Shown here: positions 1 through 64,000 of the stretch, piece by piece
Layout of the letters: each line of letters opens with the position of its first letter
Numbering within the stretch: position 1 is the first letter of the stretch
NCBI GenBank assembly: GCA_965220085.1
Contig: CBDCOZ010000003.1
Location: 1,856,001 to 1,920,000 of the forward strand
Direction: 5' to 3'
Length of the DNA: 64,000 bases
Origin: Candidatus Oxydemutatoraceae bacterium
GTDB lineage: Bacteria; Pseudomonadota; Gammaproteobacteria; Poriferisulfidales; Oxydemutatoraceae
Program-made: the position numbers and the translations under genes
The notes under the pieces: generated by a model
Databases searched by the model: none
Seen by the model: the letters and a program-made list of their open reading frames with translations, nothing else
What the model was told of the DNA's origin: nothing

Positions 1-328
1 CCACAATACTTCTGGTTATTGCGGTGGTGCCGACGACGACGGTGTTGCCTACCCGCAGAGTGCCATTTGCAGGCGCCCGCAATCCCACCTCGGTGAGGGC
101 ATCACCTTCCATGTCAGCAAAGCGGAAGTCGGATAGCTTGAAGTAGTACGGGGATGCGGCGGTGGCGTCTGTGGACACATCAACGCTGGATGGCTGCGCA
201 GTGGGACTAGTATTTTGCGCTTGCGCCTGAGTGCAGACGGCAACCAGAGCGAGCAGGACGAGCGAGCAGAGGCTAAGCCGGGTTAGTGTTGTCCGCCAAT
301 GCGGGGAAGAACGGAGTACTTGCATCAT
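1..328 (-). CDS. Secreted Ig/cadherin-like protein of the LEGPLR family (5' part only; runs off the window)
   Basis: Manual translation from ATG at 328 (ATGA overlap with upstream stop): MMQVLRSSPHWRTTLTRLSLCSLVLLALVAVCTQAQAQNTSPTAQPSSVDVSTDATAASPYYFKLSDFRFADMEGDAL..., homologous to modules in 43882..45417 and 46448..48367; C-terminus not visible. Confidence 0.8.
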   Translation of the reverse strand, partial: MMQVLRSSPHWRTTLTRLSLCSLVLLALVAVCTQAQAQNTSPTAQPSSVDVSTDATAASPYYFKLSDFRFADMEGDALTEVGLRAPANGTLRVGNTVVVGTTAITRSIV

Positions 329-1200
329 CGCAGGGGGCCCTCAAGAAAGATGCGCAGGAGCAGGTGCGTCGGCAGATTGTCCTCTGTCACCCGATGACTG
401 TCTGTGCTGCACAGCGGCCCTGACGATGCGGGCGGGGAAAATTGATCCTTGAAAGAAACGCAGGCGCGGACGAACTTGCCCACATGGGCGGCAAGCGGGG
501 CGAAGTTCGGGGAGATAACGCCCGTTGCAGTGGCGCCCGGTATGTTGCTATAGGCGCTGCCCATGGGAGTGCCGGTGCCACTGGCGGGTGCGGCGGCCTG
601 TTGCCACTGCCAGATCAGAGTGCCGACATCAATGCTGTTGGGCTCCGTCACACCGGCGATGGAAGCGCTGATCCGGCCCGTGTCCATGGCGGTGATTGTG
701 GGCGCGCCGGTGGCGGCCATCTGCGCGGATGCTCCCACCAGATTGATGGTCATGGTGGCCATGTGGATATCGTCACCTACGATATTGGCGAATCTGAAAC
801 TGGTGAAGCCGGGGGTGGCGACAGAGATGGCATCATCCGGCAGGACATATTTGAAACGATCGTCCGACCCGGCAGCGGCTGAAAAATCACCTACGAAGTA
901 GAACTGACCCTGCGGGTGTTGATTGCCAATGCGGGTTATTGCCACACCATTCCCCTTGCGAAGGGTTCCGCGATCGGGCAAACTTTCAAAGTTCAGGCTG
1001 CTTCTTGTGAAGCCGGGGAAGTCGGCCAATACGAAGGTATGGCTGCCGCTGCCGATGACAACATCAACACTGGTGTCCCGGATTTGAGCGTCGGCACGGG
1101 TTGCGCCCAATGCCAAGCACAGGGCCAGCATGGTCAGCGAGCAGAGGCTGCGCCGAGTCATTGCTGACCGCCGATGCGGGGAGCGGAGTATGTGCATCAT
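325..1200 (-). CDS. Secreted two-module Ig-like protein with C-terminal LRIFLEGPLR motif
   Basis: 291 aa; signal peptide ending ADA-Q; cadherin/Big-like module plus WQWQ...RACVSF...GPLCS module; paralogue of adjacent genes. Confidence 0.85.
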   Translation of the reverse strand: MMHILRSPHRRSAMTRRSLCSLTMLALCLALGATRADAQIRDTSVDVVIGSGSHTFVLADFPGFTRSSLNFESLPDRGTLRKGNGVAITRIGNQHPQGQFYFVGDFSAAAGSDDRFKYVLPDDAISVATPGFTSFRFANIVGDDIHMATMTINLVGASAQMAATGAPTITAMDTGRISASIAGVTEPNSIDVGTLIWQWQQAAAPASGTGTPMGSAYSNIPGATATGVISPNFAPLAAHVGKFVRACVSFKDQFSPPASSGPLCSTDSHRVTEDNLPTHLLLRIFLEGPLR

Positions 1201-2063
1201 CGCAGGGGGCCCTCAAGAAAGAGGCGCAGGCGCAAGCGTATATCAGGCGGCGGCAACTGTGTCACCTGATGAGCGTCTGCGCTACACAGCGGCCCTTCCG
1301 ATGCGGGCATGGAAAACTGATCCTTGAAAGAAACGCAGGCGCGTACGTACCTGCTCAGTTGGGCGGCAGTCGGTGCGAAGAGGGAGGAAGAAGTGGCGCC
1401 CGGTATGTCAATGTAAGCGCTGGTTGCGGGAACACCGCTGGCGGGTGCGTCGGCTTGTTGCCACTGCCAGCTCAGGGTGCCGACATCAACGCCGTTGGGG
1501 TCCGTCACACCGGCAATGGAAGCGCTGATTCGGTGCGTGTCCGTGGCGGCGATTGTGGGTGCGCCAGTGGCGGCCGTCTGCGTGGATGCGCCCACCAGAT
1601 TGATGGTCATGATGGCCATTGTGGTAACCGCTACTTCATTCACAGACTCTCTAAAATTGAAGATGAAACTGGTATAGCCAGTGGCGATGGAAATGGCATC
1701 GGCGGGTGGCGTGTATCGGGGACCCTCGTCATCTACAAGATCACCAAAGAAGAAGACTTTGCCTTGTGGGTTAGTAGCGCCAAGCTCGTCGGTTTCTATA
1801 AGCCTGCCACGGTGGTCGGTGACGGTGCCACGGGGCAAACTTTCAAGGGACAGCGTAATTAACTCACGCAAGCCGGTGAAATCGGATGCCCGAAAGTGAT
1901 AAGTCTTGCCGATTTCAACATCAACACTGCTGTCTTGAGCCGGGGTTTGAGCGTCGGCCCGGGTTGCGCCCAATGTCAGGCACAGGACGAGCAGGGCCAG
2001 CGGGCAGAGGCTGCGCCGGGTCATTGCTGACCGCCGATGCGGAGAGCGAAGTATTTGCATCAT
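1197..2063 (-). CDS. Secreted two-module Ig-like protein with C-terminal RLRLFLEGPLR motif
   Basis: 288 aa tandem paralogue, ATGA-coupled to neighbours. Confidence 0.85.
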   Translation of the reverse strand: MMQILRSPHRRSAMTRRSLCPLALLVLCLTLGATRADAQTPAQDSSVDVEIGKTYHFRASDFTGLRELITLSLESLPRGTVTDHRGRLIETDELGATNPQGKVFFFGDLVDDEGPRYTPPADAISIATGYTSFIFNFRESVNEVAVTTMAIMTINLVGASTQTAATGAPTIAATDTHRISASIAGVTDPNGVDVGTLSWQWQQADAPASGVPATSAYIDIPGATSSSLFAPTAAQLSRYVRACVSFKDQFSMPASEGPLCSADAHQVTQLPPPDIRLRLRLFLEGPLR

Positions 2064-2929
2064 CGCAGGGGGCCCTCAAGGAAGATGCGCAGGCGCAAGC
2101 GTATATCAGGCGGCAACTGTGTCACCCGACGGCCGTCGCTACACAGCGGCCCTTCCGATGCGGGCATGGAAAACTGATCCATAAAAGAAACACAGGCGCA
2201 CACATACCTGCCCAGTTGGGCGGCAGTCGGTGCGAAGAGGGAAGAAGTGGCATCCTCTATGTCAACAATGTAGGCGCTGGGTGCGGGAACACCGCTGGCG
2301 GGTGCGGCGGCCTGTTGCCACTGCCAGCTCAGGGTGCCGACATTAACGCCGTTGGGCTCCGTCACACCGGCGATGGAAGCGCTGATTTGGTGCGTGTCTG
2401 TGGCGGCGATTCTGGGCGCGCCGCTGGCGGCCGTCTGCGTGGATGCCCCCACCAGGTTGATGGTCATGGTGGCCATGGTGACATTGGTGATTATGAGATT
2501 GGAGAATCTGAAACTGGCGAAGCCAGCGGCGACAGAGATGGCATCATCCGGCGGGATATATTCGAAGCGATCGCGCCCGAGAGTGGATGCAAAATTATCT
2601 ACGAAGAATTGCTGACCCTGCGGGTTGCTATGGCCAAGCCGGCCGACAAAACTACGGCCATCCCCCCTGAGAAGGGTTCCACGATCGGGCAAACTTTCAA
2701 AACTCAGGGCGCCGCCGTCTGTGAAGCCGGGGAAGTCGGCCAATACAAAGGTATAACTGCCGCTACCGAGGACAATATCAACACTGGTGTCCCGGATTTG
2801 AGCGTCGGCACGGGTTGCGCCCAATGCCAAGCACAGGGCGAGCAGGCAATGCACCGCCGCCCGTGCGGGTGCGAATAGCGCCACAAGCCGCAACCACAGC
2901 GAAAGCCCGGGCGAAATCGGGTAGCGCAA
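2060..2929 (-). CDS. Secreted two-module Ig-like protein with C-terminal RLRIFLEGPLR motif (true start probably ATG 3072, out of frame across a poly-C tract)
   Basis: 289 aa from TTG; frame stays open upstream to the G11-A-G6 tract at 3030..3047; MKRQMFNST leader at 3072 matches leaders of paralogues. Confidence 0.8.
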   Translation of the reverse strand: MRYPISPGLSLWLRLVALFAPARAAVHCLLALCLALGATRADAQIRDTSVDIVLGSGSYTFVLADFPGFTDGGALSFESLPDRGTLLRGDGRSFVGRLGHSNPQGQQFFVDNFASTLGRDRFEYIPPDDAISVAAGFASFRFSNLIITNVTMATMTINLVGASTQTAASGAPRIAATDTHQISASIAGVTEPNGVNVGTLSWQWQQAAAPASGVPAPSAYIVDIEDATSSLFAPTAAQLGRYVCACVSFMDQFSMPASEGPLCSDGRRVTQLPPDIRLRLRIFLEGPLR

Positions 2930-3143
2930 CTGCGCTGCGGCGTATGGCGAGTCTATATGGGATGGCGGCAGAAAGCGGGCGGCGAGGCCGTAGAGCCAAG
3001 CAACCGCAATCCCCCTATTTACATGGCGCGGGGGGGGGGGAGGGGGGTAGAGTTAAACATTTGTCGTTTCATATCCATTGTTTCTATGACAGTTTGTATC
3101 TCATGAATGCGGTTGTACGGTTAGTGTTGCACTATAAACAATC

Positions 3144-3264
3144 CACAAGCAATTTATGGAGCACGAACAACTAAGAAACCACAAGCAATTAAATATTGTT
3201 TGTGATCCATGAAAAAGCCACAAACAACTGAGTGTTGTTTGTGCCTCATTAAACGTTGTTTGTG
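3144..3264. promoter_or_regulatory. Cluster of CACAA(G/A)CAA half-sites including two inverted pairs with 7-bp spacers
   Basis: CACAAGCAA-TTAAATA-TTGTTTGTG (3180..3204), CACAAACAA-CTGAGTG-TTGTTTGTG (3219..3243); further half-sites at 3144, 3162, 3256. Confidence 0.5.
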
Positions 3265-3366
3265 TATATAACCGTATCACAAAGCGCAAGTCATCTACAA
3301 GTGTTTATATCTCCTGTTTCTAACAAATGTAATTATATAATGAGTGCCTGACACCCTTACGTGTCG

Positions 3367-3395
3367 CACTATACCACAGTGCGAGTCATTTGCAA
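3367..3395 (-). promoter_or_regulatory. Putative sigma70 promoter motif shared by LEGPLR genes
   Basis: Minus strand TTGCAA-N16-TATAGT; related copies near 3272, 36973, 37046, 37116 and 45540. Confidence 0.5.
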
Positions 3396-3539
3396 GTGCC
3401 TGTTTTGTGCCGTAGCCAATGTGCTGATACCGCCTGTCGCGCGGATACAAGAAATCCATAATATTTCTGGCATTATGCGCCTGCCTTCACCCCCTTCGTG
3501 CGCCCATAATACCCCCCTTCTCCGCCGCAGGCCACTCGC

Positions 3540-3580
3540 ACCACCGTAGCGGGCCTTCAAGGAAAAGCCGTAGCCGCACA
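3540..3580 (-). pseudogene. Orphan 3' remnant of a LEGPLR-family gene
   Basis: Encodes VRLRLFLEGPLR followed by TGG instead of a stop; lies between IS481-end-like sequences at about 3448..3478 and 3651..3692. Confidence 0.65.
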
Positions 3581-3919
3581 GGCAGGAAGCGTCTGCGGAA
3601 CTTGAAGGGGGTTCTTTGCGGGCCGAAGCTCCAAGCGCCCATGACACGCACCATATCCGCCCCATGTGTCCAATATGTCATGGCATCCAACACCGGCGCT
3701 AAGGAAGCTTGGCGATAATGCGCCACTACCGCCCGCGCATACCTTCAACTCTCTCTGAAATAGCAATGGCCGTGCCAGAACCGATTAGCCGATTCAACGG
3801 TAACAGTGCCCGCTCAGAACTGTGACACCTTTTAACAAATCGCACTAAGGCACCCGCATACGCACCACAGCGCTTGTTGCCCCTGCGAAACAGGGGCAAC
3901 AACTAATAAGTATGCAGGC

Positions 3920-4078
3920 TTACTTGTCTTTCTTAGAAAGCTTTGCGGCGGCTTCAATAACTTTATTTTGCTCTCTGATGGACCTTTCAATAATCCTTTT
4001 GAATGCCTTATTTTGCTCTCCGGCGCTTGCCCGCATAAATCTGGAAAAAGAGTTCCCACCTTTGTCTTTTTTCGCCAT
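3920..4078 (-). CDS. Small protein downstream of zeta-toxin-like gene (possible partner/antitoxin)
   Basis: Manual translation MAKKDKGGNSFSRFMRASAGEQNKAFKRIIERSIREQNKVIEAAAKLSKKDK (52 aa), GGAG RBS; below ORF-track cutoff. Confidence 0.65.
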   Translation of the reverse strand: MAKKDKGGNSFSRFMRASAGEQNKAFKRIIERSIREQNKVIEAAAKLSKKDK

Positions 4079-4162
4079 TTTAATCTCCTATAAATTTAAC
4101 AATCGAAACTGTCGCCGTATTTTAGCCAAAATCTGCCCGTTGGCAATTAGTCATTTTACAGG

Positions 4163-4903
4163 CTAAATAACAGCCATAACTTCCTCTACTGTGTTGTGTT
4201 TCCTTGATAGGTAGCTTTCTATACGCTCAACCCCCCTGAAGAAACGCTTGTTTCCTCCCTCTATATTCTTGACAACCAGCCACAAAGAAATATCAGATTT
4301 AAACTCCTCTTTCATTTTATTAACTACTTGCCAAGAATTGATATAGCTTTCAGCGAATGTCTTTGACGATACATGTCGCCCTTCTGCCTTCTCTCTCGCA
4401 CATACAAACTCCCAAGCCTTCAATGGCTCTTGATACACAAATACTATTTTTGCTTCGCGCTTATGCTTACGCTTGGGCGACAATGATCTTTCTATATTTT
4501 TCCTTGCCCTTTCCTCATTAGAAAGGGTACTATCCATAATGAAGTTGATACTCTTCTTGAGTGCCCGGTCATGCACCGCATCTACGAGGATAGAAGTCGC
4601 GTGTTGAAACAAGTAAGAGTTAGAGCCGTCATATTCTTCAAACTCTTTGCGATACTCATCCGCATCAATAACTAAAACTTCCTCCTTTCTCTCAACTTCC
4701 TCTGCAATAATACTTTTAACTGTCTCTGTCTTTCCAGCCCCGGGAGAGCCTGCCATAAATGTAGAAATAGGGCTGGAATCTTCTTCAATTCCATCTACCT
4801 GCTTCTTGGCAAAGCTCCCCTTTATCTTTTTAGCATGCTTAATGGCACGCTCATAGATAGCCTTTTCCTCTGCTGTCATTTCTGCTGGCGCAGACAATGT
4901 CAA
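4163..4903 (-). CDS. Zeta toxin family P-loop kinase
   Basis: MAGSPGAGKT Walker A, IDADEYR, MDSTLS, EGRHV motifs. Confidence 0.85.
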   Translation of the reverse strand: MTLSAPAEMTAEEKAIYERAIKHAKKIKGSFAKKQVDGIEEDSSPISTFMAGSPGAGKTETVKSIIAEEVERKEEVLVIDADEYRKEFEEYDGSNSYLFQHATSILVDAVHDRALKKSINFIMDSTLSNEERARKNIERSLSPKRKHKREAKIVFVYQEPLKAWEFVCAREKAEGRHVSSKTFAESYINSWQVVNKMKEEFKSDISLWLVVKNIEGGNKRFFRGVERIESYLSRKHNTVEEVMAVI

Positions 4904-5667
4904 GGAAGCTTGGCGATGATGCGCAGGGGCGCGCCGCTGCCGCCTTTGATCTTCATCGGCAACGCATAGATGACGAACCCTTTGGGCGGCAACTTGTCCA
5001 TGTTGGCGACATTCTCAAAGGCCGGAATCTGTTTGTCAAAAAGTATCTGGTGAGTCATGAACAGTTTGGACTGCCCGTAGTCTATGCTCGGGGTGTCCAG
5101 CCCGATGGATGCGATGTTCCTGTTCTCAACAAGCCACTTGGCGGCGTCGGGGTGCAGGCCGGGGAAATGCAACAGCGGCACGGCATCTTTGCCGCGCCGG
5201 GCGGTGCCCATGTACTTCTCCTTGTCCCCCCAGTATCGGGAGTAGCCGGTGTACAGGAGCAGGATGATGTTGTCGGCTAACTCGCCGTGTTGCTTCTCCC
5301 ACCCGCGTATGTCTTCGACGCTGACCTGATAGTCGGGGTTCTTTAGCGCTCTTTCCGAAACATCGATGACCGCGCCGGGGCCAATCAGCCGATCCAGCGG
5401 CACCTGCTCGGTAGTGTGGCGCCCTTTGGCGAAGTGCGACGGCGCATCCATGTGGGTGCCGCCGTGCTCCGCCGCGCTGAATTGATTGGCGGCGTAGTAA
5501 AAGCCCGCCTCGGTGACGCCGTCATGAACCGATTCCAGGTGAAAGCTTTCCGCGGTGGGCCAATAAATGGACTCCATGGAAAACTCGTGCGTCAAATCCA
5601 GCCACTGCCCGGCTTGAGAGGCGACGGGGAATGTAGCGCAAAGCAAAAGTAAAAGTCTGATTTTCAT
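4900..5667 (-). CDS. Cyclase family (kynurenine formamidase-like) metal-dependent hydrolase, exported
   Basis: EHGGTHMDAPSHF, GLDTPSID, ALPMKIKGGSGAPLRIIA; start placed at MKIRLLLLL signal peptide. Confidence 0.9.
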   Translation of the reverse strand: MKIRLLLLLCATFPVASQAGQWLDLTHEFSMESIYWPTAESFHLESVHDGVTEAGFYYAANQFSAAEHGGTHMDAPSHFAKGRHTTEQVPLDRLIGPGAVIDVSERALKNPDYQVSVEDIRGWEKQHGELADNIILLLYTGYSRYWGDKEKYMGTARRGKDAVPLLHFPGLHPDAAKWLVENRNIASIGLDTPSIDYGQSKLFMTHQILFDKQIPAFENVANMDKLPPKGFVIYALPMKIKGGSGAPLRIIAKLP

Positions 5668-5790
5668 TGGTGTGTTTTCTCCGATTATCGTATGAGCAAG
5701 GGAAAATATATTAGCACAGGTCGGAACTGCGGGCACGGGAGCGATTGCCGCTATAATAGCGCACATTATTTTCAAGCAAAACTATTCCCA

Positions 5791-6366
5791 ATGGACAAAA
5801 GAAACTACATCATTGTGGCCGCTCTTGAACTTGAACTGCGAGGGCTGGAGAGCTACGCACCGCTGGTTTACACCGGCGTTGGCAAAATCAATGCCGCGAT
5901 TCGTTTGTATAAGGCGATTCTGCGGTATCGCCCCGATTTGGTCATTAACTATGGAACCGCCGGCGCGCTGAAAGGGCACAGCGGTCTTCTGAAAGTCTCA
6001 ACCATCGTCCAGCGCGACATGGATGCCAGACCGCTCGGGTTTGCGCGCGGGGTCACGCCCTTCTCCGACGAGGAGTTGCCCGTGGCCGATGGCATCGTAT
6101 TGGGCAGCGGCGATTGCTTCATGTCCAACCCCGAAAAAGAATTGGACGGGCTGGACATTGCGATTGACCTCGTTGACATGGAGGGCTTCGCGCTGCAGGA
6201 AGTCTGTCGCGAGCTCGGCGTTGGGTTTGACTGCTACAAGTATGTGACCGACAGCGGCGATGACGATGCGGGCGGCGACTGGCAGGAAAATGTGGCCAAA
6301 GGCGCCGGCATATTCAAGGAATTGCTGCAAGCGGACTATGGGCAATCGGCCCTTGCCGCAACCTGA
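5791..6366 (+). CDS. Nucleosidase, PNP/UDP phosphorylase superfamily (MTA/SAH nucleosidase-like)
   Basis: TGVGKINAA, NYGTAG, VDMEG, KYVTD motifs. Confidence 0.85.
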   Translation: MDKRNYIIVAALELELRGLESYAPLVYTGVGKINAAIRLYKAILRYRPDLVINYGTAGALKGHSGLLKVSTIVQRDMDARPLGFARGVTPFSDEELPVADGIVLGSGDCFMSNPEKELDGLDIAIDLVDMEGFALQEVCRELGVGFDCYKYVTDSGDDDAGGDWQENVAKGAGIFKELLQADYGQSALAAT

Positions 6367-6503
6367 TTCCCGATATTGTTATAATGGCGCGACCCTAATT
6401 GAGAGAGGAATTCATTGACTCTTTGCGGATTAGACTTACAAAATGTCATTACGGGCTTTTCCGAAAAACATAATGACACAACCGACGGAGGACTGATGAA
6501 CTT

Positions 6504-6668
6504 ATGTCAAAAGAAACGAAAAAACATAACTCAGAAACAGATAAGAAAAAATCAAAACAACCAAACCGGAAGCTTACCTTGGAAGAAGTGCTAAGTCGAC
6601 CAGGGACGCAAGAGGTCATGGATGTTTACGGGTGGACAATAGCGCCCAAAAACTATCCTGCGGAATAA
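6504..6668 (+). CDS. Small basic hypothetical protein (54 aa)
   Basis: MSKETKKHNSETDKKKSKQPNRKLTLEEVLSRPGTQEVMDVYGWTIAPKNYPAE; upstream GGAGG; shares L..PG..EVM..Y..W with next ORF. Confidence 0.55.
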   Translation: MSKETKKHNSETDKKKSKQPNRKLTLEEVLSRPGTQEVMDVYGWTIAPKNYPAE

Positions 6669-6707
6669 CATAGGAAAGAATCAGACAAACTAGGAGGGAC
6701 AAATCAT

Positions 6708-6920
6708 ATGCATAATAAATCCAAACACCAACGAACGCGTTCCAAACAAAAATCAGAACGGCAATCAAATCAAGAAAAGATGCTGAAAAAAGCCTTGCAA
6801 CAGCCCGGGATGCGCGAGGTTATGAAAATTTATGAACACTGGCAATCAGCAAATCGCGGACTGGACCCGTACTATAGAATGGCGGGAAACTCTTCTACCA
6901 CAACAACAAATCATACCTAA
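6708..6920 (+). CDS. Small basic hypothetical protein (70 aa)
   Basis: GGAGG RBS; LQQPGMREVMKIYEHW motif paralogous to 6504..6668. Confidence 0.6.
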   Translation: MHNKSKHQRTRSKQKSERQSNQEKMLKKALQQPGMREVMKIYEHWQSANRGLDPYYRMAGNSSTTTTNHT

Positions 6921-7002
6921 CCTTGTGACTGTGCTTCGGCCTGCGAGATAAAATATGCCTACTCCGCCCTTGCCGGAAAAGGCTGAGTTGCGTAGCTAGC
7001 CG

Positions 7003-7776
7003 CTAGGCTCGGAGCCAGGATTCAAAGATCTTATCTCGATGATGCGCAAGGAACTCTGGATCTGGCGGATGTCTTGAGGGCGGCGTTATCTTCTTCCCTT
7101 CATAAGATTTAATAGAACTTCTCGCGTACATATCGTCTGACATATGCTCTGACACAACAATAGAGAGGTCTTCTTCGATCGTGATGAGGCCTCTGTCAAA
7201 TGCCTTGTCGTGCAGGGCAGAGAGTAATAACCCATTCGTCGGATTCAATCTGTTTCTCAAATCTTTATGCCAAGGCTTTATGTGACTGGCAACCAACAGT
7301 TTGGGTTCCGAAAGTCCTGTGATGCAGCATTTGCCACTATACATATTAATCATTGCCTCACGAAAGAGCCCTTGATTCTTACGTACATTCACTTCTGCTA
7401 CTGTGCTGGTTGACAAATCCCGGACTGACCTTTGTGGACGCTGACTACTGTCCTCCGGAATCAGCTTCAGGTATTCTTCGGCTTCGTTGCAATTCTTAAG
7501 AAACCCTATCCAATCTTCTTTCATTTCTTGCCAAACCTCCCGATCTTGTCTGGAAGCGTGAGAAAGCCCGCTCTTCCCTGCGGAAGTGACATCCGGATCA
7601 ATGCTTGAGAAATTGGCAAGCTTCATTGACAGAGAAGACGGCGTCCTCTCTAAAAGAGTTGCGAGTTTTATTATCTTGGGGTTGCGGCGATGGATTTTTC
7701 CAAACGGTATTACACGATAAAGGTAAAGCGCAACGCACAACTCTTCCCTGCTCCATTGCTTTCCTCTTCTCGCCAT
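7003..7776 (-). CDS. HNH endonuclease (putative modification-dependent restriction enzyme)
   Basis: CCITG...LVASHIKPW...NGLLLSALHDKAFDRGLI. Confidence 0.9.
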   Translation of the reverse strand: MARRGKQWSREELCVALYLYRVIPFGKIHRRNPKIIKLATLLERTPSSLSMKLANFSSIDPDVTSAGKSGLSHASRQDREVWQEMKEDWIGFLKNCNEAEEYLKLIPEDSSQRPQRSVRDLSTSTVAEVNVRKNQGLFREAMINMYSGKCCITGLSEPKLLVASHIKPWHKDLRNRLNPTNGLLLSALHDKAFDRGLITIEEDLSIVVSEHMSDDMYARSSIKSYEGKKITPPSRHPPDPEFLAHHRDKIFESWLRA

Positions 7777-7853
7777 CCGCGCCTACAACCCTCATGTAAT
7801 AAATCTCCTAAATAGGGTATTACAGAAAATTACCCCGAGCAATACAAATGTAG

Positions 7854-8384
7854 CTAGTCACCGGCGAATTCCATCAATGCGTGATACGCAAGGTCTTGCC
7901 CGGCAAGCTTCTCCCCGCCTTTGAGGTCGGGCAGGTCAATCAAGAACATGCACAATGCGACTTCGACATCCATTCTGCGCAAGAGCTTGGAAGTTGCGAC
8001 AACCGTGCCGCCGGTCGCGAGCAAATCGTCGACCACCAATGCGCGAGCGCCTTTTTTCAGCGCATCGGAGTGAATCTCCAGCGTGTTGGCGCTGTATTCG
8101 CATTCGTACTTCTCGGAGATCGTAGCGGCCGGCAGCTTGTTGGGCTTGCGCACCAATGCGAGCGGCTTGTCCAAGTGGTAGGCGAGCGTTGATGCAAAGA
8201 TAAAACCGCGCGACTCAATGGCAACGAATGCGTCAAACTCCACTTGCTCGCAACGCGCCCGCATCTCATCGATGGCCATCTTGAACGCTGCCGGTTCAAG
8301 CAGCAATGTTGTGATGTCACGAAAATGCACGCCCTTGACGGGGAAATCAATGACGGTGCGGATATGTTCTTTGAGTTTGGACAT
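7854..8384 (-). CDS. apt: Adenine phosphoribosyltransferase
   Basis: DFPVKGVHFRDITTLL, IESRGF, VDDLLATGGT PRPP-binding loop. Confidence 0.95.
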   Translation of the reverse strand: MSKLKEHIRTVIDFPVKGVHFRDITTLLLEPAAFKMAIDEMRARCEQVEFDAFVAIESRGFIFASTLAYHLDKPLALVRKPNKLPAATISEKYECEYSANTLEIHSDALKKGARALVVDDLLATGGTVVATSKLLRRMDVEVALCMFLIDLPDLKGGEKLAGQDLAYHALMEFAGD

Positions 8385-8553
8385 AGGCTCATTTTACCCG
8401 CAAGTTCATTTTAGGAAATAATCACGAATGTCTTTTAAGCGATACTTGCAAAACATCAACTTGCCGCAAACAAATAGTTTAGAATAGATAGCCTTGCCTC
8501 TCTATGTTATGGGGCGGCAAAGCAAATGGCAAACGCATCAAGAGCGATACGAT

Positions 8554-9381
8554 ATGGGAACTTGTATTTATTGCAAACAACCGGCCGGCTTTCTGCGGCG
8601 ACGGCATAAGGAATGCCATCAACGCTACCTGCAAGGGAAGTCCGAGATTATTAGCCTCATCAGCCAAGTCGGCACAGCGGACGCTAATCCGGAGCAACTG
8701 ACCGACGCGATTAAGGACATTGCGTCATCCAGCCGTATCACCGACAAGGCAAAGAGGGAAATTCTGGCGGCGGGCTGGAAGAAAGCGGTTGACACGGCTC
8801 TGGCCGATGATGTGTTAAGCCCTGAGGAGGAACATGCGCTGATGGTTCTGCAACAGAACTTCTCTTTGACTCAACAAGAGCTCAATGATAACGGAGCTTA
8901 CACCAGAGTCGCGCAAGGCGCGGTAATCCGAGAAGTGCTCGAAGGCAAAATACCTCAGGCGATACAAACCGATTTTCATCCTTTTAACCTGCAGAAAACA
9001 GAGCAGTTAGTGTGGCTGCTCTCGGGGGTTGATTACTATGAAGAGAGAACTCGCACTCACTATAGAGGAGGTTCTCAGGGCGCGAGTATTCGCATCGCAA
9101 AAGGCGTATATTATCGCTTCGGCGGATTCAAGGCCGAGCCGGTACACACATCGGAGAACATGTATCTGGACACAGGCGCGATGGGGATTACCAACAAGCA
9201 CATCTATTTTGCGGGAGAATCCAAACGCTTCCGAATCAAATACGAGAAAATCATGGCATTTGAACCATTTTCAGATGGCATCGGCATACAAAGAGATGCG
9301 ATGACCGCAAAGCCACAAACTTTTATAACAGAAGATAGCTGGTTCATCTACAATCTGATTACGAATTTGGCGCGGATGTAA
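8554..9381 (+). CDS. Hypothetical protein with N-terminal Cys/His cluster
   Basis: CIYC...HKECH at N-terminus; GGSQGASIRIAKGVYYRFGG and ITNKHIYF in C-terminal domain; start moved to ATG 8554. Confidence 0.7.
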   Translation: MGTCIYCKQPAGFLRRRHKECHQRYLQGKSEIISLISQVGTADANPEQLTDAIKDIASSSRITDKAKREILAAGWKKAVDTALADDVLSPEEEHALMVLQQNFSLTQQELNDNGAYTRVAQGAVIREVLEGKIPQAIQTDFHPFNLQKTEQLVWLLSGVDYYEERTRTHYRGGSQGASIRIAKGVYYRFGGFKAEPVHTSENMYLDTGAMGITNKHIYFAGESKRFRIKYEKIMAFEPFSDGIGIQRDAMTAKPQTFITEDSWFIYNLITNLARM

Positions 9382-9545
9382 GTCTTCATGAGCGGCTACC
9401 GCCAGCGGCGGGAAAGGCAATGGCGGCGCGGGTATGGCCTTTGGGACCTCGGCTACGGCGGCCTGCGCCCCAAAGCCGGACAGCGCCCCTGCTAGCGCGC
9501 GGGTGTATAATGGAACCGACGCTCAAACTGTAAGGGAGGTCGTTT

Positions 9546-10067
9546 ATGTATCAAGAAGTCTCATGGACAATAAGCTTGGTGTTGGTAGTCTTGGTGGCAA
9601 TCATCTTTGCCACATTCGCTCTCAAAAGCGCCGGCTCCGCAGAGTACGCGGGTGTTCAGCAAAAGGCGATGGGCGTTCGCAAGACGCTGTTCTTTCTCAT
9701 CCTTCTGATTATCGTCCCGATTATCGGCTACACCCTGACCAAGACGCCCTACCCGACTCCCGAGTCGGTAGCCAACGTCAGCAAGACGGTCAATGTCACG
9801 GCTCAGCAGTGGGCGTGGATTATTGATGATACGACCGCCAAGGTCGGTGAGCCGGTACTTTATAAGGTGACATCCACGGATGTGAACCACGGCTTTGCCG
9901 TTTACGATCCCGATTTCAACATCGTCAGCCAGACGCAAGCGATGCCAGGCTACACCAATGCGCTGAAGATTAACTTTCAGACCCCCGGCACCTACAAGAT
10001 TTTATGCCTTGAATATTGCGGTTTGGCGCACCATGCGATGGTCGCTGAGATTACCGTAACCGAATAG
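9546..10067 (+). CDS. Heme-copper oxidase superfamily subunit II with CuA site (NorS-like)
   Basis: DVNHGF...CLEYCGLAHHAM CuA ligands; two TM helices. Confidence 0.9.
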   Translation: MYQEVSWTISLVLVVLVAIIFATFALKSAGSAEYAGVQQKAMGVRKTLFFLILLIIVPIIGYTLTKTPYPTPESVANVSKTVNVTAQQWAWIIDDTTAKVGEPVLYKVTSTDVNHGFAVYDPDFNIVSQTQAMPGYTNALKINFQTPGTYKILCLEYCGLAHHAMVAEITVTE

Positions 10068-10076
10068 GAGATTGCC

Positions 10077-11513
10077 ATGAGTACATTAACGATTCCTGAA
10101 ACTGCTAAAAAGATGATCTTCACCTATGTGGGGCTGTTTGGCATAGTCGTCGTGCTGATGATGGCACTCGGCGTGTTGATGCGCGCAACCCAAGGCGGCA
10201 TGGTCGCACTCGGTGAAGACCTGTTCTACCAGGTGATGACAGCACACGGTGTCGGCATGGTCGGCATTGCGGGGCTTGGCGGGGCTGCGGTTATGTGGTA
10301 CTTCCTGCGCCGGCATGTTGAACTGCACACCGGCATGCTGGTCGTGAACCTGTTGTTGTTCTTAACCGGCGTGGTTTTGATTCTGGGGTCTATCTTTGTG
10401 GGCGGGTTTGCCGCCGGCTGGACTTTCCTCTTCCCGCTGCCCGGGCAATCGGCCGGAGTATGGTCTGCCGGAGCAGCCGTTACCTTTCTGGCGGGCTTAT
10501 TGATCATCGGCGTCGGCTTTCTGCTCCTGTTTCTGGATACCGGCTACGGCATCCTCAAACGCTACGGCAGTTTCGCCAAGTCACTCGGCTGGCCGCAACT
10601 GTTCGGCCACGATGACGGCAATGCGCCGCCGCCGGCAGTCGTCGCAGGCACACTGGTCACCATTATCAATACGCTGGCGCTCATCGCAGGCGCTGCGATT
10701 CTGGTGATGATGATTATCAACATTCTGGTTCCCGCATTCCAGATTGACGCGCTGTTTGCCAAGAACCTGATTTTCTTCTTCGGGCACACTTTCATCAACG
10801 CCACCATTTATATGGCAGTGATTGCGGTATACGAAGTGATGTCGGAATACACCAACCGCCAGTGGAAGGTCAACAAAGTTTTCTTAGCCGCCTGGACCGC
10901 GTCTTTGCTCATGGTGCTGGTCGTCTACCCGCACCACCTGTTGATGGACTTTGCGATGCCGACCTGGATGCTGGTCATGGGGCAAGTCATCTCCTATACC
11001 AGTGCCCTGCCGGTGATTCTGGTCACCGCCATCGGCACACTGGCAATCGTGTATCGCTCGGGCATCCGCTGGGATATGGCACCGTCTCTGCTGTTCTTAT
11101 CGGTCTTTGGCTGGGCTGCGGGAGTGGTGCCGGCGGTGATTGACGGGACAATCTCAATCAATCAGGTGATGCACAACACGATGTGGGTGCCGGGTCACTT
11201 CCACTTCTACTTGATCTTGGGTGTTGCGGCGATGGTCTTCGGGTTTATGTATTACCTTGCAAAGACCGAACGCACAAGTAATGACTGCATCATCGATCGC
11301 GCAAGCTTCTGGCTATATACAGTCGGCGGCACGATCTTTGTGATGACTTTCCTCTTCTCCGGCAAGGAAGGAGTTGCGCGACGCTTTGCCGTGCACTTCA
11401 CAGAGTGGCAAGGCTATGCAACGGTTGCGACATGGTTTGCGCTGCTCATCGTCATCGCAGCTGCGGCCTTTACAGTGCACTTCCTTATCAGTTTGCGACC
11501 GAAAAAGACATAA
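10077..11513 (+). CDS. Heme-copper oxidase superfamily subunit I, probably sNOR-type nitric oxide reductase (NorY-like)
   Basis: All six His ligands (TAHG, FGHT, PHHL, GHFHF); helix VI reads GHTFIN with Asn in place of the cross-linking Tyr. Confidence 0.8.
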   Translation: MSTLTIPETAKKMIFTYVGLFGIVVVLMMALGVLMRATQGGMVALGEDLFYQVMTAHGVGMVGIAGLGGAAVMWYFLRRHVELHTGMLVVNLLLFLTGVVLILGSIFVGGFAAGWTFLFPLPGQSAGVWSAGAAVTFLAGLLIIGVGFLLLFLDTGYGILKRYGSFAKSLGWPQLFGHDDGNAPPPAVVAGTLVTIINTLALIAGAAILVMMIINILVPAFQIDALFAKNLIFFFGHTFINATIYMAVIAVYEVMSEYTNRQWKVNKVFLAAWTASLLMVLVVYPHHLLMDFAMPTWMLVMGQVISYTSALPVILVTAIGTLAIVYRSGIRWDMAPSLLFLSVFGWAAGVVPAVIDGTISINQVMHNTMWVPGHFHFYLILGVAAMVFGFMYYLAKTERTSNDCIIDRASFWLYTVGGTIFVMTFLFSGKEGVARRFAVHFTEWQGYATVATWFALLIVIAAAAFTVHFLISLRPKKT

Positions 11514-11530
11514 GCATCTTTGAACCCGGC

Positions 11531-12154
11531 ATGAAGGCTTTTGTGAATGCGGTGGTGGCACTGGTGTTCGCCGCACTCGTCTTATTCGCAGCAACCGACA
11601 GCCTGCAAACTTTCACCTCCGAAGGTGCGAGACGACTTGCGATCGAACAAAACCCGGTCGCACTGCCCGCTGTACAACTGACCGACTCCAAACACCGCCC
11701 GTTCGCACTCAGCGACTACAAAGGCAAGGTCGTGCTGGTCGATTTCATCTTCACTTCATGCACCAGTATCTGCCATGCGATAACCGCGAGCATGCGCGCG
11801 TTGCACGAGGCTTTGCGCGCCGATGCTTTGCGCGATGATGTGGCGCTACTGACGATCAGCTTTGATTCAAAACGCGATACGCCCGAAGCGCTGGCGCGCT
11901 ATGCCCGCTCCGCCAAGGCCGATACCAAGTCATGGCGCTTTGCCACCGTGCGCGATGATGCGCAACTGCAAACATTGCTGGATGCCTTCGGTGTCGTCGT
12001 CATCCCCGCACCCGATGGCCAGTTTGAACACAACGGGGCGATTCACTGGATCAACCCCGAAGGCAAGCTCGCAAAAGTGTATGACTATCAAGCGAGTGCG
12101 GGCATCCTCAAAGACCTGCAAGCCATGCAACGAAACATTGCCGATGCCGTTTAA
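11531..12154 (+). CDS. SCO/SenC copper chaperone
   Basis: FIFTSCTSIC CxxxC motif and conserved His (EHN). Confidence 0.9.
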   Translation: MKAFVNAVVALVFAALVLFAATDSLQTFTSEGARRLAIEQNPVALPAVQLTDSKHRPFALSDYKGKVVLVDFIFTSCTSICHAITASMRALHEALRADALRDDVALLTISFDSKRDTPEALARYARSAKADTKSWRFATVRDDAQLQTLLDAFGVVVIPAPDGQFEHNGAIHWINPEGKLAKVYDYQASAGILKDLQAMQRNIADAV

Positions 12155-12716
12155 GCCGGGTGCGAAGCATTTGTGGCTTGCGCTACCCGCCGCCCTGCTC
12201 GCACTCGCCACACCAACGGCAAGGGGCCTGCTTGAGCAGTCAATGCTCAGTCACATCCTCATCCAGTTGCCGCTGCTCGCCCTGCTCGGCGGATGGGCGG
12301 CACTGCGCATTGCCGATGCATATCGCATACAGCTTGCCTATCACCACGCATTGCCGCTGGTTATCCTCGCACTGACCACCGCCATGTTCTGGATGATTCC
12401 AAAGTCCATTGACGCAGCGCTTGAGAGCGAGGCGTATGCCGCAGGCAAGTTCATATCGCTACCGCTATTGCTTGGCGCACCACTGGCACTTGGCTGGCGC
12501 CATGTCGGGGCGATTACCCGCGCATTCGTCATCGCCAACCTGCTGAGCATGCTCATCGTGCTCGGCTGGCTCTACATTGAAGCGCCGGTGCGCCTTTGCA
12601 ACTACTACCTGATTAACGAACAGCAACTGCTGGGGCAAGCGATGTTATATATAGGTGCGAGCATTGCTCTGCTGTATACCGTGCGCGTGTTCGCGGGGAG
12701 TCGCGGCGACACTTAA
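12144..12716 (+). CDS. Membrane protein associated with the oxidase cluster (CtaG-like/orf1)
   Basis: Hydrophobic; LEQSMLSHILIQLPLL and RLCNYY; overlaps the senC stop. Confidence 0.75.
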   Translation: MPFKPGAKHLWLALPAALLALATPTARGLLEQSMLSHILIQLPLLALLGGWAALRIADAYRIQLAYHHALPLVILALTTAMFWMIPKSIDAALESEAYAAGKFISLPLLLGAPLALGWRHVGAITRAFVIANLLSMLIVLGWLYIEAPVRLCNYYLINEQQLLGQAMLYIGASIALLYTVRVFAGSRGDT

Positions 12717-12724
12717 ATATCGGA

Positions 12725-12946
12725 TTATCGCACCCGACTGACATTGCTGAGGACAAATCTGCGCACTCGCATCGGTTCGCAAGAACTAAGCCGCTCAGTC
12801 TTGTATTCGCGAAAGGCGCTCAGGGGCAACGATTTGTCAGAACTTATATCCGGTTCCTCGTCGGTCGCGGACAAGGTTCGGCGAATGGTCGGATAACAAT
12901 CGCGTATTAAGACAAAAAAGCCAGTGTCGAGAATATATTGTGTCAT
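12725..12946 (-). pseudogene. Truncated PIN-like (DUF4411-type) gene
   Basis: Begins MTQYILDTGFF, coupled to the XRE-ImmA gene; similarity lost after about 20 codons. Confidence 0.5.
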
Positions 12947-14085
12947 ATCGGATAATAGCGGTGGAACACATCTTCAAGGCCTGCTATGGATTTGGCTTTG
13001 ATGTCAAGATAATCTGCTAACTGTCGTTGGGTGATACGGTTCTGATAATATTGCTCAAAGACAAGCCCCATATACTTGTGGCCTAGGTACGCTTGCTGGG
13101 TGTTGTAATAATCTCCCCCGCTGCCTCCTCCTCGGAAAAACTTTCTCCCCCTAATGCTGCGTTTATAATTTTCGTCAGAAATAAGTTTCTTATCAAGAAA
13201 TTTTCGTAAGATAACTTCAAAACTTACATTATAGGTTTTCGCTAAATTTTCTATATCTGCATCATCGGGCAAATGTGCATAGTCTTTTAATTCATCATCC
13301 GGCACTAAAAAATTTCCTGCAAAGGAATTGCAGAACACTTCTTCGGCCTGATAGCTGCCGCTCCAATCAGTCGTATTGCGAAAATCAACGCCCGCTTTGC
13401 CGGTCAATAAGTGCCCCAACTCATGAAACAAAGTGAATATTTGACGTTGATCGGGCTGACTATTATTAACGTAGATAACCGGAAATGCTTCGTCATACAC
13501 ACAAAATCCACAATATGCATCATCATTAAAAGCCTCTTTGAATACCCATACCCCCAAGCCTTCCAGCGCGGCCCTCCATCTTTTGAAGGCGGTTGCCGCA
13601 TCCCCCCATTTGCGTTGCTCGTCTATTGAGATGCCAACCCGTTTGCGAATGCGAGCAGCCAAACTTTTAGGGGATTCGGATGCCGTTGCATGCGATGCTG
13701 TGATCGGTGTTTGAATCGGATTCCCGCTATGAAGCTCAGATAACCCTATCTGCCTTGCTTTTGCTTTTCTCACAAGATAGCGAATATGAGGAGGGGTATC
13801 TTGGGCAATGTGTTGTGGCAACGCGCGAAGATCATTTTCAATAGGCTCTTCTTCCGGCGGGGCCGGAAAAAAGAACAAAGCAATTGGCCGCTTGTATAGA
13901 TTGGCCAGTTTCTCAAGTTGGGAATAAGTTGGTTGCGACTCGCCGGACTCCCATTGGCGAATAGTATTTGGCGTTACTTTTTTCGCTGAAAATTTATCAG
14001 CAACAATGGCCTCTTCATAACCGCTGGTTTCCCTTGCCCATGCCAGCACAGACGGTGTCACAGGGCATTGATTTTGCGAGCTCAT
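12943..14085 (-). CDS. XRE-family HTH fused to ImmA/IrrE metallopeptidase
   Basis: LAWARE...WESGESQPTYSQLEKLA HTH; RQIFTLFHELGH. Confidence 0.9.
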   Translation of the reverse strand: MSSQNQCPVTPSVLAWARETSGYEEAIVADKFSAKKVTPNTIRQWESGESQPTYSQLEKLANLYKRPIALFFFPAPPEEEPIENDLRALPQHIAQDTPPHIRYLVRKAKARQIGLSELHSGNPIQTPITASHATASESPKSLAARIRKRVGISIDEQRKWGDAATAFKRWRAALEGLGVWVFKEAFNDDAYCGFCVYDEAFPVIYVNNSQPDQRQIFTLFHELGHLLTGKAGVDFRNTTDWSGSYQAEEVFCNSFAGNFLVPDDELKDYAHLPDDADIENLAKTYNVSFEVILRKFLDKKLISDENYKRSIRGRKFFRGGGSGGDYYNTQQAYLGHKYMGLVFEQYYQNRITQRQLADYLDIKAKSIAGLEDVFHRYYPI

Positions 14086-14311
14086 GTGTTGGCTTCCGAT
14101 AAGATGTCTAATATTCTACAAGAAGAAAGAGGTCTGGCAGACAAATCAGGCTTAATATTTCGTATCATCAATCTTGGAACATGAGAGCAATCAATATTCC
14201 GCTGCTTTGTTGGGCGCATCCTTTTCTTCTAAGGACTGTCTCCGCTTGCTTGGCAGTTCTGACAGGGGCAATGGCATCGTGTTGCTTTCTTATGGGAATT
14301 GCGCTCCGCTC

Positions 14312-14659
14312 TTACTCCGTTTCCTCCCGCAACACCCGCTTAAACCTCTCCGGGTCTCTAAAATAAACTTTGGCATTTTCTACAACGCGTCTTAGCAACT
14401 CCCTGTCCTCCGGGGACATCTCTTGCACTTCGAGCAACTCCTTTATCTTGTTCTCGTCAAACTCGCCGTACAACCGACCGATAGCGGCATTCAAGAATGC
14501 GGGAGTTAAAACAGAAACATTCCGGAACGATAAGACCGTCTTCTTCTCCGCGCCTATCGCCGCTTGCAGACGGTCATAAACTTTTTGCCCGTCATCAGAC
14601 GCAACACATAAGTCGCCGCCCACTGCTTCATACACGGATATTTCAAGTTCATTTTCCAT
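14312..14659 (-). CDS. STAS-like DUF4325 protein
   Basis: CVASDDGQKVY, LSFRNVSVLTPAFLNAAIGRLY. Confidence 0.8.
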   Translation of the reverse strand: MENELEISVYEAVGGDLCVASDDGQKVYDRLQAAIGAEKKTVLSFRNVSVLTPAFLNAAIGRLYGEFDENKIKELLEVQEMSPEDRELLRRVVENAKVYFRDPERFKRVLREETE

Positions 14660-14887
14660 AACGTTACCTCAGAAAATATCTTGGGGATTTGGTTTAGAAC
14701 TAAGTTTATACGATATCAATGTCTTCAAAGAGGAAGCGCTCAGTTTGTGCATGTAACTGCGCCAATGTCTGAAAACCTTGCACATCATGCCGAATACTCT
14801 GCAGAGTTATTTTCATAGCGCGACCTCTAACAGACCCATAGTGCTGTCGCTGAAATATTTGTTCTCTTATGCAAGAAGAGCAGAAAA

Positions 14888-15622
14888 TCAGGATCCCGTG
14901 CCATTGATATCCGCCTCCTCTTTTTTCCGCTTTTTACCTTTACCTAATTTGGTGACTTTAGCTAATTGTTGACTGCGTTTCTCTCTGTCAATGTACCACA
15001 TCTCAACAAGCAGATGAAGCAGGCTAACAAGGGCTTGAGCATCATCCGCCGTGACATCTACAATCGTTTCGGGATGGGCGCCAACAAGGGCTTGAGCATC
15101 ATCCGCCGTAACATCTGCAATCGTTTCGGGATGAGCACCTATATTTCCGATATTTTTCAGGCCTAGCAAGGCTTGATATACTTCATTTCCTACATCGCTC
15201 TGGATAGCTTCAATCTCTTTATACAGGTTATTTTTGTTTATGTCCCAAAAATCACGAATCATTCCTTGCAAGCAACGGCGTGCCAGAGCAGCCGACGCCT
15301 TAGGGCTGTCCTCTAAAATAAGGCAAGCCTCTTCATAATCGTCACGGATCTTCTTGGGAATATAATCTGGCCAAGGCTTTGCCGAACTCCTAGGAACCAA
15401 TCGCTTGCGCACTAGTTTACCACCTTCCTCAGGGGAGTACGTGAACCATAGGCTTTCTTTGTTGCAGACAGCATTCGCACACCGAAGAACTACACAGGAT
15501 ACATTTTCTCCGTGAAAGAAGATATTCTGATGACCATAGGTGTAAAAAGATCGGTTCCGCAACGTGCTAACAGCAACTTTAAATCCACAGTGAGGACACT
15601 CTATATTGTCTATTGTGTTCAT
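14888..15622 (-). CDS. DUF4145 (HEPN-like) domain protein with N-terminal Zn ribbon
   Basis: CPHC; DYEEA...SPKASAALARRCLQGM; GNIGAH; internal 19-aa duplication. Confidence 0.85.
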   Translation of the reverse strand: MNTIDNIECPHCGFKVAVSTLRNRSFYTYGHQNIFFHGENVSCVVLRCANAVCNKESLWFTYSPEEGGKLVRKRLVPRSSAKPWPDYIPKKIRDDYEEACLILEDSPKASAALARRCLQGMIRDFWDINKNNLYKEIEAIQSDVGNEVYQALLGLKNIGNIGAHPETIADVTADDAQALVGAHPETIVDVTADDAQALVSLLHLLVEMWYIDREKRSQQLAKVTKLGKGKKRKKEEADINGTGS

Positions 15623-15730
15623 AGTGTTATCTCCTTAATAGTCATGGCGGCGTTGCAAAGATGTCAACTTATTCACATTGCGGATTTCGGCATCTGTTGC
15701 TGAAGGACTGATATATTAACTAACTATATA

Positions 15731-17089
15731 CTAAAACTCAACTAACCTTAATTCCTCAAGCCTAATTGCCATAGCTTCAACTGACACATTAAAGAAATCT
15801 GCCAATGAGAATTCATAATGCCGATAGTTATAGCTCTTGCACCCAGCCAAGAGCTTAGTTAACCCTCTCAGGTTTCGAACTTTCCTCCTCAAACCCTCAG
15901 AACTTTCTCCAGAAGACAATGCAAAAGTAGTTGCCTCATTAATAACGAACTTGTCTGTCAAAAATATAGCCTTAAAAGATCTTCGCACTCTTTCTGGCGA
16001 CATGAGAAAGCATGCCGCAAATTTATCTGCTTCCTGCTCAATATGATTTCGCCTTTTTTGAGTACGTGAACCATCAAGTGGGCGATCACGATGCAAGCCG
16101 CTAATGTTGTGTAACAGTGCATGCCCCAATTCATGAGCAGCAGTAAAGTTTCTAATCGGACTAGAAAATTGTGACGATATGTAAACACGATATTCCTTTT
16201 TATCAATCAGACCAGCCACTTCTTGTTGGTTATGCTCTCCTAATGGTTCTTTGTCGTGTACCTCGTATTTAAAAAGCCTAAATGCATCCAAAGCAGGCAT
16301 CATTCTTCGTTCATTAGTACTTTGATTTAGGTTATCGATTACATCTTGTAGACTAATAGCAATATCTTCTATTTGCTTATCAGAGAATCGTGCGCTAGGC
16401 TTATAGTCATATTTCATTGAGCGAAGAGACTTCTCCTCTTGAAGCTTTCTGAGAACATCGCCTGCCCTGCTCTGCGCTTTGTTTAAGCGTCGTTTCAGAA
16501 AATCAGCCTTTTGCATCACCCCTGCCAACCAGTCTCCATCCTCCCACCACAGCACATCTCTATAGCATCCCAGATTCAGATTGACAACTGCCAACGCACT
16601 TAAAGCTCCTGACGTTGCAGAATTATTTGCCACACTTGCATCCCCGCGTACTGCTCTATATCCTTTCTCAAATATACCTTCTCCATACTCTGCTAGCTCT
16701 ACACACAAGTTTGCAATCTCAAGAACTGTTTCCGTTGCACCTTTAAGTGCTTCTAGATTCATTCTTTGCAAACAACATCCCAAGTCCTGATTCTTTACTC
16801 TATCTCGCATTGATCGTGCCTGAAAAACACGGTCAAACTGGTCGGCATCCCTCTGAAAAGCCTCCTCTAGTGATGGTTTAATCTTGTCGATTTCAGTCTC
16901 AATTTCCTGTAATTTAGGGTCTATTTCCTGATTTTTTCTTTCCTTATGTTCTCGTGTAATTTTTATTACTGTTTGAATTAAAGCACAAGATAGTAGCCCA
17001 CTCAATGCAACAGCTGATCCAGCCCCTGGTATATGTTTGCCTGCTGCAAACTCTTCAAGCAACTGGTTAGTAGGAAGATTTATCATCAT
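15731..17089 (-). CDS. Cyclodeaminase/cyclohydrolase (FTCD_C-like) domain fused to ImmA/IrrE peptidase
   Basis: N-terminal LLEEFAAGKHIPGAGSAVAL; C-terminal RNFTAAHELGH...EQEADKFAACFLM. Confidence 0.8.
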   Translation of the reverse strand: MMINLPTNQLLEEFAAGKHIPGAGSAVALSGLLSCALIQTVIKITREHKERKNQEIDPKLQEIETEIDKIKPSLEEAFQRDADQFDRVFQARSMRDRVKNQDLGCCLQRMNLEALKGATETVLEIANLCVELAEYGEGIFEKGYRAVRGDASVANNSATSGALSALAVVNLNLGCYRDVLWWEDGDWLAGVMQKADFLKRRLNKAQSRAGDVLRKLQEEKSLRSMKYDYKPSARFSDKQIEDIAISLQDVIDNLNQSTNERRMMPALDAFRLFKYEVHDKEPLGEHNQQEVAGLIDKKEYRVYISSQFSSPIRNFTAAHELGHALLHNISGLHRDRPLDGSRTQKRRNHIEQEADKFAACFLMSPERVRRSFKAIFLTDKFVINEATTFALSSGESSEGLRRKVRNLRGLTKLLAGCKSYNYRHYEFSLADFFNVSVEAMAIRLEELRLVEF

Positions 17090-17577
17090 TCACGAGCCTC
17101 CTCAACCATTGCATCAATGATAGTCTGCAACAGCAACAATATAAAAAGAATATTTACCGCAGAAACCCCAAACAGTGCTGATATTAGGAGTTGGTCTAAA
17201 CTAATTCCAGCAAAGTCGCGAAGGGTTGTGACGAGAACGCCGACTTTAGACGTGAAAGCTATTGTCGTATAAAAAATAACAAAAGAAATAGAGAATATTA
17301 ACCAATAGCTACTTATTAGTAAGTAAGATTTTAAAATATGTGTGCCTCTTTTTTTTGCTTCTTCATCAATGCGCTTGTGCAGGTACTTTGTGTAAGAAGA
17401 GCCATACAAAACGGTAATAGATGTCATGTAGAACCCAAACACAATTGAAAAAAACACCACAAGACTCTGCGCTGTTATATCAGTTATGCGAGCATCGAAA
17501 AAGAAAGCCAGTACCGCCACAAGCAAGAAAATACCACAAGCTATATTTTTGTGCACCTTTCGCATCCTACTCCTCAA
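17086..17577 (-). CDS. Hypothetical membrane protein (about 4 TM)
   Basis: Four hydrophobic stretches; overlaps both neighbours. Confidence 0.75.
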   Translation of the reverse strand: MRSRMRKVHKNIACGIFLLVAVLAFFFDARITDITAQSLVVFFSIVFGFYMTSITVLYGSSYTKYLHKRIDEEAKKRGTHILKSYLLISSYWLIFSISFVIFYTTIAFTSKVGVLVTTLRDFAGISLDQLLISALFGVSAVNILFILLLLQTIIDAMVEEARE

Positions 17578-18364
17578 TCCTTTCGATTAGCTTCTGTTTG
17601 ACCTCATTAGGATCGTGGAACCCATCTTCATCCTTAGCAACCTCCACTATTACTTTTTGTGTAAATGTGTCAACGTTAAATACTGATTCAAAATTCTGGT
17701 CATCTTCTCCGATACAAGTCAGAGATTTAACTTCTGATTCCTGCTTCCATCTCACCATCTGCATAAAACATGCAACAAACTTGTCCGTTAGCCTTGCATT
17801 CTTAAAGTTTGCTTCAAGCGTAAAATCTTCGGGTTCTCCAAGACCATACATATCTTTGTGATTTGGGAAAATCTCCATGATTTTAGCTTGCTGGCTAAGC
17901 AAATCTCTCGTAACTATAAGCTTTACTTTATTAACCTTAGCCAGATGCCTTACAAAGTCTTCAGGATCTTTAAAAATATTCTTTATCACAACTCCCTGTT
18001 TCAATTTTCTATTTAAATACTTTTCAAACCACGATTTTTGCCTCGTATTAGAAAGGTAAAGAACACAAGCCTCAGCATGATAAAGACCAAACAACTCTTT
18101 GTCAGGCTCAATCTGATAAGCATCCCGAGGGTTACTCTCTTCTGTCTCGGTTTTAGTGTTGATAACAATTTTACTACGCGGTAAGGGCCTACCGTAGCGA
18201 GCATGCAACCAAAAATACTTATTTTCAACAATCTCTGTATAAATCTGGTAAGCAACACTATCACTTAAATCGTGAACGTGACCCTCATCGATATCTTCTA
18301 AGTCCTCAATGGAGGGGACTTTCCCACCGATAGTAATATATAAAGAAGACAACTCCAGACTCAT
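17567..18364 (-). CDS. Hypothetical protein
   Basis: 265 aa AT-rich ORF with GGGG RBS, first gene of a three-gene operon. Confidence 0.75.
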   Translation of the reverse strand: MSLELSSLYITIGGKVPSIEDLEDIDEGHVHDLSDSVAYQIYTEIVENKYFWLHARYGRPLPRSKIVINTKTETEESNPRDAYQIEPDKELFGLYHAEACVLYLSNTRQKSWFEKYLNRKLKQGVVIKNIFKDPEDFVRHLAKVNKVKLIVTRDLLSQQAKIMEIFPNHKDMYGLGEPEDFTLEANFKNARLTDKFVACFMQMVRWKQESEVKSLTCIGEDDQNFESVFNVDTFTQKVIVEVAKDEDGFHDPNEVKQKLIERIEE

Positions 18365-18551
18365 CGATTATTCCCCATATCGCTCACACGACTCAAACAT
18401 TTCATTTCCATACTAGAATCTGCATGCTACTTTTCTTCATAATAAAAAACGCTTTCTTTTTAGGAGATAAAAAGCTGAGAAAGCAGATTGCAGAAACTCT
18501 TAAAATCTATCTAAGCCATAAAAAACAAAACCACTCGCCCAGTATATCACT

Positions 18552-18895
18552 TCAGCCAGTAGTTAAAAATATTTCGTAGCGTTGTTTCAGGCGGTCGCAA
18601 TCCGGACGATTCTCCAATTGCCGTAGCAGGTGAATGCGCCGTTCGTTCATCTCTTGAAAGCCGTGTTTCAGCATCGGCCCATCGTGCTCTTCCAGCATGT
18701 CGCGGTTGATATGAATCCGGTAGTCCGGGTCAATGCCGAGGATGTTCTGGTCGTAGGCACTGTGATGAATGCAGCACAACGATAGTCCGTTCGGCACTTC
18801 GGTTCTGCCGTCGCGCACGCCGGGAATGATGTGCGCAACATCCGGCAGGCTCTCGCGCTTCAAGCGGCATATGGCGCACTGACTGCCGTAACAAC
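18552..18895 (-). pseudogene. C-terminal fragment of an HNH endonuclease
   Basis: CAIC...AHII...NGLSLCCIHHSAYD; N-terminal part missing. Confidence 0.75.
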
Positions 18896-18913
18896 CTTCA
18901 TTTATGAAACTGC

Positions 18914-19333
18914 TTATCTTCTTCGTTGCTTTAATATGCGAGGTGGTGAAAACTGCGAATAGAATTGGGGCGGCTGGAAGCAAGGGTCTTTTTGACGTAT
19001 CTCAGATAATGAAAAGTCCTTAGAAAGGGGCTTAACCTTCTCCCAAAATACTAATGACACATGCTCTGAGTCTGCCACATAATCCGAGTATTCCTTTTTA
19101 GTTATAGCAATCTGAGTTCTGTAACTTTTCCAAGCCGCAACCGGAGACATGCGTAATACATTCTTAACCGTCGCAAGAGCCGCTATCGCACCAAGCGGAA
19201 GAGTTCCATACACCCACACATTTGAGTTTTCCGACAATAGATGCAACGGACGCTTTCTTAACTCTATGGTCTTCTCGCCGGAAAGCATCAAGTCAAGGTA
19301 CTCAGGCTTCAAGGAAATAATAAACTCAGTCAT
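18914..19333 (-). CDS. ASCH domain protein
   Basis: ISLKPEY...SGEKTIELRKR, PPQ motif. Confidence 0.85.
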   Translation of the reverse strand: MTEFIISLKPEYLDLMLSGEKTIELRKRPLHLLSENSNVWVYGTLPLGAIAALATVKNVLRMSPVAAWKSYRTQIAITKKEYSDYVADSEHVSLVFWEKVKPLSKDFSLSEIRQKDPCFQPPQFYSQFSPPRILKQRRR

Positions 19334-19487
19334 GGAACCCCTTTGTCGGGAATGCGCCGACGATTGATGTCATGAATGATGGGGGATGGACTCAAGAGAC
19401 GACCTCCAGCAACTGGTGCACACGAACAAGCTACTTTGCCGACAAGACAGGCATAATCCGGGAATGGAAGCAACACGGTTGCAACCA

Positions 19488-22400
19488 TTAAGATTGGGGG
19501 TCTAGCCCCAACTTGGCAAGAAGCTCTTGAAGGCCTTTTTCAAGTTCCTGAGAAATGCCCGCTTGACGTAGTTTCTGAACAAGTTTCGGCAACTCGTGCC
19601 ACATGTAAGAGGGTGATTTTGACCTCCCCAACCATATTAACAATCGTGCTACCTCTTCCGGGTGATGCGCACATAGACTACCTTTGTTAAGATCGTCAAG
19701 ATTGTATATCACCTCCCTTCCGGTCTCAGAGAGTCGTATCTTAACAGCTAACCCGACGGCTTCCGGAAACACCTCTGCCAAGTTTGACAACCATCTAATC
19801 ATATGCGCTACTTCTTCAGGTTCTAGCGACTTGGGAATCCCATCCAGTCGATTTTTCCAATAGTCTTTAAGCCAATGTTGCCAGATCTTTTTCTGCTTTT
19901 CCCCATCCGAGTCTTTTAAAACAAACCACATTCGCTCTGCAAAAATACGTCTGGCATCCTCATCTCCGTGCTCAAAGAACTTTGGAATCCATTCGTCGAG
20001 TGGCTTGGGAACATAATGATTTATCATGAATAGGTAGTCGGCGATAAATCTATTTTGTCTGTCTCCCATACTCCCATCCTTAAAAATATCACCGAGATAC
20101 TCGACCGCCTTTAGAAAAGGCCCTGCCAATAAATCTGCTACTGTCGGGGTAATACGCCCCTGATACAGAAAACCGTCCCAGACAGCCTGATAGCCTTCAT
20201 CAGGATTATCTGTTTCAAATAGCGGAAGCAAGTGTTTTTTAGTCCATGCCTCATCAGCGGCTACCAAAAAGTGTAAGCCTCTGGCAAGAATAGTCCGACC
20301 AAGCCTGCCGCACAGTGTCGCATCTTCCACGATGTTTGAAAGTTCATGACGATAGTTCTCAGGAAGCTTATCGGGCGCAGAGTTCTGTTCTTTTCGCCAA
20401 CGTGAAATAGCGCTTAGCCAGAAAAGTGCGAGCGTTCCCGCAGGGTGATCAAGTGCCCAATATATCCAACCTTCAAACTGCTCACACATGTCCTCCTGCT
20501 TGAGATGACCCCAGAGCCTACTGGCAATCTCTTCAGCCTGCGGAAGTAATCTCATCGCATAATCCTTCCCCCCATCCTTCACCAGCGAATAAAGCGCATC
20601 GGCTACTTCTCGGCTATGTTCAGAATACAACTCTGGTTGCGCCAGCCATCGGAGAATTTGCTTATATTCATTTTCATCCAAATCCATCTCTGCCCACGCC
20701 CGTATCATTGCGCCCCAGAGATCGGCATCCCATTTCTCGGCAGTGCCTAATGCTTCTGCCAAACCGATGCCCCACTTAAATTTTGTTTTCGATGCTTCCG
20801 TTACTGTCTGCAAAAGGCCATGGAGCCTAGTCTCTAAAGGGTTCGTAGGTTGATAAGACAACAAATCATCAAGCCGATTAGTAGCTGGTTTGGACAGCAA
20901 TTCTTCCACACTCCACGGACCTTGCGGTCGAAGCGCACTACGACATGTTTCACTCCAAGAAGTAAAGTCAGGGTGCTTACGCATCTTAAAGTCCGTATAT
21001 TGCTTGCGGATATCATCCAATTCTCGCTTGAGCAACTCACAATCAGGATCAACCTGATTAAGCCAAGCCAACCAATTGAAATGTTCATATGCAACTTTCT
21101 TATCTTTATCAGAGTCTTCTTCTTTAGGCCATTGGAACTTTTTCACCTCTGCTATGATTCTTTCTCGGTGACTTAGGCTTGTTTCAGGGTAAACTGACTT
21201 CATTGCCTGAAAGATTTCATGGTGTATTCCGATGTCGTGAAAATTAACATGCCCTAACAACCAATCAACTTTGTCATCGGCGTTTAAATCTTCTCGCACA
21301 GACAACCCGTGCACCGCCAGACGCCGCAATAGCGGAGCGTCAGAATCAGCAAGCCGAGCACACCAGCACTCAGCCCTCTGTGTCTTATTTTTAGCCAACC
21401 ATTCAAGACAGTCACGCATTGCATCAATTAGCACATCAACGGATTCAGGATACCGATCTTGCGGATGAGGCTCAATAGCAGACCTGTCAAAAGATAAAGG
21501 TTCCCACTCTCTATGTGCCTGTCCCCAAACGCATAGGGTGGAGTGCATCTCTTCCCAACGAGGCACCAATCTCTCAAGTACATCTTCGGCTACTTCCGCC
21601 AACTCGGACTTCAAGCCCTCCCAAAGTTCGCTGAGATTATGGTAATCACCGATTGACACCATATCCGCCTTGAACTCCGGAATGTTGTCCTCCTGCACCA
21701 GAAGTGCCAATGGATCTTTGGAAATCTGTATGTGCCACATTGCCAAAGCATCAAAAACTCGTAGTAAGTCGTCTGGCAATTTATGCTTGACGCAACGCTC
21801 CCCTAACCACAATAGAACCGTTGGAACAGCATCCTTAGTAGAGATAGCATCCTTGGGAGCAGTATCTAGCAACACCGACACCCAGCGAGACAAAACATTC
21901 TCATCAGGCAAATCTTTTAGCCCAATGACTCTTCCCAGAGCAAACCAAAAAGACGGATGTAGTTGCATCTTATGCTTGCCAATCAATTGAAACACTTCAT
22001 CAGGATACTGATAGGCAAAATTTTCTGCCAGCCACCGACTGAACTCAGCATCTTGTTCATTATCTTTGTCATTGAAAGATCTATTATTGAAAAGATTGGC
22101 TAAATGACCTTCGCGATCAAGCCATTTAATCCATGCCGGATTCCGAGTGGCAGCCGTGAAAAAGCGGACATTCGCTACATCGTCTTTCAACGCGCGATTC
22201 AGAAGATCGCTATCCTCGTTGTCTGAGGGAGGAGGTTCCCTTTTAGCAATATTTTCAATTTTTTGTTTCCAATCTAGGATTCTAAAACTTGCTTGCTGAA
22301 CTAGTTTTTCAATGCCTCTATAGAGTTGGTCATAATCTTCCGGTTCTGACTTTTGAAACAGAATCGGCTTAATCCCAAGCATGTTCCATTTCTCTTCCAC

Positions 22401-23078
22401 ACCTTCTGCTTCTGCCGCAAGGGCGAAGCGTTGGGTTGTTTCTGCTTCCGATAGGGCACGGGCTAAGTAGTTCATAATTGTGTCATCGTGTTTATAGCCT
22501 ACAAAGAGAACGGTGAAGCGACGAAACAAATCGACTAAGAAACGGCTGGCCCGCCCTTCGGTCACATAACTTCTTCCAAAGTCTCCATCGGTAAGAACCA
22601 TCCCGTCAGGATGAGAAACGGAGCCGTGCACATGAACTATTCCCTTAAAATCCTGCCCCAAAGGAAGAGCAGGCGCTCGAAATACCTCTGGCACCGAATC
22701 AAAAATTTCCTTAGCAGCCTGTTCAAATAAGCAATCAAAATTGGTTGTAACTATCCGAACCGATTTAGCATTCGGATAAAGCCTTAAAAGATTTTTGTGC
22801 AATTCTGTGGGTTGCGAATCTCGCCGTGTAAGTATGTCTTTGGCCCGTTTATGAACCTCTGCCCCAGGATGCTTTAACCTGCCGAGAAAATGATCCAGAG
22901 ATTCTTCATCTCGTAAGGTCTCGCCAGACCCTTCGGCAATTTCTTTCGCCAAGTCCTTAAAGTCCGGCAAATCAGCCGGGGCTGGCTTTGACACGCCGGC
23001 ACCCGCAAAGACTACTAAGTTGCCATCGCGCAAGGCATCCAGTACTGGGTCAGGGAAATCGATTCCGGCGAGTTTCAT
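19488..23078 (-). CDS. SIR2-like domain protein with C-terminal DUF4020-like region (candidate NADase defence protein)
   Basis: VVFAGAGVS, IVTTNFD, HVHGS, LFVGY; long helical C-terminus. Confidence 0.85.
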   Translation of the reverse strand: MKLAGIDFPDPVLDALRDGNLVVFAGAGVSKPAPADLPDFKDLAKEIAEGSGETLRDEESLDHFLGRLKHPGAEVHKRAKDILTRRDSQPTELHKNLLRLYPNAKSVRIVTTNFDCLFEQAAKEIFDSVPEVFRAPALPLGQDFKGIVHVHGSVSHPDGMVLTDGDFGRSYVTEGRASRFLVDLFRRFTVLFVGYKHDDTIMNYLARALSEAETTQRFALAAEAEGVEEKWNMLGIKPILFQKSEPEDYDQLYRGIEKLVQQASFRILDWKQKIENIAKREPPPSDNEDSDLLNRALKDDVANVRFFTAATRNPAWIKWLDREGHLANLFNNRSFNDKDNEQDAEFSRWLAENFAYQYPDEVFQLIGKHKMQLHPSFWFALGRVIGLKDLPDENVLSRWVSVLLDTAPKDAISTKDAVPTVLLWLGERCVKHKLPDDLLRVFDALAMWHIQISKDPLALLVQEDNIPEFKADMVSIGDYHNLSELWEGLKSELAEVAEDVLERLVPRWEEMHSTLCVWGQAHREWEPLSFDRSAIEPHPQDRYPESVDVLIDAMRDCLEWLAKNKTQRAECWCARLADSDAPLLRRLAVHGLSVREDLNADDKVDWLLGHVNFHDIGIHHEIFQAMKSVYPETSLSHRERIIAEVKKFQWPKEEDSDKDKKVAYEHFNWLAWLNQVDPDCELLKRELDDIRKQYTDFKMRKHPDFTSWSETCRSALRPQGPWSVEELLSKPATNRLDDLLSYQPTNPLETRLHGLLQTVTEASKTKFKWGIGLAEALGTAEKWDADLWGAMIRAWAEMDLDENEYKQILRWLAQPELYSEHSREVADALYSLVKDGGKDYAMRLLPQAEEIASRLWGHLKQEDMCEQFEGWIYWALDHPAGTLALFWLSAISRWRKEQNSAPDKLPENYRHELSNIVEDATLCGRLGRTILARGLHFLVAADEAWTKKHLLPLFETDNPDEGYQAVWDGFLYQGRITPTVADLLAGPFLKAVEYLGDIFKDGSMGDRQNRFIADYLFMINHYVPKPLDEWIPKFFEHGDEDARRIFAERMWFVLKDSDGEKQKKIWQHWLKDYWKNRLDGIPKSLEPEEVAHMIRWLSNLAEVFPEAVGLAVKIRLSETGREVIYNLDDLNKGSLCAHHPEEVARLLIWLGRSKSPSYMWHELPKLVQKLRQAGISQELEKGLQELLAKLGLDPQS

Positions 23079-23132
23079 TTGTCATTGGATTAAATCAATT
23101 CGCTAATTATAAACTCCTCACCAGTAGTGTGC

Positions 23133-23654
23133 TTATCGCTTGGCGGCATGGCGCTCCGCTATGAGTGCGGCCAGAGGGCTGTTCTCCGCCACATGGGGGA
23201 TTTCGGCATCCGTTGCCAGCGCCAATATCAGGCGGTTGCGTTCAAGAGCGGTAGCGCGTGTGATGCGGCGAACTTCCGGCGGGCAAGCGGTGAGAATGAG
23301 AAGGCGGCCTTCGGTCAGGGGGGCTCGTTCTTTGGGGGGGATTCGGTAGTTGGCGGCGAGGCCGCGGGCGAGGAGTTTGACGGCGCGACCTTTGCGGCGC
23401 AGGGCGGAATGCAGCACTTGTTGCTCAAGGGGGCTGTGGAAGCCGCTTAGGATAACGCGGCCTTCTTTTGTCCACTGAGGAATGCGGTCGATGGTTTTTA
23501 GAAAGACACTGCCCGGACATTGACGAGAGGCGATTAAGCCGAGCAGAGGTTCTTGTAGCAAGTCCGGATCGCCGATGGCCGTCCAATTTTGCTTGGCTTG
23601 TGCGCCGACTTTGGCGAGCAGGGCGGCGGGCAAAGGCAAAGCGGACGGCTTCAT
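23133..23654 (-). CDS. DprA/SLOG-like protein
   Basis: SGFHSPLEQ, KLLARG, ALERNRLILALA. Confidence 0.75.
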   Translation of the reverse strand: MKPSALPLPAALLAKVGAQAKQNWTAIGDPDLLQEPLLGLIASRQCPGSVFLKTIDRIPQWTKEGRVILSGFHSPLEQQVLHSALRRKGRAVKLLARGLAANYRIPPKERAPLTEGRLLILTACPPEVRRITRATALERNRLILALATDAEIPHVAENSPLAALIAERHAAKR

Positions 23655-26600
23655 GTTTCGTTATCTTCGCTACTCTCAATATTCGCCCTTGATGCCGTCT
23701 GCGTATAGAAAAGTTCAATATCGTCCCAGACAGCATCAAACCCTAAATGCTTTGCAATGATGGCATCAGACTTATCAGTTATATTGCGACACTTGACCAA
23801 GTTGTAATTTCCAACGCGTAAGCCAGCGTTTTGCTCAAACTGAATCTCCTTTTTAACTGCTTTTTTTAGTTCGGGTACTAAGGCAAGCAACTGCTGTCGC
23901 ACATCGGATGGCAAGTGATTAGGGTTCCAAGGAAAGGAGGAGGAAAACTGTTGCGTTACATGAAAGTCGTCGCCTATGGCAATCCAGAATGCGTAACCTA
24001 TCTTTCCATTCAGAGCAAGAAACGCTATATCTCGTGCATCCTTGCTATTAAAGTAAATTGTATTGTATCCCGTATGCGGTATCTGCCGGCCATTCGCATC
24101 AAAACAGGGGGCCTGCTGATGGGTGAAAGAGAGAAAGTACATTGCTACATTTCGGAAGTGTAGTTCATACGGCGCCCCTGATTGATTCACTGCGGCCTCC
24201 AATGTGCGCCTTGTTCCTATTAAATGCTGAAATGCGCGTATTAGTTCCTGCGTGTTGACCTTTGGTATGCGACCGTCCCAGAGCTTCCGGTTATAACTCG
24301 CATAGGATAGCGTTGTGAATAGATGGTCACGCGCTTTAATCCCCCAGCGGTGAAGCCGTGATGTATATTGAATATTGCCTTGTCCCGCAACAGACCCGAG
24401 GTGAATCGTATGTCGGATACTAACACCAGAAAAAAGAGTCGTCGGTCTTCTACTAAAGTGTGAAAACCAATTTCGGCTATATCTCTCATGTAGAGAGTCG
24501 CGCAGTTTACCAAAGCGCCTATTGAATGAAAGACTCAGCGGAACAATCATGCCGGTACGGGCGTTAGGCCCGGCTATATCAATGACTCGCTCCAAACACC
24601 AAGCATAGATATCCGGACAGAGCTTCGTTTTATAATCTTTGACAAAATAATCCACTTTGCGTGAATTCACATAAGGCGGATTCCCAATCACCACATCAAA
24701 CCCGCCCTCGCGCATCACCCCGTAGAATTCCGCAAACCAGTGAAACGGCTGATGGCTTTTGCGCCAACTGTCAAACGACGAGTCTTTGCCGTACTCCTGC
24801 GCCAGATACCGATTCAGTTTCAGACTCAGGTTGTCTAGTGTTGTTCGCAGTTCGTCCTTGTCTTCCGAAGTGACCTTGCCTCCAAGCGCCGTTTGTTGTT
24901 CTCTAAATCGATTAAAAATATCCGCTGCATCAGCGATATCAGTCTTGATCTTTTCTTTACCGCTGGGCAACAAGTCACCTGACTCATCAAACTGCTTCTC
25001 AGTGGCGAAACCCACCAGCGCATTGCCAGTGCGAATGTTGAAATCAATGTCGGGCAATGGCTCCAAATCATCGGTCGTCCGCACTTGCGATACCAACTTG
25101 AGGAACAAGCGCAGTTTGCAAATCTCCGCCGCCTCGGCCATGATATCCACGCCGTAGAGATTGTGCAGGATGATACTTTTATAGACAAAATAGGGGCGTG
25201 ATGGGTGACTGTTGACCTCTTCAAGTATCCGGACAAAATCAGCCTCCGGTTTTTTGCCCAATTTGCCGGCATCTTCAATAAAACCTTCCATGCGATCCAG
25301 ACATGTTTCATACAGCGGTTCCAATATATTCAGAGCGGCAAACAAAAAAGCGCCGGAACCGCAGGTGGGGTCCAGAATGCTGATGCCGTGACGGAAATGC
25401 TGATTGGACTTTTCCGGCACTCGCCCGACGATGGCTTGCCATATGGCGCGCAACAACTGCGGACCAGCGCTGGTGACGATGATATCCTGCATGAACTGTT
25501 GGATATCCAGGTTGTGGGTGATGAGGTCATCTGTGCTTTTAATCTCGCCGGCGGCTAATTTCTGCCGTATCTCCAGACAGCGTTTGCGCCGCGCGACATA
25601 TTCGCGCCAGGTCTCGGTGGGCAATGCGCCTGGCTCGCCATCGCCTGTTTGGAAACTCGCCTCATCCAAGTTATAGCGTTTGTCGGCCATGCGCGCATTG
25701 GCGTCATTCATGCCGGCTTGGACAAAGTCCGGCAGCGCCGATTCCGGCACGACCTCACCGGCGGCATCGATCACTCCGGTTTTCATCGCCGAGTAAATGT
25801 ATCTGACAGGATCATCTTGCAACAGGTTCCAGACAGACTCATCGCCATCAAAAGCCACCTTGCAACGTTGCCGCGCCTGCTCTAGCAGACAAGGGATGAC
25901 CGTATTCTGACCGATGTATTCGGTGATGTCCTCTTTGGTGTAGTAGGCGCCCATCTGCTTTTGGTTGATGTATTTCTCAAAGATATAGCCGAGCACATCC
26001 GGATTGATTTCGTTGTCTTTCTTCAGCGGGCGGTCGTCCAAATGCCAATCGTATTCATCAAAGAATGCAAACAGTCGCTCGAAGGCCTCGTCGGGGATGT
26101 CGATGTCTTTGTTGGATTGTTCCAGCAAATGCAGATCAAACAAGCCGCCGTTGAGGTAGGGAACCTTGCCTACCAATTGCGCAAAATCGGCGGTTCTCTC
26201 GTCCTCCGGAGTGCCGAGACCTTCGTGGAACAGCCGGCGCAAGAAGGTGCGGTAGAAAGAATGAAATTGGTCTTTGCCCTTTTGATCGCGAACCGTTTTC
26301 AGCTTGTCGGTCAGATAATTGATGTTGTCGTCAAGGAAGCCTTTGCGCTGAATGAAGTAGACGAACATCATGCGGTTGAGCATCAGAGATGCATACCATT
26401 CTCTGTGCGTTATGTCTTTCAACCCTTCGACGAATTTGGAAAAAACCTGGTGCTCGGCCTTAAAGCGGTCGTAGAATTTTTTGGAAACCTTGTCACGGTC
26501 AAAAGCGCTGCGCAGACCGGTAGTGACATCGGTCAGCATGATGTCCTCTTCTTCTTCCAACTTCCAGACGATGGCTTCCAACTTTTGCCGCAGAGATTCG

Positions 26601-26977
26601 CCGCTGGTATCTTTATGCCAAGTGTGGGTGCGGGGGGATATGGGCTTGCCCGGCGAGCGCAAAACCCACAACCAAGTGAGGGTCGTCTTGTCGGCATTGG
26701 CAAAAATCAACAGGTGTTCGTGAGCAATGCGAGTGACTTCTCTTTCAATCTTTAACTGCACTGGGTAAGCAGGGATACTGCCTTGCGCATCCGGACTGCA
26801 TAAGAAGATGAAAACGTCATGCTTCTCGGCAATAGCGGTTAGTTCAAATGTCCGGTCATCAACATTGATCCCTTGTGGCGGACGTTGAGCGCGATTCCAG
26901 CCAAGTTCTTCAATGAACAATTGTTCAAGATTAGCTTCAGAAAGCAGTCTCTCAAAGTTAGTGGCGTTGATAGTCAT
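23651..26977 (-). CDS. Large N6-adenine DNA methyltransferase (Eco57I/type IIG-like)
   Basis: PYLNGGLF, GAYYT, DPTCGSGAFL, GVDI, VIGNPPY. Confidence 0.9.
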   Translation of the reverse strand: MTINATNFERLLSEANLEQLFIEELGWNRAQRPPQGINVDDRTFELTAIAEKHDVFIFLCSPDAQGSIPAYPVQLKIEREVTRIAHEHLLIFANADKTTLTWLWVLRSPGKPISPRTHTWHKDTSGESLRQKLEAIVWKLEEEEDIMLTDVTTGLRSAFDRDKVSKKFYDRFKAEHQVFSKFVEGLKDITHREWYASLMLNRMMFVYFIQRKGFLDDNINYLTDKLKTVRDQKGKDQFHSFYRTFLRRLFHEGLGTPEDERTADFAQLVGKVPYLNGGLFDLHLLEQSNKDIDIPDEAFERLFAFFDEYDWHLDDRPLKKDNEINPDVLGYIFEKYINQKQMGAYYTKEDITEYIGQNTVIPCLLEQARQRCKVAFDGDESVWNLLQDDPVRYIYSAMKTGVIDAAGEVVPESALPDFVQAGMNDANARMADKRYNLDEASFQTGDGEPGALPTETWREYVARRKRCLEIRQKLAAGEIKSTDDLITHNLDIQQFMQDIIVTSAGPQLLRAIWQAIVGRVPEKSNQHFRHGISILDPTCGSGAFLFAALNILEPLYETCLDRMEGFIEDAGKLGKKPEADFVRILEEVNSHPSRPYFVYKSIILHNLYGVDIMAEAAEICKLRLFLKLVSQVRTTDDLEPLPDIDFNIRTGNALVGFATEKQFDESGDLLPSGKEKIKTDIADAADIFNRFREQQTALGGKVTSEDKDELRTTLDNLSLKLNRYLAQEYGKDSSFDSWRKSHQPFHWFAEFYGVMREGGFDVVIGNPPYVNSRKVDYFVKDYKTKLCPDIYAWCLERVIDIAGPNARTGMIVPLSLSFNRRFGKLRDSLHERYSRNWFSHFSRRPTTLFSGVSIRHTIHLGSVAGQGNIQYTSRLHRWGIKARDHLFTTLSYASYNRKLWDGRIPKVNTQELIRAFQHLIGTRRTLEAAVNQSGAPYELHFRNVAMYFLSFTHQQAPCFDANGRQIPHTGYNTIYFNSKDARDIAFLALNGKIGYAFWIAIGDDFHVTQQFSSSFPWNPNHLPSDVRQQLLALVPELKKAVKKEIQFEQNAGLRVGNYNLVKCRNITDKSDAIIAKHLGFDAVWDDIELFYTQTASRANIESSEDNET

Positions 26978-26996
26978 GCGGAAATTTTCTTTGTTG

Positions 26997-29900
26997 CTAC
27001 ACTAATCCCATAGAGCAAATAAGACTGGGTTCGCGTTGCTGATTAATTTCGTCGATTATGCACAAACTACCAGACTCGCGGAAACTAATAACTCGTTCCG
27101 CCAAATCTTTATCTTCAATGCCTGATTTGATTTGACGGTTCAGAGTGTCTTTGGCATCTTGATAAATAGGATGACGGTAAATTTCCTCCATTGCTGAGTC
27201 AATCTGGCGCACATAGTCGTCGGTAATAAACATATCACGATGCTTTCCCAGTTTTTCGCGGTAGCGCTTGAGTCGTTCGTAGGTCTTGAAGCGCGCACCA
27301 GAAGGACGACCCAATGCGCCGCCGGTAGTCTTTTCTTCTTCCACGATATGTTCCAGCCCCCTTTGCGTGAGGTCATGATGTTGCTCCGCCCGAGGCATTG
27401 CTTCAGTGTCTTTAGAACAAGCGGCCGCTTTCAAAATGGCAAGTTGGGATTGCGTGACGGAATTGCCGGACTCATCCATCCAAGTCAACACGTCGTTGTC
27501 CTGTCCGGTGCGCATATACACCAGCACCCCTTTGGCGATCGATTTGTTTTCGCGGGCTTTGGTGGCATACGCCACATTCGGCATGGCCTTGACCTTTGCC
27601 GCCACATCGGGATCAGCATCGATGGCATCCTTCCATATCTGATAGGCATAAGAGACAAGATCCACTTCTTCGTCGCCTTCGGCTTCGTCGTCCAGAACAT
27701 CGCTCTTTTCGTTATACAAGTTGAGAATGACCTGTTTCTCTTCTTCGTCGTCAAAGAATGACTCATCCGAGCCCACCACTTCGGCATTTTCATCAAGACG
27801 CTGTTTGACCCGCGAGCGCAAGCGAATAAGACGCTCCACGCCATCGGTTGGCAAAAAAGAATAGCAGAGAATCTTTTCGGATTGCTGACCGATGCGGTCC
27901 ACACGACCGGCGCGCTGAATCAAACGGATGATTGCCCAAGGCAGATCATAGTTGATAATGATGGCGCAGTCTTGAAGGTTTTGACCTTCGGATAACACAT
28001 CGGTAGTGATGAGCACCCGCAACTCTTCCGACTCCGGCACAGCGTCGCGCTTGTCATTGGATTGCGGAGAGAAATGCCACGCCAGTTCGCTCGGATCTTC
28101 GCTGTCCCCTGTCACCAGCGCCGTCTGTCGGATGCCCTGCGCATCCAGTCGCTCCTTCAGGTATCTGGCGGTGTCGGCAAACTGGGTAAATACCAACACC
28201 TTCTCGTTTGCATGCTTATCGTGCAAGAGCGAGATTAGCGCATCCAATTTGGTATCCTGCCCCGATTGCCAAACACCACAATCGTTGAGTACTTTGATTA
28301 ATACACTGGCATCTGCGCGCAAATCTTCAACTAACTTCTTTTCAAAGAAATTGCTTGGTAGCCATCTGAAACGTTTATGGAAATCTTCGCCACTATAAAT
28401 CTCATAAAGAGATGATGCACGGCTGCGATAATCATCTGCGTTGTACAAGCCAGACGAATTATTGATGGTTGCTACCGAAATGTCGTCCGGCCCTTCTTCG
28501 TCATCAGTCGCGTTCATCAATGAGCTACCATCTTGGTCCTTATCGGTGAAACGTTCATCAAGCAATGCGGCATCTTGCGGGCCAAGTGGAATGTTCAAGC
28601 CGTTCTCTATGGCATGAATTGCAACGAAGTTGCGCAGAAGGTGTCGTTCGAGCGAAAGCAGAAACGACGGGCCGGCGCTCTCCAGACGCTTGAACAAATT
28701 AGTGCGGCAAAATCCCATCAGGCGGGTCTGGGCACGGGATAAATCGGCGATAATATTTTTTTGCTCTGGTGACGTTTCCAAACCCTCCTTGAGATAGAGA
28801 CCCAAGCCGTAGCGCGGAAGGCTCAAAGAATTAATTGCGCTCACCACATCATCCGAATAGAAACGGGCGTAAGGATCGTCGGGGTTGTTTTCGTCAATCT
28901 CAAACTTGAGGGTTTTGGGAACGCGCTGCGGGAAATAGGATTTTTCCCCGCTGGAAAATTCAAGATACTTGCCGCGCGTATCTTGTTGCGCGTAATGCCG
29001 CTCAATAAAACCGCGCGTACGCCGCACCATATATAAGCGCATGAGATCACGCCAGTCATCCGGATGCTCGCTCTTCTCAAAAGCGGCGATGGAGCGCACG
29101 GGGCACTGATGGTTGCGAATAAATTCGGGTTCCCCGCCTATCTCCGCAATGAGCTTTTCCGGTCGGATGCCCAAGTCCTGATCTTCCCGCAGGAACAAGC
29201 CAAGTTGCGCCGCCAAGTCTAGATAGGTCTTGTTGTATGGGGTAGCAGAGAGCAGGATGCACAGGCTTTCGTTGTGCTCAATATAGTCGCGGATGGCACG
29301 CCACCGTTTTCCTTCTTTATTGCGAAGGTTGTGAGACTCGTCAATCAAGACCACTTTGTAGCGCCGAGTCTTGGGCAATTTATTTATCACCTTGGATATA
29401 GGCAACACCTTTGCGCGCAGTTGGTAATTGTGGACATAATCTTTCCACATTGATACCAGATTTTTGGGACAGAGAATGAGTGTTTCGGTGTGGAAATCCT
29501 CTTCAAACACCTTGGCAAGTGCTGTTGCCATCATGGACTTACCCAGCCCGACTACATCACCGATTAGTACCCCACCGCGCTTGTTCAGATGGTGGGCGGC
29601 AATCTTGACGGCGGCGACCTGAAAATCAAATAGGGTATCACCAAATATCTTCGGGATATTGAACTCCGCTAAGCCGGAGTGCGCATCCTGCGACAAGTGA
29701 TAAGCCATTTTGAGGTAGACATGGTACGGGGGGATGAGGCGTTCGCCGGCCCAACTCTCGTCAATGATGTCGGCCAACTCGTCTGATATATCGAGACACC
29801 ACCGATCCTGCCAGCGATCTTCAAACCATTGGACTAGTTTGTCAGTAGCGTCGGAGTCCAACACATCAATATTTAGCTCGCCTTGCTTGGACAAACCGGC

Positions 29901-30394
29901 TAGCGTGAGATTACTACTGCCGAGGTAACCTACCACGGGATTGACGGGTCTTTGCGATGTAACAAGTAGAGTTTGGCATGCAAGGAATGGCGCAGATGGA
30001 CCTTGACGAAGAGCTTTTTCTGCCGAATCTGTTGGGCAAGCTGCCGCAAAACAGATTCATCTGCGTTATTTGGTGCACCAAACGTCAGCTGGTTGCGGAA
30101 CTCCTCGGCAATCCGATTCTTTTCCTGAGTAACGGTTTTGTTGTCGAGACTAAGGCCCTGCTCGTTGCCGCGCAACGCCTGTCGCAATTCCTCGCTGGGA
30201 GTAATGTGCATGCCGATGAGTAAGCGACAACAGTTGCCCTCACCACCAGACCATCGATCCGCATACTGCGCAAGGTGTCGCCAGCCGCGCAGGTTGAAGT
30301 AGCCAACGCAGAAATCGGCGCGCTCGGCAACTTGCAATGTCTCTTGCAACGCAGGCAGCAGAGATGTTTCTATGTTGTCAAAGATGCGCGGCAT
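26997..30394 (-). pseudogene. Phospholipase D nuclease-SNF2 helicase fusion split by a single-base frameshift near 29945
   Basis: HAKLYL...DP in 29930..30394 continues as VNPVVGYLGSSN in 26997..29936; DVVGLGKS, DESH, SATP, QRAGRVDRIG helicase motifs. Confidence 0.8.
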
Positions 30395-30547
30395 GTGGTT
30401 TCTTTATTTTTAGAACTTTGGAAATCCGGCGGGTCATCTCAGCCCCTCAAGGCAAAGAACCATTTACTCAAAGCAAAAGTATATCGCAGTATGGAAAAGC
30501 ATACTAGGAAGCATTGACTTAATAGCACAGCCGTATAAGCTAGATTT

Positions 30548-32500
30548 ATGGCAAGCAATGCATTAAAAGATAATGAGGCAAAGGTAAAGAGCCTTCAGGA
30601 ATTCGTCGCTGAAGTTGAAAAGCCACAGGAAGAATCAACGACAACCTCAAAGATTGTTTACCGCGGTCAGGCTGGAAACTGGAAAGTAGAATCAAGCGCA
30701 TATCGGCGGCTTCATAGCAATGTCTCAGAACCATCCGCAGATGATTTAGTGAAATATCAGGAAGACCTTATTCACAAAGCCAGGCAATACGACATAGAGA
30801 TTAAAAACGACATGTCCGCCATCACCGTACTGTCAGAATTACAACATTATGGAGCGGCAACCAGTCTGCTTGATTTCACTAAGTCTGCTTTGATTGCCTT
30901 ATGGTTCGCCTGCCAACAGAGCAAAAGAGATAGTGAAGATCAAATGGATGAAATGGATGGAAAAGTATTTTGCCTAGATGTCTCTGACACCCGAAGGTTC
31001 CTACAGTTGAAAGGAAAAGAGCAGGAAAGCAGGCCTATCCGTGAAGTTTTAGAGTTGAAGTTCCAGAAAAAGGATGGGGATGATAATTCTATGCCTCTGG
31101 ACGGAGATTTAAATAAGGCTACGGCAATATGGGAACCCGCGATGGCAAACAACAGAATAATAAAGCAGGACAGTCTCTTTATCTTTAATAAAACAGGGAA
31201 GTTAGATACCACAATGTTTCAAAAAATACTTGTCATTCCGCCTGATTGTAAAGAGAAGATTCGCGAATCATTGAAAAATACAGCGGCCTTCTCAGAGGAA
31301 TCATTGTTTCCGGACTTTTACGGGTTTGCTCAGAATAATAGCTATGACATCCCTTACGGACCACAGACTGTGAAGGAATATATTGCATCCGGAATAGAGA
31401 GACTTCAGCAAAATGACATGAAGGAAGCCAAGAAATATTTTACGGTAGCAATCGAGCGTGAGCCACAGAATAGCTACGCATATGTCATCAGAGGAGTGGC
31501 AGAAAGGTGGCTCAAGCAATACAAGGAAGCCATCGCCGACTTTGATGAGGCAATCCGGCTTAGCCCACAGGATAGCTTGGCATACGCCCGAAGAGGAGAG
31601 ACAAAAAGATTACTCGGACAATACGAAGAAGCCATCGCCGACCACGATGAGGCAATCAGGCTTAACCCACAGGATAGCTTCGCTTATGCCGGCAGAGGAT
31701 TGGCAAAAAGATCGCTCAAGCAATACAAGGAAGCCATCGCCGACTACGATGAGGCAATCAGACTTAACCCACAGGATAGCTTCGCTTATGCCGACAGAGG
31801 ATTGGCAAAAAGATCGCTCAAGCAATACAAAGAAGCCATCGCCGACTACGATGAGGCAATCAGACTTAACCCACAGGATAGCTTCGCTTATGCCGACAGA
31901 GGATTGGCAAAAAGATCGCTCAAGCAATACAAAGAAGCCATCGCCGACTACGATGAGGCAATCAGGCTCAACCCGCAGGATAGCTTCGCTTATGCCGACA
32001 GAGGATTGGCAAAAAGATCGCTCAAGCAATACAAAGAAGCCATCGCCGACTACGATGAGGCAATCAGACTTAACCCACAGGATAGCTTCGCTTATGCCGA
32101 CAGAGGATTGGCAAAAAGATCGCTCAAGCAATACAAAGAAGCCATCGCCGACTACGATGAGGCAATCAGGCTCAACCCGCAGGATAGCTTCGCTTATGCC
32201 GACAGAGGAGATATAAAAAGAGAACTAAAACAATACGAAGAGGCTATCGATGACTACGATAAGGCAATAGAGATTGATCCGAAAAGTAGCTTCGCTTATG
32301 TCAGCAGAGGAGATGTAAAAAGGCTATTCAAGCAATACACAGAAGCCATTGCTGACTTCAATGAGGCACTCAAGATTAATCCACATGATAGCTTTGCACG
32401 TCTTTGCAAAGAACAAGCGGAGAAAGAGCGAATAGAAGAGATACGAATAGAAGAGATAGCGTCAGCCTTTGCAAAGAAAGCCTTAGGCCAGAAACCTTAG
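30548..32500 (+). CDS. FRG domain protein with C-terminal TPR array
   Basis: YRGQ, LQHYGAATSLLDFT, ALWFAC; about ten 34-aa TPRs. Confidence 0.9.
   Translation: MASNALKDNEAKVKSLQEFVAEVEKPQEESTTTSKIVYRGQAGNWKVESSAYRRLHSNVSEPSADDLVKYQEDLIHKARQYDIEIKNDMSAITVLSELQHYGAATSLLDFTKSALIALWFACQQSKRDSEDQMDEMDGKVFCLDVSDTRRFLQLKGKEQESRPIREVLELKFQKKDGDDNSMPLDGDLNKATAIWEPAMANNRIIKQDSLFIFNKTGKLDTTMFQKILVIPPDCKEKIRESLKNTAAFSEESLFPDFYGFAQNNSYDIPYGPQTVKEYIASGIERLQQNDMKEAKKYFTVAIEREPQNSYAYVIRGVAERWLKQYKEAIADFDEAIRLSPQDSLAYARRGETKRLLGQYEEAIADHDEAIRLNPQDSFAYAGRGLAKRSLKQYKEAIADYDEAIRLNPQDSFAYADRGLAKRSLKQYKEAIADYDEAIRLNPQDSFAYADRGLAKRSLKQYKEAIADYDEAIRLNPQDSFAYADRGLAKRSLKQYKEAIADYDEAIRLNPQDSFAYADRGLAKRSLKQYKEAIADYDEAIRLNPQDSFAYADRGDIKRELKQYEEAIDDYDKAIEIDPKSSFAYVSRGDVKRLFKQYTEAIADFNEALKINPHDSFARLCKEQAEKERIEEIRIEEIASAFAKKALGQKP
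31510..32210 (+). repeat. Near-identical 102-bp tandem repeats encoding TPR units
   Basis: About 6-7 copies of LKQYKEAIADYDEAIRLNPQDSFAYADRGLAKRS. Confidence 0.9.
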
Positions 32501-32669
32501 AAGCCACAGTCCTGCTACTTAACCAGCACTTAAGAATATTTCGTAGTGTTGCTTCAAGAAGAAACCCTTCAGCGTTACTAACCCAACACACCCAATTTTA
32601 GTATCCGCCCAGATATTCGCCGCAACAGTGCGCGAATAGCGCTGGCAGTATAGAAAAGCAAGATGCTTA

Positions 32670-33041
32670 TTATTGTATTGGGACTACAAAGCTTGCCGGA
32701 TAGGCTCTGTGCTTGTCGGTGATAGCATCGGTGATCCCTAAATCTAGGAACAATACGCTTGCGCCGAATTTAGCGCCCTCAATAGAACTCGGTATGGCAC
32801 CGGTGGCGTTATCTCCGTTATCCGTCTTGCACCTATACATCAGCGACTCATCATCCCTGCGAACATACAATGTGCTAGGAACATTAGCCGACCAAACACC
32901 GCGCTCGTTGCTCAAAGTGCATTCCCCTTCCGAACCATCGCTAAAGCTGATTGCTAACGGAACCATCGGATCATTTGTCAAAGTGGCACAACCGGTTAAT
33001 AAGATAGTCGCAACTAAAATATTAGTTAATCTTATTTGCAT
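32670..33041 (-). CDS. Putative lipoprotein
   Basis: Lipobox LLTGC, GGAG RBS. Confidence 0.8.
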   Translation of the reverse strand: MQIRLTNILVATILLTGCATLTNDPMVPLAISFSDGSEGECTLSNERGVWSANVPSTLYVRRDDESLMYRCKTDNGDNATGAIPSSIEGAKFGASVLFLDLGITDAITDKHRAYPASFVVPIQ

Positions 33042-33073
33042 TGGATTCTCCTTGTTTCTTATTATGAGAAATT

Positions 33074-33172
33074 AAAAAAAAGCCACGGTCACAACTCGGT
33101 GCCGTGGCACCCGCGGCCGGAGGCCTTGGGAAGTTTCTAGATGATTATCAAATATTGCCGCTATGCTGTCAA
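33074..33172 (-). promoter_or_regulatory. Promoter followed by an intrinsic terminator-like hairpin in the leader of the lipoprotein gene
   Basis: TTGACA-N17-GATAAT (33172..33144); GCCACGG/CCGTGGC stem (33082..33108) followed by T8. Confidence 0.55.
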
Positions 33173-33416
33173 ACTTCTAAGCCTCAATGCTTGGCTCAAA
33201 CTCGCTGCTCAGCCAGCGCTTAAAAACGTGTCAAAGTGTTGTTTCAAGCGGTCGCAATCCGGACGATTCTCCGATTGGCGCGACAGGTGAATGCGCCGTT
33301 CGTTCATCTCTTGAAAGCCATGTTTCAGCATCGGCTCATCGTGCTATTCCAAAAGCCTCGGCTAGCGACACGCGAACGGCGCCAATTTATTGGCTTGCTT
33401 GCGCGGCAACCGGAAA

Positions 33417-33584
33417 CTACTGTCTTGCAAAGGCCGAAGCAGGTCTTAGGTTATAACCCTGCTTTTTTGCTATGCCCTCCTCACACAGACGTTTGTAATA
33501 CGCTTCTTGCGACTTAAGTTTCTCCGGATCATGCACGGTTCTTTCCTTCACAATCCTCTTTACTTCATCGGCTATCTTAGTCAT
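33417..33584 (-). CDS. Small hypothetical protein (55 aa)
   Basis: MTKIADEVKRIVKERTVHDPEKLKSQEAYYKRLCEEGIAKKQGYNLRPASAFARQ with AAGGAG RBS. Confidence 0.55.
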   Translation of the reverse strand: MTKIADEVKRIVKERTVHDPEKLKSQEAYYKRLCEEGIAKKQGYNLRPASAFARQ

Positions 33585-33723
33585 TGGCTTCTCCTTTGTG
33601 TTTCATTTGGGGATAATTCTTCTGTTTGGCGCTTCCGTCCTCGCTCAGAACTCAATCAGATCAAAATACATCATCCGAGCATCGGCATCTTTGTCTTCTG
33701 TTGAGCCGCTCTAACTGCAAAGG

Positions 33724-33894
33724 CTACTTCTCGGGTATCTTTATCTCTATCGACTCGTATGCTTTCTGAGCCCTGAGATATTCCTCTCGGGACACCTTGC
33801 GCTTTCCGGCTTCGGCCTCCTTCATTCTTTCGTCAAAACGCCGGGCATCTTCTCCGGTAAGAATAGGCGTCTCTTTAATAGGCATGGCCATCAT
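33724..33894 (-). CDS. Small PIKETP-type protein (putative antitoxin; GNAT-like C-terminal remnant RMMYFDL lies just downstream)
   Basis: MMAMPIKETPILTGEDARRFDERM...; paralogous pieces at 48443..48599, 51022..51093 and 61073..61102. Confidence 0.6.
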   Translation of the reverse strand: MMAMPIKETPILTGEDARRFDERMKEAEAGKRKVSREEYLRAQKAYESIEIKIPEK

Positions 33895-34129
33895 ATTCTC
33901 CTCTTTTGTATGCATTGGTATTTGTGAGCGGCTCTTCCGCCCCTGACAGTGGTCACACTCAAACTCCGGCGGAAACAATTTATAAACCGCGCCGTTTGAC
34001 TCTCCCCAACCATCTGCGAATCCAATATGTAACAGAATGTCACTACATTGTCAACACATTTTTCCCCAACCATCTGCGAATCTCAGCATATAACAGAAGG
34101 CGCCGATACGATCCACATCGGCGGGCGCA

Positions 34130-34250
34130 GAGCCGACGCACAGTCTTTAAGCGCATGCCAAGCGTTCGCAACTTGCGCTTCACGGCGGGAGCAGCCTTCA
34201 GTACCGGCGCGGGCATTCGCAGTGCCTGCGCCACATATTCCCGCAAGTAT
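34130..34250 (-). pseudogene. 5' fragment copy of the HipB-like HTH gene
   Basis: MPAPVLKAAPAVKRKLRTLGMRLKT nearly identical to the start of 38708..39010. Confidence 0.7.
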
Positions 34251-34478
34251 GCACTCCTCTTGTTGCTGTCGGGAATCCGCAATGTTTGCGGCATTGCTCG
34301 CCTGCCTCCCCTTTGTGCGCCCCACAACGCTCGCCTCCTCCGGTGCGCCTGCGGGGGGCAGTGCGAGAGGAGCGTATCGGGGTAGTTGCCGCCAGGCTAC
34401 CGCCAGTCAGCCCCCTTGGCTCGCCGACGCTCCCGCAAAGGGAGCGTGGGCGCAAGTCTTGCGAGGGGATGGCTCGCG

Positions 34479-36815
34479 CTATCGCAGCGGGCCTTCGAGG
34501 AAGAGGCGCAACCGCAAGCGTATGGCTGTGGCTGTGACGCTCAGACTGTAAGCTCCCGTTATCGAGCTGCTCTGGCCGGAAATGCTTATGAAATAAGTGC
34601 CCGCGCCAAGAGCGCTTTCAATCCTGAAGTTATCGCCTGTGCCGTTGCCATCATCAGATGCCAATTCTGTGCCCGCGCTGTTCTGCAGTTCTCCATATGT
34701 GTCAGTTGCGCCTGTGGTTTCAATAATGACCGTTGAGGGCGAAGCCAGCGTAAAACTGTAGTAATCAACCTCCGCCGGCGCCGAGAGGGCCCCTGATACG
34801 GGGGTTCCCACTGTGACTGCGGTTGCATCCTCCGCTGTGACGCTCAGACTGTAATTGCCTGTTGCGGAGAACCAGCCGGCAACTCTTATGTAATAAACGC
34901 CGGCGCCAAGAGCTCTTTCAATCCTGAAGTTGACGCCTGTGCCGCCATCGTCATCAGATGCCAACTCTGTGCCCGCGCTGTCCTGTAGCAATCCAAATGT
35001 GTCAGTTGCGCCTGCGGTTTCAATAGTGACCACTGAGGGCGAAGTCAGCGTAAGACTGTAGTAATCAGCATCCCCTGCCGCTGAGATGCCCCCTGATGCG
35101 GGGGTTCCCGCTGTGACTGCGATTACACTCTCCTCTGTGACGCTCAGACTGTAAGCTCCTGTTGCAGTCTGGCCGGCAACTCTTATGTAATAAGCGCCGG
35201 CGCCAAGATATCTGATGATCCTGAAGTTGTTGCCTGTGCCGTCATCACTATCAGATTCCAATTCTGTGCCCGCGCTGTCCTGCAGTTGCCCCGCTGTGTC
35301 AGTTGTGCCTGTGGTTGCAATGGTGACCACTGAGGGCGAGGCCAGCGTAAAACTGTAGTAATCAACATCCCCCACCGGTGAGATGGAATCTGATGCGGGG
35401 GTTCCCGCTGTTAATGCGGTTGCGCCATCTCTTGTGAAGTCGCTATCGGCTGTGGCCGCTACGCTCAGACTGTAATTTCCTGTTACAGAGCTGCTCTGGC
35501 CGGCAACTCTTATGAAATAAGCGCCGGCGCCAAGAGTCCATTCAATCCTGAAGTTGCTGCCTGTGCCGTCATCACTATCAAATTCCAAGAGGCCGCCCGC
35601 GCTGTCCTGCAGTTGCCCCGCCGTATCAGTTGCGCCCGTGGTTTCAATAGTGACCGCTGAAGCCGAGGCCAGCGTAAAACTGTAGAGATCAACATGCCCC
35701 GCCGGTGAGATGGCCCCTGATGCAGGGGTTCCCAATGTTACTGCGGTCGCACTCTCCCCTGTTACGCTCAGACTGTAATTTCCTGTTATATTGTTGCCCT
35801 GGCCTTGGACTCTTACGAAATAAGCGCCCGCGCCAAGAACTCTTTCAATCCTGAAGTTGTTGCCCGCACCGTCGCTATCATCAAATTCCAAGGAGTTGCC
35901 CGCACTGTCCTCCAGTCGCCCCGCCGTATCAGTTGCGCCTGTGGTTTCAATGGTGACCACTGAGGGCGAGGCCAGCGTAAACCTGTAGAAATCAACATCC
36001 GCCGGTGAGATGGCCCCTGATGCGGGGGTTCCCACTGTTACTGCGATTGCGCCATCTCTTGTGAAGTCGCTATCGGCTGTGGCTGCTACGCTCAGGCTGT
36101 AATTTCCTGTTACCGAGCTGCTCTGGCCGGAAACTCTTATGAAATAAGCGCCGGCGCCAAGAGTCCATTCAATCCTGAAGTTGCTGCCTGTGCCGTCATC
36201 ACTATCAAATTCCACGAGGCTGCCCGCGCTGTTCTGCAGTCGCCCTGCCGTATCAGTTGCGCCTGTGGTTTCAATAGTGACCGCTGAGGGCGAGGCCAGC
36301 GTGAAACTGTAGAAATCAACATCTCCCCCCGGTGAGATGGCCCCTGATACCGGGGTTCCCAATGTTACTGCGATTGCAGTGGCTCTGTCGTCATCTGTCG
36401 CTATCGCCCGTATGTCGTCGTCGACGGGCCCGGCCTGTCCGTCTTTGCCGGGCGCTTGCCGGTGCGGAGCCTCGCCGGTGTCAGCGGTATAGATGATCGT
36501 CGGGGGATTGTTGACAGAGTTGGCAGCGCCGTCAATCTCGCCGCTTGTCATGCCCCGGGCGGGGCTGAGGGTGGCGGTGCCATCGGCATAGGCTATGGCA
36601 CCCATGGCACCCATGGCACCCATGGCACCCTGGGCACCCTGGGCACTCTGGGCGGCGGCAAGCGCACTGTCCTCAATGGGGCCCACTATCGTCAAGTCGG
36701 CGCTGTCCGCCGTCGTGACGACCAGTGCGCCAGTGGCGAGGCTATTAGCCTGCGCCTGCGCACAGACAACAAACAGGCCCGGCAGAATAAGCGACCAGAG
36801 ACTGCGCCGGGTCAT
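34479..36815 (-). CDS. Secreted protein with about six PPC-like repeats and C-terminal RLRLFLEGPLR motif
   Basis: MTRRSL...AQAQA signal; repeats G.IS..GDVDFYSFTL...TTGATDT.G.L...DDDG.G.NFRI..L.AG.Y.IRV. Confidence 0.88.
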   Translation of the reverse strand: MTRRSLWSLILPGLFVVCAQAQANSLATGALVVTTADSADLTIVGPIEDSALAAAQSAQGAQGAMGAMGAMGAIAYADGTATLSPARGMTSGEIDGAANSVNNPPTIIYTADTGEAPHRQAPGKDGQAGPVDDDIRAIATDDDRATAIAVTLGTPVSGAISPGGDVDFYSFTLASPSAVTIETTGATDTAGRLQNSAGSLVEFDSDDGTGSNFRIEWTLGAGAYFIRVSGQSSSVTGNYSLSVAATADSDFTRDGAIAVTVGTPASGAISPADVDFYRFTLASPSVVTIETTGATDTAGRLEDSAGNSLEFDDSDGAGNNFRIERVLGAGAYFVRVQGQGNNITGNYSLSVTGESATAVTLGTPASGAISPAGHVDLYSFTLASASAVTIETTGATDTAGQLQDSAGGLLEFDSDDGTGSNFRIEWTLGAGAYFIRVAGQSSSVTGNYSLSVAATADSDFTRDGATALTAGTPASDSISPVGDVDYYSFTLASPSVVTIATTGTTDTAGQLQDSAGTELESDSDDGTGNNFRIIRYLGAGAYYIRVAGQTATGAYSLSVTEESVIAVTAGTPASGGISAAGDADYYSLTLTSPSVVTIETAGATDTFGLLQDSAGTELASDDDGGTGVNFRIERALGAGVYYIRVAGWFSATGNYSLSVTAEDATAVTVGTPVSGALSAPAEVDYYSFTLASPSTVIIETTGATDTYGELQNSAGTELASDDGNGTGDNFRIESALGAGTYFISISGQSSSITGAYSLSVTATAIRLRLRLFLEGPLR

Positions 36816-36833
36816 TGTTGCCCACCAATGCGA

Positions 36834-36848
36834 GGGGGGGGGGGGGGG
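36834..36848. repeat. G15 homopolymer between upstream ATG (36873) and the MTRRSL reading frame
   Basis: 58 nt between the ATGs; loss of one G would restore MKRQIYNNTPPPPSHWWATMTRRSL. Confidence 0.75.
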
Positions 36849-37479
36849 TATTATTATATATTTGTCTTTTCATGCTGTTTTCTTGGCTCATGGTTTTACT
36901 CCAGATGTTTATCCTGCATCTCGTAAACGCAGTTATATATATTAATGAGCGCCGATATTCTTAGCGCCGTGCCCTATCACAAAGTGCGAGTCATTTGCAA
37001 ATGCCGGTACCTCCCGTGTTTAAACGCAATTTACAACGAGTGTCGCACTATACCACAAAGCAAGCCCTTTGCAAGTTGCGCCAACCCGACAATGGTTTTG
37101 CCAGCGATTGAGTCGCACTATAGCACAAAGCGCAAGCCCTTTGCAAGCGCTTTTTTGTCAAGTCTTGGCGACCGCCTCCGGCGGCCAGTTGCGGCGTCGT
37201 TGCCGATGTGTTGCTATTGCCTGTCTGCTATGTTTCTTGTCGCTACCAGCAATCTAATGGCTCCGACCAGAGCCCCGCAAAATGCTTGTCGGCTACGTTT
37301 CTTGTCGCTACCGGGAATCCGCAATGTTTGCGGCATTGCTCGCCTGCCTCCCCTTTGTGCGCCCCACAACACTCCCCTCCTCAGGTGCGCCTGCGGGGGT
37401 GGTGCGAGAGGAGCGTGTCGGGAGGCTACCGACAAGCCGCAATGTCTCCGGCATTATCAAGCCCGAATATTGCCGGCGG

Positions 37480-38715
37480 CTACAACGCCAGCGCATATCT
37501 CAAGTCCTCGTGCTCAAAAGCGGAAACCATCTGATTGATTTCCGCCGCGGGGGCTTGTCGGCGCTTGGCGTATGCGCGCCAGTCCCGAACCACCGCGGCG
37601 CATTCGCGTATCACGCGATTGCCATCGGACGGGCGCAGGAAATATTCCGCGACATCCTGCAACAATTGCAAAGAAGCTGTCGCATCGTCAAAATTAATTC
37701 GCGTCTTGAGAATGCGCGGCGCATTCGCAACCGGGTTCAAATCATAACAGGGGCTGAGCGTCCAACCGCGGCGCCCGAAGCGGAGAAACCCGTGATTGCG
37801 CAGATGGTCGTCCGCGTTGCTAATCAAAATGCCAAAAGCCATCCGGCGAAAGAGCTCCGCCCTGTCGCGGGCCGGCGCCGCTCCGTGATGGGCAATCACA
37901 TCGGCGATCTCAAGATAGCTGGCATCTTCGTCGCCGTCGCTGTGCTCGGTCATGGTCATAGCGCTGGCGAACGGGATGCGCCGCGCTCCGGCGCGGTCAA
38001 AACGCTTGGTCATAAAGATTGGCCCATACGGGCTTTCTACCAAATCGTGCTCGTTTGCCGTGATGCCGCAATCCTTGGCCATATCAAGGGCAATCGCCTC
38101 CCAGCGCGGGATTGAATATTGATCCGTCTCTCTGGGAAACTTTGCAATGGAAAGATGCCCGTGCCGATCGATGATCGAAGCCTTCGGGCGGGCGCCGCCA
38201 AGAGAAGAACCCGGCGCAAAAATCAAAAGGAGATCCGCATCGGCCTCCTCGCCGCGCAACACCCGTTGCGAAGCCAGCAAGAGATCGCCAAGGGCGGTTG
38301 TGGTTGGCACACCATGCGGTTGCGGCGCCTGAAATTCTTCCTCGCCTTCAAACCGAAACCGAAAAGCACCAATACGAGCCACATCAGATACACCAAGCAG
38401 GTAGTCAGTCTCTTGTAAAGTTCTGAACGGGCGACTTTCGTGGTCTGCGGTGCGACGCGCGGCGCGGCGCATGAGCTCGCGCCCCCATGTGTCGGGAGCG
38501 CTATCGCCAAAGGCTGCGAACATCTCTTTGCTGTCGGGGGTGGGGCCTTGAACCAGTGGCAAAGCAGGGTCAAACTGAAACGCATCCGGGGAAGCCAGCC
38601 AGTCGGGGTCGTGCTCGTAAGTTACACGTTCCCGGCGCGCGCCCGCATAACGTCTGAGCAAACCCACTCGGCGGCTCCGACCGCAGGCGTTTAGAAAGAC
38701 TTCGATATTACGCAC
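37480..38715 (-). CDS. hipA: HipA-family toxin (Ser/Thr kinase)
   Basis: DSAPDTWGR, GSSLGGARPKAS, NADDHLRNHGF, LSPCYDLNP; GTG start overlapping the antitoxin stop. Confidence 0.9.
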   Translation of the reverse strand: MRNIEVFLNACGRSRRVGLLRRYAGARRERVTYEHDPDWLASPDAFQFDPALPLVQGPTPDSKEMFAAFGDSAPDTWGRELMRRAARRTADHESRPFRTLQETDYLLGVSDVARIGAFRFRFEGEEEFQAPQPHGVPTTTALGDLLLASQRVLRGEEADADLLLIFAPGSSLGGARPKASIIDRHGHLSIAKFPRETDQYSIPRWEAIALDMAKDCGITANEHDLVESPYGPIFMTKRFDRAGARRIPFASAMTMTEHSDGDEDASYLEIADVIAHHGAAPARDRAELFRRMAFGILISNADDHLRNHGFLRFGRRGWTLSPCYDLNPVANAPRILKTRINFDDATASLQLLQDVAEYFLRPSDGNRVIRECAAVVRDWRAYAKRRQAPAAEINQMVSAFEHEDLRYALAL

Positions 38716-39010
38716 GCCGATGCGCCCGTTTCGGAAGTCGCTCGGCGATAAGTTGCTCGCCCAGCGGGTCTTTGATATCGCCAAACTCCCCGAGCAGGCC
38801 GAGCGCATGGAGCGCCAACAGGTAAGAGCCGATGCGCACATTCGGGTCGCCGCGCTCCATTCTATAGAGTGTGCTGCGCGTCGTTCCGGCGCGCTCGGCG
38901 ACGAGCTCCATCGGCAGGCGCCGAAGTTGGCGCGCAGTCTTTAAGCGCATGCCAAGCGTTCGCAACTTGCGCTTCACGGCGGGGGTGGTTTTCAATACTG
39001 GAGCGGGCAT
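38708..39010 (-). CDS. XRE-family HTH antitoxin (HipB-like)
   Basis: VAERAGTTRSTLYRMERGDP; directly upstream of hipA. Confidence 0.85.
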   Translation of the reverse strand: MPAPVLKTTPAVKRKLRTLGMRLKTARQLRRLPMELVAERAGTTRSTLYRMERGDPNVRIGSYLLALHALGLLGEFGDIKDPLGEQLIAERLPKRAHRRA

Positions 39011-39074
39011 TCGTATTACCGGTGTTACATATTCCCGTAATATGTACTACAAATGATACAAAATAGCAAGCCGG

Positions 39075-40012
39075 CGTGCGATGCCATGGCATATTGGACA
39101 CCTGGGGCAGATGTTTTGTAATTTGTGCCATAGGCGCTTGAAGCCTCAGTCCGTAGTGTGGTCTCTGGGTGTGAAACCATGACAGATACTTTATCCGACG
39201 AGCACGGAATGTCCGAATATTTGGTCCGCAACTTAACGCGCATTCCGCGCAGACGCGTGACGAGCGCGGATTGTCCGAATATTCGGTCCGCAACAAACCC
39301 TCTTCAAACTCTGCAAACTCTGCAAACTCTTCCTGAGTCGCGCGGTGAAAGCGTTCCTTGAGCCTTCATCTTCGGGCATCCGGGGCATGTGTGGCAACGG
39401 CGATACCCTGCTCGCAGGCAGCGATCAAACGCGCCGCAAAACTCCGAACCGTTGTCGGTGAGCGCTTGCTCTGTCTTGCCGGGAAAAACTTGCCTCGCCA
39501 GTTCCATAAAGAAGTTGGCGGCGGCGCTACTGCCACAATAGGCGGCGATAGCGAAGCGGCTATGCGGTTATGGTACGCGGACATGGTACGCAAACATGGT
39601 ACGCAAACATGGTACGCAAACAATATTTGGTGCGCGCCGCAGGGATAGCTTCGGGGGACAGTGTTCTCATCGTCGGCGAATCTCGGCGACCGCCTCCGGC
39701 GGCCAGTTGCGGCGGCGAGGGCGGTATGGGACAGTATTGGTTAAGCCGTTCATGCCATCGCACTGATATTTTTCCGCCACGCATACCGTGATGAGCGGCC
39801 GATATGACAAGTGTTCATACCGGCTTTTATGCCATGTTTCTCCCATCGCGTAAGCGCTTCAAGTTTCGGTCGCAGGACTCATAGTTGCCTCCTTTCGTGT
39901 GGAAGCAACTATTTTATGGAAACCTTTGACACCGCAGCCGATGCGCTGATGTTGCATGCCGGCTATGTTTTCGGTTGAAGCCGGGAATCCGGAATGCTTC
40001 CGGCATTATGCA
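39075..40012 (-). mobile_element. Degenerate IS481-family element
   Basis: Both ends match the intact copy at 61103..62183; fragments LTDNGSEFCGAFD and WFHTQRPHYGLRLQ; internal deletions and short tandem repeats. Confidence 0.8.
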
Positions 40013-40099
40013 AAAATGATTTTATAGCAAAGGTCTTGCGGGACCTGCGCGCGTCCCGGCAAACCCTCCGCATTTGGCAGGTTAGCCCGCCCCAAACTA

Positions 40100-40492
40100 T
40101 CAGCGCGGCGCGCAATTGCCTTTGTAAAAAGCGGCCAGATCTTCCTGAGATACCCGCCCGGCGGCGACATTCTCAAAAAGGGTGATTTGCGCGGATACAT
40201 CAGAAACTGGCAATTTGTATCCATTCGCCTGCAAAAACAAACCGGCGACCGAATATGCGGTGCGCTTGTTGCCGTCAATAAAGGCGTGGTTGCGAGCAAT
40301 GCCAATCGCATAAGCCGCCGCAAGCCGGAATATATCCGCTTCGCCATAAGCAAATAAATTCTCAGCCCGTGCCAATGCCGATTCAAGCAAGCCCGCATCT
40401 CTTATGCCTGCGCTTCCGCCATGGCGCTCAATAGAGCGCTCATGAATATGCAGTGCCTGGTCTTTGCTTATCCATTCCGGCGCGCGGGTCAC
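40100..40492 (-). CDS. doc: Death-on-curing (Doc/Fic) toxin
   Basis: GIRDAGLLESALAR, NHAFIDGNKRTA. Confidence 0.9.
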   Translation of the reverse strand: MTRAPEWISKDQALHIHERSIERHGGSAGIRDAGLLESALARAENLFAYGEADIFRLAAAYAIGIARNHAFIDGNKRTAYSVAGLFLQANGYKLPVSDVSAQITLFENVAAGRVSQEDLAAFYKGNCAPR

Positions 40493-40743
40493 TTAGCCAG
40501 CCCGTCCAACACATCGGCGTGGTCGTTCATAAAGCTGTCAACATCGCTTTTGAATGAATCGGATGTTTTGCCCTGATAGGCATAGCGGCTATTTTTGTAT
40601 TCAAGGAATGCCCGATACTCAGCCGCCGATAGCAAAACAACGCTTGGTCTGCCATTGCTAGTTACGCTGACTGGCTCGCGCTGGGCGAGTTCTTTGTACT
40701 TCCCAAAATTCTTCTGAAACTCTGATGATGTCACACGCGACAT
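40489..40743 (-). CDS. phd: Phd/YefM family antitoxin
   Basis: VTSSEFQKNFGKY...PVSVTSNGRPSVVLLSAAEY. Confidence 0.88.
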   Translation of the reverse strand: MSRVTSSEFQKNFGKYKELAQREPVSVTSNGRPSVVLLSAAEYRAFLEYKNSRYAYQGKTSDSFKSDVDSFMNDHADVLDGLAK

Positions 40744-40949
40744 AACGCACCTCCCATATTCCCATAATGCATAAATTGCGTAATTTACATATTATGCACA
40801 AACCGCAGAAGGCCCGCAAGTAGCAATATGTGCTACAAATGATACAAAATAGCAAGATGGTGATACATCCGGTGCTATACGAGCAATTGCGACAAGCCCG
40901 CCGGTGATTGACGACACCAACTCTACGATATTGCCCTCGGCAAGCCCTT

Positions 40950-41440
40950 GCCCTAGCGGGCGGTAGCGGGCGTACCGCCACCCGTGGATTCGGTCTGCAA
41001 GAACCCGATGCCTATCGGGCGGTGGCGGGCGTATCGTCGCACACGGATTCGGTCTGCAAGAACCCGATGCCTACCGGGCGATGCGGTGGCGGGTGTTGAT
41101 TTGCGGATTCTTGATGATGTGTTGCTCGCCGGTGGGCCATGTCACGACGGCTCTTTGGACATTGGTGGCATCGCCCAGTCCGAATACGAGTTCGGGCGCC
41201 TGGTCGGTGAGATAGCCTTGCCCGGCGATGAACTGTCGGGTGTTGATTTGCGGATTCTTGATGATGCGCTGCTCGCCGGTAGGCCATGTTACGACGGCTC
41301 TTTGCACCTCGGTGGCATCGCCCAGTCCGAATACGAGCTCGGGCGCCTGGTCGGTGAGATAGCCTTGCCCGGCGATGCGGTGGCGGGCGTACCGCCGCCC
41401 ATGGATTCGGTCTGCAAGAGCCCGATGCCTACCGGGCGAT
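40950..41440 (-). repeat. Two extra copies of the 3' end of the CRTAC1-like gene plus short interspersed repeats
   Basis: 41237..41377 identical to the gene end; 41071..41245 carries several substitutions; GGATTCGGTCTGCAAGA unit occurs three times. Confidence 0.8.
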
Positions 41441-41488
41441 AGCGAACGTACCTGCTCGGCATTGCTGGCACTGCCGGTGAACTATGCC

Positions 41489-43027
41489 CTAGCGGGCGAT
41501 GCGGTAGCGGGTGTTGATTTGCGGATTCTTGATGATGCGCTGCTCGCCGGTAGGCCATGTTACGACGGCTCTTTGCACCTCGGTGGCATCGCCCAGTCCG
41601 AATACGAGCTCGGGCGCCTGGTCGGTGAGATAGCCTTGCCCGGCGATGAGCTGTCGGGTGTAACTCCTGCCGGCGGCGGTTTCAATGAAGATGGAAGTGC
41701 CCAGATGTCTGATGTCATCGGGGAGCCGGAACGAGACGAAGTTACCGTCGCCGGTGTTGAGGTAGGCTTGTTGCGGGCCGCCCATATTGATCCAGAAATA
41801 GTCAAGCCGCGCATCGCCGTTGAGGTCGACAAACAGGGACGACTGCCCGTAGTAGGGATTATCAAGGCCGAGTTGCGGCGCGTGTCGGAAGGCGGGTTTG
41901 CCATCGCGCTCGGTTTGCAAAAACGCCCGGCCGTCCAACTTGCAGAGTTTGTGAATCGGCCACTTGATGTAGTTCTGCGCGACAAACAGGTCAAGCCGCC
42001 CGTCAAGGTTCGCATCCTCAAACACACCGCCCCAGCCAAAGCCTTCATCTTTGATGCCCCAGTCGGGCGCGACCTCGGCGAAGTTGAAATTGCCGTCGTT
42101 GCGCAACAGCGACCAGTCGTGGGTGTGGCGCTGGTCGTCTCTGATATCGCCCCGCGTCAGCCACATCGGAATCGATGTGCCGGCATTGGGAAAGAACAGG
42201 TCTTGGTCGCCGTCGTTGTCGATGTCCCCGACACCCGCGCCCATCCAGAACCCGTAGCCGGTATCAACAGGCTGCAAGGCGAAGGTGCCGTCGCGGTTGT
42301 TTTTGAAAACCTCCGCCTGCCAAGTGTTCTGCGCGATAACCAGATCATCGTAGAAATCGCCGTTCAAATCCAGCAAGACAGCGCCGAAGGAATTGGCCGA
42401 GCCCGCAACGCCCGCCGCCTCTGTCACATCGGCGAATGTCAGATTGCCGTCGTTGCGCAACAGTCGGTTGCGCTTGGCGTGGCTTGGGTCATTGAAGGTC
42501 GCGCTCTTGAAATTCGGAAAGTCCACGAAGTAGCTCACATAGAGGTCCGCATCGCCATCGCGGTCGTAGTCGCTTGGCGAAACCTGAAACGGCTCCGATG
42601 CGGGCGGCGCATCGACAGCAACCCGCGCGCTCTCAAAGCGCCCGCGCCCGTCGTTGAGATACATATATACCCCGCCGGCGCGCGCGACGACGAGATCCAC
42701 ATCGCCATCGTTGTCCATGTCAATAGACACCGCGCCGTGAGCGGCATCGTCATCCGCAAGACCGGCGGCGGCGATGACATCGGTCAGCGCACCGTTTGCA
42801 AAGCGATACAAACGGTCGGGCTGATTCAAGCCGCCGCCGATGAACACCTCATCGCGACCGTCGCCGTCAATGTCAATCGCCGCAGCACCCGTGAACGGAT
42901 GCGCCGCATCATCCCACACAACATCAAAGTCAATCTCAAGCGGCTGAAACTGCCCGCCGGTTGCGGCGCATGCCGAGGCGAGCATCGCCACGGCTATGCA
43001 TAGGTTGGTTTTGGCAAGTGCGGGCAT
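41489..43027 (-). CDS. CRTAC1-family protein (FG-GAP/VCBS repeats plus ASPIC/UnbV), probable lipoprotein
   Basis: Repeated D.D.DG..DL motifs; GQGYLTDQAPELVFGLG...VTWPTG; LASAC lipobox; start uncertain (ORF extends to 43162). Confidence 0.88.
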   Translation of the reverse strand: MPALAKTNLCIAVAMLASACAATGGQFQPLEIDFDVVWDDAAHPFTGAAAIDIDGDGRDEVFIGGGLNQPDRLYRFANGALTDVIAAAGLADDDAAHGAVSIDMDNDGDVDLVVARAGGVYMYLNDGRGRFESARVAVDAPPASEPFQVSPSDYDRDGDADLYVSYFVDFPNFKSATFNDPSHAKRNRLLRNDGNLTFADVTEAAGVAGSANSFGAVLLDLNGDFYDDLVIAQNTWQAEVFKNNRDGTFALQPVDTGYGFWMGAGVGDIDNDGDQDLFFPNAGTSIPMWLTRGDIRDDQRHTHDWSLLRNDGNFNFAEVAPDWGIKDEGFGWGGVFEDANLDGRLDLFVAQNYIKWPIHKLCKLDGRAFLQTERDGKPAFRHAPQLGLDNPYYGQSSLFVDLNGDARLDYFWINMGGPQQAYLNTGDGNFVSFRLPDDIRHLGTSIFIETAAGRSYTRQLIAGQGYLTDQAPELVFGLGDATEVQRAVVTWPTGEQRIIKNPQINTRYRIAR

Positions 43028-43192
43028 AAAACGAATCACTGATGCCTCCATGATACTGAGGATTGGCAATCTGCGCAATGCTCCCTGCATTGTCATGATA
43101 GAAAGCCACTCTTTGCGGTGACAGCTTCTTGCTCGCCTTCCGCTCGGATGCGGGCCGCACAAACCCGCGCGTATTCTCCAACACCCGCACCG

Positions 43193-43765
43193 CCCCCGCT
43201 GATGCGCCTGCGGGGATGGCGCACGATTCAGATCATCGGCTACATTGCCTCATACTCCGTTGATGCGCCTGCGGGAATGGCGCACGATTCGGATCATCGG
43301 CAACATTGACTCATGCCCCGCTGATGCGCCTGCGGGAATGGCGCACGATTCAGATCATCGGCGACATTGACTCATACCCCGCTGATGCGCCTGCGGGAAT
43401 GGTGCGCGATGCAGATCATCGCTACATTGACTCATACCCCGCTGATGCGCCTGCGGGAATGGCGCACGATTCAGATCATCGGCGGCATTGCCTCATACTC
43501 CGCCGCCGCGCCTGCGGGGATGGCGCACGATTCAGATCATCGGCGACATTGACTCATGCCCCGCCGCCGCGCCTGCGGGAATGGCGCACGATTCGGATCA
43601 TCGGCTACATTGCCTCATACTCCGTTGATGCGCCTGCGGGAATGGCGCACGATTCGGATCATCGGCAACATTGACTCATGCCCCGCTGATGCGCCTGCGG
43701 GGGTGGCGCACGATTCGGATCATCGGCAACATTGCCTCATGCCCCGCTGATGCGCCTGCGGGGGT
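43193..43765. repeat. Tandem repeat, 61-bp unit, about 9.5 copies
   Basis: GATGCGCCTGCGGGAATGGCGCACGATTC(A/G)GATCATCGGC.ACATTG(A/C)CTCAT... recurring at 43201, 43262, 43323, 43384, 43444, 43505, 43566, 43627, 43688, 43749. Confidence 0.92.
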
Positions 43766-43881
43766 GGTGCGAGAGGAGCGTGTCGGGCGGCTACCGGCAA
43801 TCCGCCAGTCAGCCCCCTTCGCTTACCGACGCTCCCATCAGGGGAGCGTGTGGCGCAAGTCCTGCGAAGGAATTGCTCGCG

Positions 43882-45417
43882 CTACCGCAACGGCCCTTCA
43901 AGGAAGAGGCGCAGCCGCAAGCGCAGGAACCCCAGATGTATGGTCATGGTGTGGATTGCGCTATCCGCTTTGCCATCGTTTACTCTGAAGGCGAAGGTGG
44001 CAAAGTCGGAGGTGATACCGTTGCCCGCCGGAGGGTAGTAGGTGAGCCGTGATATTGAAGACCTGTCTATGATGATGCCTCTGGGGGTAACCTCCAGACT
44101 CGAAAAGCGGAGTGTGCCCTTGCCGGGTTCTACGGTGGAAACTATGGTTATTCCGGACAGGCGGTCGCCGCCGGTATCCCTGAACGGGAAGTCGGATACC
44201 CTGAAGACGTATGGCTTGGCCGCGGTTGCGGTGGTGGATACGCTCACAGAAGCATCGGCGCTGAGGGGGGTATGGTTGATGATGGCGCCGTCGGAGCAGA
44301 ACGTGCCCTCGGCGGTGCCTATGCCATCGGTGAATCTGAGGCAGACGCGGATGTATTGGCCGACATTCGCCCGTCCAGGGGTGAAGGTGACGGCGGTGGC
44401 GCCGGCGATGTCGGCGTATGCGCCGGCCGCCGGAGCGCCGGTGGCAGGGGCGGAAGCGGATTGCCATTGCCATCTGCGGCCGGCGTTGGGGATGCCGTTG
44501 GCATCGGTGACGCCGGCGACGGTGGCGGTCAGTTCCACATCCTCGTTGTGGGCGGTGCCGGTTACCGCCGTCACAGTGGGTGCGCCGCTTGCCGCCGATG
44601 GCACGGTCGTCACCAGGTCTATAGTCATGACGCGGGTTGCGCTGTCCTTGACATTGAAACCGCTCTCGCCAGTCCGCACCTTGAAATTAAAACTGGCATA
44701 GCCGGCCATGGCCGCGGTGGCATCAGTGGGAGGAGTGTAGGTCAGGAGACGCGCATCCAGCTGTGCCAGCGTAATGGCAAAGCCCGCGGCAACCGTTGTT
44801 CCGGACAGACTCAAAGCGCCTCTGGCGGGTACGGAGGAGCCAATGGTTATGCGACTCAGAGCATCGCCATCTTCATCGGCAAACGGGAAGTCGTCTGCCG
44901 AGAAAGTATAGGCGCGACCCACGGGCACATAGACGGTGTTGTCCTGCGCAACCGGGCTGTCAGCGGCATTGACGACGGCGGCGACGGAGGCGCGGCATCG
45001 GGTCTCGCGGTTGTCGGCATCATCGTTGAAGGCGGCGCAAACACGCAGAAACTTGCCCACATGCTCTTGCAAGGGCGTGAAGGTGGCGGCGGTGGCTCCG
45101 GCGATGGCATCGTAGGCGCTACCCGTCGGGGTGCTGCTGCCAGTCGGGGCATCGGCCTGTTGCCATTGCCAAGTCGGGGCGAAAGTGGTGATGCCATCGT
45201 CATCCATTATGGTGCCCTGGGCGGCGGTCAGCGCGCTGTCCTCAGTGGGGCCGACCGTGGTCAGGTCGGCGCTGTTCGCCGCCGTAATCGCCGGTGCGCC
45301 GGTGGCGGCATTGTTCTGCGCTTGGGCCTGTGCGCAGAGAGCAAGCAACGCCGACAGAACCAGTAACAAGAGACTGCGCCGCATCACCGGCGGTAGCAAG
45401 AGGCTACGCCGGGTCAT
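43882..45417 (-). CDS. Secreted four-module Ig/cadherin-like protein with C-terminal RLRLFLEGPLR motif
   Basis: Duplicated RRSLLL leader, AQAQA cleavage site, alternating WQWQ and Big/cadherin-like modules. Confidence 0.88.
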   Translation of the reverse strand: MTRRSLLLPPVMRRSLLLLVLSALLALCAQAQAQNNAATGAPAITAANSADLTTVGPTEDSALTAAQGTIMDDDGITTFAPTWQWQQADAPTGSSTPTGSAYDAIAGATAATFTPLQEHVGKFLRVCAAFNDDADNRETRCRASVAAVVNAADSPVAQDNTVYVPVGRAYTFSADDFPFADEDGDALSRITIGSSVPARGALSLSGTTVAAGFAITLAQLDARLLTYTPPTDATAAMAGYASFNFKVRTGESGFNVKDSATRVMTIDLVTTVPSAASGAPTVTAVTGTAHNEDVELTATVAGVTDANGIPNAGRRWQWQSASAPATGAPAAGAYADIAGATAVTFTPGRANVGQYIRVCLRFTDGIGTAEGTFCSDGAIINHTPLSADASVSVSTTATAAKPYVFRVSDFPFRDTGGDRLSGITIVSTVEPGKGTLRFSSLEVTPRGIIIDRSSISRLTYYPPAGNGITSDFATFAFRVNDGKADSAIHTMTIHLGFLRLRLRLFLEGPLR

Positions 45418-45650
45418 TGCCGCCTCGCCGGTTCGGGGAGGCAGCAGTACTAGAAATTTGTCGATTCATGCTATGACTCCTTATGGCCTATATCCGGTAA
45501 ATGCAGTTGTACGATGAATGCTGGCACTCTTAGTGCTGTACTCTACCACAAAGCGCAAGTCATTCGCAAATGTCTTTTTGTCAAACCTCTGCGACCCCTT
45601 CCGGCGGGCGGTTGCGTCGGCGTTGCCGGTGTGTTGCTATTGCGGTAGCA

Positions 45651-46394
45651 ACTCGTGCCGAAGCCGGCAAGCCCGAATGCTTCCGGCATGGTTCATGACA
45701 GTTCGCGCCGAAGCCGGCAAACCCGAATGTTTCCGGCATGATTCATGACAACTCGTGCCGAAGCCGACAAGCCGGAATGCTTCCGGCATGGTTCATGACA
45801 GTTCGCGCCGAAGCCGGCAAACCCGAATGTTTCCGGCATGGTTCATGACATCTCGTGCCGAAGCCGGCAAGCCGGAATGTTTCCGGCATGATTCATGACA
45901 ACTCGCGCCGAAGCCGACAAGCCGGAATGTTTCCGGCATGATTCATGACAACTCGCGCCGAAGCCGGCAAGCCGGAATGTTTCCGGCATGATTCATGATA
46001 ACCCGCGCCGAAGCCGACAAACCCGAATGTTTCCGGCATGGTTCATGACAACTCGTGCCGAAGCCGACAAGCCGGAATGTTTCCGGCATGATTCATGACA
46101 ACTCGCGCCGAAGCCGGCAAGCCGGAATGTCTCCGGCATGATTCATGATAACCCGCGCCGAAGCCGGCAAGCCCGAATGCTTCCGGCATGGTTCATGACA
46201 GTTCGCGCCGAAGCCGGCAAACCCGAATGTCTCCGGCATGATTCATGATAACCCGCGCCGAAGCCGGCAAGCCCGAATGCTTCCGGCATGGTTCATGACA
46301 GTTCGTGCCGAAGCCGACAAGCCGGAATGCTTCCGGCATGGTTCATGACAGTTCGCGCCGAAGCCGGCAAACCCGAATGTTTCCGGCATGGTTC
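45651..46394. repeat. Tandem repeat, 50-bp unit, about 15 copies, resembling the IS481 terminal sequence
   Basis: ACTCGCGCCGAAGCCGGCAAGCCGGAATG(C/T)TTCCGGCATG(G/A)TTCATGACA with strict 50-bp period and no spacers. Confidence 0.93.
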
Positions 46395-46447
46395 GCCTGT
46401 CTCACCCTTGCGCCCCATAGCGCTCCTCTTCTCCGTGAGCGCTCGCG

Positions 46448-48367
46448 CTACCGCAACGGGCCTTCAAGGAAGAGCCGCAGCCGCAGGCTTAGGAACCCCA
46501 GATGTATGGTCATGGTGCGGAAGGCGCTGCCCGCATTGCCATCGCTTACTCTAAATCTGAATGTGGCGTAGCCAGTCTGGGCGCTCTGCCCGGCCGCCGG
46601 CCAGTAGGTTATCGTGCCGATGTCGGCGGCGGGCACAATCTGGTTGACACGGGCGTCAGCGCCGCCCACCCGCAAGGTGCCGGCGGTTGGCAGGCTGCTT
46701 ATGGTCACACTGGCCAGGCTGTCGCCTTCCGCGTCCCTGTACGGGAAGTCGGATTCCTTGAAGACGTATGGCTCGGCTTCGGTCGCGGTGGTGGATACGC
46801 TCACAGCTGCATCGACACTGGTAGGGGGAGCGTTGACGAGGCGGCCGTTGGAGCAGACCGGGCCTTCGCGGACGGGGGTGCTGTGCAGGTCCATATACCA
46901 GACGCAGGCGCGGATGTATCTGCCCACCTGGGCCCGGGTGACCATGTATACCGCTATGGTTTCGCCCTCCAGGTCGGCATAGTCCTCGTCTGCCGGGCGC
47001 CCGCCGGCGGCCGGTGCGGCGGCAGACTGCCATTGCAATTCAAGGGTGTTGATGTTTATGTCGTCGGGATCACTCACCGTGCCTAAGTTAATGGCCAGGG
47101 TTTGACCCGGTGCGACAACACCATGTCCCAGATCGGGCTGACCAGTGGGGGGCATCTGCACGGCGGGCGTTATGACAGCGGGGGCGCTGCATCGCATCTC
47201 GCTGGCGGGAGCGCTGCTGTGCAGGTCCATATAGCTGGCGCAGGCGCGGATGTATCCGCCCACCTGACTTGAAATGGGGGTGTATGTGGCGGCGGTGGCA
47301 TCGGCTATGTCCGCATAGTCGCCGTCCGCCGGGGCGCCGGTAGCCGATGCGGCGGCAAACCGCCATCGCCAGCTCAGGGTGCTCTCGTTTATGCCGTTGG
47401 GTTCTATGATGCCGTCTATCGTGGCAGTCAGTTGTACTCCTCGTTGATAGGCGGTGGCCGTGCTGTCGGCGGCGGCGACGGTCGGTGCGCCGGCGGCGGC
47501 GGTCTGGGTGGCGGATATCAGGCCGATGGTGATGGTGGCATCGTTGCTGCTGAGCGAGCCGTCGGAGAGGCGGAATTTGAAGGAGGTTCTGTGCACGCCA
47601 TTGGGCAGGGTTATGTTGAAAGCGCCGCCGGCGAAGCCATCGCGGGCGGTGTTAAGGGCGAGGGAGGCGTTGACAGCCAAATCTGTGGTCGCTGAGGCGC
47701 CGGCCAGTTGCAGGGTGCTGCCATCGGCGGGCAACTCGGCGATGATGACAGCGCCCAGCATGTCGCCGGCGCCGTCGGGATCGCTGAATGCCGTCACAAA
47801 TGGCGTCACCGGGATGGCGGCGGTGTTGCTGCCTGCGGTGCGGGCGATGTGATGGGTCACATCTTTGGCGCTGGGGGCATCATTGACATTGGCCACGGCG
47901 GTGGCTATCCGGTGGCAACGTTTTTCGTTGAAGCCGCGATCGTCATTGAAAGCTGCGCAGACTTCCAGGAACTTGCCCACATGGATCTGCAACGGGGCAA
48001 AGGTGGCAGTCGCGACATTCAGGGAATCGGCGGGGCGGTATGCGGCATAGGCGCCGCCGTGGGTGTCGGCCACTCTCCATTCCCAGAGGGTGGGGATGAA
48101 AGTGGTTAAACCATGGCTATCCTCGATGCTACCGCGGGATGCGGTGATGGGGCTGCCCTGGGTGGGGACGGTTATGCCGCTGGCGTAGGCGACGGCCGGC
48201 TCGCCAGTGGCTTGTTGCGCCTGCGCCTGACCGCAGACAACAAACAGCGCCGGCAACATCAGCGAGCAGAGACTGCGCCGCATCACCAGCGGTAACAAGA
48301 GGCTACGCCGGGACATCGTTGCTCGCCAGTGCGGGGGGGTAGCAGTATTAAAAACTTGTCGATTCAT
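46448..48367 (-). CDS. Secreted multi-module Ig/cadherin-like protein with C-terminal RLRLFLEGPLR motif
   Basis: AAGGAG RBS before MNRQVFNTATPPHWRATMSRRSLL; five modules homologous to paralogues. Confidence 0.88.
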   Translation of the reverse strand: MNRQVFNTATPPHWRATMSRRSLLLPLVMRRSLCSLMLPALFVVCGQAQAQQATGEPAVAYASGITVPTQGSPITASRGSIEDSHGLTTFIPTLWEWRVADTHGGAYAAYRPADSLNVATATFAPLQIHVGKFLEVCAAFNDDRGFNEKRCHRIATAVANVNDAPSAKDVTHHIARTAGSNTAAIPVTPFVTAFSDPDGAGDMLGAVIIAELPADGSTLQLAGASATTDLAVNASLALNTARDGFAGGAFNITLPNGVHRTSFKFRLSDGSLSSNDATITIGLISATQTAAAGAPTVAAADSTATAYQRGVQLTATIDGIIEPNGINESTLSWRWRFAAASATGAPADGDYADIADATAATYTPISSQVGGYIRACASYMDLHSSAPASEMRCSAPAVITPAVQMPPTGQPDLGHGVVAPGQTLAINLGTVSDPDDININTLELQWQSAAAPAAGGRPADEDYADLEGETIAVYMVTRAQVGRYIRACVWYMDLHSTPVREGPVCSNGRLVNAPPTSVDAAVSVSTTATEAEPYVFKESDFPYRDAEGDSLASVTISSLPTAGTLRVGGADARVNQIVPAADIGTITYWPAAGQSAQTGYATFRFRVSDGNAGSAFRTMTIHLGFLSLRLRLFLEGPLR

Positions 48368-48442
48368 GCTATGACTCCTTATGGCCTCTGGCAAATGCAA
48401 GAGTATATGAAATCTGCGGAGAGACAAAACCTTTGCAAAGGC

Positions 48443-48599
48443 TTACTTCTCAGTCGCCTTTATCTCTATTGACTCGTATACCCTTTTAGCCCTGAGATAC
48501 TTTTCCTTTGACACTTTCTTGTTCCGCTTGAGCTCTTCCTCAAAGCGCCGAGCATCCTTTCCCGGTAAGGACAGGTGTTTCTTTAATAGGTCTGGACAT
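48443..48599 (-). pseudogene. Frameshifted PIKETP-type small gene
   Basis: MSRPIKETPVLTGK (+1) DARRFEEELKRNKKVSKEKYLRAKRVYESIEIKATEK; 157 nt. Confidence 0.65.
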
Positions 48600-48991
48600 T
48601 TTTTATCTCCGTTGTGTGGCTTGTAACAGTAATGCTACAGTATATAACAATCTGCGCAGACAACAAAACGCTCGCGCGACCAAAGCCCGGAGTATCACGG
48701 GGGCTATGCACAAACGCTTGGCAGTTCTCCGGCGTGATTGTCTCGTAACTCGCATTTTGCCCCGATTCTACGGGCTATCGGGAGTATTTTCCTCGGATTT
48801 GAAATGCTCGTGAACATACACTATACTGTACCTTAGCTAATTCAAGGAGATGAAGCGATTTCTTTAAAACACGCCATCCGCACGTATCCTTCTAAGTGGT
48901 GCGTGGTTCTCTGAGAGATGAGAGGCACAATCCCGCGTGCGGCTCTGGCACTTTTTCATTTCGGAATCAGGTTGCGCCTATCGGCGCAGGT

Positions 48992-49211
48992 TGCATAATG
49001 CCGGAAGCATTCCGGATTCCCGGTTTCAACACGACACGCAATATCATCACATCGGCCACGGCATCAAAAGACCCCCAGCGCAAGCTCCGTCTTGGCAGGG
49101 TTTTAAGGCCGCGCATCCCGGTCATTGCATTGCTATGGGCGCCGCGCAAGCGCCAATGCCACACAGCACAATATTTGCCCCGTATGTTCAATATGCCATG
49201 GCATCGGCGCA
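48992..49211 (+). mobile_element. MITE-like internally deleted IS481 derivative
   Basis: Starts TGCATAATGCCGGAAGCATTCCGG, ends ...CAATATTTGCCCCGTATGTTCAATATGCCATGGCATC, matching both ends of the intact IS. Confidence 0.7.
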
Positions 49212-49249
49212 GGCTTGAAAAGCGTAACGTTATGGTTTATGGTTTGCGG

Positions 49250-50221
49250 ATGAATTATGACCGACTGACCGAGAAGAAAAAACGCTTGGACGCGTTACGC
49301 CCGTTGCCAGATGCGCTTGTCCGCAATCTGGACGCGTGGTTTCGCATTGAGCTGACCTACACCAGCAATGCGCTTGAGGGGAATACGCTCACCCGGCGGG
49401 AAACGGCGTTGGTCGTTGAAAAGGGGCTGAGCGTTGGCGGCAAGTCTGTGACAGAACATCTTGAAGCGACCAACCATGCCCGCGCGCTGGACTGGGTCAA
49501 AGAGCGGGTTAAGCGCAAACCCGCCGGCCCGACTGCGAAGGATATTTTGCACATCCATAATGTTATCTTGCACGGTATTGACGATGCCAATGCCGGGCGT
49601 TACCGTCGCGTGTCGGCGCGCATTGCCGGCTCGACCATCGTGTTGCCGAACCCGCGCAAGGTTCCCGAATTGATGGGGGCATTTATCAAATGGCTTAGCG
49701 CAAGCAGGGCGCACCCGGTGCGGCGGGCCGCCGAAGTCCATTACCGGCTGGTCACTATTCATCCGTTTGTCGATGGCAATGGCCGCACCGCGCGGTTGCT
49801 GATGAATATGATTCTGCTGAGGGCCGGTTACCCTGCGGCCATTATCCGCAAGCGCGACCGCCTCGCTTACATCGATGCGCTTGAGACAGCGCAGACCGGA
49901 GGGGCGATTGACGACTATCACAGATTGATTGCGCAAGCCGTCAACCGCTCATTGGATATTTATCTGACAGCGGTTGCCGGGGAAGGCGCCGAACCGGCGG
50001 AGGGGGAGAGGTTGCTGAAGATTGGCGCACTCGCCGGACAAGCAGGCGAGAGCCCTTCGACCATTCGTCACTGGACCAAGGAAGGGTTGCTGGAGGTTGC
50101 CGAGATTACGCCGAGCGGATACCGGCTTTATGCCCCTGAAATGATTGCGCGCATTGAGAAGATCCATGCGCTGAAGAAACAACGCCTGACGTTGCCGGAG
50201 ATTAAAGACAAGTTGGGTTAG
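49250..50221 (+). CDS. Fic family protein with C-terminal MerR-type HTH
   Basis: TYTSNALEGN, HPFVDGNGRTARL; LLKIGALA...STIRHWTKEGLL...SGYRLY. Confidence 0.9.
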   Translation: MNYDRLTEKKKRLDALRPLPDALVRNLDAWFRIELTYTSNALEGNTLTRRETALVVEKGLSVGGKSVTEHLEATNHARALDWVKERVKRKPAGPTAKDILHIHNVILHGIDDANAGRYRRVSARIAGSTIVLPNPRKVPELMGAFIKWLSASRAHPVRRAAEVHYRLVTIHPFVDGNGRTARLLMNMILLRAGYPAAIIRKRDRLAYIDALETAQTGGAIDDYHRLIAQAVNRSLDIYLTAVAGEGAEPAEGERLLKIGALAGQAGESPSTIRHWTKEGLLEVAEITPSGYRLYAPEMIARIEKIHALKKQRLTLPEIKDKLG

Positions 50222-50234
50222 GCATTTGCCGGAA

Positions 50235-50259
50235 TAGAAATTAATGAGTCATTTTAGAC
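50235..50259 (-). repeat. Orphan truncated CRISPR repeat
   Basis: TAGAAATTAATGAGTCATTTTAGAC, 24/25 identical to part of the array repeat. Confidence 0.85.
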
Positions 50260-50481
50260 TCGGTCAAGACCCCGCCTGAAAAGGCAATATGTGAAATGCG
50301 GTTGCAACAGGGCGCCGCAGTGTTTGCCCTGTCAGCGAGCGGGTGCAATGATGAAAGTGATTGATTAATGTGGGGATTTCTCTGAACCTATATAATTTCT
50401 CCCTAAAGGATTCCAGCCCGTTAAAGGGCGAGAAAGAAACGAGCATAGCATGAACTATAAAGATACCCTTCCTATCTGAGA

Positions 50482-50988
50482 ATGCCTGAAGCAATACTGG
50501 TACCCCTCGCTATTTTAGTGTCGGCGGCACTGGCGTTGTTTTGTGTCTTGTGGCAGATAAATCAGCAACGCAAATTAAAAAAACAAACTAACAGCATCCA
50601 AGTTATGCTGGCACTCTGTAGTGACAAGGACCTTTACGATGCTTCAAGCATGATTTCTGAAATTGAGGACGATCCGAATGATTCGTCCGAAAAGTATGCC
50701 CACTCCCCGCCAGAAAATCTGACTGTGCAACAAAAGAACAAGTGGTTAAAAAAGCGAAGCGCATTGCGCGCGATGGTTAATTTCTTTGAGACGGTCAGCG
50801 TTGGAATCCGCCAAAACATTTATGACGAGGAAATCATTTGCGGATGCGCACGGTCAATGTTTATTAAAAATTACGAGCGAATCGAACCGTTCATCCTCAA
50901 GATGCGAAGCAAAAACAACGTGTACTCCTACGGCGAACACTTCCAACATATCGCCGAAAAATTTAGACAGGTGGATCCTCCTCCCTAA
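50482..50988 (+). CDS. DUF4760-like protein with N-terminal TM helix
   Basis: NFFETVSVGIRQNIYDEEI motif. Confidence 0.75.
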   Translation: MPEAILVPLAILVSAALALFCVLWQINQQRKLKKQTNSIQVMLALCSDKDLYDASSMISEIEDDPNDSSEKYAHSPPENLTVQQKNKWLKKRSALRAMVNFFETVSVGIRQNIYDEEIICGCARSMFIKNYERIEPFILKMRSKNNVYSYGEHFQHIAEKFRQVDPPP

Positions 50989-51096
50989 CTTCCCAATTTG
51001 GTATGGCGAATGGATTGCGAGATTGACTCGTATGCCCTTTTAGCCCTGAGATACTCTTCCTTTGACACTTTTCTTGTTCTGCTTAGGTTCTTCTTA

Positions 51097-54000
51097 TTCT
51101 ACTAGAGTAGAAATTAATGAGTCATCTTAGACATGGACTGTATATTATCACAACGCGCAATCTACTAGAGTAGAAATTAATGAGTCATCTTAGACGCTTA
51201 CAGGCGACTGTATTGAAATTAAATCTACTAGAGTAGAAATTAATGAGTCATCTTAGACATGGACGCCGTAGAGGCGGCGGAGAAATCTACTAGAGTAGAA
51301 ATTAATGAGTCATCTTAGACATGGACGCCGTAGAGGCGGCGGAGAAATCTACTAGAGTAGAAATTAATGAGTCATCTTAGACCTATCGGCTCCGAGGTTG
51401 AGGACATCCATCTACTAGAGTAGAAATTAATGAGTCATCTTAGACGACATTTGTTGCGAGGTTAGTGTATGCATCTACTAGAGTAGAAATTAATGAGTCA
51501 TCTTAGACATCGACGGAGGCCAACTGATGTACCGATCTACTAGAGTAGAAATTAATGAGTCATCTTAGACCCAACAGCCAAGACATTCAAGGCGCTATCT
51601 ACTAGAGTAGAAATTAATGAGTCATCTTAGACCCTCGATGTAGACATATGATCCTTTGCGATCTACTAGAGTAGAAATTAATGAGTCATCTTAGACAATT
51701 GCGCGACCGATTTGATGATGCCGCATCTACTAGAGTAGAAATTAATGAGTCATCTTAGACACGTATGACCCTGCGCAAAGTGCCTCAATCTACTAGAGTA
51801 GAAATTAATGAGTCATCTTAGACGCCCGCCCGCAGGAGAAAAAACAATGAATATCTACTAGAGTAGAAATTAATGAGTCATCTTAGACCGATCGTTATTT
51901 GACGGCGCGGTGATATCTACTAGAGTAGAAATTAATGAGTCATCTTAGACATTTCGTTGCGCCGGCGCTTCATTTCAATCTACTAGAGTAGAAATTAATG
52001 AGTCATCTTAGACGCGCGATGTCGTCGTCAGATTCCACCCAATCTACTAGAGTAGAAATTAATGAGTCATCTTAGACGCAACAAACTGGACGGGCGGCGA
52101 TGGCAGATCTACTAGAGTAGAAATTAATGAGTCATCTTAGACCTGCGACGACGCCCGATCCCACCGCGCCCAATCTACTAGAGTAGAAATTAATGAGTCA
52201 TCTTAGACAATACAAAGCTTTCCGCCGAATCAAGATCTACTAGAGTAGAAATTAATGAGTCATCTTAGACTCCGATGCGCTGCTCATCGGCCTGCGATCT
52301 ACTAGAGTAGAAATTAATGAGTCATCTTAGACGAGGTGGTGCACGGCCTCGGCGCCGATATCTACTAGAGTAGAAATTAATGAGTCATCTTAGACCGGCG
52401 GGCGATTCGGCGGATCGGCCTATCTACTAGAGTAGAAATTAATGAGTCATCTTAGACTCACGCACGACAGCCTCCTCACCGCCCATCTACTAGAGTAGAA
52501 ATTAATGAGTCATCTTAGACATGTCGTCAGCGGCGGCCGTCATTTGATCTACTAGAGTAGAAATTAATGAGTCATCTTAGACATTCGCGCCGAGCGCAAG
52601 AGGCGCTGATCTACTAGAGTAGAAATTAATGAGTCATCTTAGACGTACCGCTGACTGGCGGCACATAAACATCTACTAGAGTAGAAATTAATGAGTCATC
52701 TTAGACACGTTGAACGAGGCTGAGATTGCGTTATCTACTAGAGTAGAAATTAATGAGTCATCTTAGACAGGCATCGGATGCGATGCTCGAAATCCATCTA
52801 CTAGAGTAGAAATTAATGAGTCATCTTAGACGTTCGGCGCATCCGCATCGACCTGCAATCTACTAGAGTAGAAATTAATGAGTCATCTTAGACAGGATAA
52901 TCCATCCCGATCAGCCCGCCATCTACTAGAGTAGAAATTAATGAGTCATCTTAGACCTTGCAGCCCCAAGCGCGAGAGTCGCATCTACTAGAGTAGAAAT
53001 TAATGAGTCATCTTAGACCCAAGGATTAATAGAATGGCAACACCATCTACTAGAGTAGAAATTAATGAGTCATCTTAGACGTCGCCGGCGCCAAGAGCGC
53101 CGAACGCATCTACTAGAGTAGAAATTAATGAGTCATCTTAGACAGTTTGGCGACATCGGCTAGTAAACAATCTACTAGAGTAGAAATTAATGAGTCATCT
53201 TAGACCCTTATTTCAATATGTGAATACTCGTATCTACTAGAGTAGAAATTAATGAGTCATCTTAGACATATCTGTGCCCCAGACCTATGCCCAATATCTA
53301 CTAGAGTAGAAATTAATGAGTCATCTTAGACAAAGAACGAATTCGAGAATTCTACTGACATCTACTAGAGTAGAAATTAATGAGTCATCTTAGACGAAGT
53401 TTTCAGAAACCCGCCCGCCTGATCTACTAGAGTAGAAATTAATGAGTCATCTTAGACCCGATACCATTGCGGAATCCATGAAACATCTACTAGAGTAGAA
53501 ATTAATGAGTCATCTTAGACATTCTGGTGATTACGCAGATGTCTTTCAATCTACTAGAGTAGAAATTAATGAGTCATCTTAGACGGTTTATGGTCTGCGC
53601 TGTAAGCTCCAATCTACTAGAGTAGAAATTAATGAGTCATCTTAGACTAAACAGGGGTTAATGATATAAAATCATCTACTAGAGTAGAAATTAATGAGTC
53701 ATCTTAGACAGCGTGTGCACAATCTCAACCGATTGATCTACTAGAGTAGAAATTAATGAGTCATCTTAGACAGCGTGTGCACAATCTCAACCGATTGATC
53801 TACTAGAGTAGAAATTAATGAGTCATCTTAGACCTTGGCGTCGCGAGCACGCGCTCAAAATCTACTAGAGTAGAAATTAATGAGTCATCTTAGACCCTAG
53901 CATGCCCCCACATTTTCTGCGATCTACTAGAGTAGAAATTAATGAGTCATCTTAGACCACGAAAATCCCGGGAGTGATCTAATATCTACTAGAGTAGAAA

Positions 54001-55083
54001 TTAATGAGTCATCTTAGACAAAACAATTTTTTCGAGATCTTCCCAAATCTACTAGAGTAGAAATTAATGAGTCATCTTAGACTGGGGCGATCGCGGCGTT
54101 CGCCGACAATCTACTAGAGTAGAAATTAATGAGTCATCTTAGACAGTCGAAGATTTGTGCATCAGCTGTTAATCTACTAGAGTAGAAATTAATGAGTCAT
54201 CTTAGACGTCATACCATCGCGTTGAGCTTCCGATCTACTAGAGTAGAAATTAATGAGTCATCTTAGACGGCGTGCTCATGCGAGCAGGCTCTGTAGATCT
54301 ACTAGAGTAGAAATTAATGAGTCATCTTAGACCTGCGAATCTTCGCACTCGCGCAGAGAATCTACTAGAGTAGAAATTAATGAGTCATCTTAGACTCAGC
54401 ACCCTCTCTAACGCCTTCTTATCTACTAGAGTAGAAATTAATGAGTCATCTTAGACCCGCAACCTGTTCTGTCTGCCGGCGAATCTACTAGAGTAGAAAT
54501 TAATGAGTCATCTTAGACCATCGGCGGCATGCGAGGTCCAATCATATCTACTAGAGTAGAAATTAATGAGTCATCTTAGACAAGTGATCAATCCGGACAA
54601 AATCGATCTATCTACTAGAGTAGAAATTAATGAGTCATCTTAGACAACATACAATAATAACAACTTACTGTAATCTACTAGAGTAGAAATTAATGAGTCA
54701 TCTTAGACAAACGGTGTCTGTTGCCGTCGAGGTAATCTACTAGAGTAGAAATTAATGAGTCATCTTAGACCGAGGTTGTTCAAGGAGTTGTAAAATATCT
54801 ACTAGAGTAGAAATTAATGAGTCATCTTAGACTTTTAGAGGCAAAAAACATGAGCAAAATCTACTAGAGTAGAAATTAATGAGTCATCTTAGACACAACA
54901 CAGGAGATAAACATGAAAAAAATCTACTAGAGTAGAAATTAATGAGTCATCTTAGACTTTGCCGACACCGCCGGCACGGAGAGATCTACTAGAGTAGAAA
55001 TTAATGAGTCATCTTAGACCCCTGAGCCGCTAACGCTCATCTCAACTATCTACTAGAGTAGAAATTAATGAGTCATCTTAGAC
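51097..55083 (-). CRISPR. Type V-A CRISPR array, 64 repeats of 36 bp and 63 spacers of 25-30 bp
   Basis: Repeat (minus strand) GTCTAAGATGACTCATTAATTTCTACTCTAGTAGAT with the Cas12a AATTTCTAC-N4-GTAGAT handle; AT-rich leader 55084..55243. Confidence 0.99.
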
Positions 55084-55243
55084 AGATAAATTGACCAAAT
55101 GGCATAAAAAATATCTTCCTGCCTGCATAAAGCAACAAAACTATTTTGACTAAGCAGACTCATTTTATCTAAATATCCTCTTTTGAGGCCATTAAGACCA
55201 AGGTTTGCAATTTGGGACTCACACTATACAAGGACTATAGCAT

Positions 55244-55519
55244 TTAATCAACAAAAATTAAGCTCTCGTCGTCATTTTTTGCATATCCGAACCTCCATTG
55301 CTTGCAAGTTTTGCTAAGAGCAAAAATTATGACACTATCGTTCTGAGAAAAATGATGGGAAAAACGACCCTCTATCTCAGAAATAATGTTGTTTAATACT
55401 CTATCACTATTTCGAATCTGGAACATAGAGTACTGTAAACGATAGCCAAATTTCCCTAAAAATTTAGACAGCTTTCCTCTAACCTTATCGTCACTTATGT
55501 CGTATGAAACAATGAGCAC
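55244..55519 (-). CDS. cas2: CRISPR-associated Cas2
   Basis: VLIVSYDISDD...GYRLQYSMF; GTG start. Confidence 0.95.
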   Translation of the reverse strand: MLIVSYDISDDKVRGKLSKFLGKFGYRLQYSMFQIRNSDRVLNNIISEIEGRFSHHFSQNDSVIIFALSKTCKQWRFGYAKNDDESLIFVD

Positions 55520-55529
55520 CTTGTTTATC

Positions 55530-56492
55530 TCAAAGAGCAAAGACTGGATATTCCCGCACCGCCTTTTGTCGAATAAAACACCGATAATATTGTTGTACAA
55601 AAATAAACATAGCTTTTCTATAGTTCAGTATCTCCTTTGATAGCCACTCTATATAGGGTTTCCCAGTCTTGCCCAAAATACGATACTGCTTATTTACAAT
55701 GGTAAAGTCTTCGCTTTTTATCTGATTAAGAGTGTGGGCTTTTTTAATGCGGGCATCAATAATTGGCCGAAATGGTTCAACTAAATCGCACACTAAGGAT
55801 TTCCTTTGATAAAAACACTGATGATAGACGCCTTTATAAATATCAAAACCATAGAGGCCCAACAAACCCTCAATGAAATTAAATAATATCGTATAACCAG
55901 TATCTTGCAACGAGTTTGTGGGATCATGCTTGACTCTTGGCCTGCGTGCTGTCCAGTTACATCCCCCAAACAACATTTTGAAATACTCTCTGGAAGCAAT
56001 TCCCTCAAGCCCTAATATTCCCTGCAAATCCGGCTTATCTCTGGTAAGACGCACACTATACTCTCCCAACCTTTCAATAGTCTTTTTCATCTCACCATCT
56101 TTATTGCGAATCTTTTTGAGCACACTTTTTTGATTGTCTATTTTATTCCTTATTAAATGTGTAGCGATTGCAAGCGATGAATAGCTGTATTGTTTCTCCC
56201 TTAACAGAAAATTCCCTTCTGTTTTTGCTCCCCATATCCCGTATGGTCGCAACCAACTTGTCATAAAGATTAGTGTGAAACCAAACTTGTCAGACCGTTG
56301 AAGTAACCCTGATGTGATTGTCAGGTTCCCAACGATATAAACTGCAAATAACCTATAGCATGTTGACTGATGGATAGTTTCACCCTCCTTGTCTTTTACA
56401 ATGATGTTGTCGTTCTTGAAAGTTAGCTTCTCTCCATTATTAGCAAATACGAACACGAGTTGCTTTTCCATAAAGTCAGGCAGACTCATCAT
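55530..56492 (-). CDS. cas1: CRISPR-associated Cas1 (type V-A)
   Basis: LGLEGIASREYF, GVYHQ...SLVCDLVEPFR. Confidence 0.96.
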   Translation of the reverse strand: MMSLPDFMEKQLVFVFANNGEKLTFKNDNIIVKDKEGETIHQSTCYRLFAVYIVGNLTITSGLLQRSDKFGFTLIFMTSWLRPYGIWGAKTEGNFLLREKQYSYSSLAIATHLIRNKIDNQKSVLKKIRNKDGEMKKTIERLGEYSVRLTRDKPDLQGILGLEGIASREYFKMLFGGCNWTARRPRVKHDPTNSLQDTGYTILFNFIEGLLGLYGFDIYKGVYHQCFYQRKSLVCDLVEPFRPIIDARIKKAHTLNQIKSEDFTIVNKQYRILGKTGKPYIEWLSKEILNYRKAMFIFVQQYYRCFIRQKAVREYPVFAL

Positions 56493-57049
56493 ATCTCAGC
56501 TTTCTCATCGCAAAGGTTTGAATATATGCATCTGGCACATTTGTGAGGATTTGCATGAAATGAACTTGTCAAGTCATAGCAGTTAATATCTTGAATCAAC
56601 CTTTCAAATCTCTGTTGCATAAGTCTGTCATCCTTTGGCAATTTGATTGGATAAACTTTGTTGGTGTCCAGACTATATAAGCGTAACTTTCTAACGTTAT
56701 AGCCCATCTCTGTTAGGCAATGAAATTGACCATACAGTTGAAACACATATCCATCATATACCTGTTTTATAAGCTTCTTTCTCTCTGTAAGTAGCCCTTT
56801 CGCTTCATCAAAAATATCAATCTTTCCATGCAGCCTATAGCGTTCTGAGTAAACAGGAATCCCCTGCAAAACTGACTTTCTTGTGCTGTATGCACGGGAA
56901 TCAATAGCCTGATGGGCCTGTCGGCCTTCAATTTGGGGCTTTTCCTGATAACCCAGTTGCTCGCGCTTTGAATAAAGCTGGTGGAAGTAAATGGAGCGAG
57001 GACAGAAAATAAAATCATTCAGGAATGATATTGGGATATAGTTTTCCAA
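56489..57049 (-). CDS. cas4: CRISPR-associated Cas4 (type V-A)
   Basis: LNDFIFCPRSIYFH, GKIDIF, ERKK, KCARCIYSNLC. Confidence 0.95.
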   Translation of the reverse strand: MENYIPISFLNDFIFCPRSIYFHQLYSKREQLGYQEKPQIEGRQAHQAIDSRAYSTRKSVLQGIPVYSERYRLHGKIDIFDEAKGLLTERKKLIKQVYDGYVFQLYGQFHCLTEMGYNVRKLRLYSLDTNKVYPIKLPKDDRLMQQRFERLIQDINCYDLTSSFHANPHKCARCIYSNLCDEKAEI

Positions 57050-57061
57050 TGGTATTTTGCT

Positions 57062-60000
57062 TCAGCTATTTTTATCTCTGCTCTGAACAAACTCATACCA
57101 AGCCCTATTGCTTAAATCAGGTTTGAACTTTTTAATTTCTTCTTCGTGCTTATTGAGTTGTCGAAGCATCATCAAAGATTTCAATGCTATATGGTATGCG
57201 CCATTCGCATCCGCATTCTGCGGCATAGAGCCATCTGCTACACGGGAATCAAAAAACTTTCCGCTTTTATCTCTCACCGGTGAAATTAGCCAATCCTCAT
57301 CTGTTCCTATCTTACTATTGCGCATCTGCAAAATTAATTTGAGTAAGCGGATAATAGACTTAAAGAATTGGCTATCGCTCTGCTCAATTATTAGATCTTT
57401 TATACACTGCTCATTAGAATAATCGATAGAAGAGTTGTGAAATAATTGTTTCAATTCCTTCGTTAAATTAACTTCTCGGGATGTCCACTGATTATTGTTG
57501 TCCGTGTCTTTAAAGTTTTCCAATCTTTCGCCATGGCTACATACAGTCCAATCTAATTTGCTTCCTTCTGCCTTATTCGTAAATTCATTGTAATTAAATT
57601 GAAACTCAAAGTAGTCGCCACTTTCATTGAAAGATATTTTCTCAAACTTCCCGAAGTAATCTTTTGTTTTTTCTATCGTCTCGTACTTTGGGCAAAGCAA
57701 ATTGACAAATCCAGTCGTTGGGCAAACTTTAGAAGTATGATACGCAGGAACATAGAAGATGAACCCAGTCTGTTTGCCCAATTTCTGAAAGCTTTCGAAA
57801 GGAGCGGCTAACTGCAAAGCGCTATATAGCCCTCCCGCTTCATCTTTTTCCTTATCCTTAAATACCAGATAATTCAACTTATCTATGAGCGTCTTCTCCA
57901 ACTTTTGATAGACCTGCTTTTCTATTTTGAATCGCCCTCTCTTAAAGCCAAAGTTTAAGTCTTCAAATACAACGATAGCATTGTATTCAACCATGAGTTG
58001 AGAAATTTTGTGCACGACTTGAGAAAGATAACCCTCTTTCAAGTCTTTAATTCTTTCAATGGTTCCCCACGACTTTCTGGCCTCGTCTCTTTCTCCTTCC
58101 CGCTGATCTAAAAGTTTTTGATAATCTTTTTCTCCAAACGGATTATTTAGACTGTCCTGCAGATAATCGCCGTTTTTATCTTTCAGTATTTCTCCGTTCT
58201 GATTAATAACCGTGTAATACGCCAAATGCCTTTCACCCCTGTCAATACCAATGATGTTAATGTCAGAATTGTTTTTCAAAAATTGGTTAACTTCATCTTT
58301 GATGTTGCTAAGTCCATCTGCTTTGAAATTACACGTAATCGGCACATGAAATAAGTATGTGTCCTGCGCATAGCGTCGATCTTTAATGATGGGATATTTT
58401 TGCTTCTTTTTTGGGTCGTTCGCATGGTGACCCTTTTTGCGAATTGCATCGGAGTATTCTATTGATGCTTTGCGATGAAATAGTTCGGACTCTCCGTCAA
58501 GTTTATAAATGACATGTTTTCGGTTCTGTCCTTCAAATAGAGCTCTCCAGTAAAGGGTTTGCAAGTTCGGCTTCCCCTTTGACTGCGGAGAAAAATCTTT
58601 GGAATAAATTTGGAATAGGTATAACTTACCCTCGCTTACGCATTTATCAATATAGTTTTCCGAAATATCTACAAAAGTGATTTTATAACCCTGTTTATCT
58701 ACATCGTCGGTAAAGTCTTTGAACTTATCATAATTGCCACTTGAGCGAAAATTAAAATTAGCCCACGGCCAGTAACTTTCTGCTGCCTCCTTATAGTAAT
58801 CAATGAATATTGATAAATCGCTCTTACTAAAATGTTTGCCTGGTTTATAAGATTCTTCTTGCTTTATTCTTGCTATACCAGGGATGTGCTGCTCTTTCAA
58901 TTCCTCTAAATGTTTTGTGTATTTTATAAACTGTCCTTCCACCTTGACTAAATTTTGAATATTTATAGCAGCTCTCGTCTGTTTATAAACCATTTTTTGA
59001 TAACATTTTCCATCGCTAGGCAACTTATCTTTATTTGCAAATAACTTTTTGTGACCCTTGTCCATAACCCCAAGAAAATATTGCCCGTCTTTCATTAAAA
59101 GTACACAAGTGGTAGCTGTTTCCCTATTCTTGTCCCACCCACCTGCAAGTTCTTGGTTTTCAAAATTTAATTTATATTTCTCAATGCTATAAGGCCTTTT
59201 AGTAAGGTAATTACGCACCTTATCGTAGAGTGGGATAATCTGGCTAAGCTCTCGGTATAGTTCATCAAATGTGCTATAGAAACCACCGTCTTTTTCATAT
59301 GCCTCAATCTTTTTTTGATCTTTCTTTCTAAGTTGTATATATAGCGGTCGCAGGAAAAGCTGTAAGTCTTTAAGTGCGTCAAGGTAAGCCTTAATTTTGC
59401 TCACTTCTTCTTTCTTAGCCTTGAGTCTCTTTTCTTCAATACACTTATACTTTTCCATTATGGGCAAAGCGGCCTTATACGCTATTTCTATTTCTTCAAG
59501 TAGTTCTTTGGGTTCAAATAAATTCTTCTTTTCGTTCTTTTTGCGAATGGAGAGTTCTGCAAAATAATTAAATAGGGGCTCGCTTGTGGCGATCTCTTTT
59601 TGTTGTTTCATGTCTTTTTCTCCGGCTATCTTCTCTTGTTTGTCACCCTTTTCCTCCTTTAGCTCATCGTCCGTATATCGGTCAAAGTATATTGCTAATG
59701 CTTCATGAATTTCATGAAAGGAAAAATAGGACTGCTTACACCACGTTTCTCTAGCCTTTTGAAGCTTCTTTGTTTCTTTTTTATTAGCAGGTTTAGGAAA
59801 CTTTACTACTTCGGCATAGTATTCCAGACAATCATTTATCGTATTCCAATTGCCAAACAAGTGTTGTGAAATACTCTCTATAGCACGATCATTTCTAATA
59901 TAGATTTTCTTAGGATCCGCTTTCTCAAGGGATTGCAGATAGGCCTCCTCTACTTGCTCTTGAACCTCCCTTGTAATTTCTCTGACATGCTCCAGTTTTT

Positions 60001-60955
60001 TACATAGATCAGCATCACTCTCAATATTTTCAATGCGGAAAGAAAGCGTATTGCGATCACTAAGAATCTGTTTGTATAAGGCCTCCAGCTTACACGACCT
60101 GATTTTCTTGGCTTTTACGCCGTCTTTTTGTTTTTGTGCATAGAGGTTTATCTTTTCATTGAGTCCTTTTTGTTTAACACTGCCTTCCAAGCTAATTCCA
60201 CCCACAATTGAGTTGTACTTATCAATGCCCTCCTGAGTTAAACAGTGGTTAAAACCTGCAATAGTAAGAAGGTCATCTAACTTCATATTAGAATGCTTTT
60301 CTAAATGTTTTTCCACTTCAGAAAAATCAACACCAAAGCTTTTAGCTTCCTGATAGCGTTCTATGTTATCCAGAAACTTCGGTAGATTGTCATGTATTAG
60401 GCGGTAGCCAATAGATGTACTGTGATCTTTACTTGTATAAATATTCTCCCTGTTTTCATTGAAGCCACCAAAATAACTCGTCCAGTTCTTAAAGCTATCA
60501 ATAATCTCTTCCGGGTTGTCAACACCCTCAATGGAAACAGAGTTCTTTTTTAGCCAATTTGGAAGTGTATCCTTGATAAATCTCGCTTTAAATATATCTT
60601 CACCTTTGAATATATTTGCTACTTCTCTGCGAAGCTTGTTTTGTTGATTGCTAAAACTATGCCGCTTTTTTGTATCCAACTTATCTTGTTTGAGATCTCT
60701 GTACGCTTTTTGGAATACGCACAGATCTTCTTCCTTGAATCTAAAGCCAGATAACTTGCGATTGATATAATCTTTGTGATATTCATCAATAATCTTTTTT
60801 GCTTGTTTATATTTATCGGCAAGATCTTCATCTTGCTTAAGCAGACCTTTACTATCTATATGCTTTTGCGTCTCGCCAATCGGCTTAAGTGCAAACCGCA
60901 GTGTCTTGTTCACCTTAAACTTGTTAGTGAATTCCATTAATGTTCTATTCATCAT
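57062..60955 (-). CDS. cas12a: Cas12a (Cpf1) effector nuclease
   Basis: FTN...KTLRF, NLPKF, GWDKN, YLFQIYSKDFS; RuvC residues in GIDRGE, VFEDLN and DANGAY intact. Confidence 0.98.
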   Translation of the reverse strand: MMNRTLMEFTNKFKVNKTLRFALKPIGETQKHIDSKGLLKQDEDLADKYKQAKKIIDEYHKDYINRKLSGFRFKEEDLCVFQKAYRDLKQDKLDTKKRHSFSNQQNKLRREVANIFKGEDIFKARFIKDTLPNWLKKNSVSIEGVDNPEEIIDSFKNWTSYFGGFNENRENIYTSKDHSTSIGYRLIHDNLPKFLDNIERYQEAKSFGVDFSEVEKHLEKHSNMKLDDLLTIAGFNHCLTQEGIDKYNSIVGGISLEGSVKQKGLNEKINLYAQKQKDGVKAKKIRSCKLEALYKQILSDRNTLSFRIENIESDADLCKKLEHVREITREVQEQVEEAYLQSLEKADPKKIYIRNDRAIESISQHLFGNWNTINDCLEYYAEVVKFPKPANKKETKKLQKARETWCKQSYFSFHEIHEALAIYFDRYTDDELKEEKGDKQEKIAGEKDMKQQKEIATSEPLFNYFAELSIRKKNEKKNLFEPKELLEEIEIAYKAALPIMEKYKCIEEKRLKAKKEEVSKIKAYLDALKDLQLFLRPLYIQLRKKDQKKIEAYEKDGGFYSTFDELYRELSQIIPLYDKVRNYLTKRPYSIEKYKLNFENQELAGGWDKNRETATTCVLLMKDGQYFLGVMDKGHKKLFANKDKLPSDGKCYQKMVYKQTRAAINIQNLVKVEGQFIKYTKHLEELKEQHIPGIARIKQEESYKPGKHFSKSDLSIFIDYYKEAAESYWPWANFNFRSSGNYDKFKDFTDDVDKQGYKITFVDISENYIDKCVSEGKLYLFQIYSKDFSPQSKGKPNLQTLYWRALFEGQNRKHVIYKLDGESELFHRKASIEYSDAIRKKGHHANDPKKKQKYPIIKDRRYAQDTYLFHVPITCNFKADGLSNIKDEVNQFLKNNSDINIIGIDRGERHLAYYTVINQNGEILKDKNGDYLQDSLNNPFGEKDYQKLLDQREGERDEARKSWGTIERIKDLKEGYLSQVVHKISQLMVEYNAIVVFEDLNFGFKRGRFKIEKQVYQKLEKTLIDKLNYLVFKDKEKDEAGGLYSALQLAAPFESFQKLGKQTGFIFYVPAYHTSKVCPTTGFVNLLCPKYETIEKTKDYFGKFEKISFNESGDYFEFQFNYNEFTNKAEGSKLDWTVCSHGERLENFKDTDNNNQWTSREVNLTKELKQLFHNSSIDYSNEQCIKDLIIEQSDSQFFKSIIRLLKLILQMRNSKIGTDEDWLISPVRDKSGKFFDSRVADGSMPQNADANGAYHIALKSLMMLRQLNKHEEEIKKFKPDLSNRAWYEFVQSRDKNS

Positions 60956-61072
60956 CTTAAACTTTCAAATTTTTGTTAATCAATAATAATGTGGGAGAGC
61001 ATTGCTACAAACTAAAATACCTTTTTAATAAAGTATATGAAATCTACGGAGAGACAAAACCTTTGCAAAGGC

Positions 61073-62155
61073 TTACTTCTCAGTCGCCTTTATCTCTATT
61101 GATGTATGATGCCAGTACATATTGGAAACTCTGGGCAAATATTGTGTAATTTGTGCCATAGGTGTTTGGAGCCTCAATCCATAATGTGGTCGTTGGGTAT
61201 TAAACCATAGCAGGTAGTCTATCATACGCTCATTGAATTCCCGAATATCGGTCAGCAACAAGCCCTCTTCAAACTCCACAAATTCTTCCTGGAGCGTGCG
61301 GTTAAAGCGTTCATTGAATGCGTTCATCTTCGGACATTTGGGATACGTGTAGCAGTGCCGGATACCTTGCTCTTGCAGGCAGCGATCAAACGCGCCGCAG
61401 AACTCGGAGCCGTTGTCGGTGAGCACTTGCTCTATCTTGGCGGGGAACACTTCCATCATCAGCTTCATAAAGAACTCGGCAGCGATGCTGTTGCCACGAG
61501 GGACGCCGATAGCAAAGCCAAACCGGCTATACAAATCTACGGCCGTGAACAGATAGCGACGCTGACCTTGAATAAACCGTTGCACGGTATCCATAGCGAT
61601 GCAATGCCCGATACGCTTTGCATTGAAACCCTTTTCAAGACGCTCCTTGCTCTTGCTTTGCGTTGTGCGTTGCCGACGCGGTTTTGCGGGCACCCAGCGC
61701 ATCTTATCGGCTTCGCCGGCAATCAGTCGCGCGATGGTGCGCGGCTTGGGACAACGCAAGCCGCGCTCGTCACACCACGGTTGAATCAGCAGGTATATCT
61801 TGGGTGCGCCGTAGGGATAGTTTTCGCGGTGTCGCCGAATCTCGTCGATAATCTCCTCAGGCCAGTCGCGCCGGCGTGGCTGGCGCGGGCAAGTGCTCTG
61901 ATTGATTAAGCCGTTAATGCCATAAAGCCGATATTGTCTCCGCCACTCATAGAGTGATGATTTGCTGATGTGGTAAGCGTCCATGCTGGCTTTTATGTTG
62001 TGGTTCTCCCATAATATAAGGGCTTCAAGTTTCTGTTTTGCTTTATAGCTCATAGTTGCCTCGTCTATTGAAAAAGCAGCTATTTTATAGAAACCTTTGA
62101 CGCCGTAGCCGATGTGTTGATATTGCATGTCGGCTACGTTTGTTGTTGAAGCCAA
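61073..62155 (-). CDS. IS481-family DDE transposase
   Basis: HTH, AMDT, LTDNGSEF, NAFNERFNRTLQEEF, RPH; stop supplied by flanking DNA (SIEIKATEK). Confidence 0.92.
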   Translation of the reverse strand: MASTTNVADMQYQHIGYGVKGFYKIAAFSIDEATMSYKAKQKLEALILWENHNIKASMDAYHISKSSLYEWRRQYRLYGINGLINQSTCPRQPRRRDWPEEIIDEIRRHRENYPYGAPKIYLLIQPWCDERGLRCPKPRTIARLIAGEADKMRWVPAKPRRQRTTQSKSKERLEKGFNAKRIGHCIAMDTVQRFIQGQRRYLFTAVDLYSRFGFAIGVPRGNSIAAEFFMKLMMEVFPAKIEQVLTDNGSEFCGAFDRCLQEQGIRHCYTYPKCPKMNAFNERFNRTLQEEFVEFEEGLLLTDIREFNERMIDYLLWFNTQRPHYGLRLQTPMAQITQYLPRVSNMYWHHTSIEIKATEK

Positions 62156-62183
62156 GAATCCAGAATGTTTCTGGCATTATGCA
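61103..62183 (-). mobile_element. IS481-family insertion sequence
   Basis: Imperfect terminal inverted repeats TGTATGATGCCAGTACAT / TGCATAATGCCAGAAACAT; about 1.08 kb; no flanking target duplication. Confidence 0.85.
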
Positions 62184-62212
62184 AACACTCATGCGGCCAA
62201 CGGCTTAAAACA

Positions 62213-63364
62213 TCACGCATCGGGGCTGTGCAAAAGATCCCGGTAGTTTTCCGGCGTGATTGTCTCGTAGCTTGCATTGTCATAGGTAGCAAGCCACTCT
62301 TTAGGCGGTGCCTTCTTAGTTGCTTTCCATTTGAACCCGTAGCCGTGCAGACGGCCGCCGCGCTCTTCAATCAAATCAATCTCCTTGCCGTCGTAAGTCT
62401 GCCAGAAGTAATAGTTCGCATGCACCCCGCCGTAGGCGTTCGCTTTCAGTCTTTCCACGACCATGAAGTTCTCCCACAGTTGTCCGACATCGTTTCGTAA
62501 CTCCAGTTCATTGAAGTTTGCAATCAGTGCGTTGCGAATACCCAAGTCATAGAAATAGTACTTGCCCATCTTGCTGATCTCTTTTCGCAAGTTGCGCGAG
62601 AAACTGTTAAGCCGGAATATCACAAAGGACTTTTCCAGCAAGTCGAGATAGCGGGTGACGGTCTTGTTATCCATGCCAAGGCTTGAGCCCAGCTCGGAAG
62701 TAGATACCTTGCTTCCTACCTGAAAGGCGAGGAGCTTCAGCAGGTCAATGAGCGGCTTAGCACGCCGGACCCGGTCAAACTCAAGGATGTCCCTGACCAG
62801 ATAGCTGTCCTTGATCTCAACAAGCCGTCGTTGCCTGTGCGCATTGTTCTCAGCAGTGACGATGGCAGGGTATGACCCGTAAATCAGATACTCGGAAAGA
62901 CGCTGCTCAATCTCATGCCATGTGTGAACCGAGTGCAACTCGCTCAGCGAGAGCGGGTACATCGTCATCACGACTTTCCTGCCGGTCAACGGTTCGTCTG
63001 CAACATTTGCCAGATCAAAAGAGGAAGAGCCGGTAATGACGATATGAATATCGGGGACTTGATCGATCAACAGCTTCAGTGCCCTGCCGACATTCTGTAT
63101 CTTTTGTGCTTCATCAATGAACAGCAGGCGGGCATCGCCGAGCATGTTTTTCATCAGGTGCAAATCACACTTGGCGAAGGTGTCGGCAAACTCAAGCTCA
63201 TCGGCAGTGAACGCCTTGTAGGGCAAGTCGGTCGTCTGCAGAAACGCCTGCGCCAGAGTCGTTTTGCCAACCTGACGCGCCCCGTAGATGATGAGGATTT
63301 TGCCTTTCTCCAAGTAATCCTCTATGTTGAGTTGCCTTGGAATCATGGGCGGATTATCACACAA
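62213..63364 (-). CDS. AAA_14 ATPase with DUF4143 domain
   Basis: GARQVGKT, IDEAQ, TGSS, KYYFYDLGIRN, EIDLI; start may be ATG 63346. Confidence 0.9.
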   Translation of the reverse strand: MCDNPPMIPRQLNIEDYLEKGKILIIYGARQVGKTTLAQAFLQTTDLPYKAFTADELEFADTFAKCDLHLMKNMLGDARLLFIDEAQKIQNVGRALKLLIDQVPDIHIVITGSSSFDLANVADEPLTGRKVVMTMYPLSLSELHSVHTWHEIEQRLSEYLIYGSYPAIVTAENNAHRQRRLVEIKDSYLVRDILEFDRVRRAKPLIDLLKLLAFQVGSKVSTSELGSSLGMDNKTVTRYLDLLEKSFVIFRLNSFSRNLRKEISKMGKYYFYDLGIRNALIANFNELELRNDVGQLWENFMVVERLKANAYGGVHANYYFWQTYDGKEIDLIEERGGRLHGYGFKWKATKKAPPKEWLATYDNASYETITPENYRDLLHSPDA

Positions 63365-63548
63365 TTCCTATGATTTAGCAAAATTATGGGAATTGTATTC
63401 CTATAATTCAACTGAATTATAGGATTTCCAAGCGTTGACTCGCTATGAAACCCAAGAGATATAAAGGCGAACGGCAGGTTTTCTGACTGAAGCAAACCAT
63501 ACTTTGGAATAGTCAAGACTATTCTAAAGTATAGTTTATAATGGTCGG

Positions 63549-64000
63549 ATGCGTTATCTACTACCCAATCTGCAAAAAGATCTGAAGAAAAAGATGGTTA
63601 TATTGGCCGGTCCCCGGCAATGCGGCAAAACCACTCTGGCCAAATCCCTGCTCAATAAAAACGGTGAGTACCTGAATTGGGACATCGCAACCGACCGCAA
63701 AATTATCCGCGACATTGCCTGGCCCAAAGATGCATCCCTCGTCGTACTGGATGAGTTGCACAAAGCCCCCAAGTGGAAAAACTTATTGAAAGGCGTGGCG
63801 GATGAGTTTGCCAACACCCCGCCGATTCTAGTCACTGGCAGTGCCCGCCTGAATGCTTTGCGCAAAACCGGAGATGCTTTAACCGGGCGCCATTATTTCT
63901 ATCACTTACATCCTATTGACATCGCCGAGTCCCGTCTCTTTCTGCCCAAGATGCCGCTTGCCAAACGAATACAGAGACTGTTGCACACCGGCGGGTTTCC
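63549..64000 (+). CDS. AAA_14 ATPase (partial, runs off the window)
   Basis: MRYLLPNLQKDLKKKMVILAGPRQCGKTT, LDELHK, VTGSARL, GGF. Confidence 0.85.
   Translation, partial: MRYLLPNLQKDLKKKMVILAGPRQCGKTTLAKSLLNKNGEYLNWDIATDRKIIRDIAWPKDASLVVLDELHKAPKWKNLLKGVADEFANTPPILVTGSARLNALRKTGDALTGRHYFYHLHPIDIAESRLFLPKMPLAKRIQRLLHTGGF

Follow-up and report, generated by a model that had tools for sequence, protein, structure and literature searches.

A short tag on secreted proteins of an Oxydemutatoraceae bacterium as the probable first strand of a split X-module-dockerin domain

The window (the whole stretch of 64,000 nucleotides analysed here) belongs to genome G000; other G-numbers denote relatives. 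When its frames are re-read, six on the minus strand end in a common 14-residue tag exactly as the original prediction had it, and the remnant it placed near 3560 is present as well (Table 1). A seventh tagged gene, which corrects that prediction, begins in the window and carries its tag beyond the edge. The bodies differ, as claimed: one has PPC repeats, the genes at 43882 and 46448 have Ig/cadherin-like modules, and the three short ones have no Pfam match. The description of all six as full genes calls for a caveat at the starts of those at 34479, 43882 and 2060, whose leader ATG and body are in different frames.

Table 1. Tagged genes, tags and poly-C tracts in the window.
Feature	Position	Strand	Remarks
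Seventh tagged gene, 5' part	2..328	-	Tag outside the window at G000:C3:1854301
Tagged cargo gene, 291 aa	325..1200	-	Ends LLLRIFLEGPLR, then stop; start resembles a signal peptide; two modules Ig-like by eye; no Pfam match
Tag of the 325..1200 gene, variant ...LLLRIFLEGPLR	328..369	-	Stop at 325-327
Tagged cargo gene, 288 aa, paralogue of 325..1200	1197..2063	-	Ends RLRLRLFLEGPLR, then stop
Tag ...RLRLRLFLEGPLR of the 1197..2063 gene	1200..1241	-	
Tagged cargo frame, 289 aa	2060..2929	-	Ends RLRLRIFLEGPLR, then stop; family leader ATG (3072) out of frame, ends early
Tag ...RLRLRIFLEGPLR of the 2060..2929 frame	2063..2104	-	
C11 tract in leader of the 2060 gene	3030..3040	-	
Orphan tag remnant PVRLRLFLEGPLRW, without stop	3544..3585	-	TGG in the usual stop position
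Tagged cargo gene, 778 aa	34479..36815	-	Ends RLRLRLFLEGPLR, then stop; PPC repeats PF04151, 6 stretches, E 2.7e-43
Tag ...RLRLRLFLEGPLR of the 34479..36815 gene	34482..34523	-	
C15 tract between MKRQ leader ATG (36873) and 34479..36815 body	36834..36848	-	Leader not in frame in this assembly
Tagged cargo gene, 511 aa	43882..45417	-	Ends RLRLRLFLEGPLR, then stop; modules resembling ZirU and cadherin, below cut-offs; MNRQ leader upstream, not in frame
Tag ...RLRLRLFLEGPLR of the 43882..45417 gene	43885..43926	-	
Tagged cargo gene, 639 aa	46448..48367	-	Ends SLRLRLFLEGPLR, then stop; last module Big_9/Cadherin_5; leader in frame through C7 (48333-48339)
Tag ...SLRLRLFLEGPLR of the 46448..48367 gene	46451..46492	-	

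Among the genes at 46448, 34479, 43882 and 2060, only the first reads through from its own family leader (MKRQ or MNRQ), across a C7 tract. Downstream of the leader, an in-frame ATG precedes the hydrophobic stretch at 34479 and 43882, and at 2060 there is only a TTG (signal peptides were called throughout by a hydrophobicity rule made for this analysis, not by SignalP). The C15 tract at 34479 is a candidate phase-variation switch; the out-of-frame leader at 43882 has no poly-C tract.

With a strict DNA pattern applied to the whole G000 genome, 214 stop-terminated frames end in the tag, and the reversed control gives 0. Of these frames, 187 are long and take up ∼20% of the 2.5-Mb genome, and the other 27 are short orphan tails. 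Tagged paralogues stand in tandem arrays. The claim that the peptide and not the DNA is conserved is borne out by the last 12 codons before the stop, which in the 214 tags differ from the commonest codon by 838 synonymous and 79 non-synonymous changes (62 of the 79 are L/I/V swaps at a single position); DNA identity between tagged genes is already below ∼70% a few bases beyond the stop. Both the strict pattern and a relaxed one miss the longer-tailed dialect of genus g2, whose tags (with up to ∼12 extra residues after the motif) were found by further searches.

The modules preceding the tag include PPC, He_PIG, cadherin, Calx-beta-type and Cys-rich ones, as well as Pro-rich linkers. Clustering of the 100 residues before the tag gave nine groups but chained 143 of the 187 cargoes into one, so that cargo diversity was instead judged by Pfam, on 21 chosen tagged proteins or ends out of the 187. 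In three G000 proteins the tag is N-terminal, directly after the signal peptide and followed by GGS, an arrangement that is allowed if the tag is position-free. Given these N-terminal tags and the unrelated modules and linkers, the tag is not simply a terminal strand belonging to the fold of the cargo; no cytoplasmic carrier was seen.

The tag also does not appear to fit any of the sorting signals to which it had originally been compared, having no transmembrane helix, only 14 residues and a final R. It ends two residues past GP with no hydrophobic helix after it, and four window proteins gave no NCBIfam match to a tripartite signal (LPXTG, PEP-CTERM, GlyGly-CTERM). A BAM beta-signal or autotransporter, which would have a C-terminal beta-barrel with an aromatic last residue, was rejected on the terminal R, the three N-terminal tags and the lack of PF03797 in G000 (a control matched in 3 of 14 genomes). 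Type IX secretion involves a C-terminal domain of 70-80 residues, far longer than the tag; the TIGR04183 score on the PPC protein lies mid-protein with no passing stretch, and the search for SprA was blank, as was its control.

The tag has its counterpart at residues 1-17 of an X-module-dockerin domain that is widespread but has no name (xLxLKVFLEGPF/Y...), and for which a profile search returns 15,370 representatives at E<=1e-3. This domain is C-terminal in proteins of Bacteroidota, Ignavibacteria, Calditrichia, Thiolinea and G001. The tag thus matches part of an existing domain, albeit one that no Pfam or NCBIfam model covers (both databases scanned), and this match explains the tag rather than dismissing it. 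Aligned with an intact natural domain, the tag profile covers residues 1-17 (hhalign, prob 88, E 3.1e-6) and the profile of a headless protein, described below, covers residues 20-223 (prob 99.9), so that the two tile one domain with no overlap. Scored with a matrix built from 87 intact-domain strands only, the 214 tags reach a median of 10.6 bits (lowest -0.8), whereas 8,275 other C-termini have a 99.9th percentile of -9.8 and peak at 7.0.

An AF2 model of the intact domain (homologue P0129) has a pLDDT of 96.9 and places the tag motif in strand 5-10. Its best matches are the X-dockerins of cellulosomes (4u3s_B, E 1.3e-4; 3kcp_A, Z 11.0, rmsd 3.6 with 150 residues aligned; 5g5d_B, Z 10.1; next 4.9), with weaker matches to transthyretin-like, CnaB and type V pilin domains (Z 3-4.4). 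The X-dockerin fold (a beta-sandwich X module, then a two-helix dockerin) is thereby predicted for this homologue, and is carried over to the G000 protein via the profile alignment.

For its 214 tags, G000 has one such headless gene (G000:C3:469175-470137), here termed the adaptor, which encodes a signal peptide, then QRSMNTGL, and the domain from residue 20 onward. In gene order, a full type II secretion (T2SS) cluster is followed by the adaptor, by a cohesin-fold protein with a GlyGly-type tail (the putative anchor), and by rhombosortase; rhombosortase (TIGR03902, 96/84 bits), GspD (428/351), GspE (642/630) and GspG (125/89) all score above their NCBIfam cut-offs. The dockerin half of the adaptor is divergent, with an insertion in the first calcium loop and no match to Pfam Dockerin_1, a model that matches 6 of 68 aligned homologues; the family profile matches dockerins weakly (2vn5_B, E 0.0019), with the GD..D and D.N.D columns conserved.

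The first domain of the anchor is predicted to have the cohesin fold, a nine-strand jelly-roll. Its model (pLDDT 74.5) finds only cohesins among the top 20 VIA matches (Z 12.5-8.4, best rmsd 2.9 over 141) and has a best Foldseek E of 1.4e-5; no cohesin match was found at the sequence level, and sequence searches of the PDB gave nothing meaningful. An Atlas search with this domain returned phage hypotheticals (0.90) and a cluster labeled Cohesin 13% (0.86), which serves as a lead only. The anchor ends in GGGGGGGG, a hydrophobic stretch and RRQRR, a plainly GlyGly-CTERM-like pattern to which TIGR03501 gives no match. By pattern, only one other G000 protein, a PPC protein, has such a tail. Pfam and NCBIfam name neither adaptor nor anchor, save for choice_anch_U, whose score of 30.3 falls below its cut-off of 32.

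The domain occurs in 17 of the family's 19 genomes and in 0 of 34 from the order's other families. Short headless forms occur in 16 of these 17, all of which carry tags (a single one was seen in G005); because the genomes are kin, this co-occurrence amounts to a few events and not 16. G001 instead has 25 domain copies that retain the strand, on frames 687-17,496 aa long, and 15 of its 16 strand matches directly precede a domain match. Neither tag nor adaptor was found in G008, which keeps a cohesin-like protein; G014 has tags, with no adaptor found in an assembly that is 85% complete in 230 contigs. Our own cohesin-like profile detected no such domain in G001 or G004. Dialects agree in one genus, whose free tags read LLGGAVR-stop or FLGGMVR-stop and which also has a natural fused copy, with VEINVLLGGAVR ahead of the domain.

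A cohesin-like gene follows the adaptor or adaptors at all 13 loci read, with GlyGly-type tails at all nine whose end was read, and tagged genes end directly before the headless gene in G002, G015 and G017. In G002 and G017, a cohesin-3,400 aa-tag protein, the adaptor and a further cohesin-...-tag protein stand in succession. Headless forms that can be placed in a genome all come from this one family. A sample of 400 genomes from across the class gave matches in only one other genus, where the 6 copies read all retain the strand; a cohesin-like gene (by eye) also comes after the intact domain in a distant gammaproteobacterial genus.

We consider it probable that the tag supplies the opening beta-strand of a split X-module-dockerin and likely binds the headless adaptor, whose dockerin-like half would dock on the predicted cohesin, itself likely anchored at the surface by rhombosortase and T2SS. 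Tag, adaptor and anchor would each be exported via Sec; through strand complementation the tag would complete the adaptor, which in turn would bind the anchored cohesin with its dockerin, and cargo would be shown on the cell surface through a single shared anchor, with poly-C tracts switching which cargo is displayed. A bolder version, toward which we lean slightly less than away from it, is a natural tag/catcher in which the headless X-dockerin both licenses T2SS export of any tagged protein and clips the cargo to the cohesin anchor, giving a phase-variable, plug-in coat of ∼190 proteins; in G002 and G017, the proteins with both cohesin and tag could chain head-to-tail via the adaptor into extendable fibres. 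Several observations count against the split-domain reading: the divergent dockerin half of the G000 adaptor, the anchor tail that TIGR03501 does not match, the tags of G014 with no adaptor found, the cohesin-like protein of G008 in the absence of an adaptor, the failure to detect a cohesin-like domain in G001 or G004, and a single such domain for 187 cargo genes in G000. We also know of no precedent for a 15,000-residue cargo passing through T2SS.

The pairing of tag and adaptor might instead be mainly a ticket for export, the completed X-module being a folded signal for T2SS and the cargo then released or loosely held. One adaptor would spare 187 unrelated cargoes a T2SS signal of their own; searches of G000 found neither an autotransporter domain nor a type I HlyD scoring above cut-off, and our profile found only one cohesin-like domain there for the 187 cargo genes. 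PMC13393428 reports that GlyGly-CTERM confers association with the membrane, whereas passage across the outer membrane takes a further signal. The retained dockerin-like half and the cohesin-fold anchor next to it at every locus read nonetheless point to retention; we regard a role mainly in export as unlikely, although both roles can coexist.

Less probable still is the model proposed originally, of a free-standing signal for an outer-membrane transporter or protease; the headless protein would then be a by-product of domain decay. What survives of it is a portable, protein-level tag on exported proteins, probably a beta-strand, and a partner encoded outside the window; the candidate partner is a soluble secreted protein, the remainder of the tag's own domain, and neither an outer-membrane partner nor a free-standing export signal is supported. 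The near-invariant position of 214 tags at the extreme C-terminus would suit such a signal, and searches for ShlB- and SprA-type proteins were blank, as were their positive controls. Against it stands the exact way in which the tag tiles with the headless protein, whose gene is conserved, intact, equipped with a signal peptide and kept in 16 genomes, and the N-terminal tags and the extended g2 tags argue against the reading of a free C-terminus. That the tag stretch serves as a site of DNA recombination or gene conversion at which cargo ends are shuffled, with the peptide incidental, is very improbable and already largely refuted, for although orphan tails, tandem arrays and some DNA similarity a few bases beyond the stop agree with it, synonymous changes predominate with third positions free, and the peptide is kept across genera despite differing DNA and matches a protein strand in distant phyla.

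In the cellulosome, a dockerin-bearing module attaches proteins to a cell-anchored cohesin. The split-domain reading resembles the type II cohesin/X-dockerin of Clostridium thermocellum (PDB 3kcp, 5g5d, 4u3s) in the predicted folds of both partners; here, however, the X-module is split, with only its first strand on the cargo and the rest on one shared adaptor, and the host is a diderm gammaproteobacterium with adhesin-like cargo rather than cellulases and a GlyGly-type anchor rather than SLH or sortase. The intact domain elsewhere shares profile and strand with the split form, but there it is whole, with a copy on each cargo. In chaperone-usher and type V pili, and in the engineered SpyTag/SpyCatcher, a strand from one chain completes the incomplete beta-sandwich of another. 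The likeness suggested by the tiling and the intact-domain model differs in that many unrelated cargoes would share one adaptor, in place of pilin-pilin contacts, in a natural system with no usher or isopeptide chemistry identified. Display by GlyGly-CTERM (Vibrio cholerae VesB; PMC13393428) shares rhombosortase, T2SS and an anchor with a GlyGly-type tail, but two proteins have such a tail here, whereas ∼190 carry a soluble tag without a membrane helix.

A search of the openly accessible literature found no published description of a tag/adaptor system or of GlyGly-CTERM paired with cohesin. The parts (cohesin-dockerin, GlyGly-CTERM, T2SS, strand complementation) are known singly, and a stricter view could class the whole as a variant of cohesin-dockerin display. 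If the binding is real, it would be a sorting principle without a counterpart in the literature searched, in which a short soluble tag is read by completing a split domain and not by a sortase or barrel. A 2.5-Mb genome could then devote a fifth of its sequence to surface proteins that are interchangeable and served by one adaptor, which suggests how uncultured symbiont-type bacteria may vary their own surface; a domain with >15,000 unannotated representatives would gain a function, and a T2SS substrate signal could be tested with a 14-mer. Protein engineering might likewise gain natural, possibly orthogonal tag/catcher pairs from the lineage-specific tag dialects (FLEGPLR, FLEGALE, FLGGMVR).

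A proteome-wide scan, as suggested in the original prediction, finds the C-terminal tag LR(L/I/V)FLEGPLR throughout the genome of this organism (G000; 2.49 Mb, 99% complete), where 214 stop-to-stop frames of at least 20 residues end in the motif (148 LRLFLEGPLR, 36 LRIFLEGPLR, 26 LRVFLEGPLR, and 4 others). A strict DNA pattern likewise returns 214 matches, and its reversed control returns 0. The six tagged genes of the window and the orphan tag at 3544-3585 were recovered at the positions given in the original prediction, and the proposal that the peptide rather than the DNA is conserved is borne out by 838 synonymous vs. 79 non-synonymous codon changes. The tagged frames comprise 187 of at least 150 residues, together 19.6% of the genome (the longest has 15,193 residues), and 27 short orphan tails. 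By our own rule, a signal-peptide-like start occurs in 153 of these 187 vs. 200 of 1,090 other long frames; a looser rule raises the former to 172, and the other 15 are all homologous to signal-bearing paralogs. No cytoplasmic tag carrier was seen in a Pfam scan of 21 chosen proteins or protein ends and the window's six.

The tag is no part of the fold of the proteins that carry it (the cargo). It is preceded by PPC, He_PIG, cadherin, Calx-beta-type and Cys-rich modules, as well as Pro-rich linkers, and this range of unrelated module types argues against its being simply the last strand of a terminal Ig fold. In three G000 proteins the tag is N-terminal, directly after the signal peptide and followed by GGS; two of these resemble window gene 34479..36815 in having PPC repeats and are untagged at the C-terminus. 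In a further PPC protein, a GlyGly-type tail takes the place of the tag. A pair of haloperoxidase-like genes flanks a GlyGly-tailed and an N-terminally tagged PPC protein. Of the 187 cargo genes, 82 have a poly-C run of at least 7 close to their start, vs. 10 of 1,090 controls. Among 81 cargo genes with runs of at least 9, 12 are in frame from the nearest leader ATG, 47 are out of frame, and 22 have no such ATG (by our own rule). These tracts are compatible with possible phase variation, but long homopolymers are error-prone in assemblies.

A strand resembling the tag opens a Bacteroidota domain, and a search of G000 with the inner motifs of that domain returned a single frame, a 320-residue protein in which a signal peptide is followed by QRSMNTGL (hereafter, the adaptor). 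A domain profile built from 17 homologs matched 15,370 representatives (E ≤ 1e-3). A script sorted the best 150 of these into 90 with the strand, 36 headless (strand-less) and bearing a signal peptide, 8 truncated, and 16 other; on visual inspection, the headless group includes about 4 intact or unclear proteins and the last group about 5 headless ones. Intact copies located in genome records are mostly at the protein C-terminus, in Bacteroidota, Ignavibacteria, Calditrichia, and Thiolinea, and the strand of one copy reads LRLRVFLQGPY. In profile alignments to P0129, an intact domain, the tag covers residues 1-17 and the headless family residues 20-223. Against a matrix of 87 intact strands, the 214 tags have a median of 10.6 bits (lowest, -0.8), and 8,275 other C-termini reach a maximum of 7.0. 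The AlphaFold2 model of P0129 (pLDDT 96.9) forms the motif into a strand at 5-10, and X-module-dockerins of cellulosomes rank first among its structural matches (Z 11.0 and 10.1; next, 4.9). The domain lies outside all Pfam and NCBIfam families; Dockerin_1 matches 6 of 68 members, and the dockerin half of the G000 adaptor is divergent. In Bacteroidota and allies, proteins with the intact domain mostly end ∼105-110 residues past HRNH and have no additional domain after it, which raises a question about their export route.

The adaptor locus also encodes secretion components and a putative anchor protein (table below). The first domain of the anchor is predicted by modeling to have a cohesin fold, its C-terminal part includes a choice-of-anchor-U-like stretch just under the cut-off, and its tail (Gly-run, hydrophobic, basic) has no TIGR03501 score. 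Our profiles detect a single adaptor and a single cohesin-like domain in G000. Neither an autotransporter domain nor type I HlyD above the cut-off was found in G000, the genome in which two clusters of giant tagged proteins sit.

The best explanation, and one we consider likely, is that the tag is a split-domain docking tag, which would be a new sorting principle made of known parts. Cargo, adaptor, and anchor would likely reach the periplasm via Sec. Before or after export, the tag would fill out the adaptor's X-module, whose dockerin partner half would in turn attach to the cohesin; the anchor would be processed by the rhombosortase and moved outward by the T2SS. PMC13393428 reports such processing and transport for Vibrio GlyGly-CTERM proteins. 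The original prediction is partly supported: a portable peptide tag on exported proteins is retained, with a headless secreted adaptor as the candidate partner instead of an outer-membrane protein. An O-antigen-ligase-like membrane protein is encoded directly before the T2SS cluster, and exported cargo is possibly glycosylated.

Genome records with headless genes carry the label 'Candidatus Porisulfidus sp.', a sponge-associated lineage. It serves as outgroup to SUP05 in PMC9123188. The domain is present in 17 of 19 family genomes vs. 0 of 34 others of the order, and headless forms occur in 16 family genomes, all 16 with tags, a co-occurrence to be read as a pattern without a statistical test because the genomes are kin. 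A relaxed tag pattern matches 6-221 times in each of 13 of those 16 (at most 2 in controls and in each of the 34 genomes from outside the family). The other three have an RLRVFLEGAV dialect with a short tail (genomes G006 and G010) or a single RVFLQGALQ at a C-terminus (G005). In one genus (g5), GG replaces EG in the free tags as well as in a naturally occurring fusion protein, cohesin-Ig-strand-XDoc (X-module-dockerin). G002 and G017 share the gene order cohesin-long protein-tag, adaptor, cohesin-long protein-tag. G001 has 25 domain copies within frames of 687-17,496 residues, and all 15 strand matches checked, of its 16, lie just before a copy. A search for cohesin-like domains found none in G001 and none in G004; G008 keeps a cohesin-like protein and has neither tag nor adaptor; in G014 (assembly 85% complete) tags are present and the adaptor was not found. 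In a class-wide sample of 400 genomes, one other genus matched, with the domain intact in its six copies read. Cohesin-like domains also occur in very large frames in G013 and G005.

Within the window itself, three non-coding tandem repeats (within 40952-46394) are located among and alongside the tagged genes; further loci of the window are listed below.

Features of the window, of the G000 genome (C3, contig), and of two related genomes
Feature	Location	Description
Zeta-toxin-like ATPase	window 4163-4903	
Defence-island-like block	window 12943-32500	two IrrE/M78 proteins, DUF4145, SIR2-DUF4020 (1,196 aa), DprA-like, Eco57I-type methylase, SNF2 helicase, FRG-TPR protein
HipA-like kinase	window 37480-38841	
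Non-coding tandem repeat	window 40952-41080	59 bp x 2.2
FG-GAP / ASPIC-UnbV protein	window 41489-43162	untagged; adjoins tagged genes
Non-coding tandem repeat	window 43194-43762	61 bp x 9.3
Non-coding tandem repeat	window 45649-46394	50 bp x 14.9
Fic-like protein	window 48896-50221	HPFVDGNGR motif, by eye
Type V-A-like CRISPR locus	window 51098-60955	Cas1, Cas4, 1,297-aa Cas12a/Cpf1 (REC1, REC2, PI, NUC, RuvC matches); array of ∼63 units, period ∼62
O-antigen-ligase-like protein	L003:3805-6069 (G000:C3:449805-452069)	TPR repeats; below cut-off
T2SS cluster	upstream of adaptor	GspD, E, G exceed the cut-off; F and H-N assigned by eye
Two rhodanese-like genes	between T2SS cluster and adaptor	
Adaptor	G000:C3:469175-470137	
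Putative anchor protein	downstream of adaptor	∼1,350 residues
Rhombosortase	downstream of adaptor	above cut-off
Two haloperoxidase-like genes	L195:6012-7916 and 13973-15820 (G000:C3:1166012-1175820)	by eye, HPSYGAGHATVAGA motif
Giant tagged cadherin/fn3 cluster	G000:C3:1323205-1488230	6,024-15,193 aa
Giant tagged cadherin/fn3 cluster	G000:C3:1770458-1838191	4,009-14,215 aa
Scaffoldin-like anchor	G013:C1:1773042-1779539	2,741 aa; four cohesin-like matches
Giant frame	G005:C1:928319	19,552 aa; opens with cohesin-like domain
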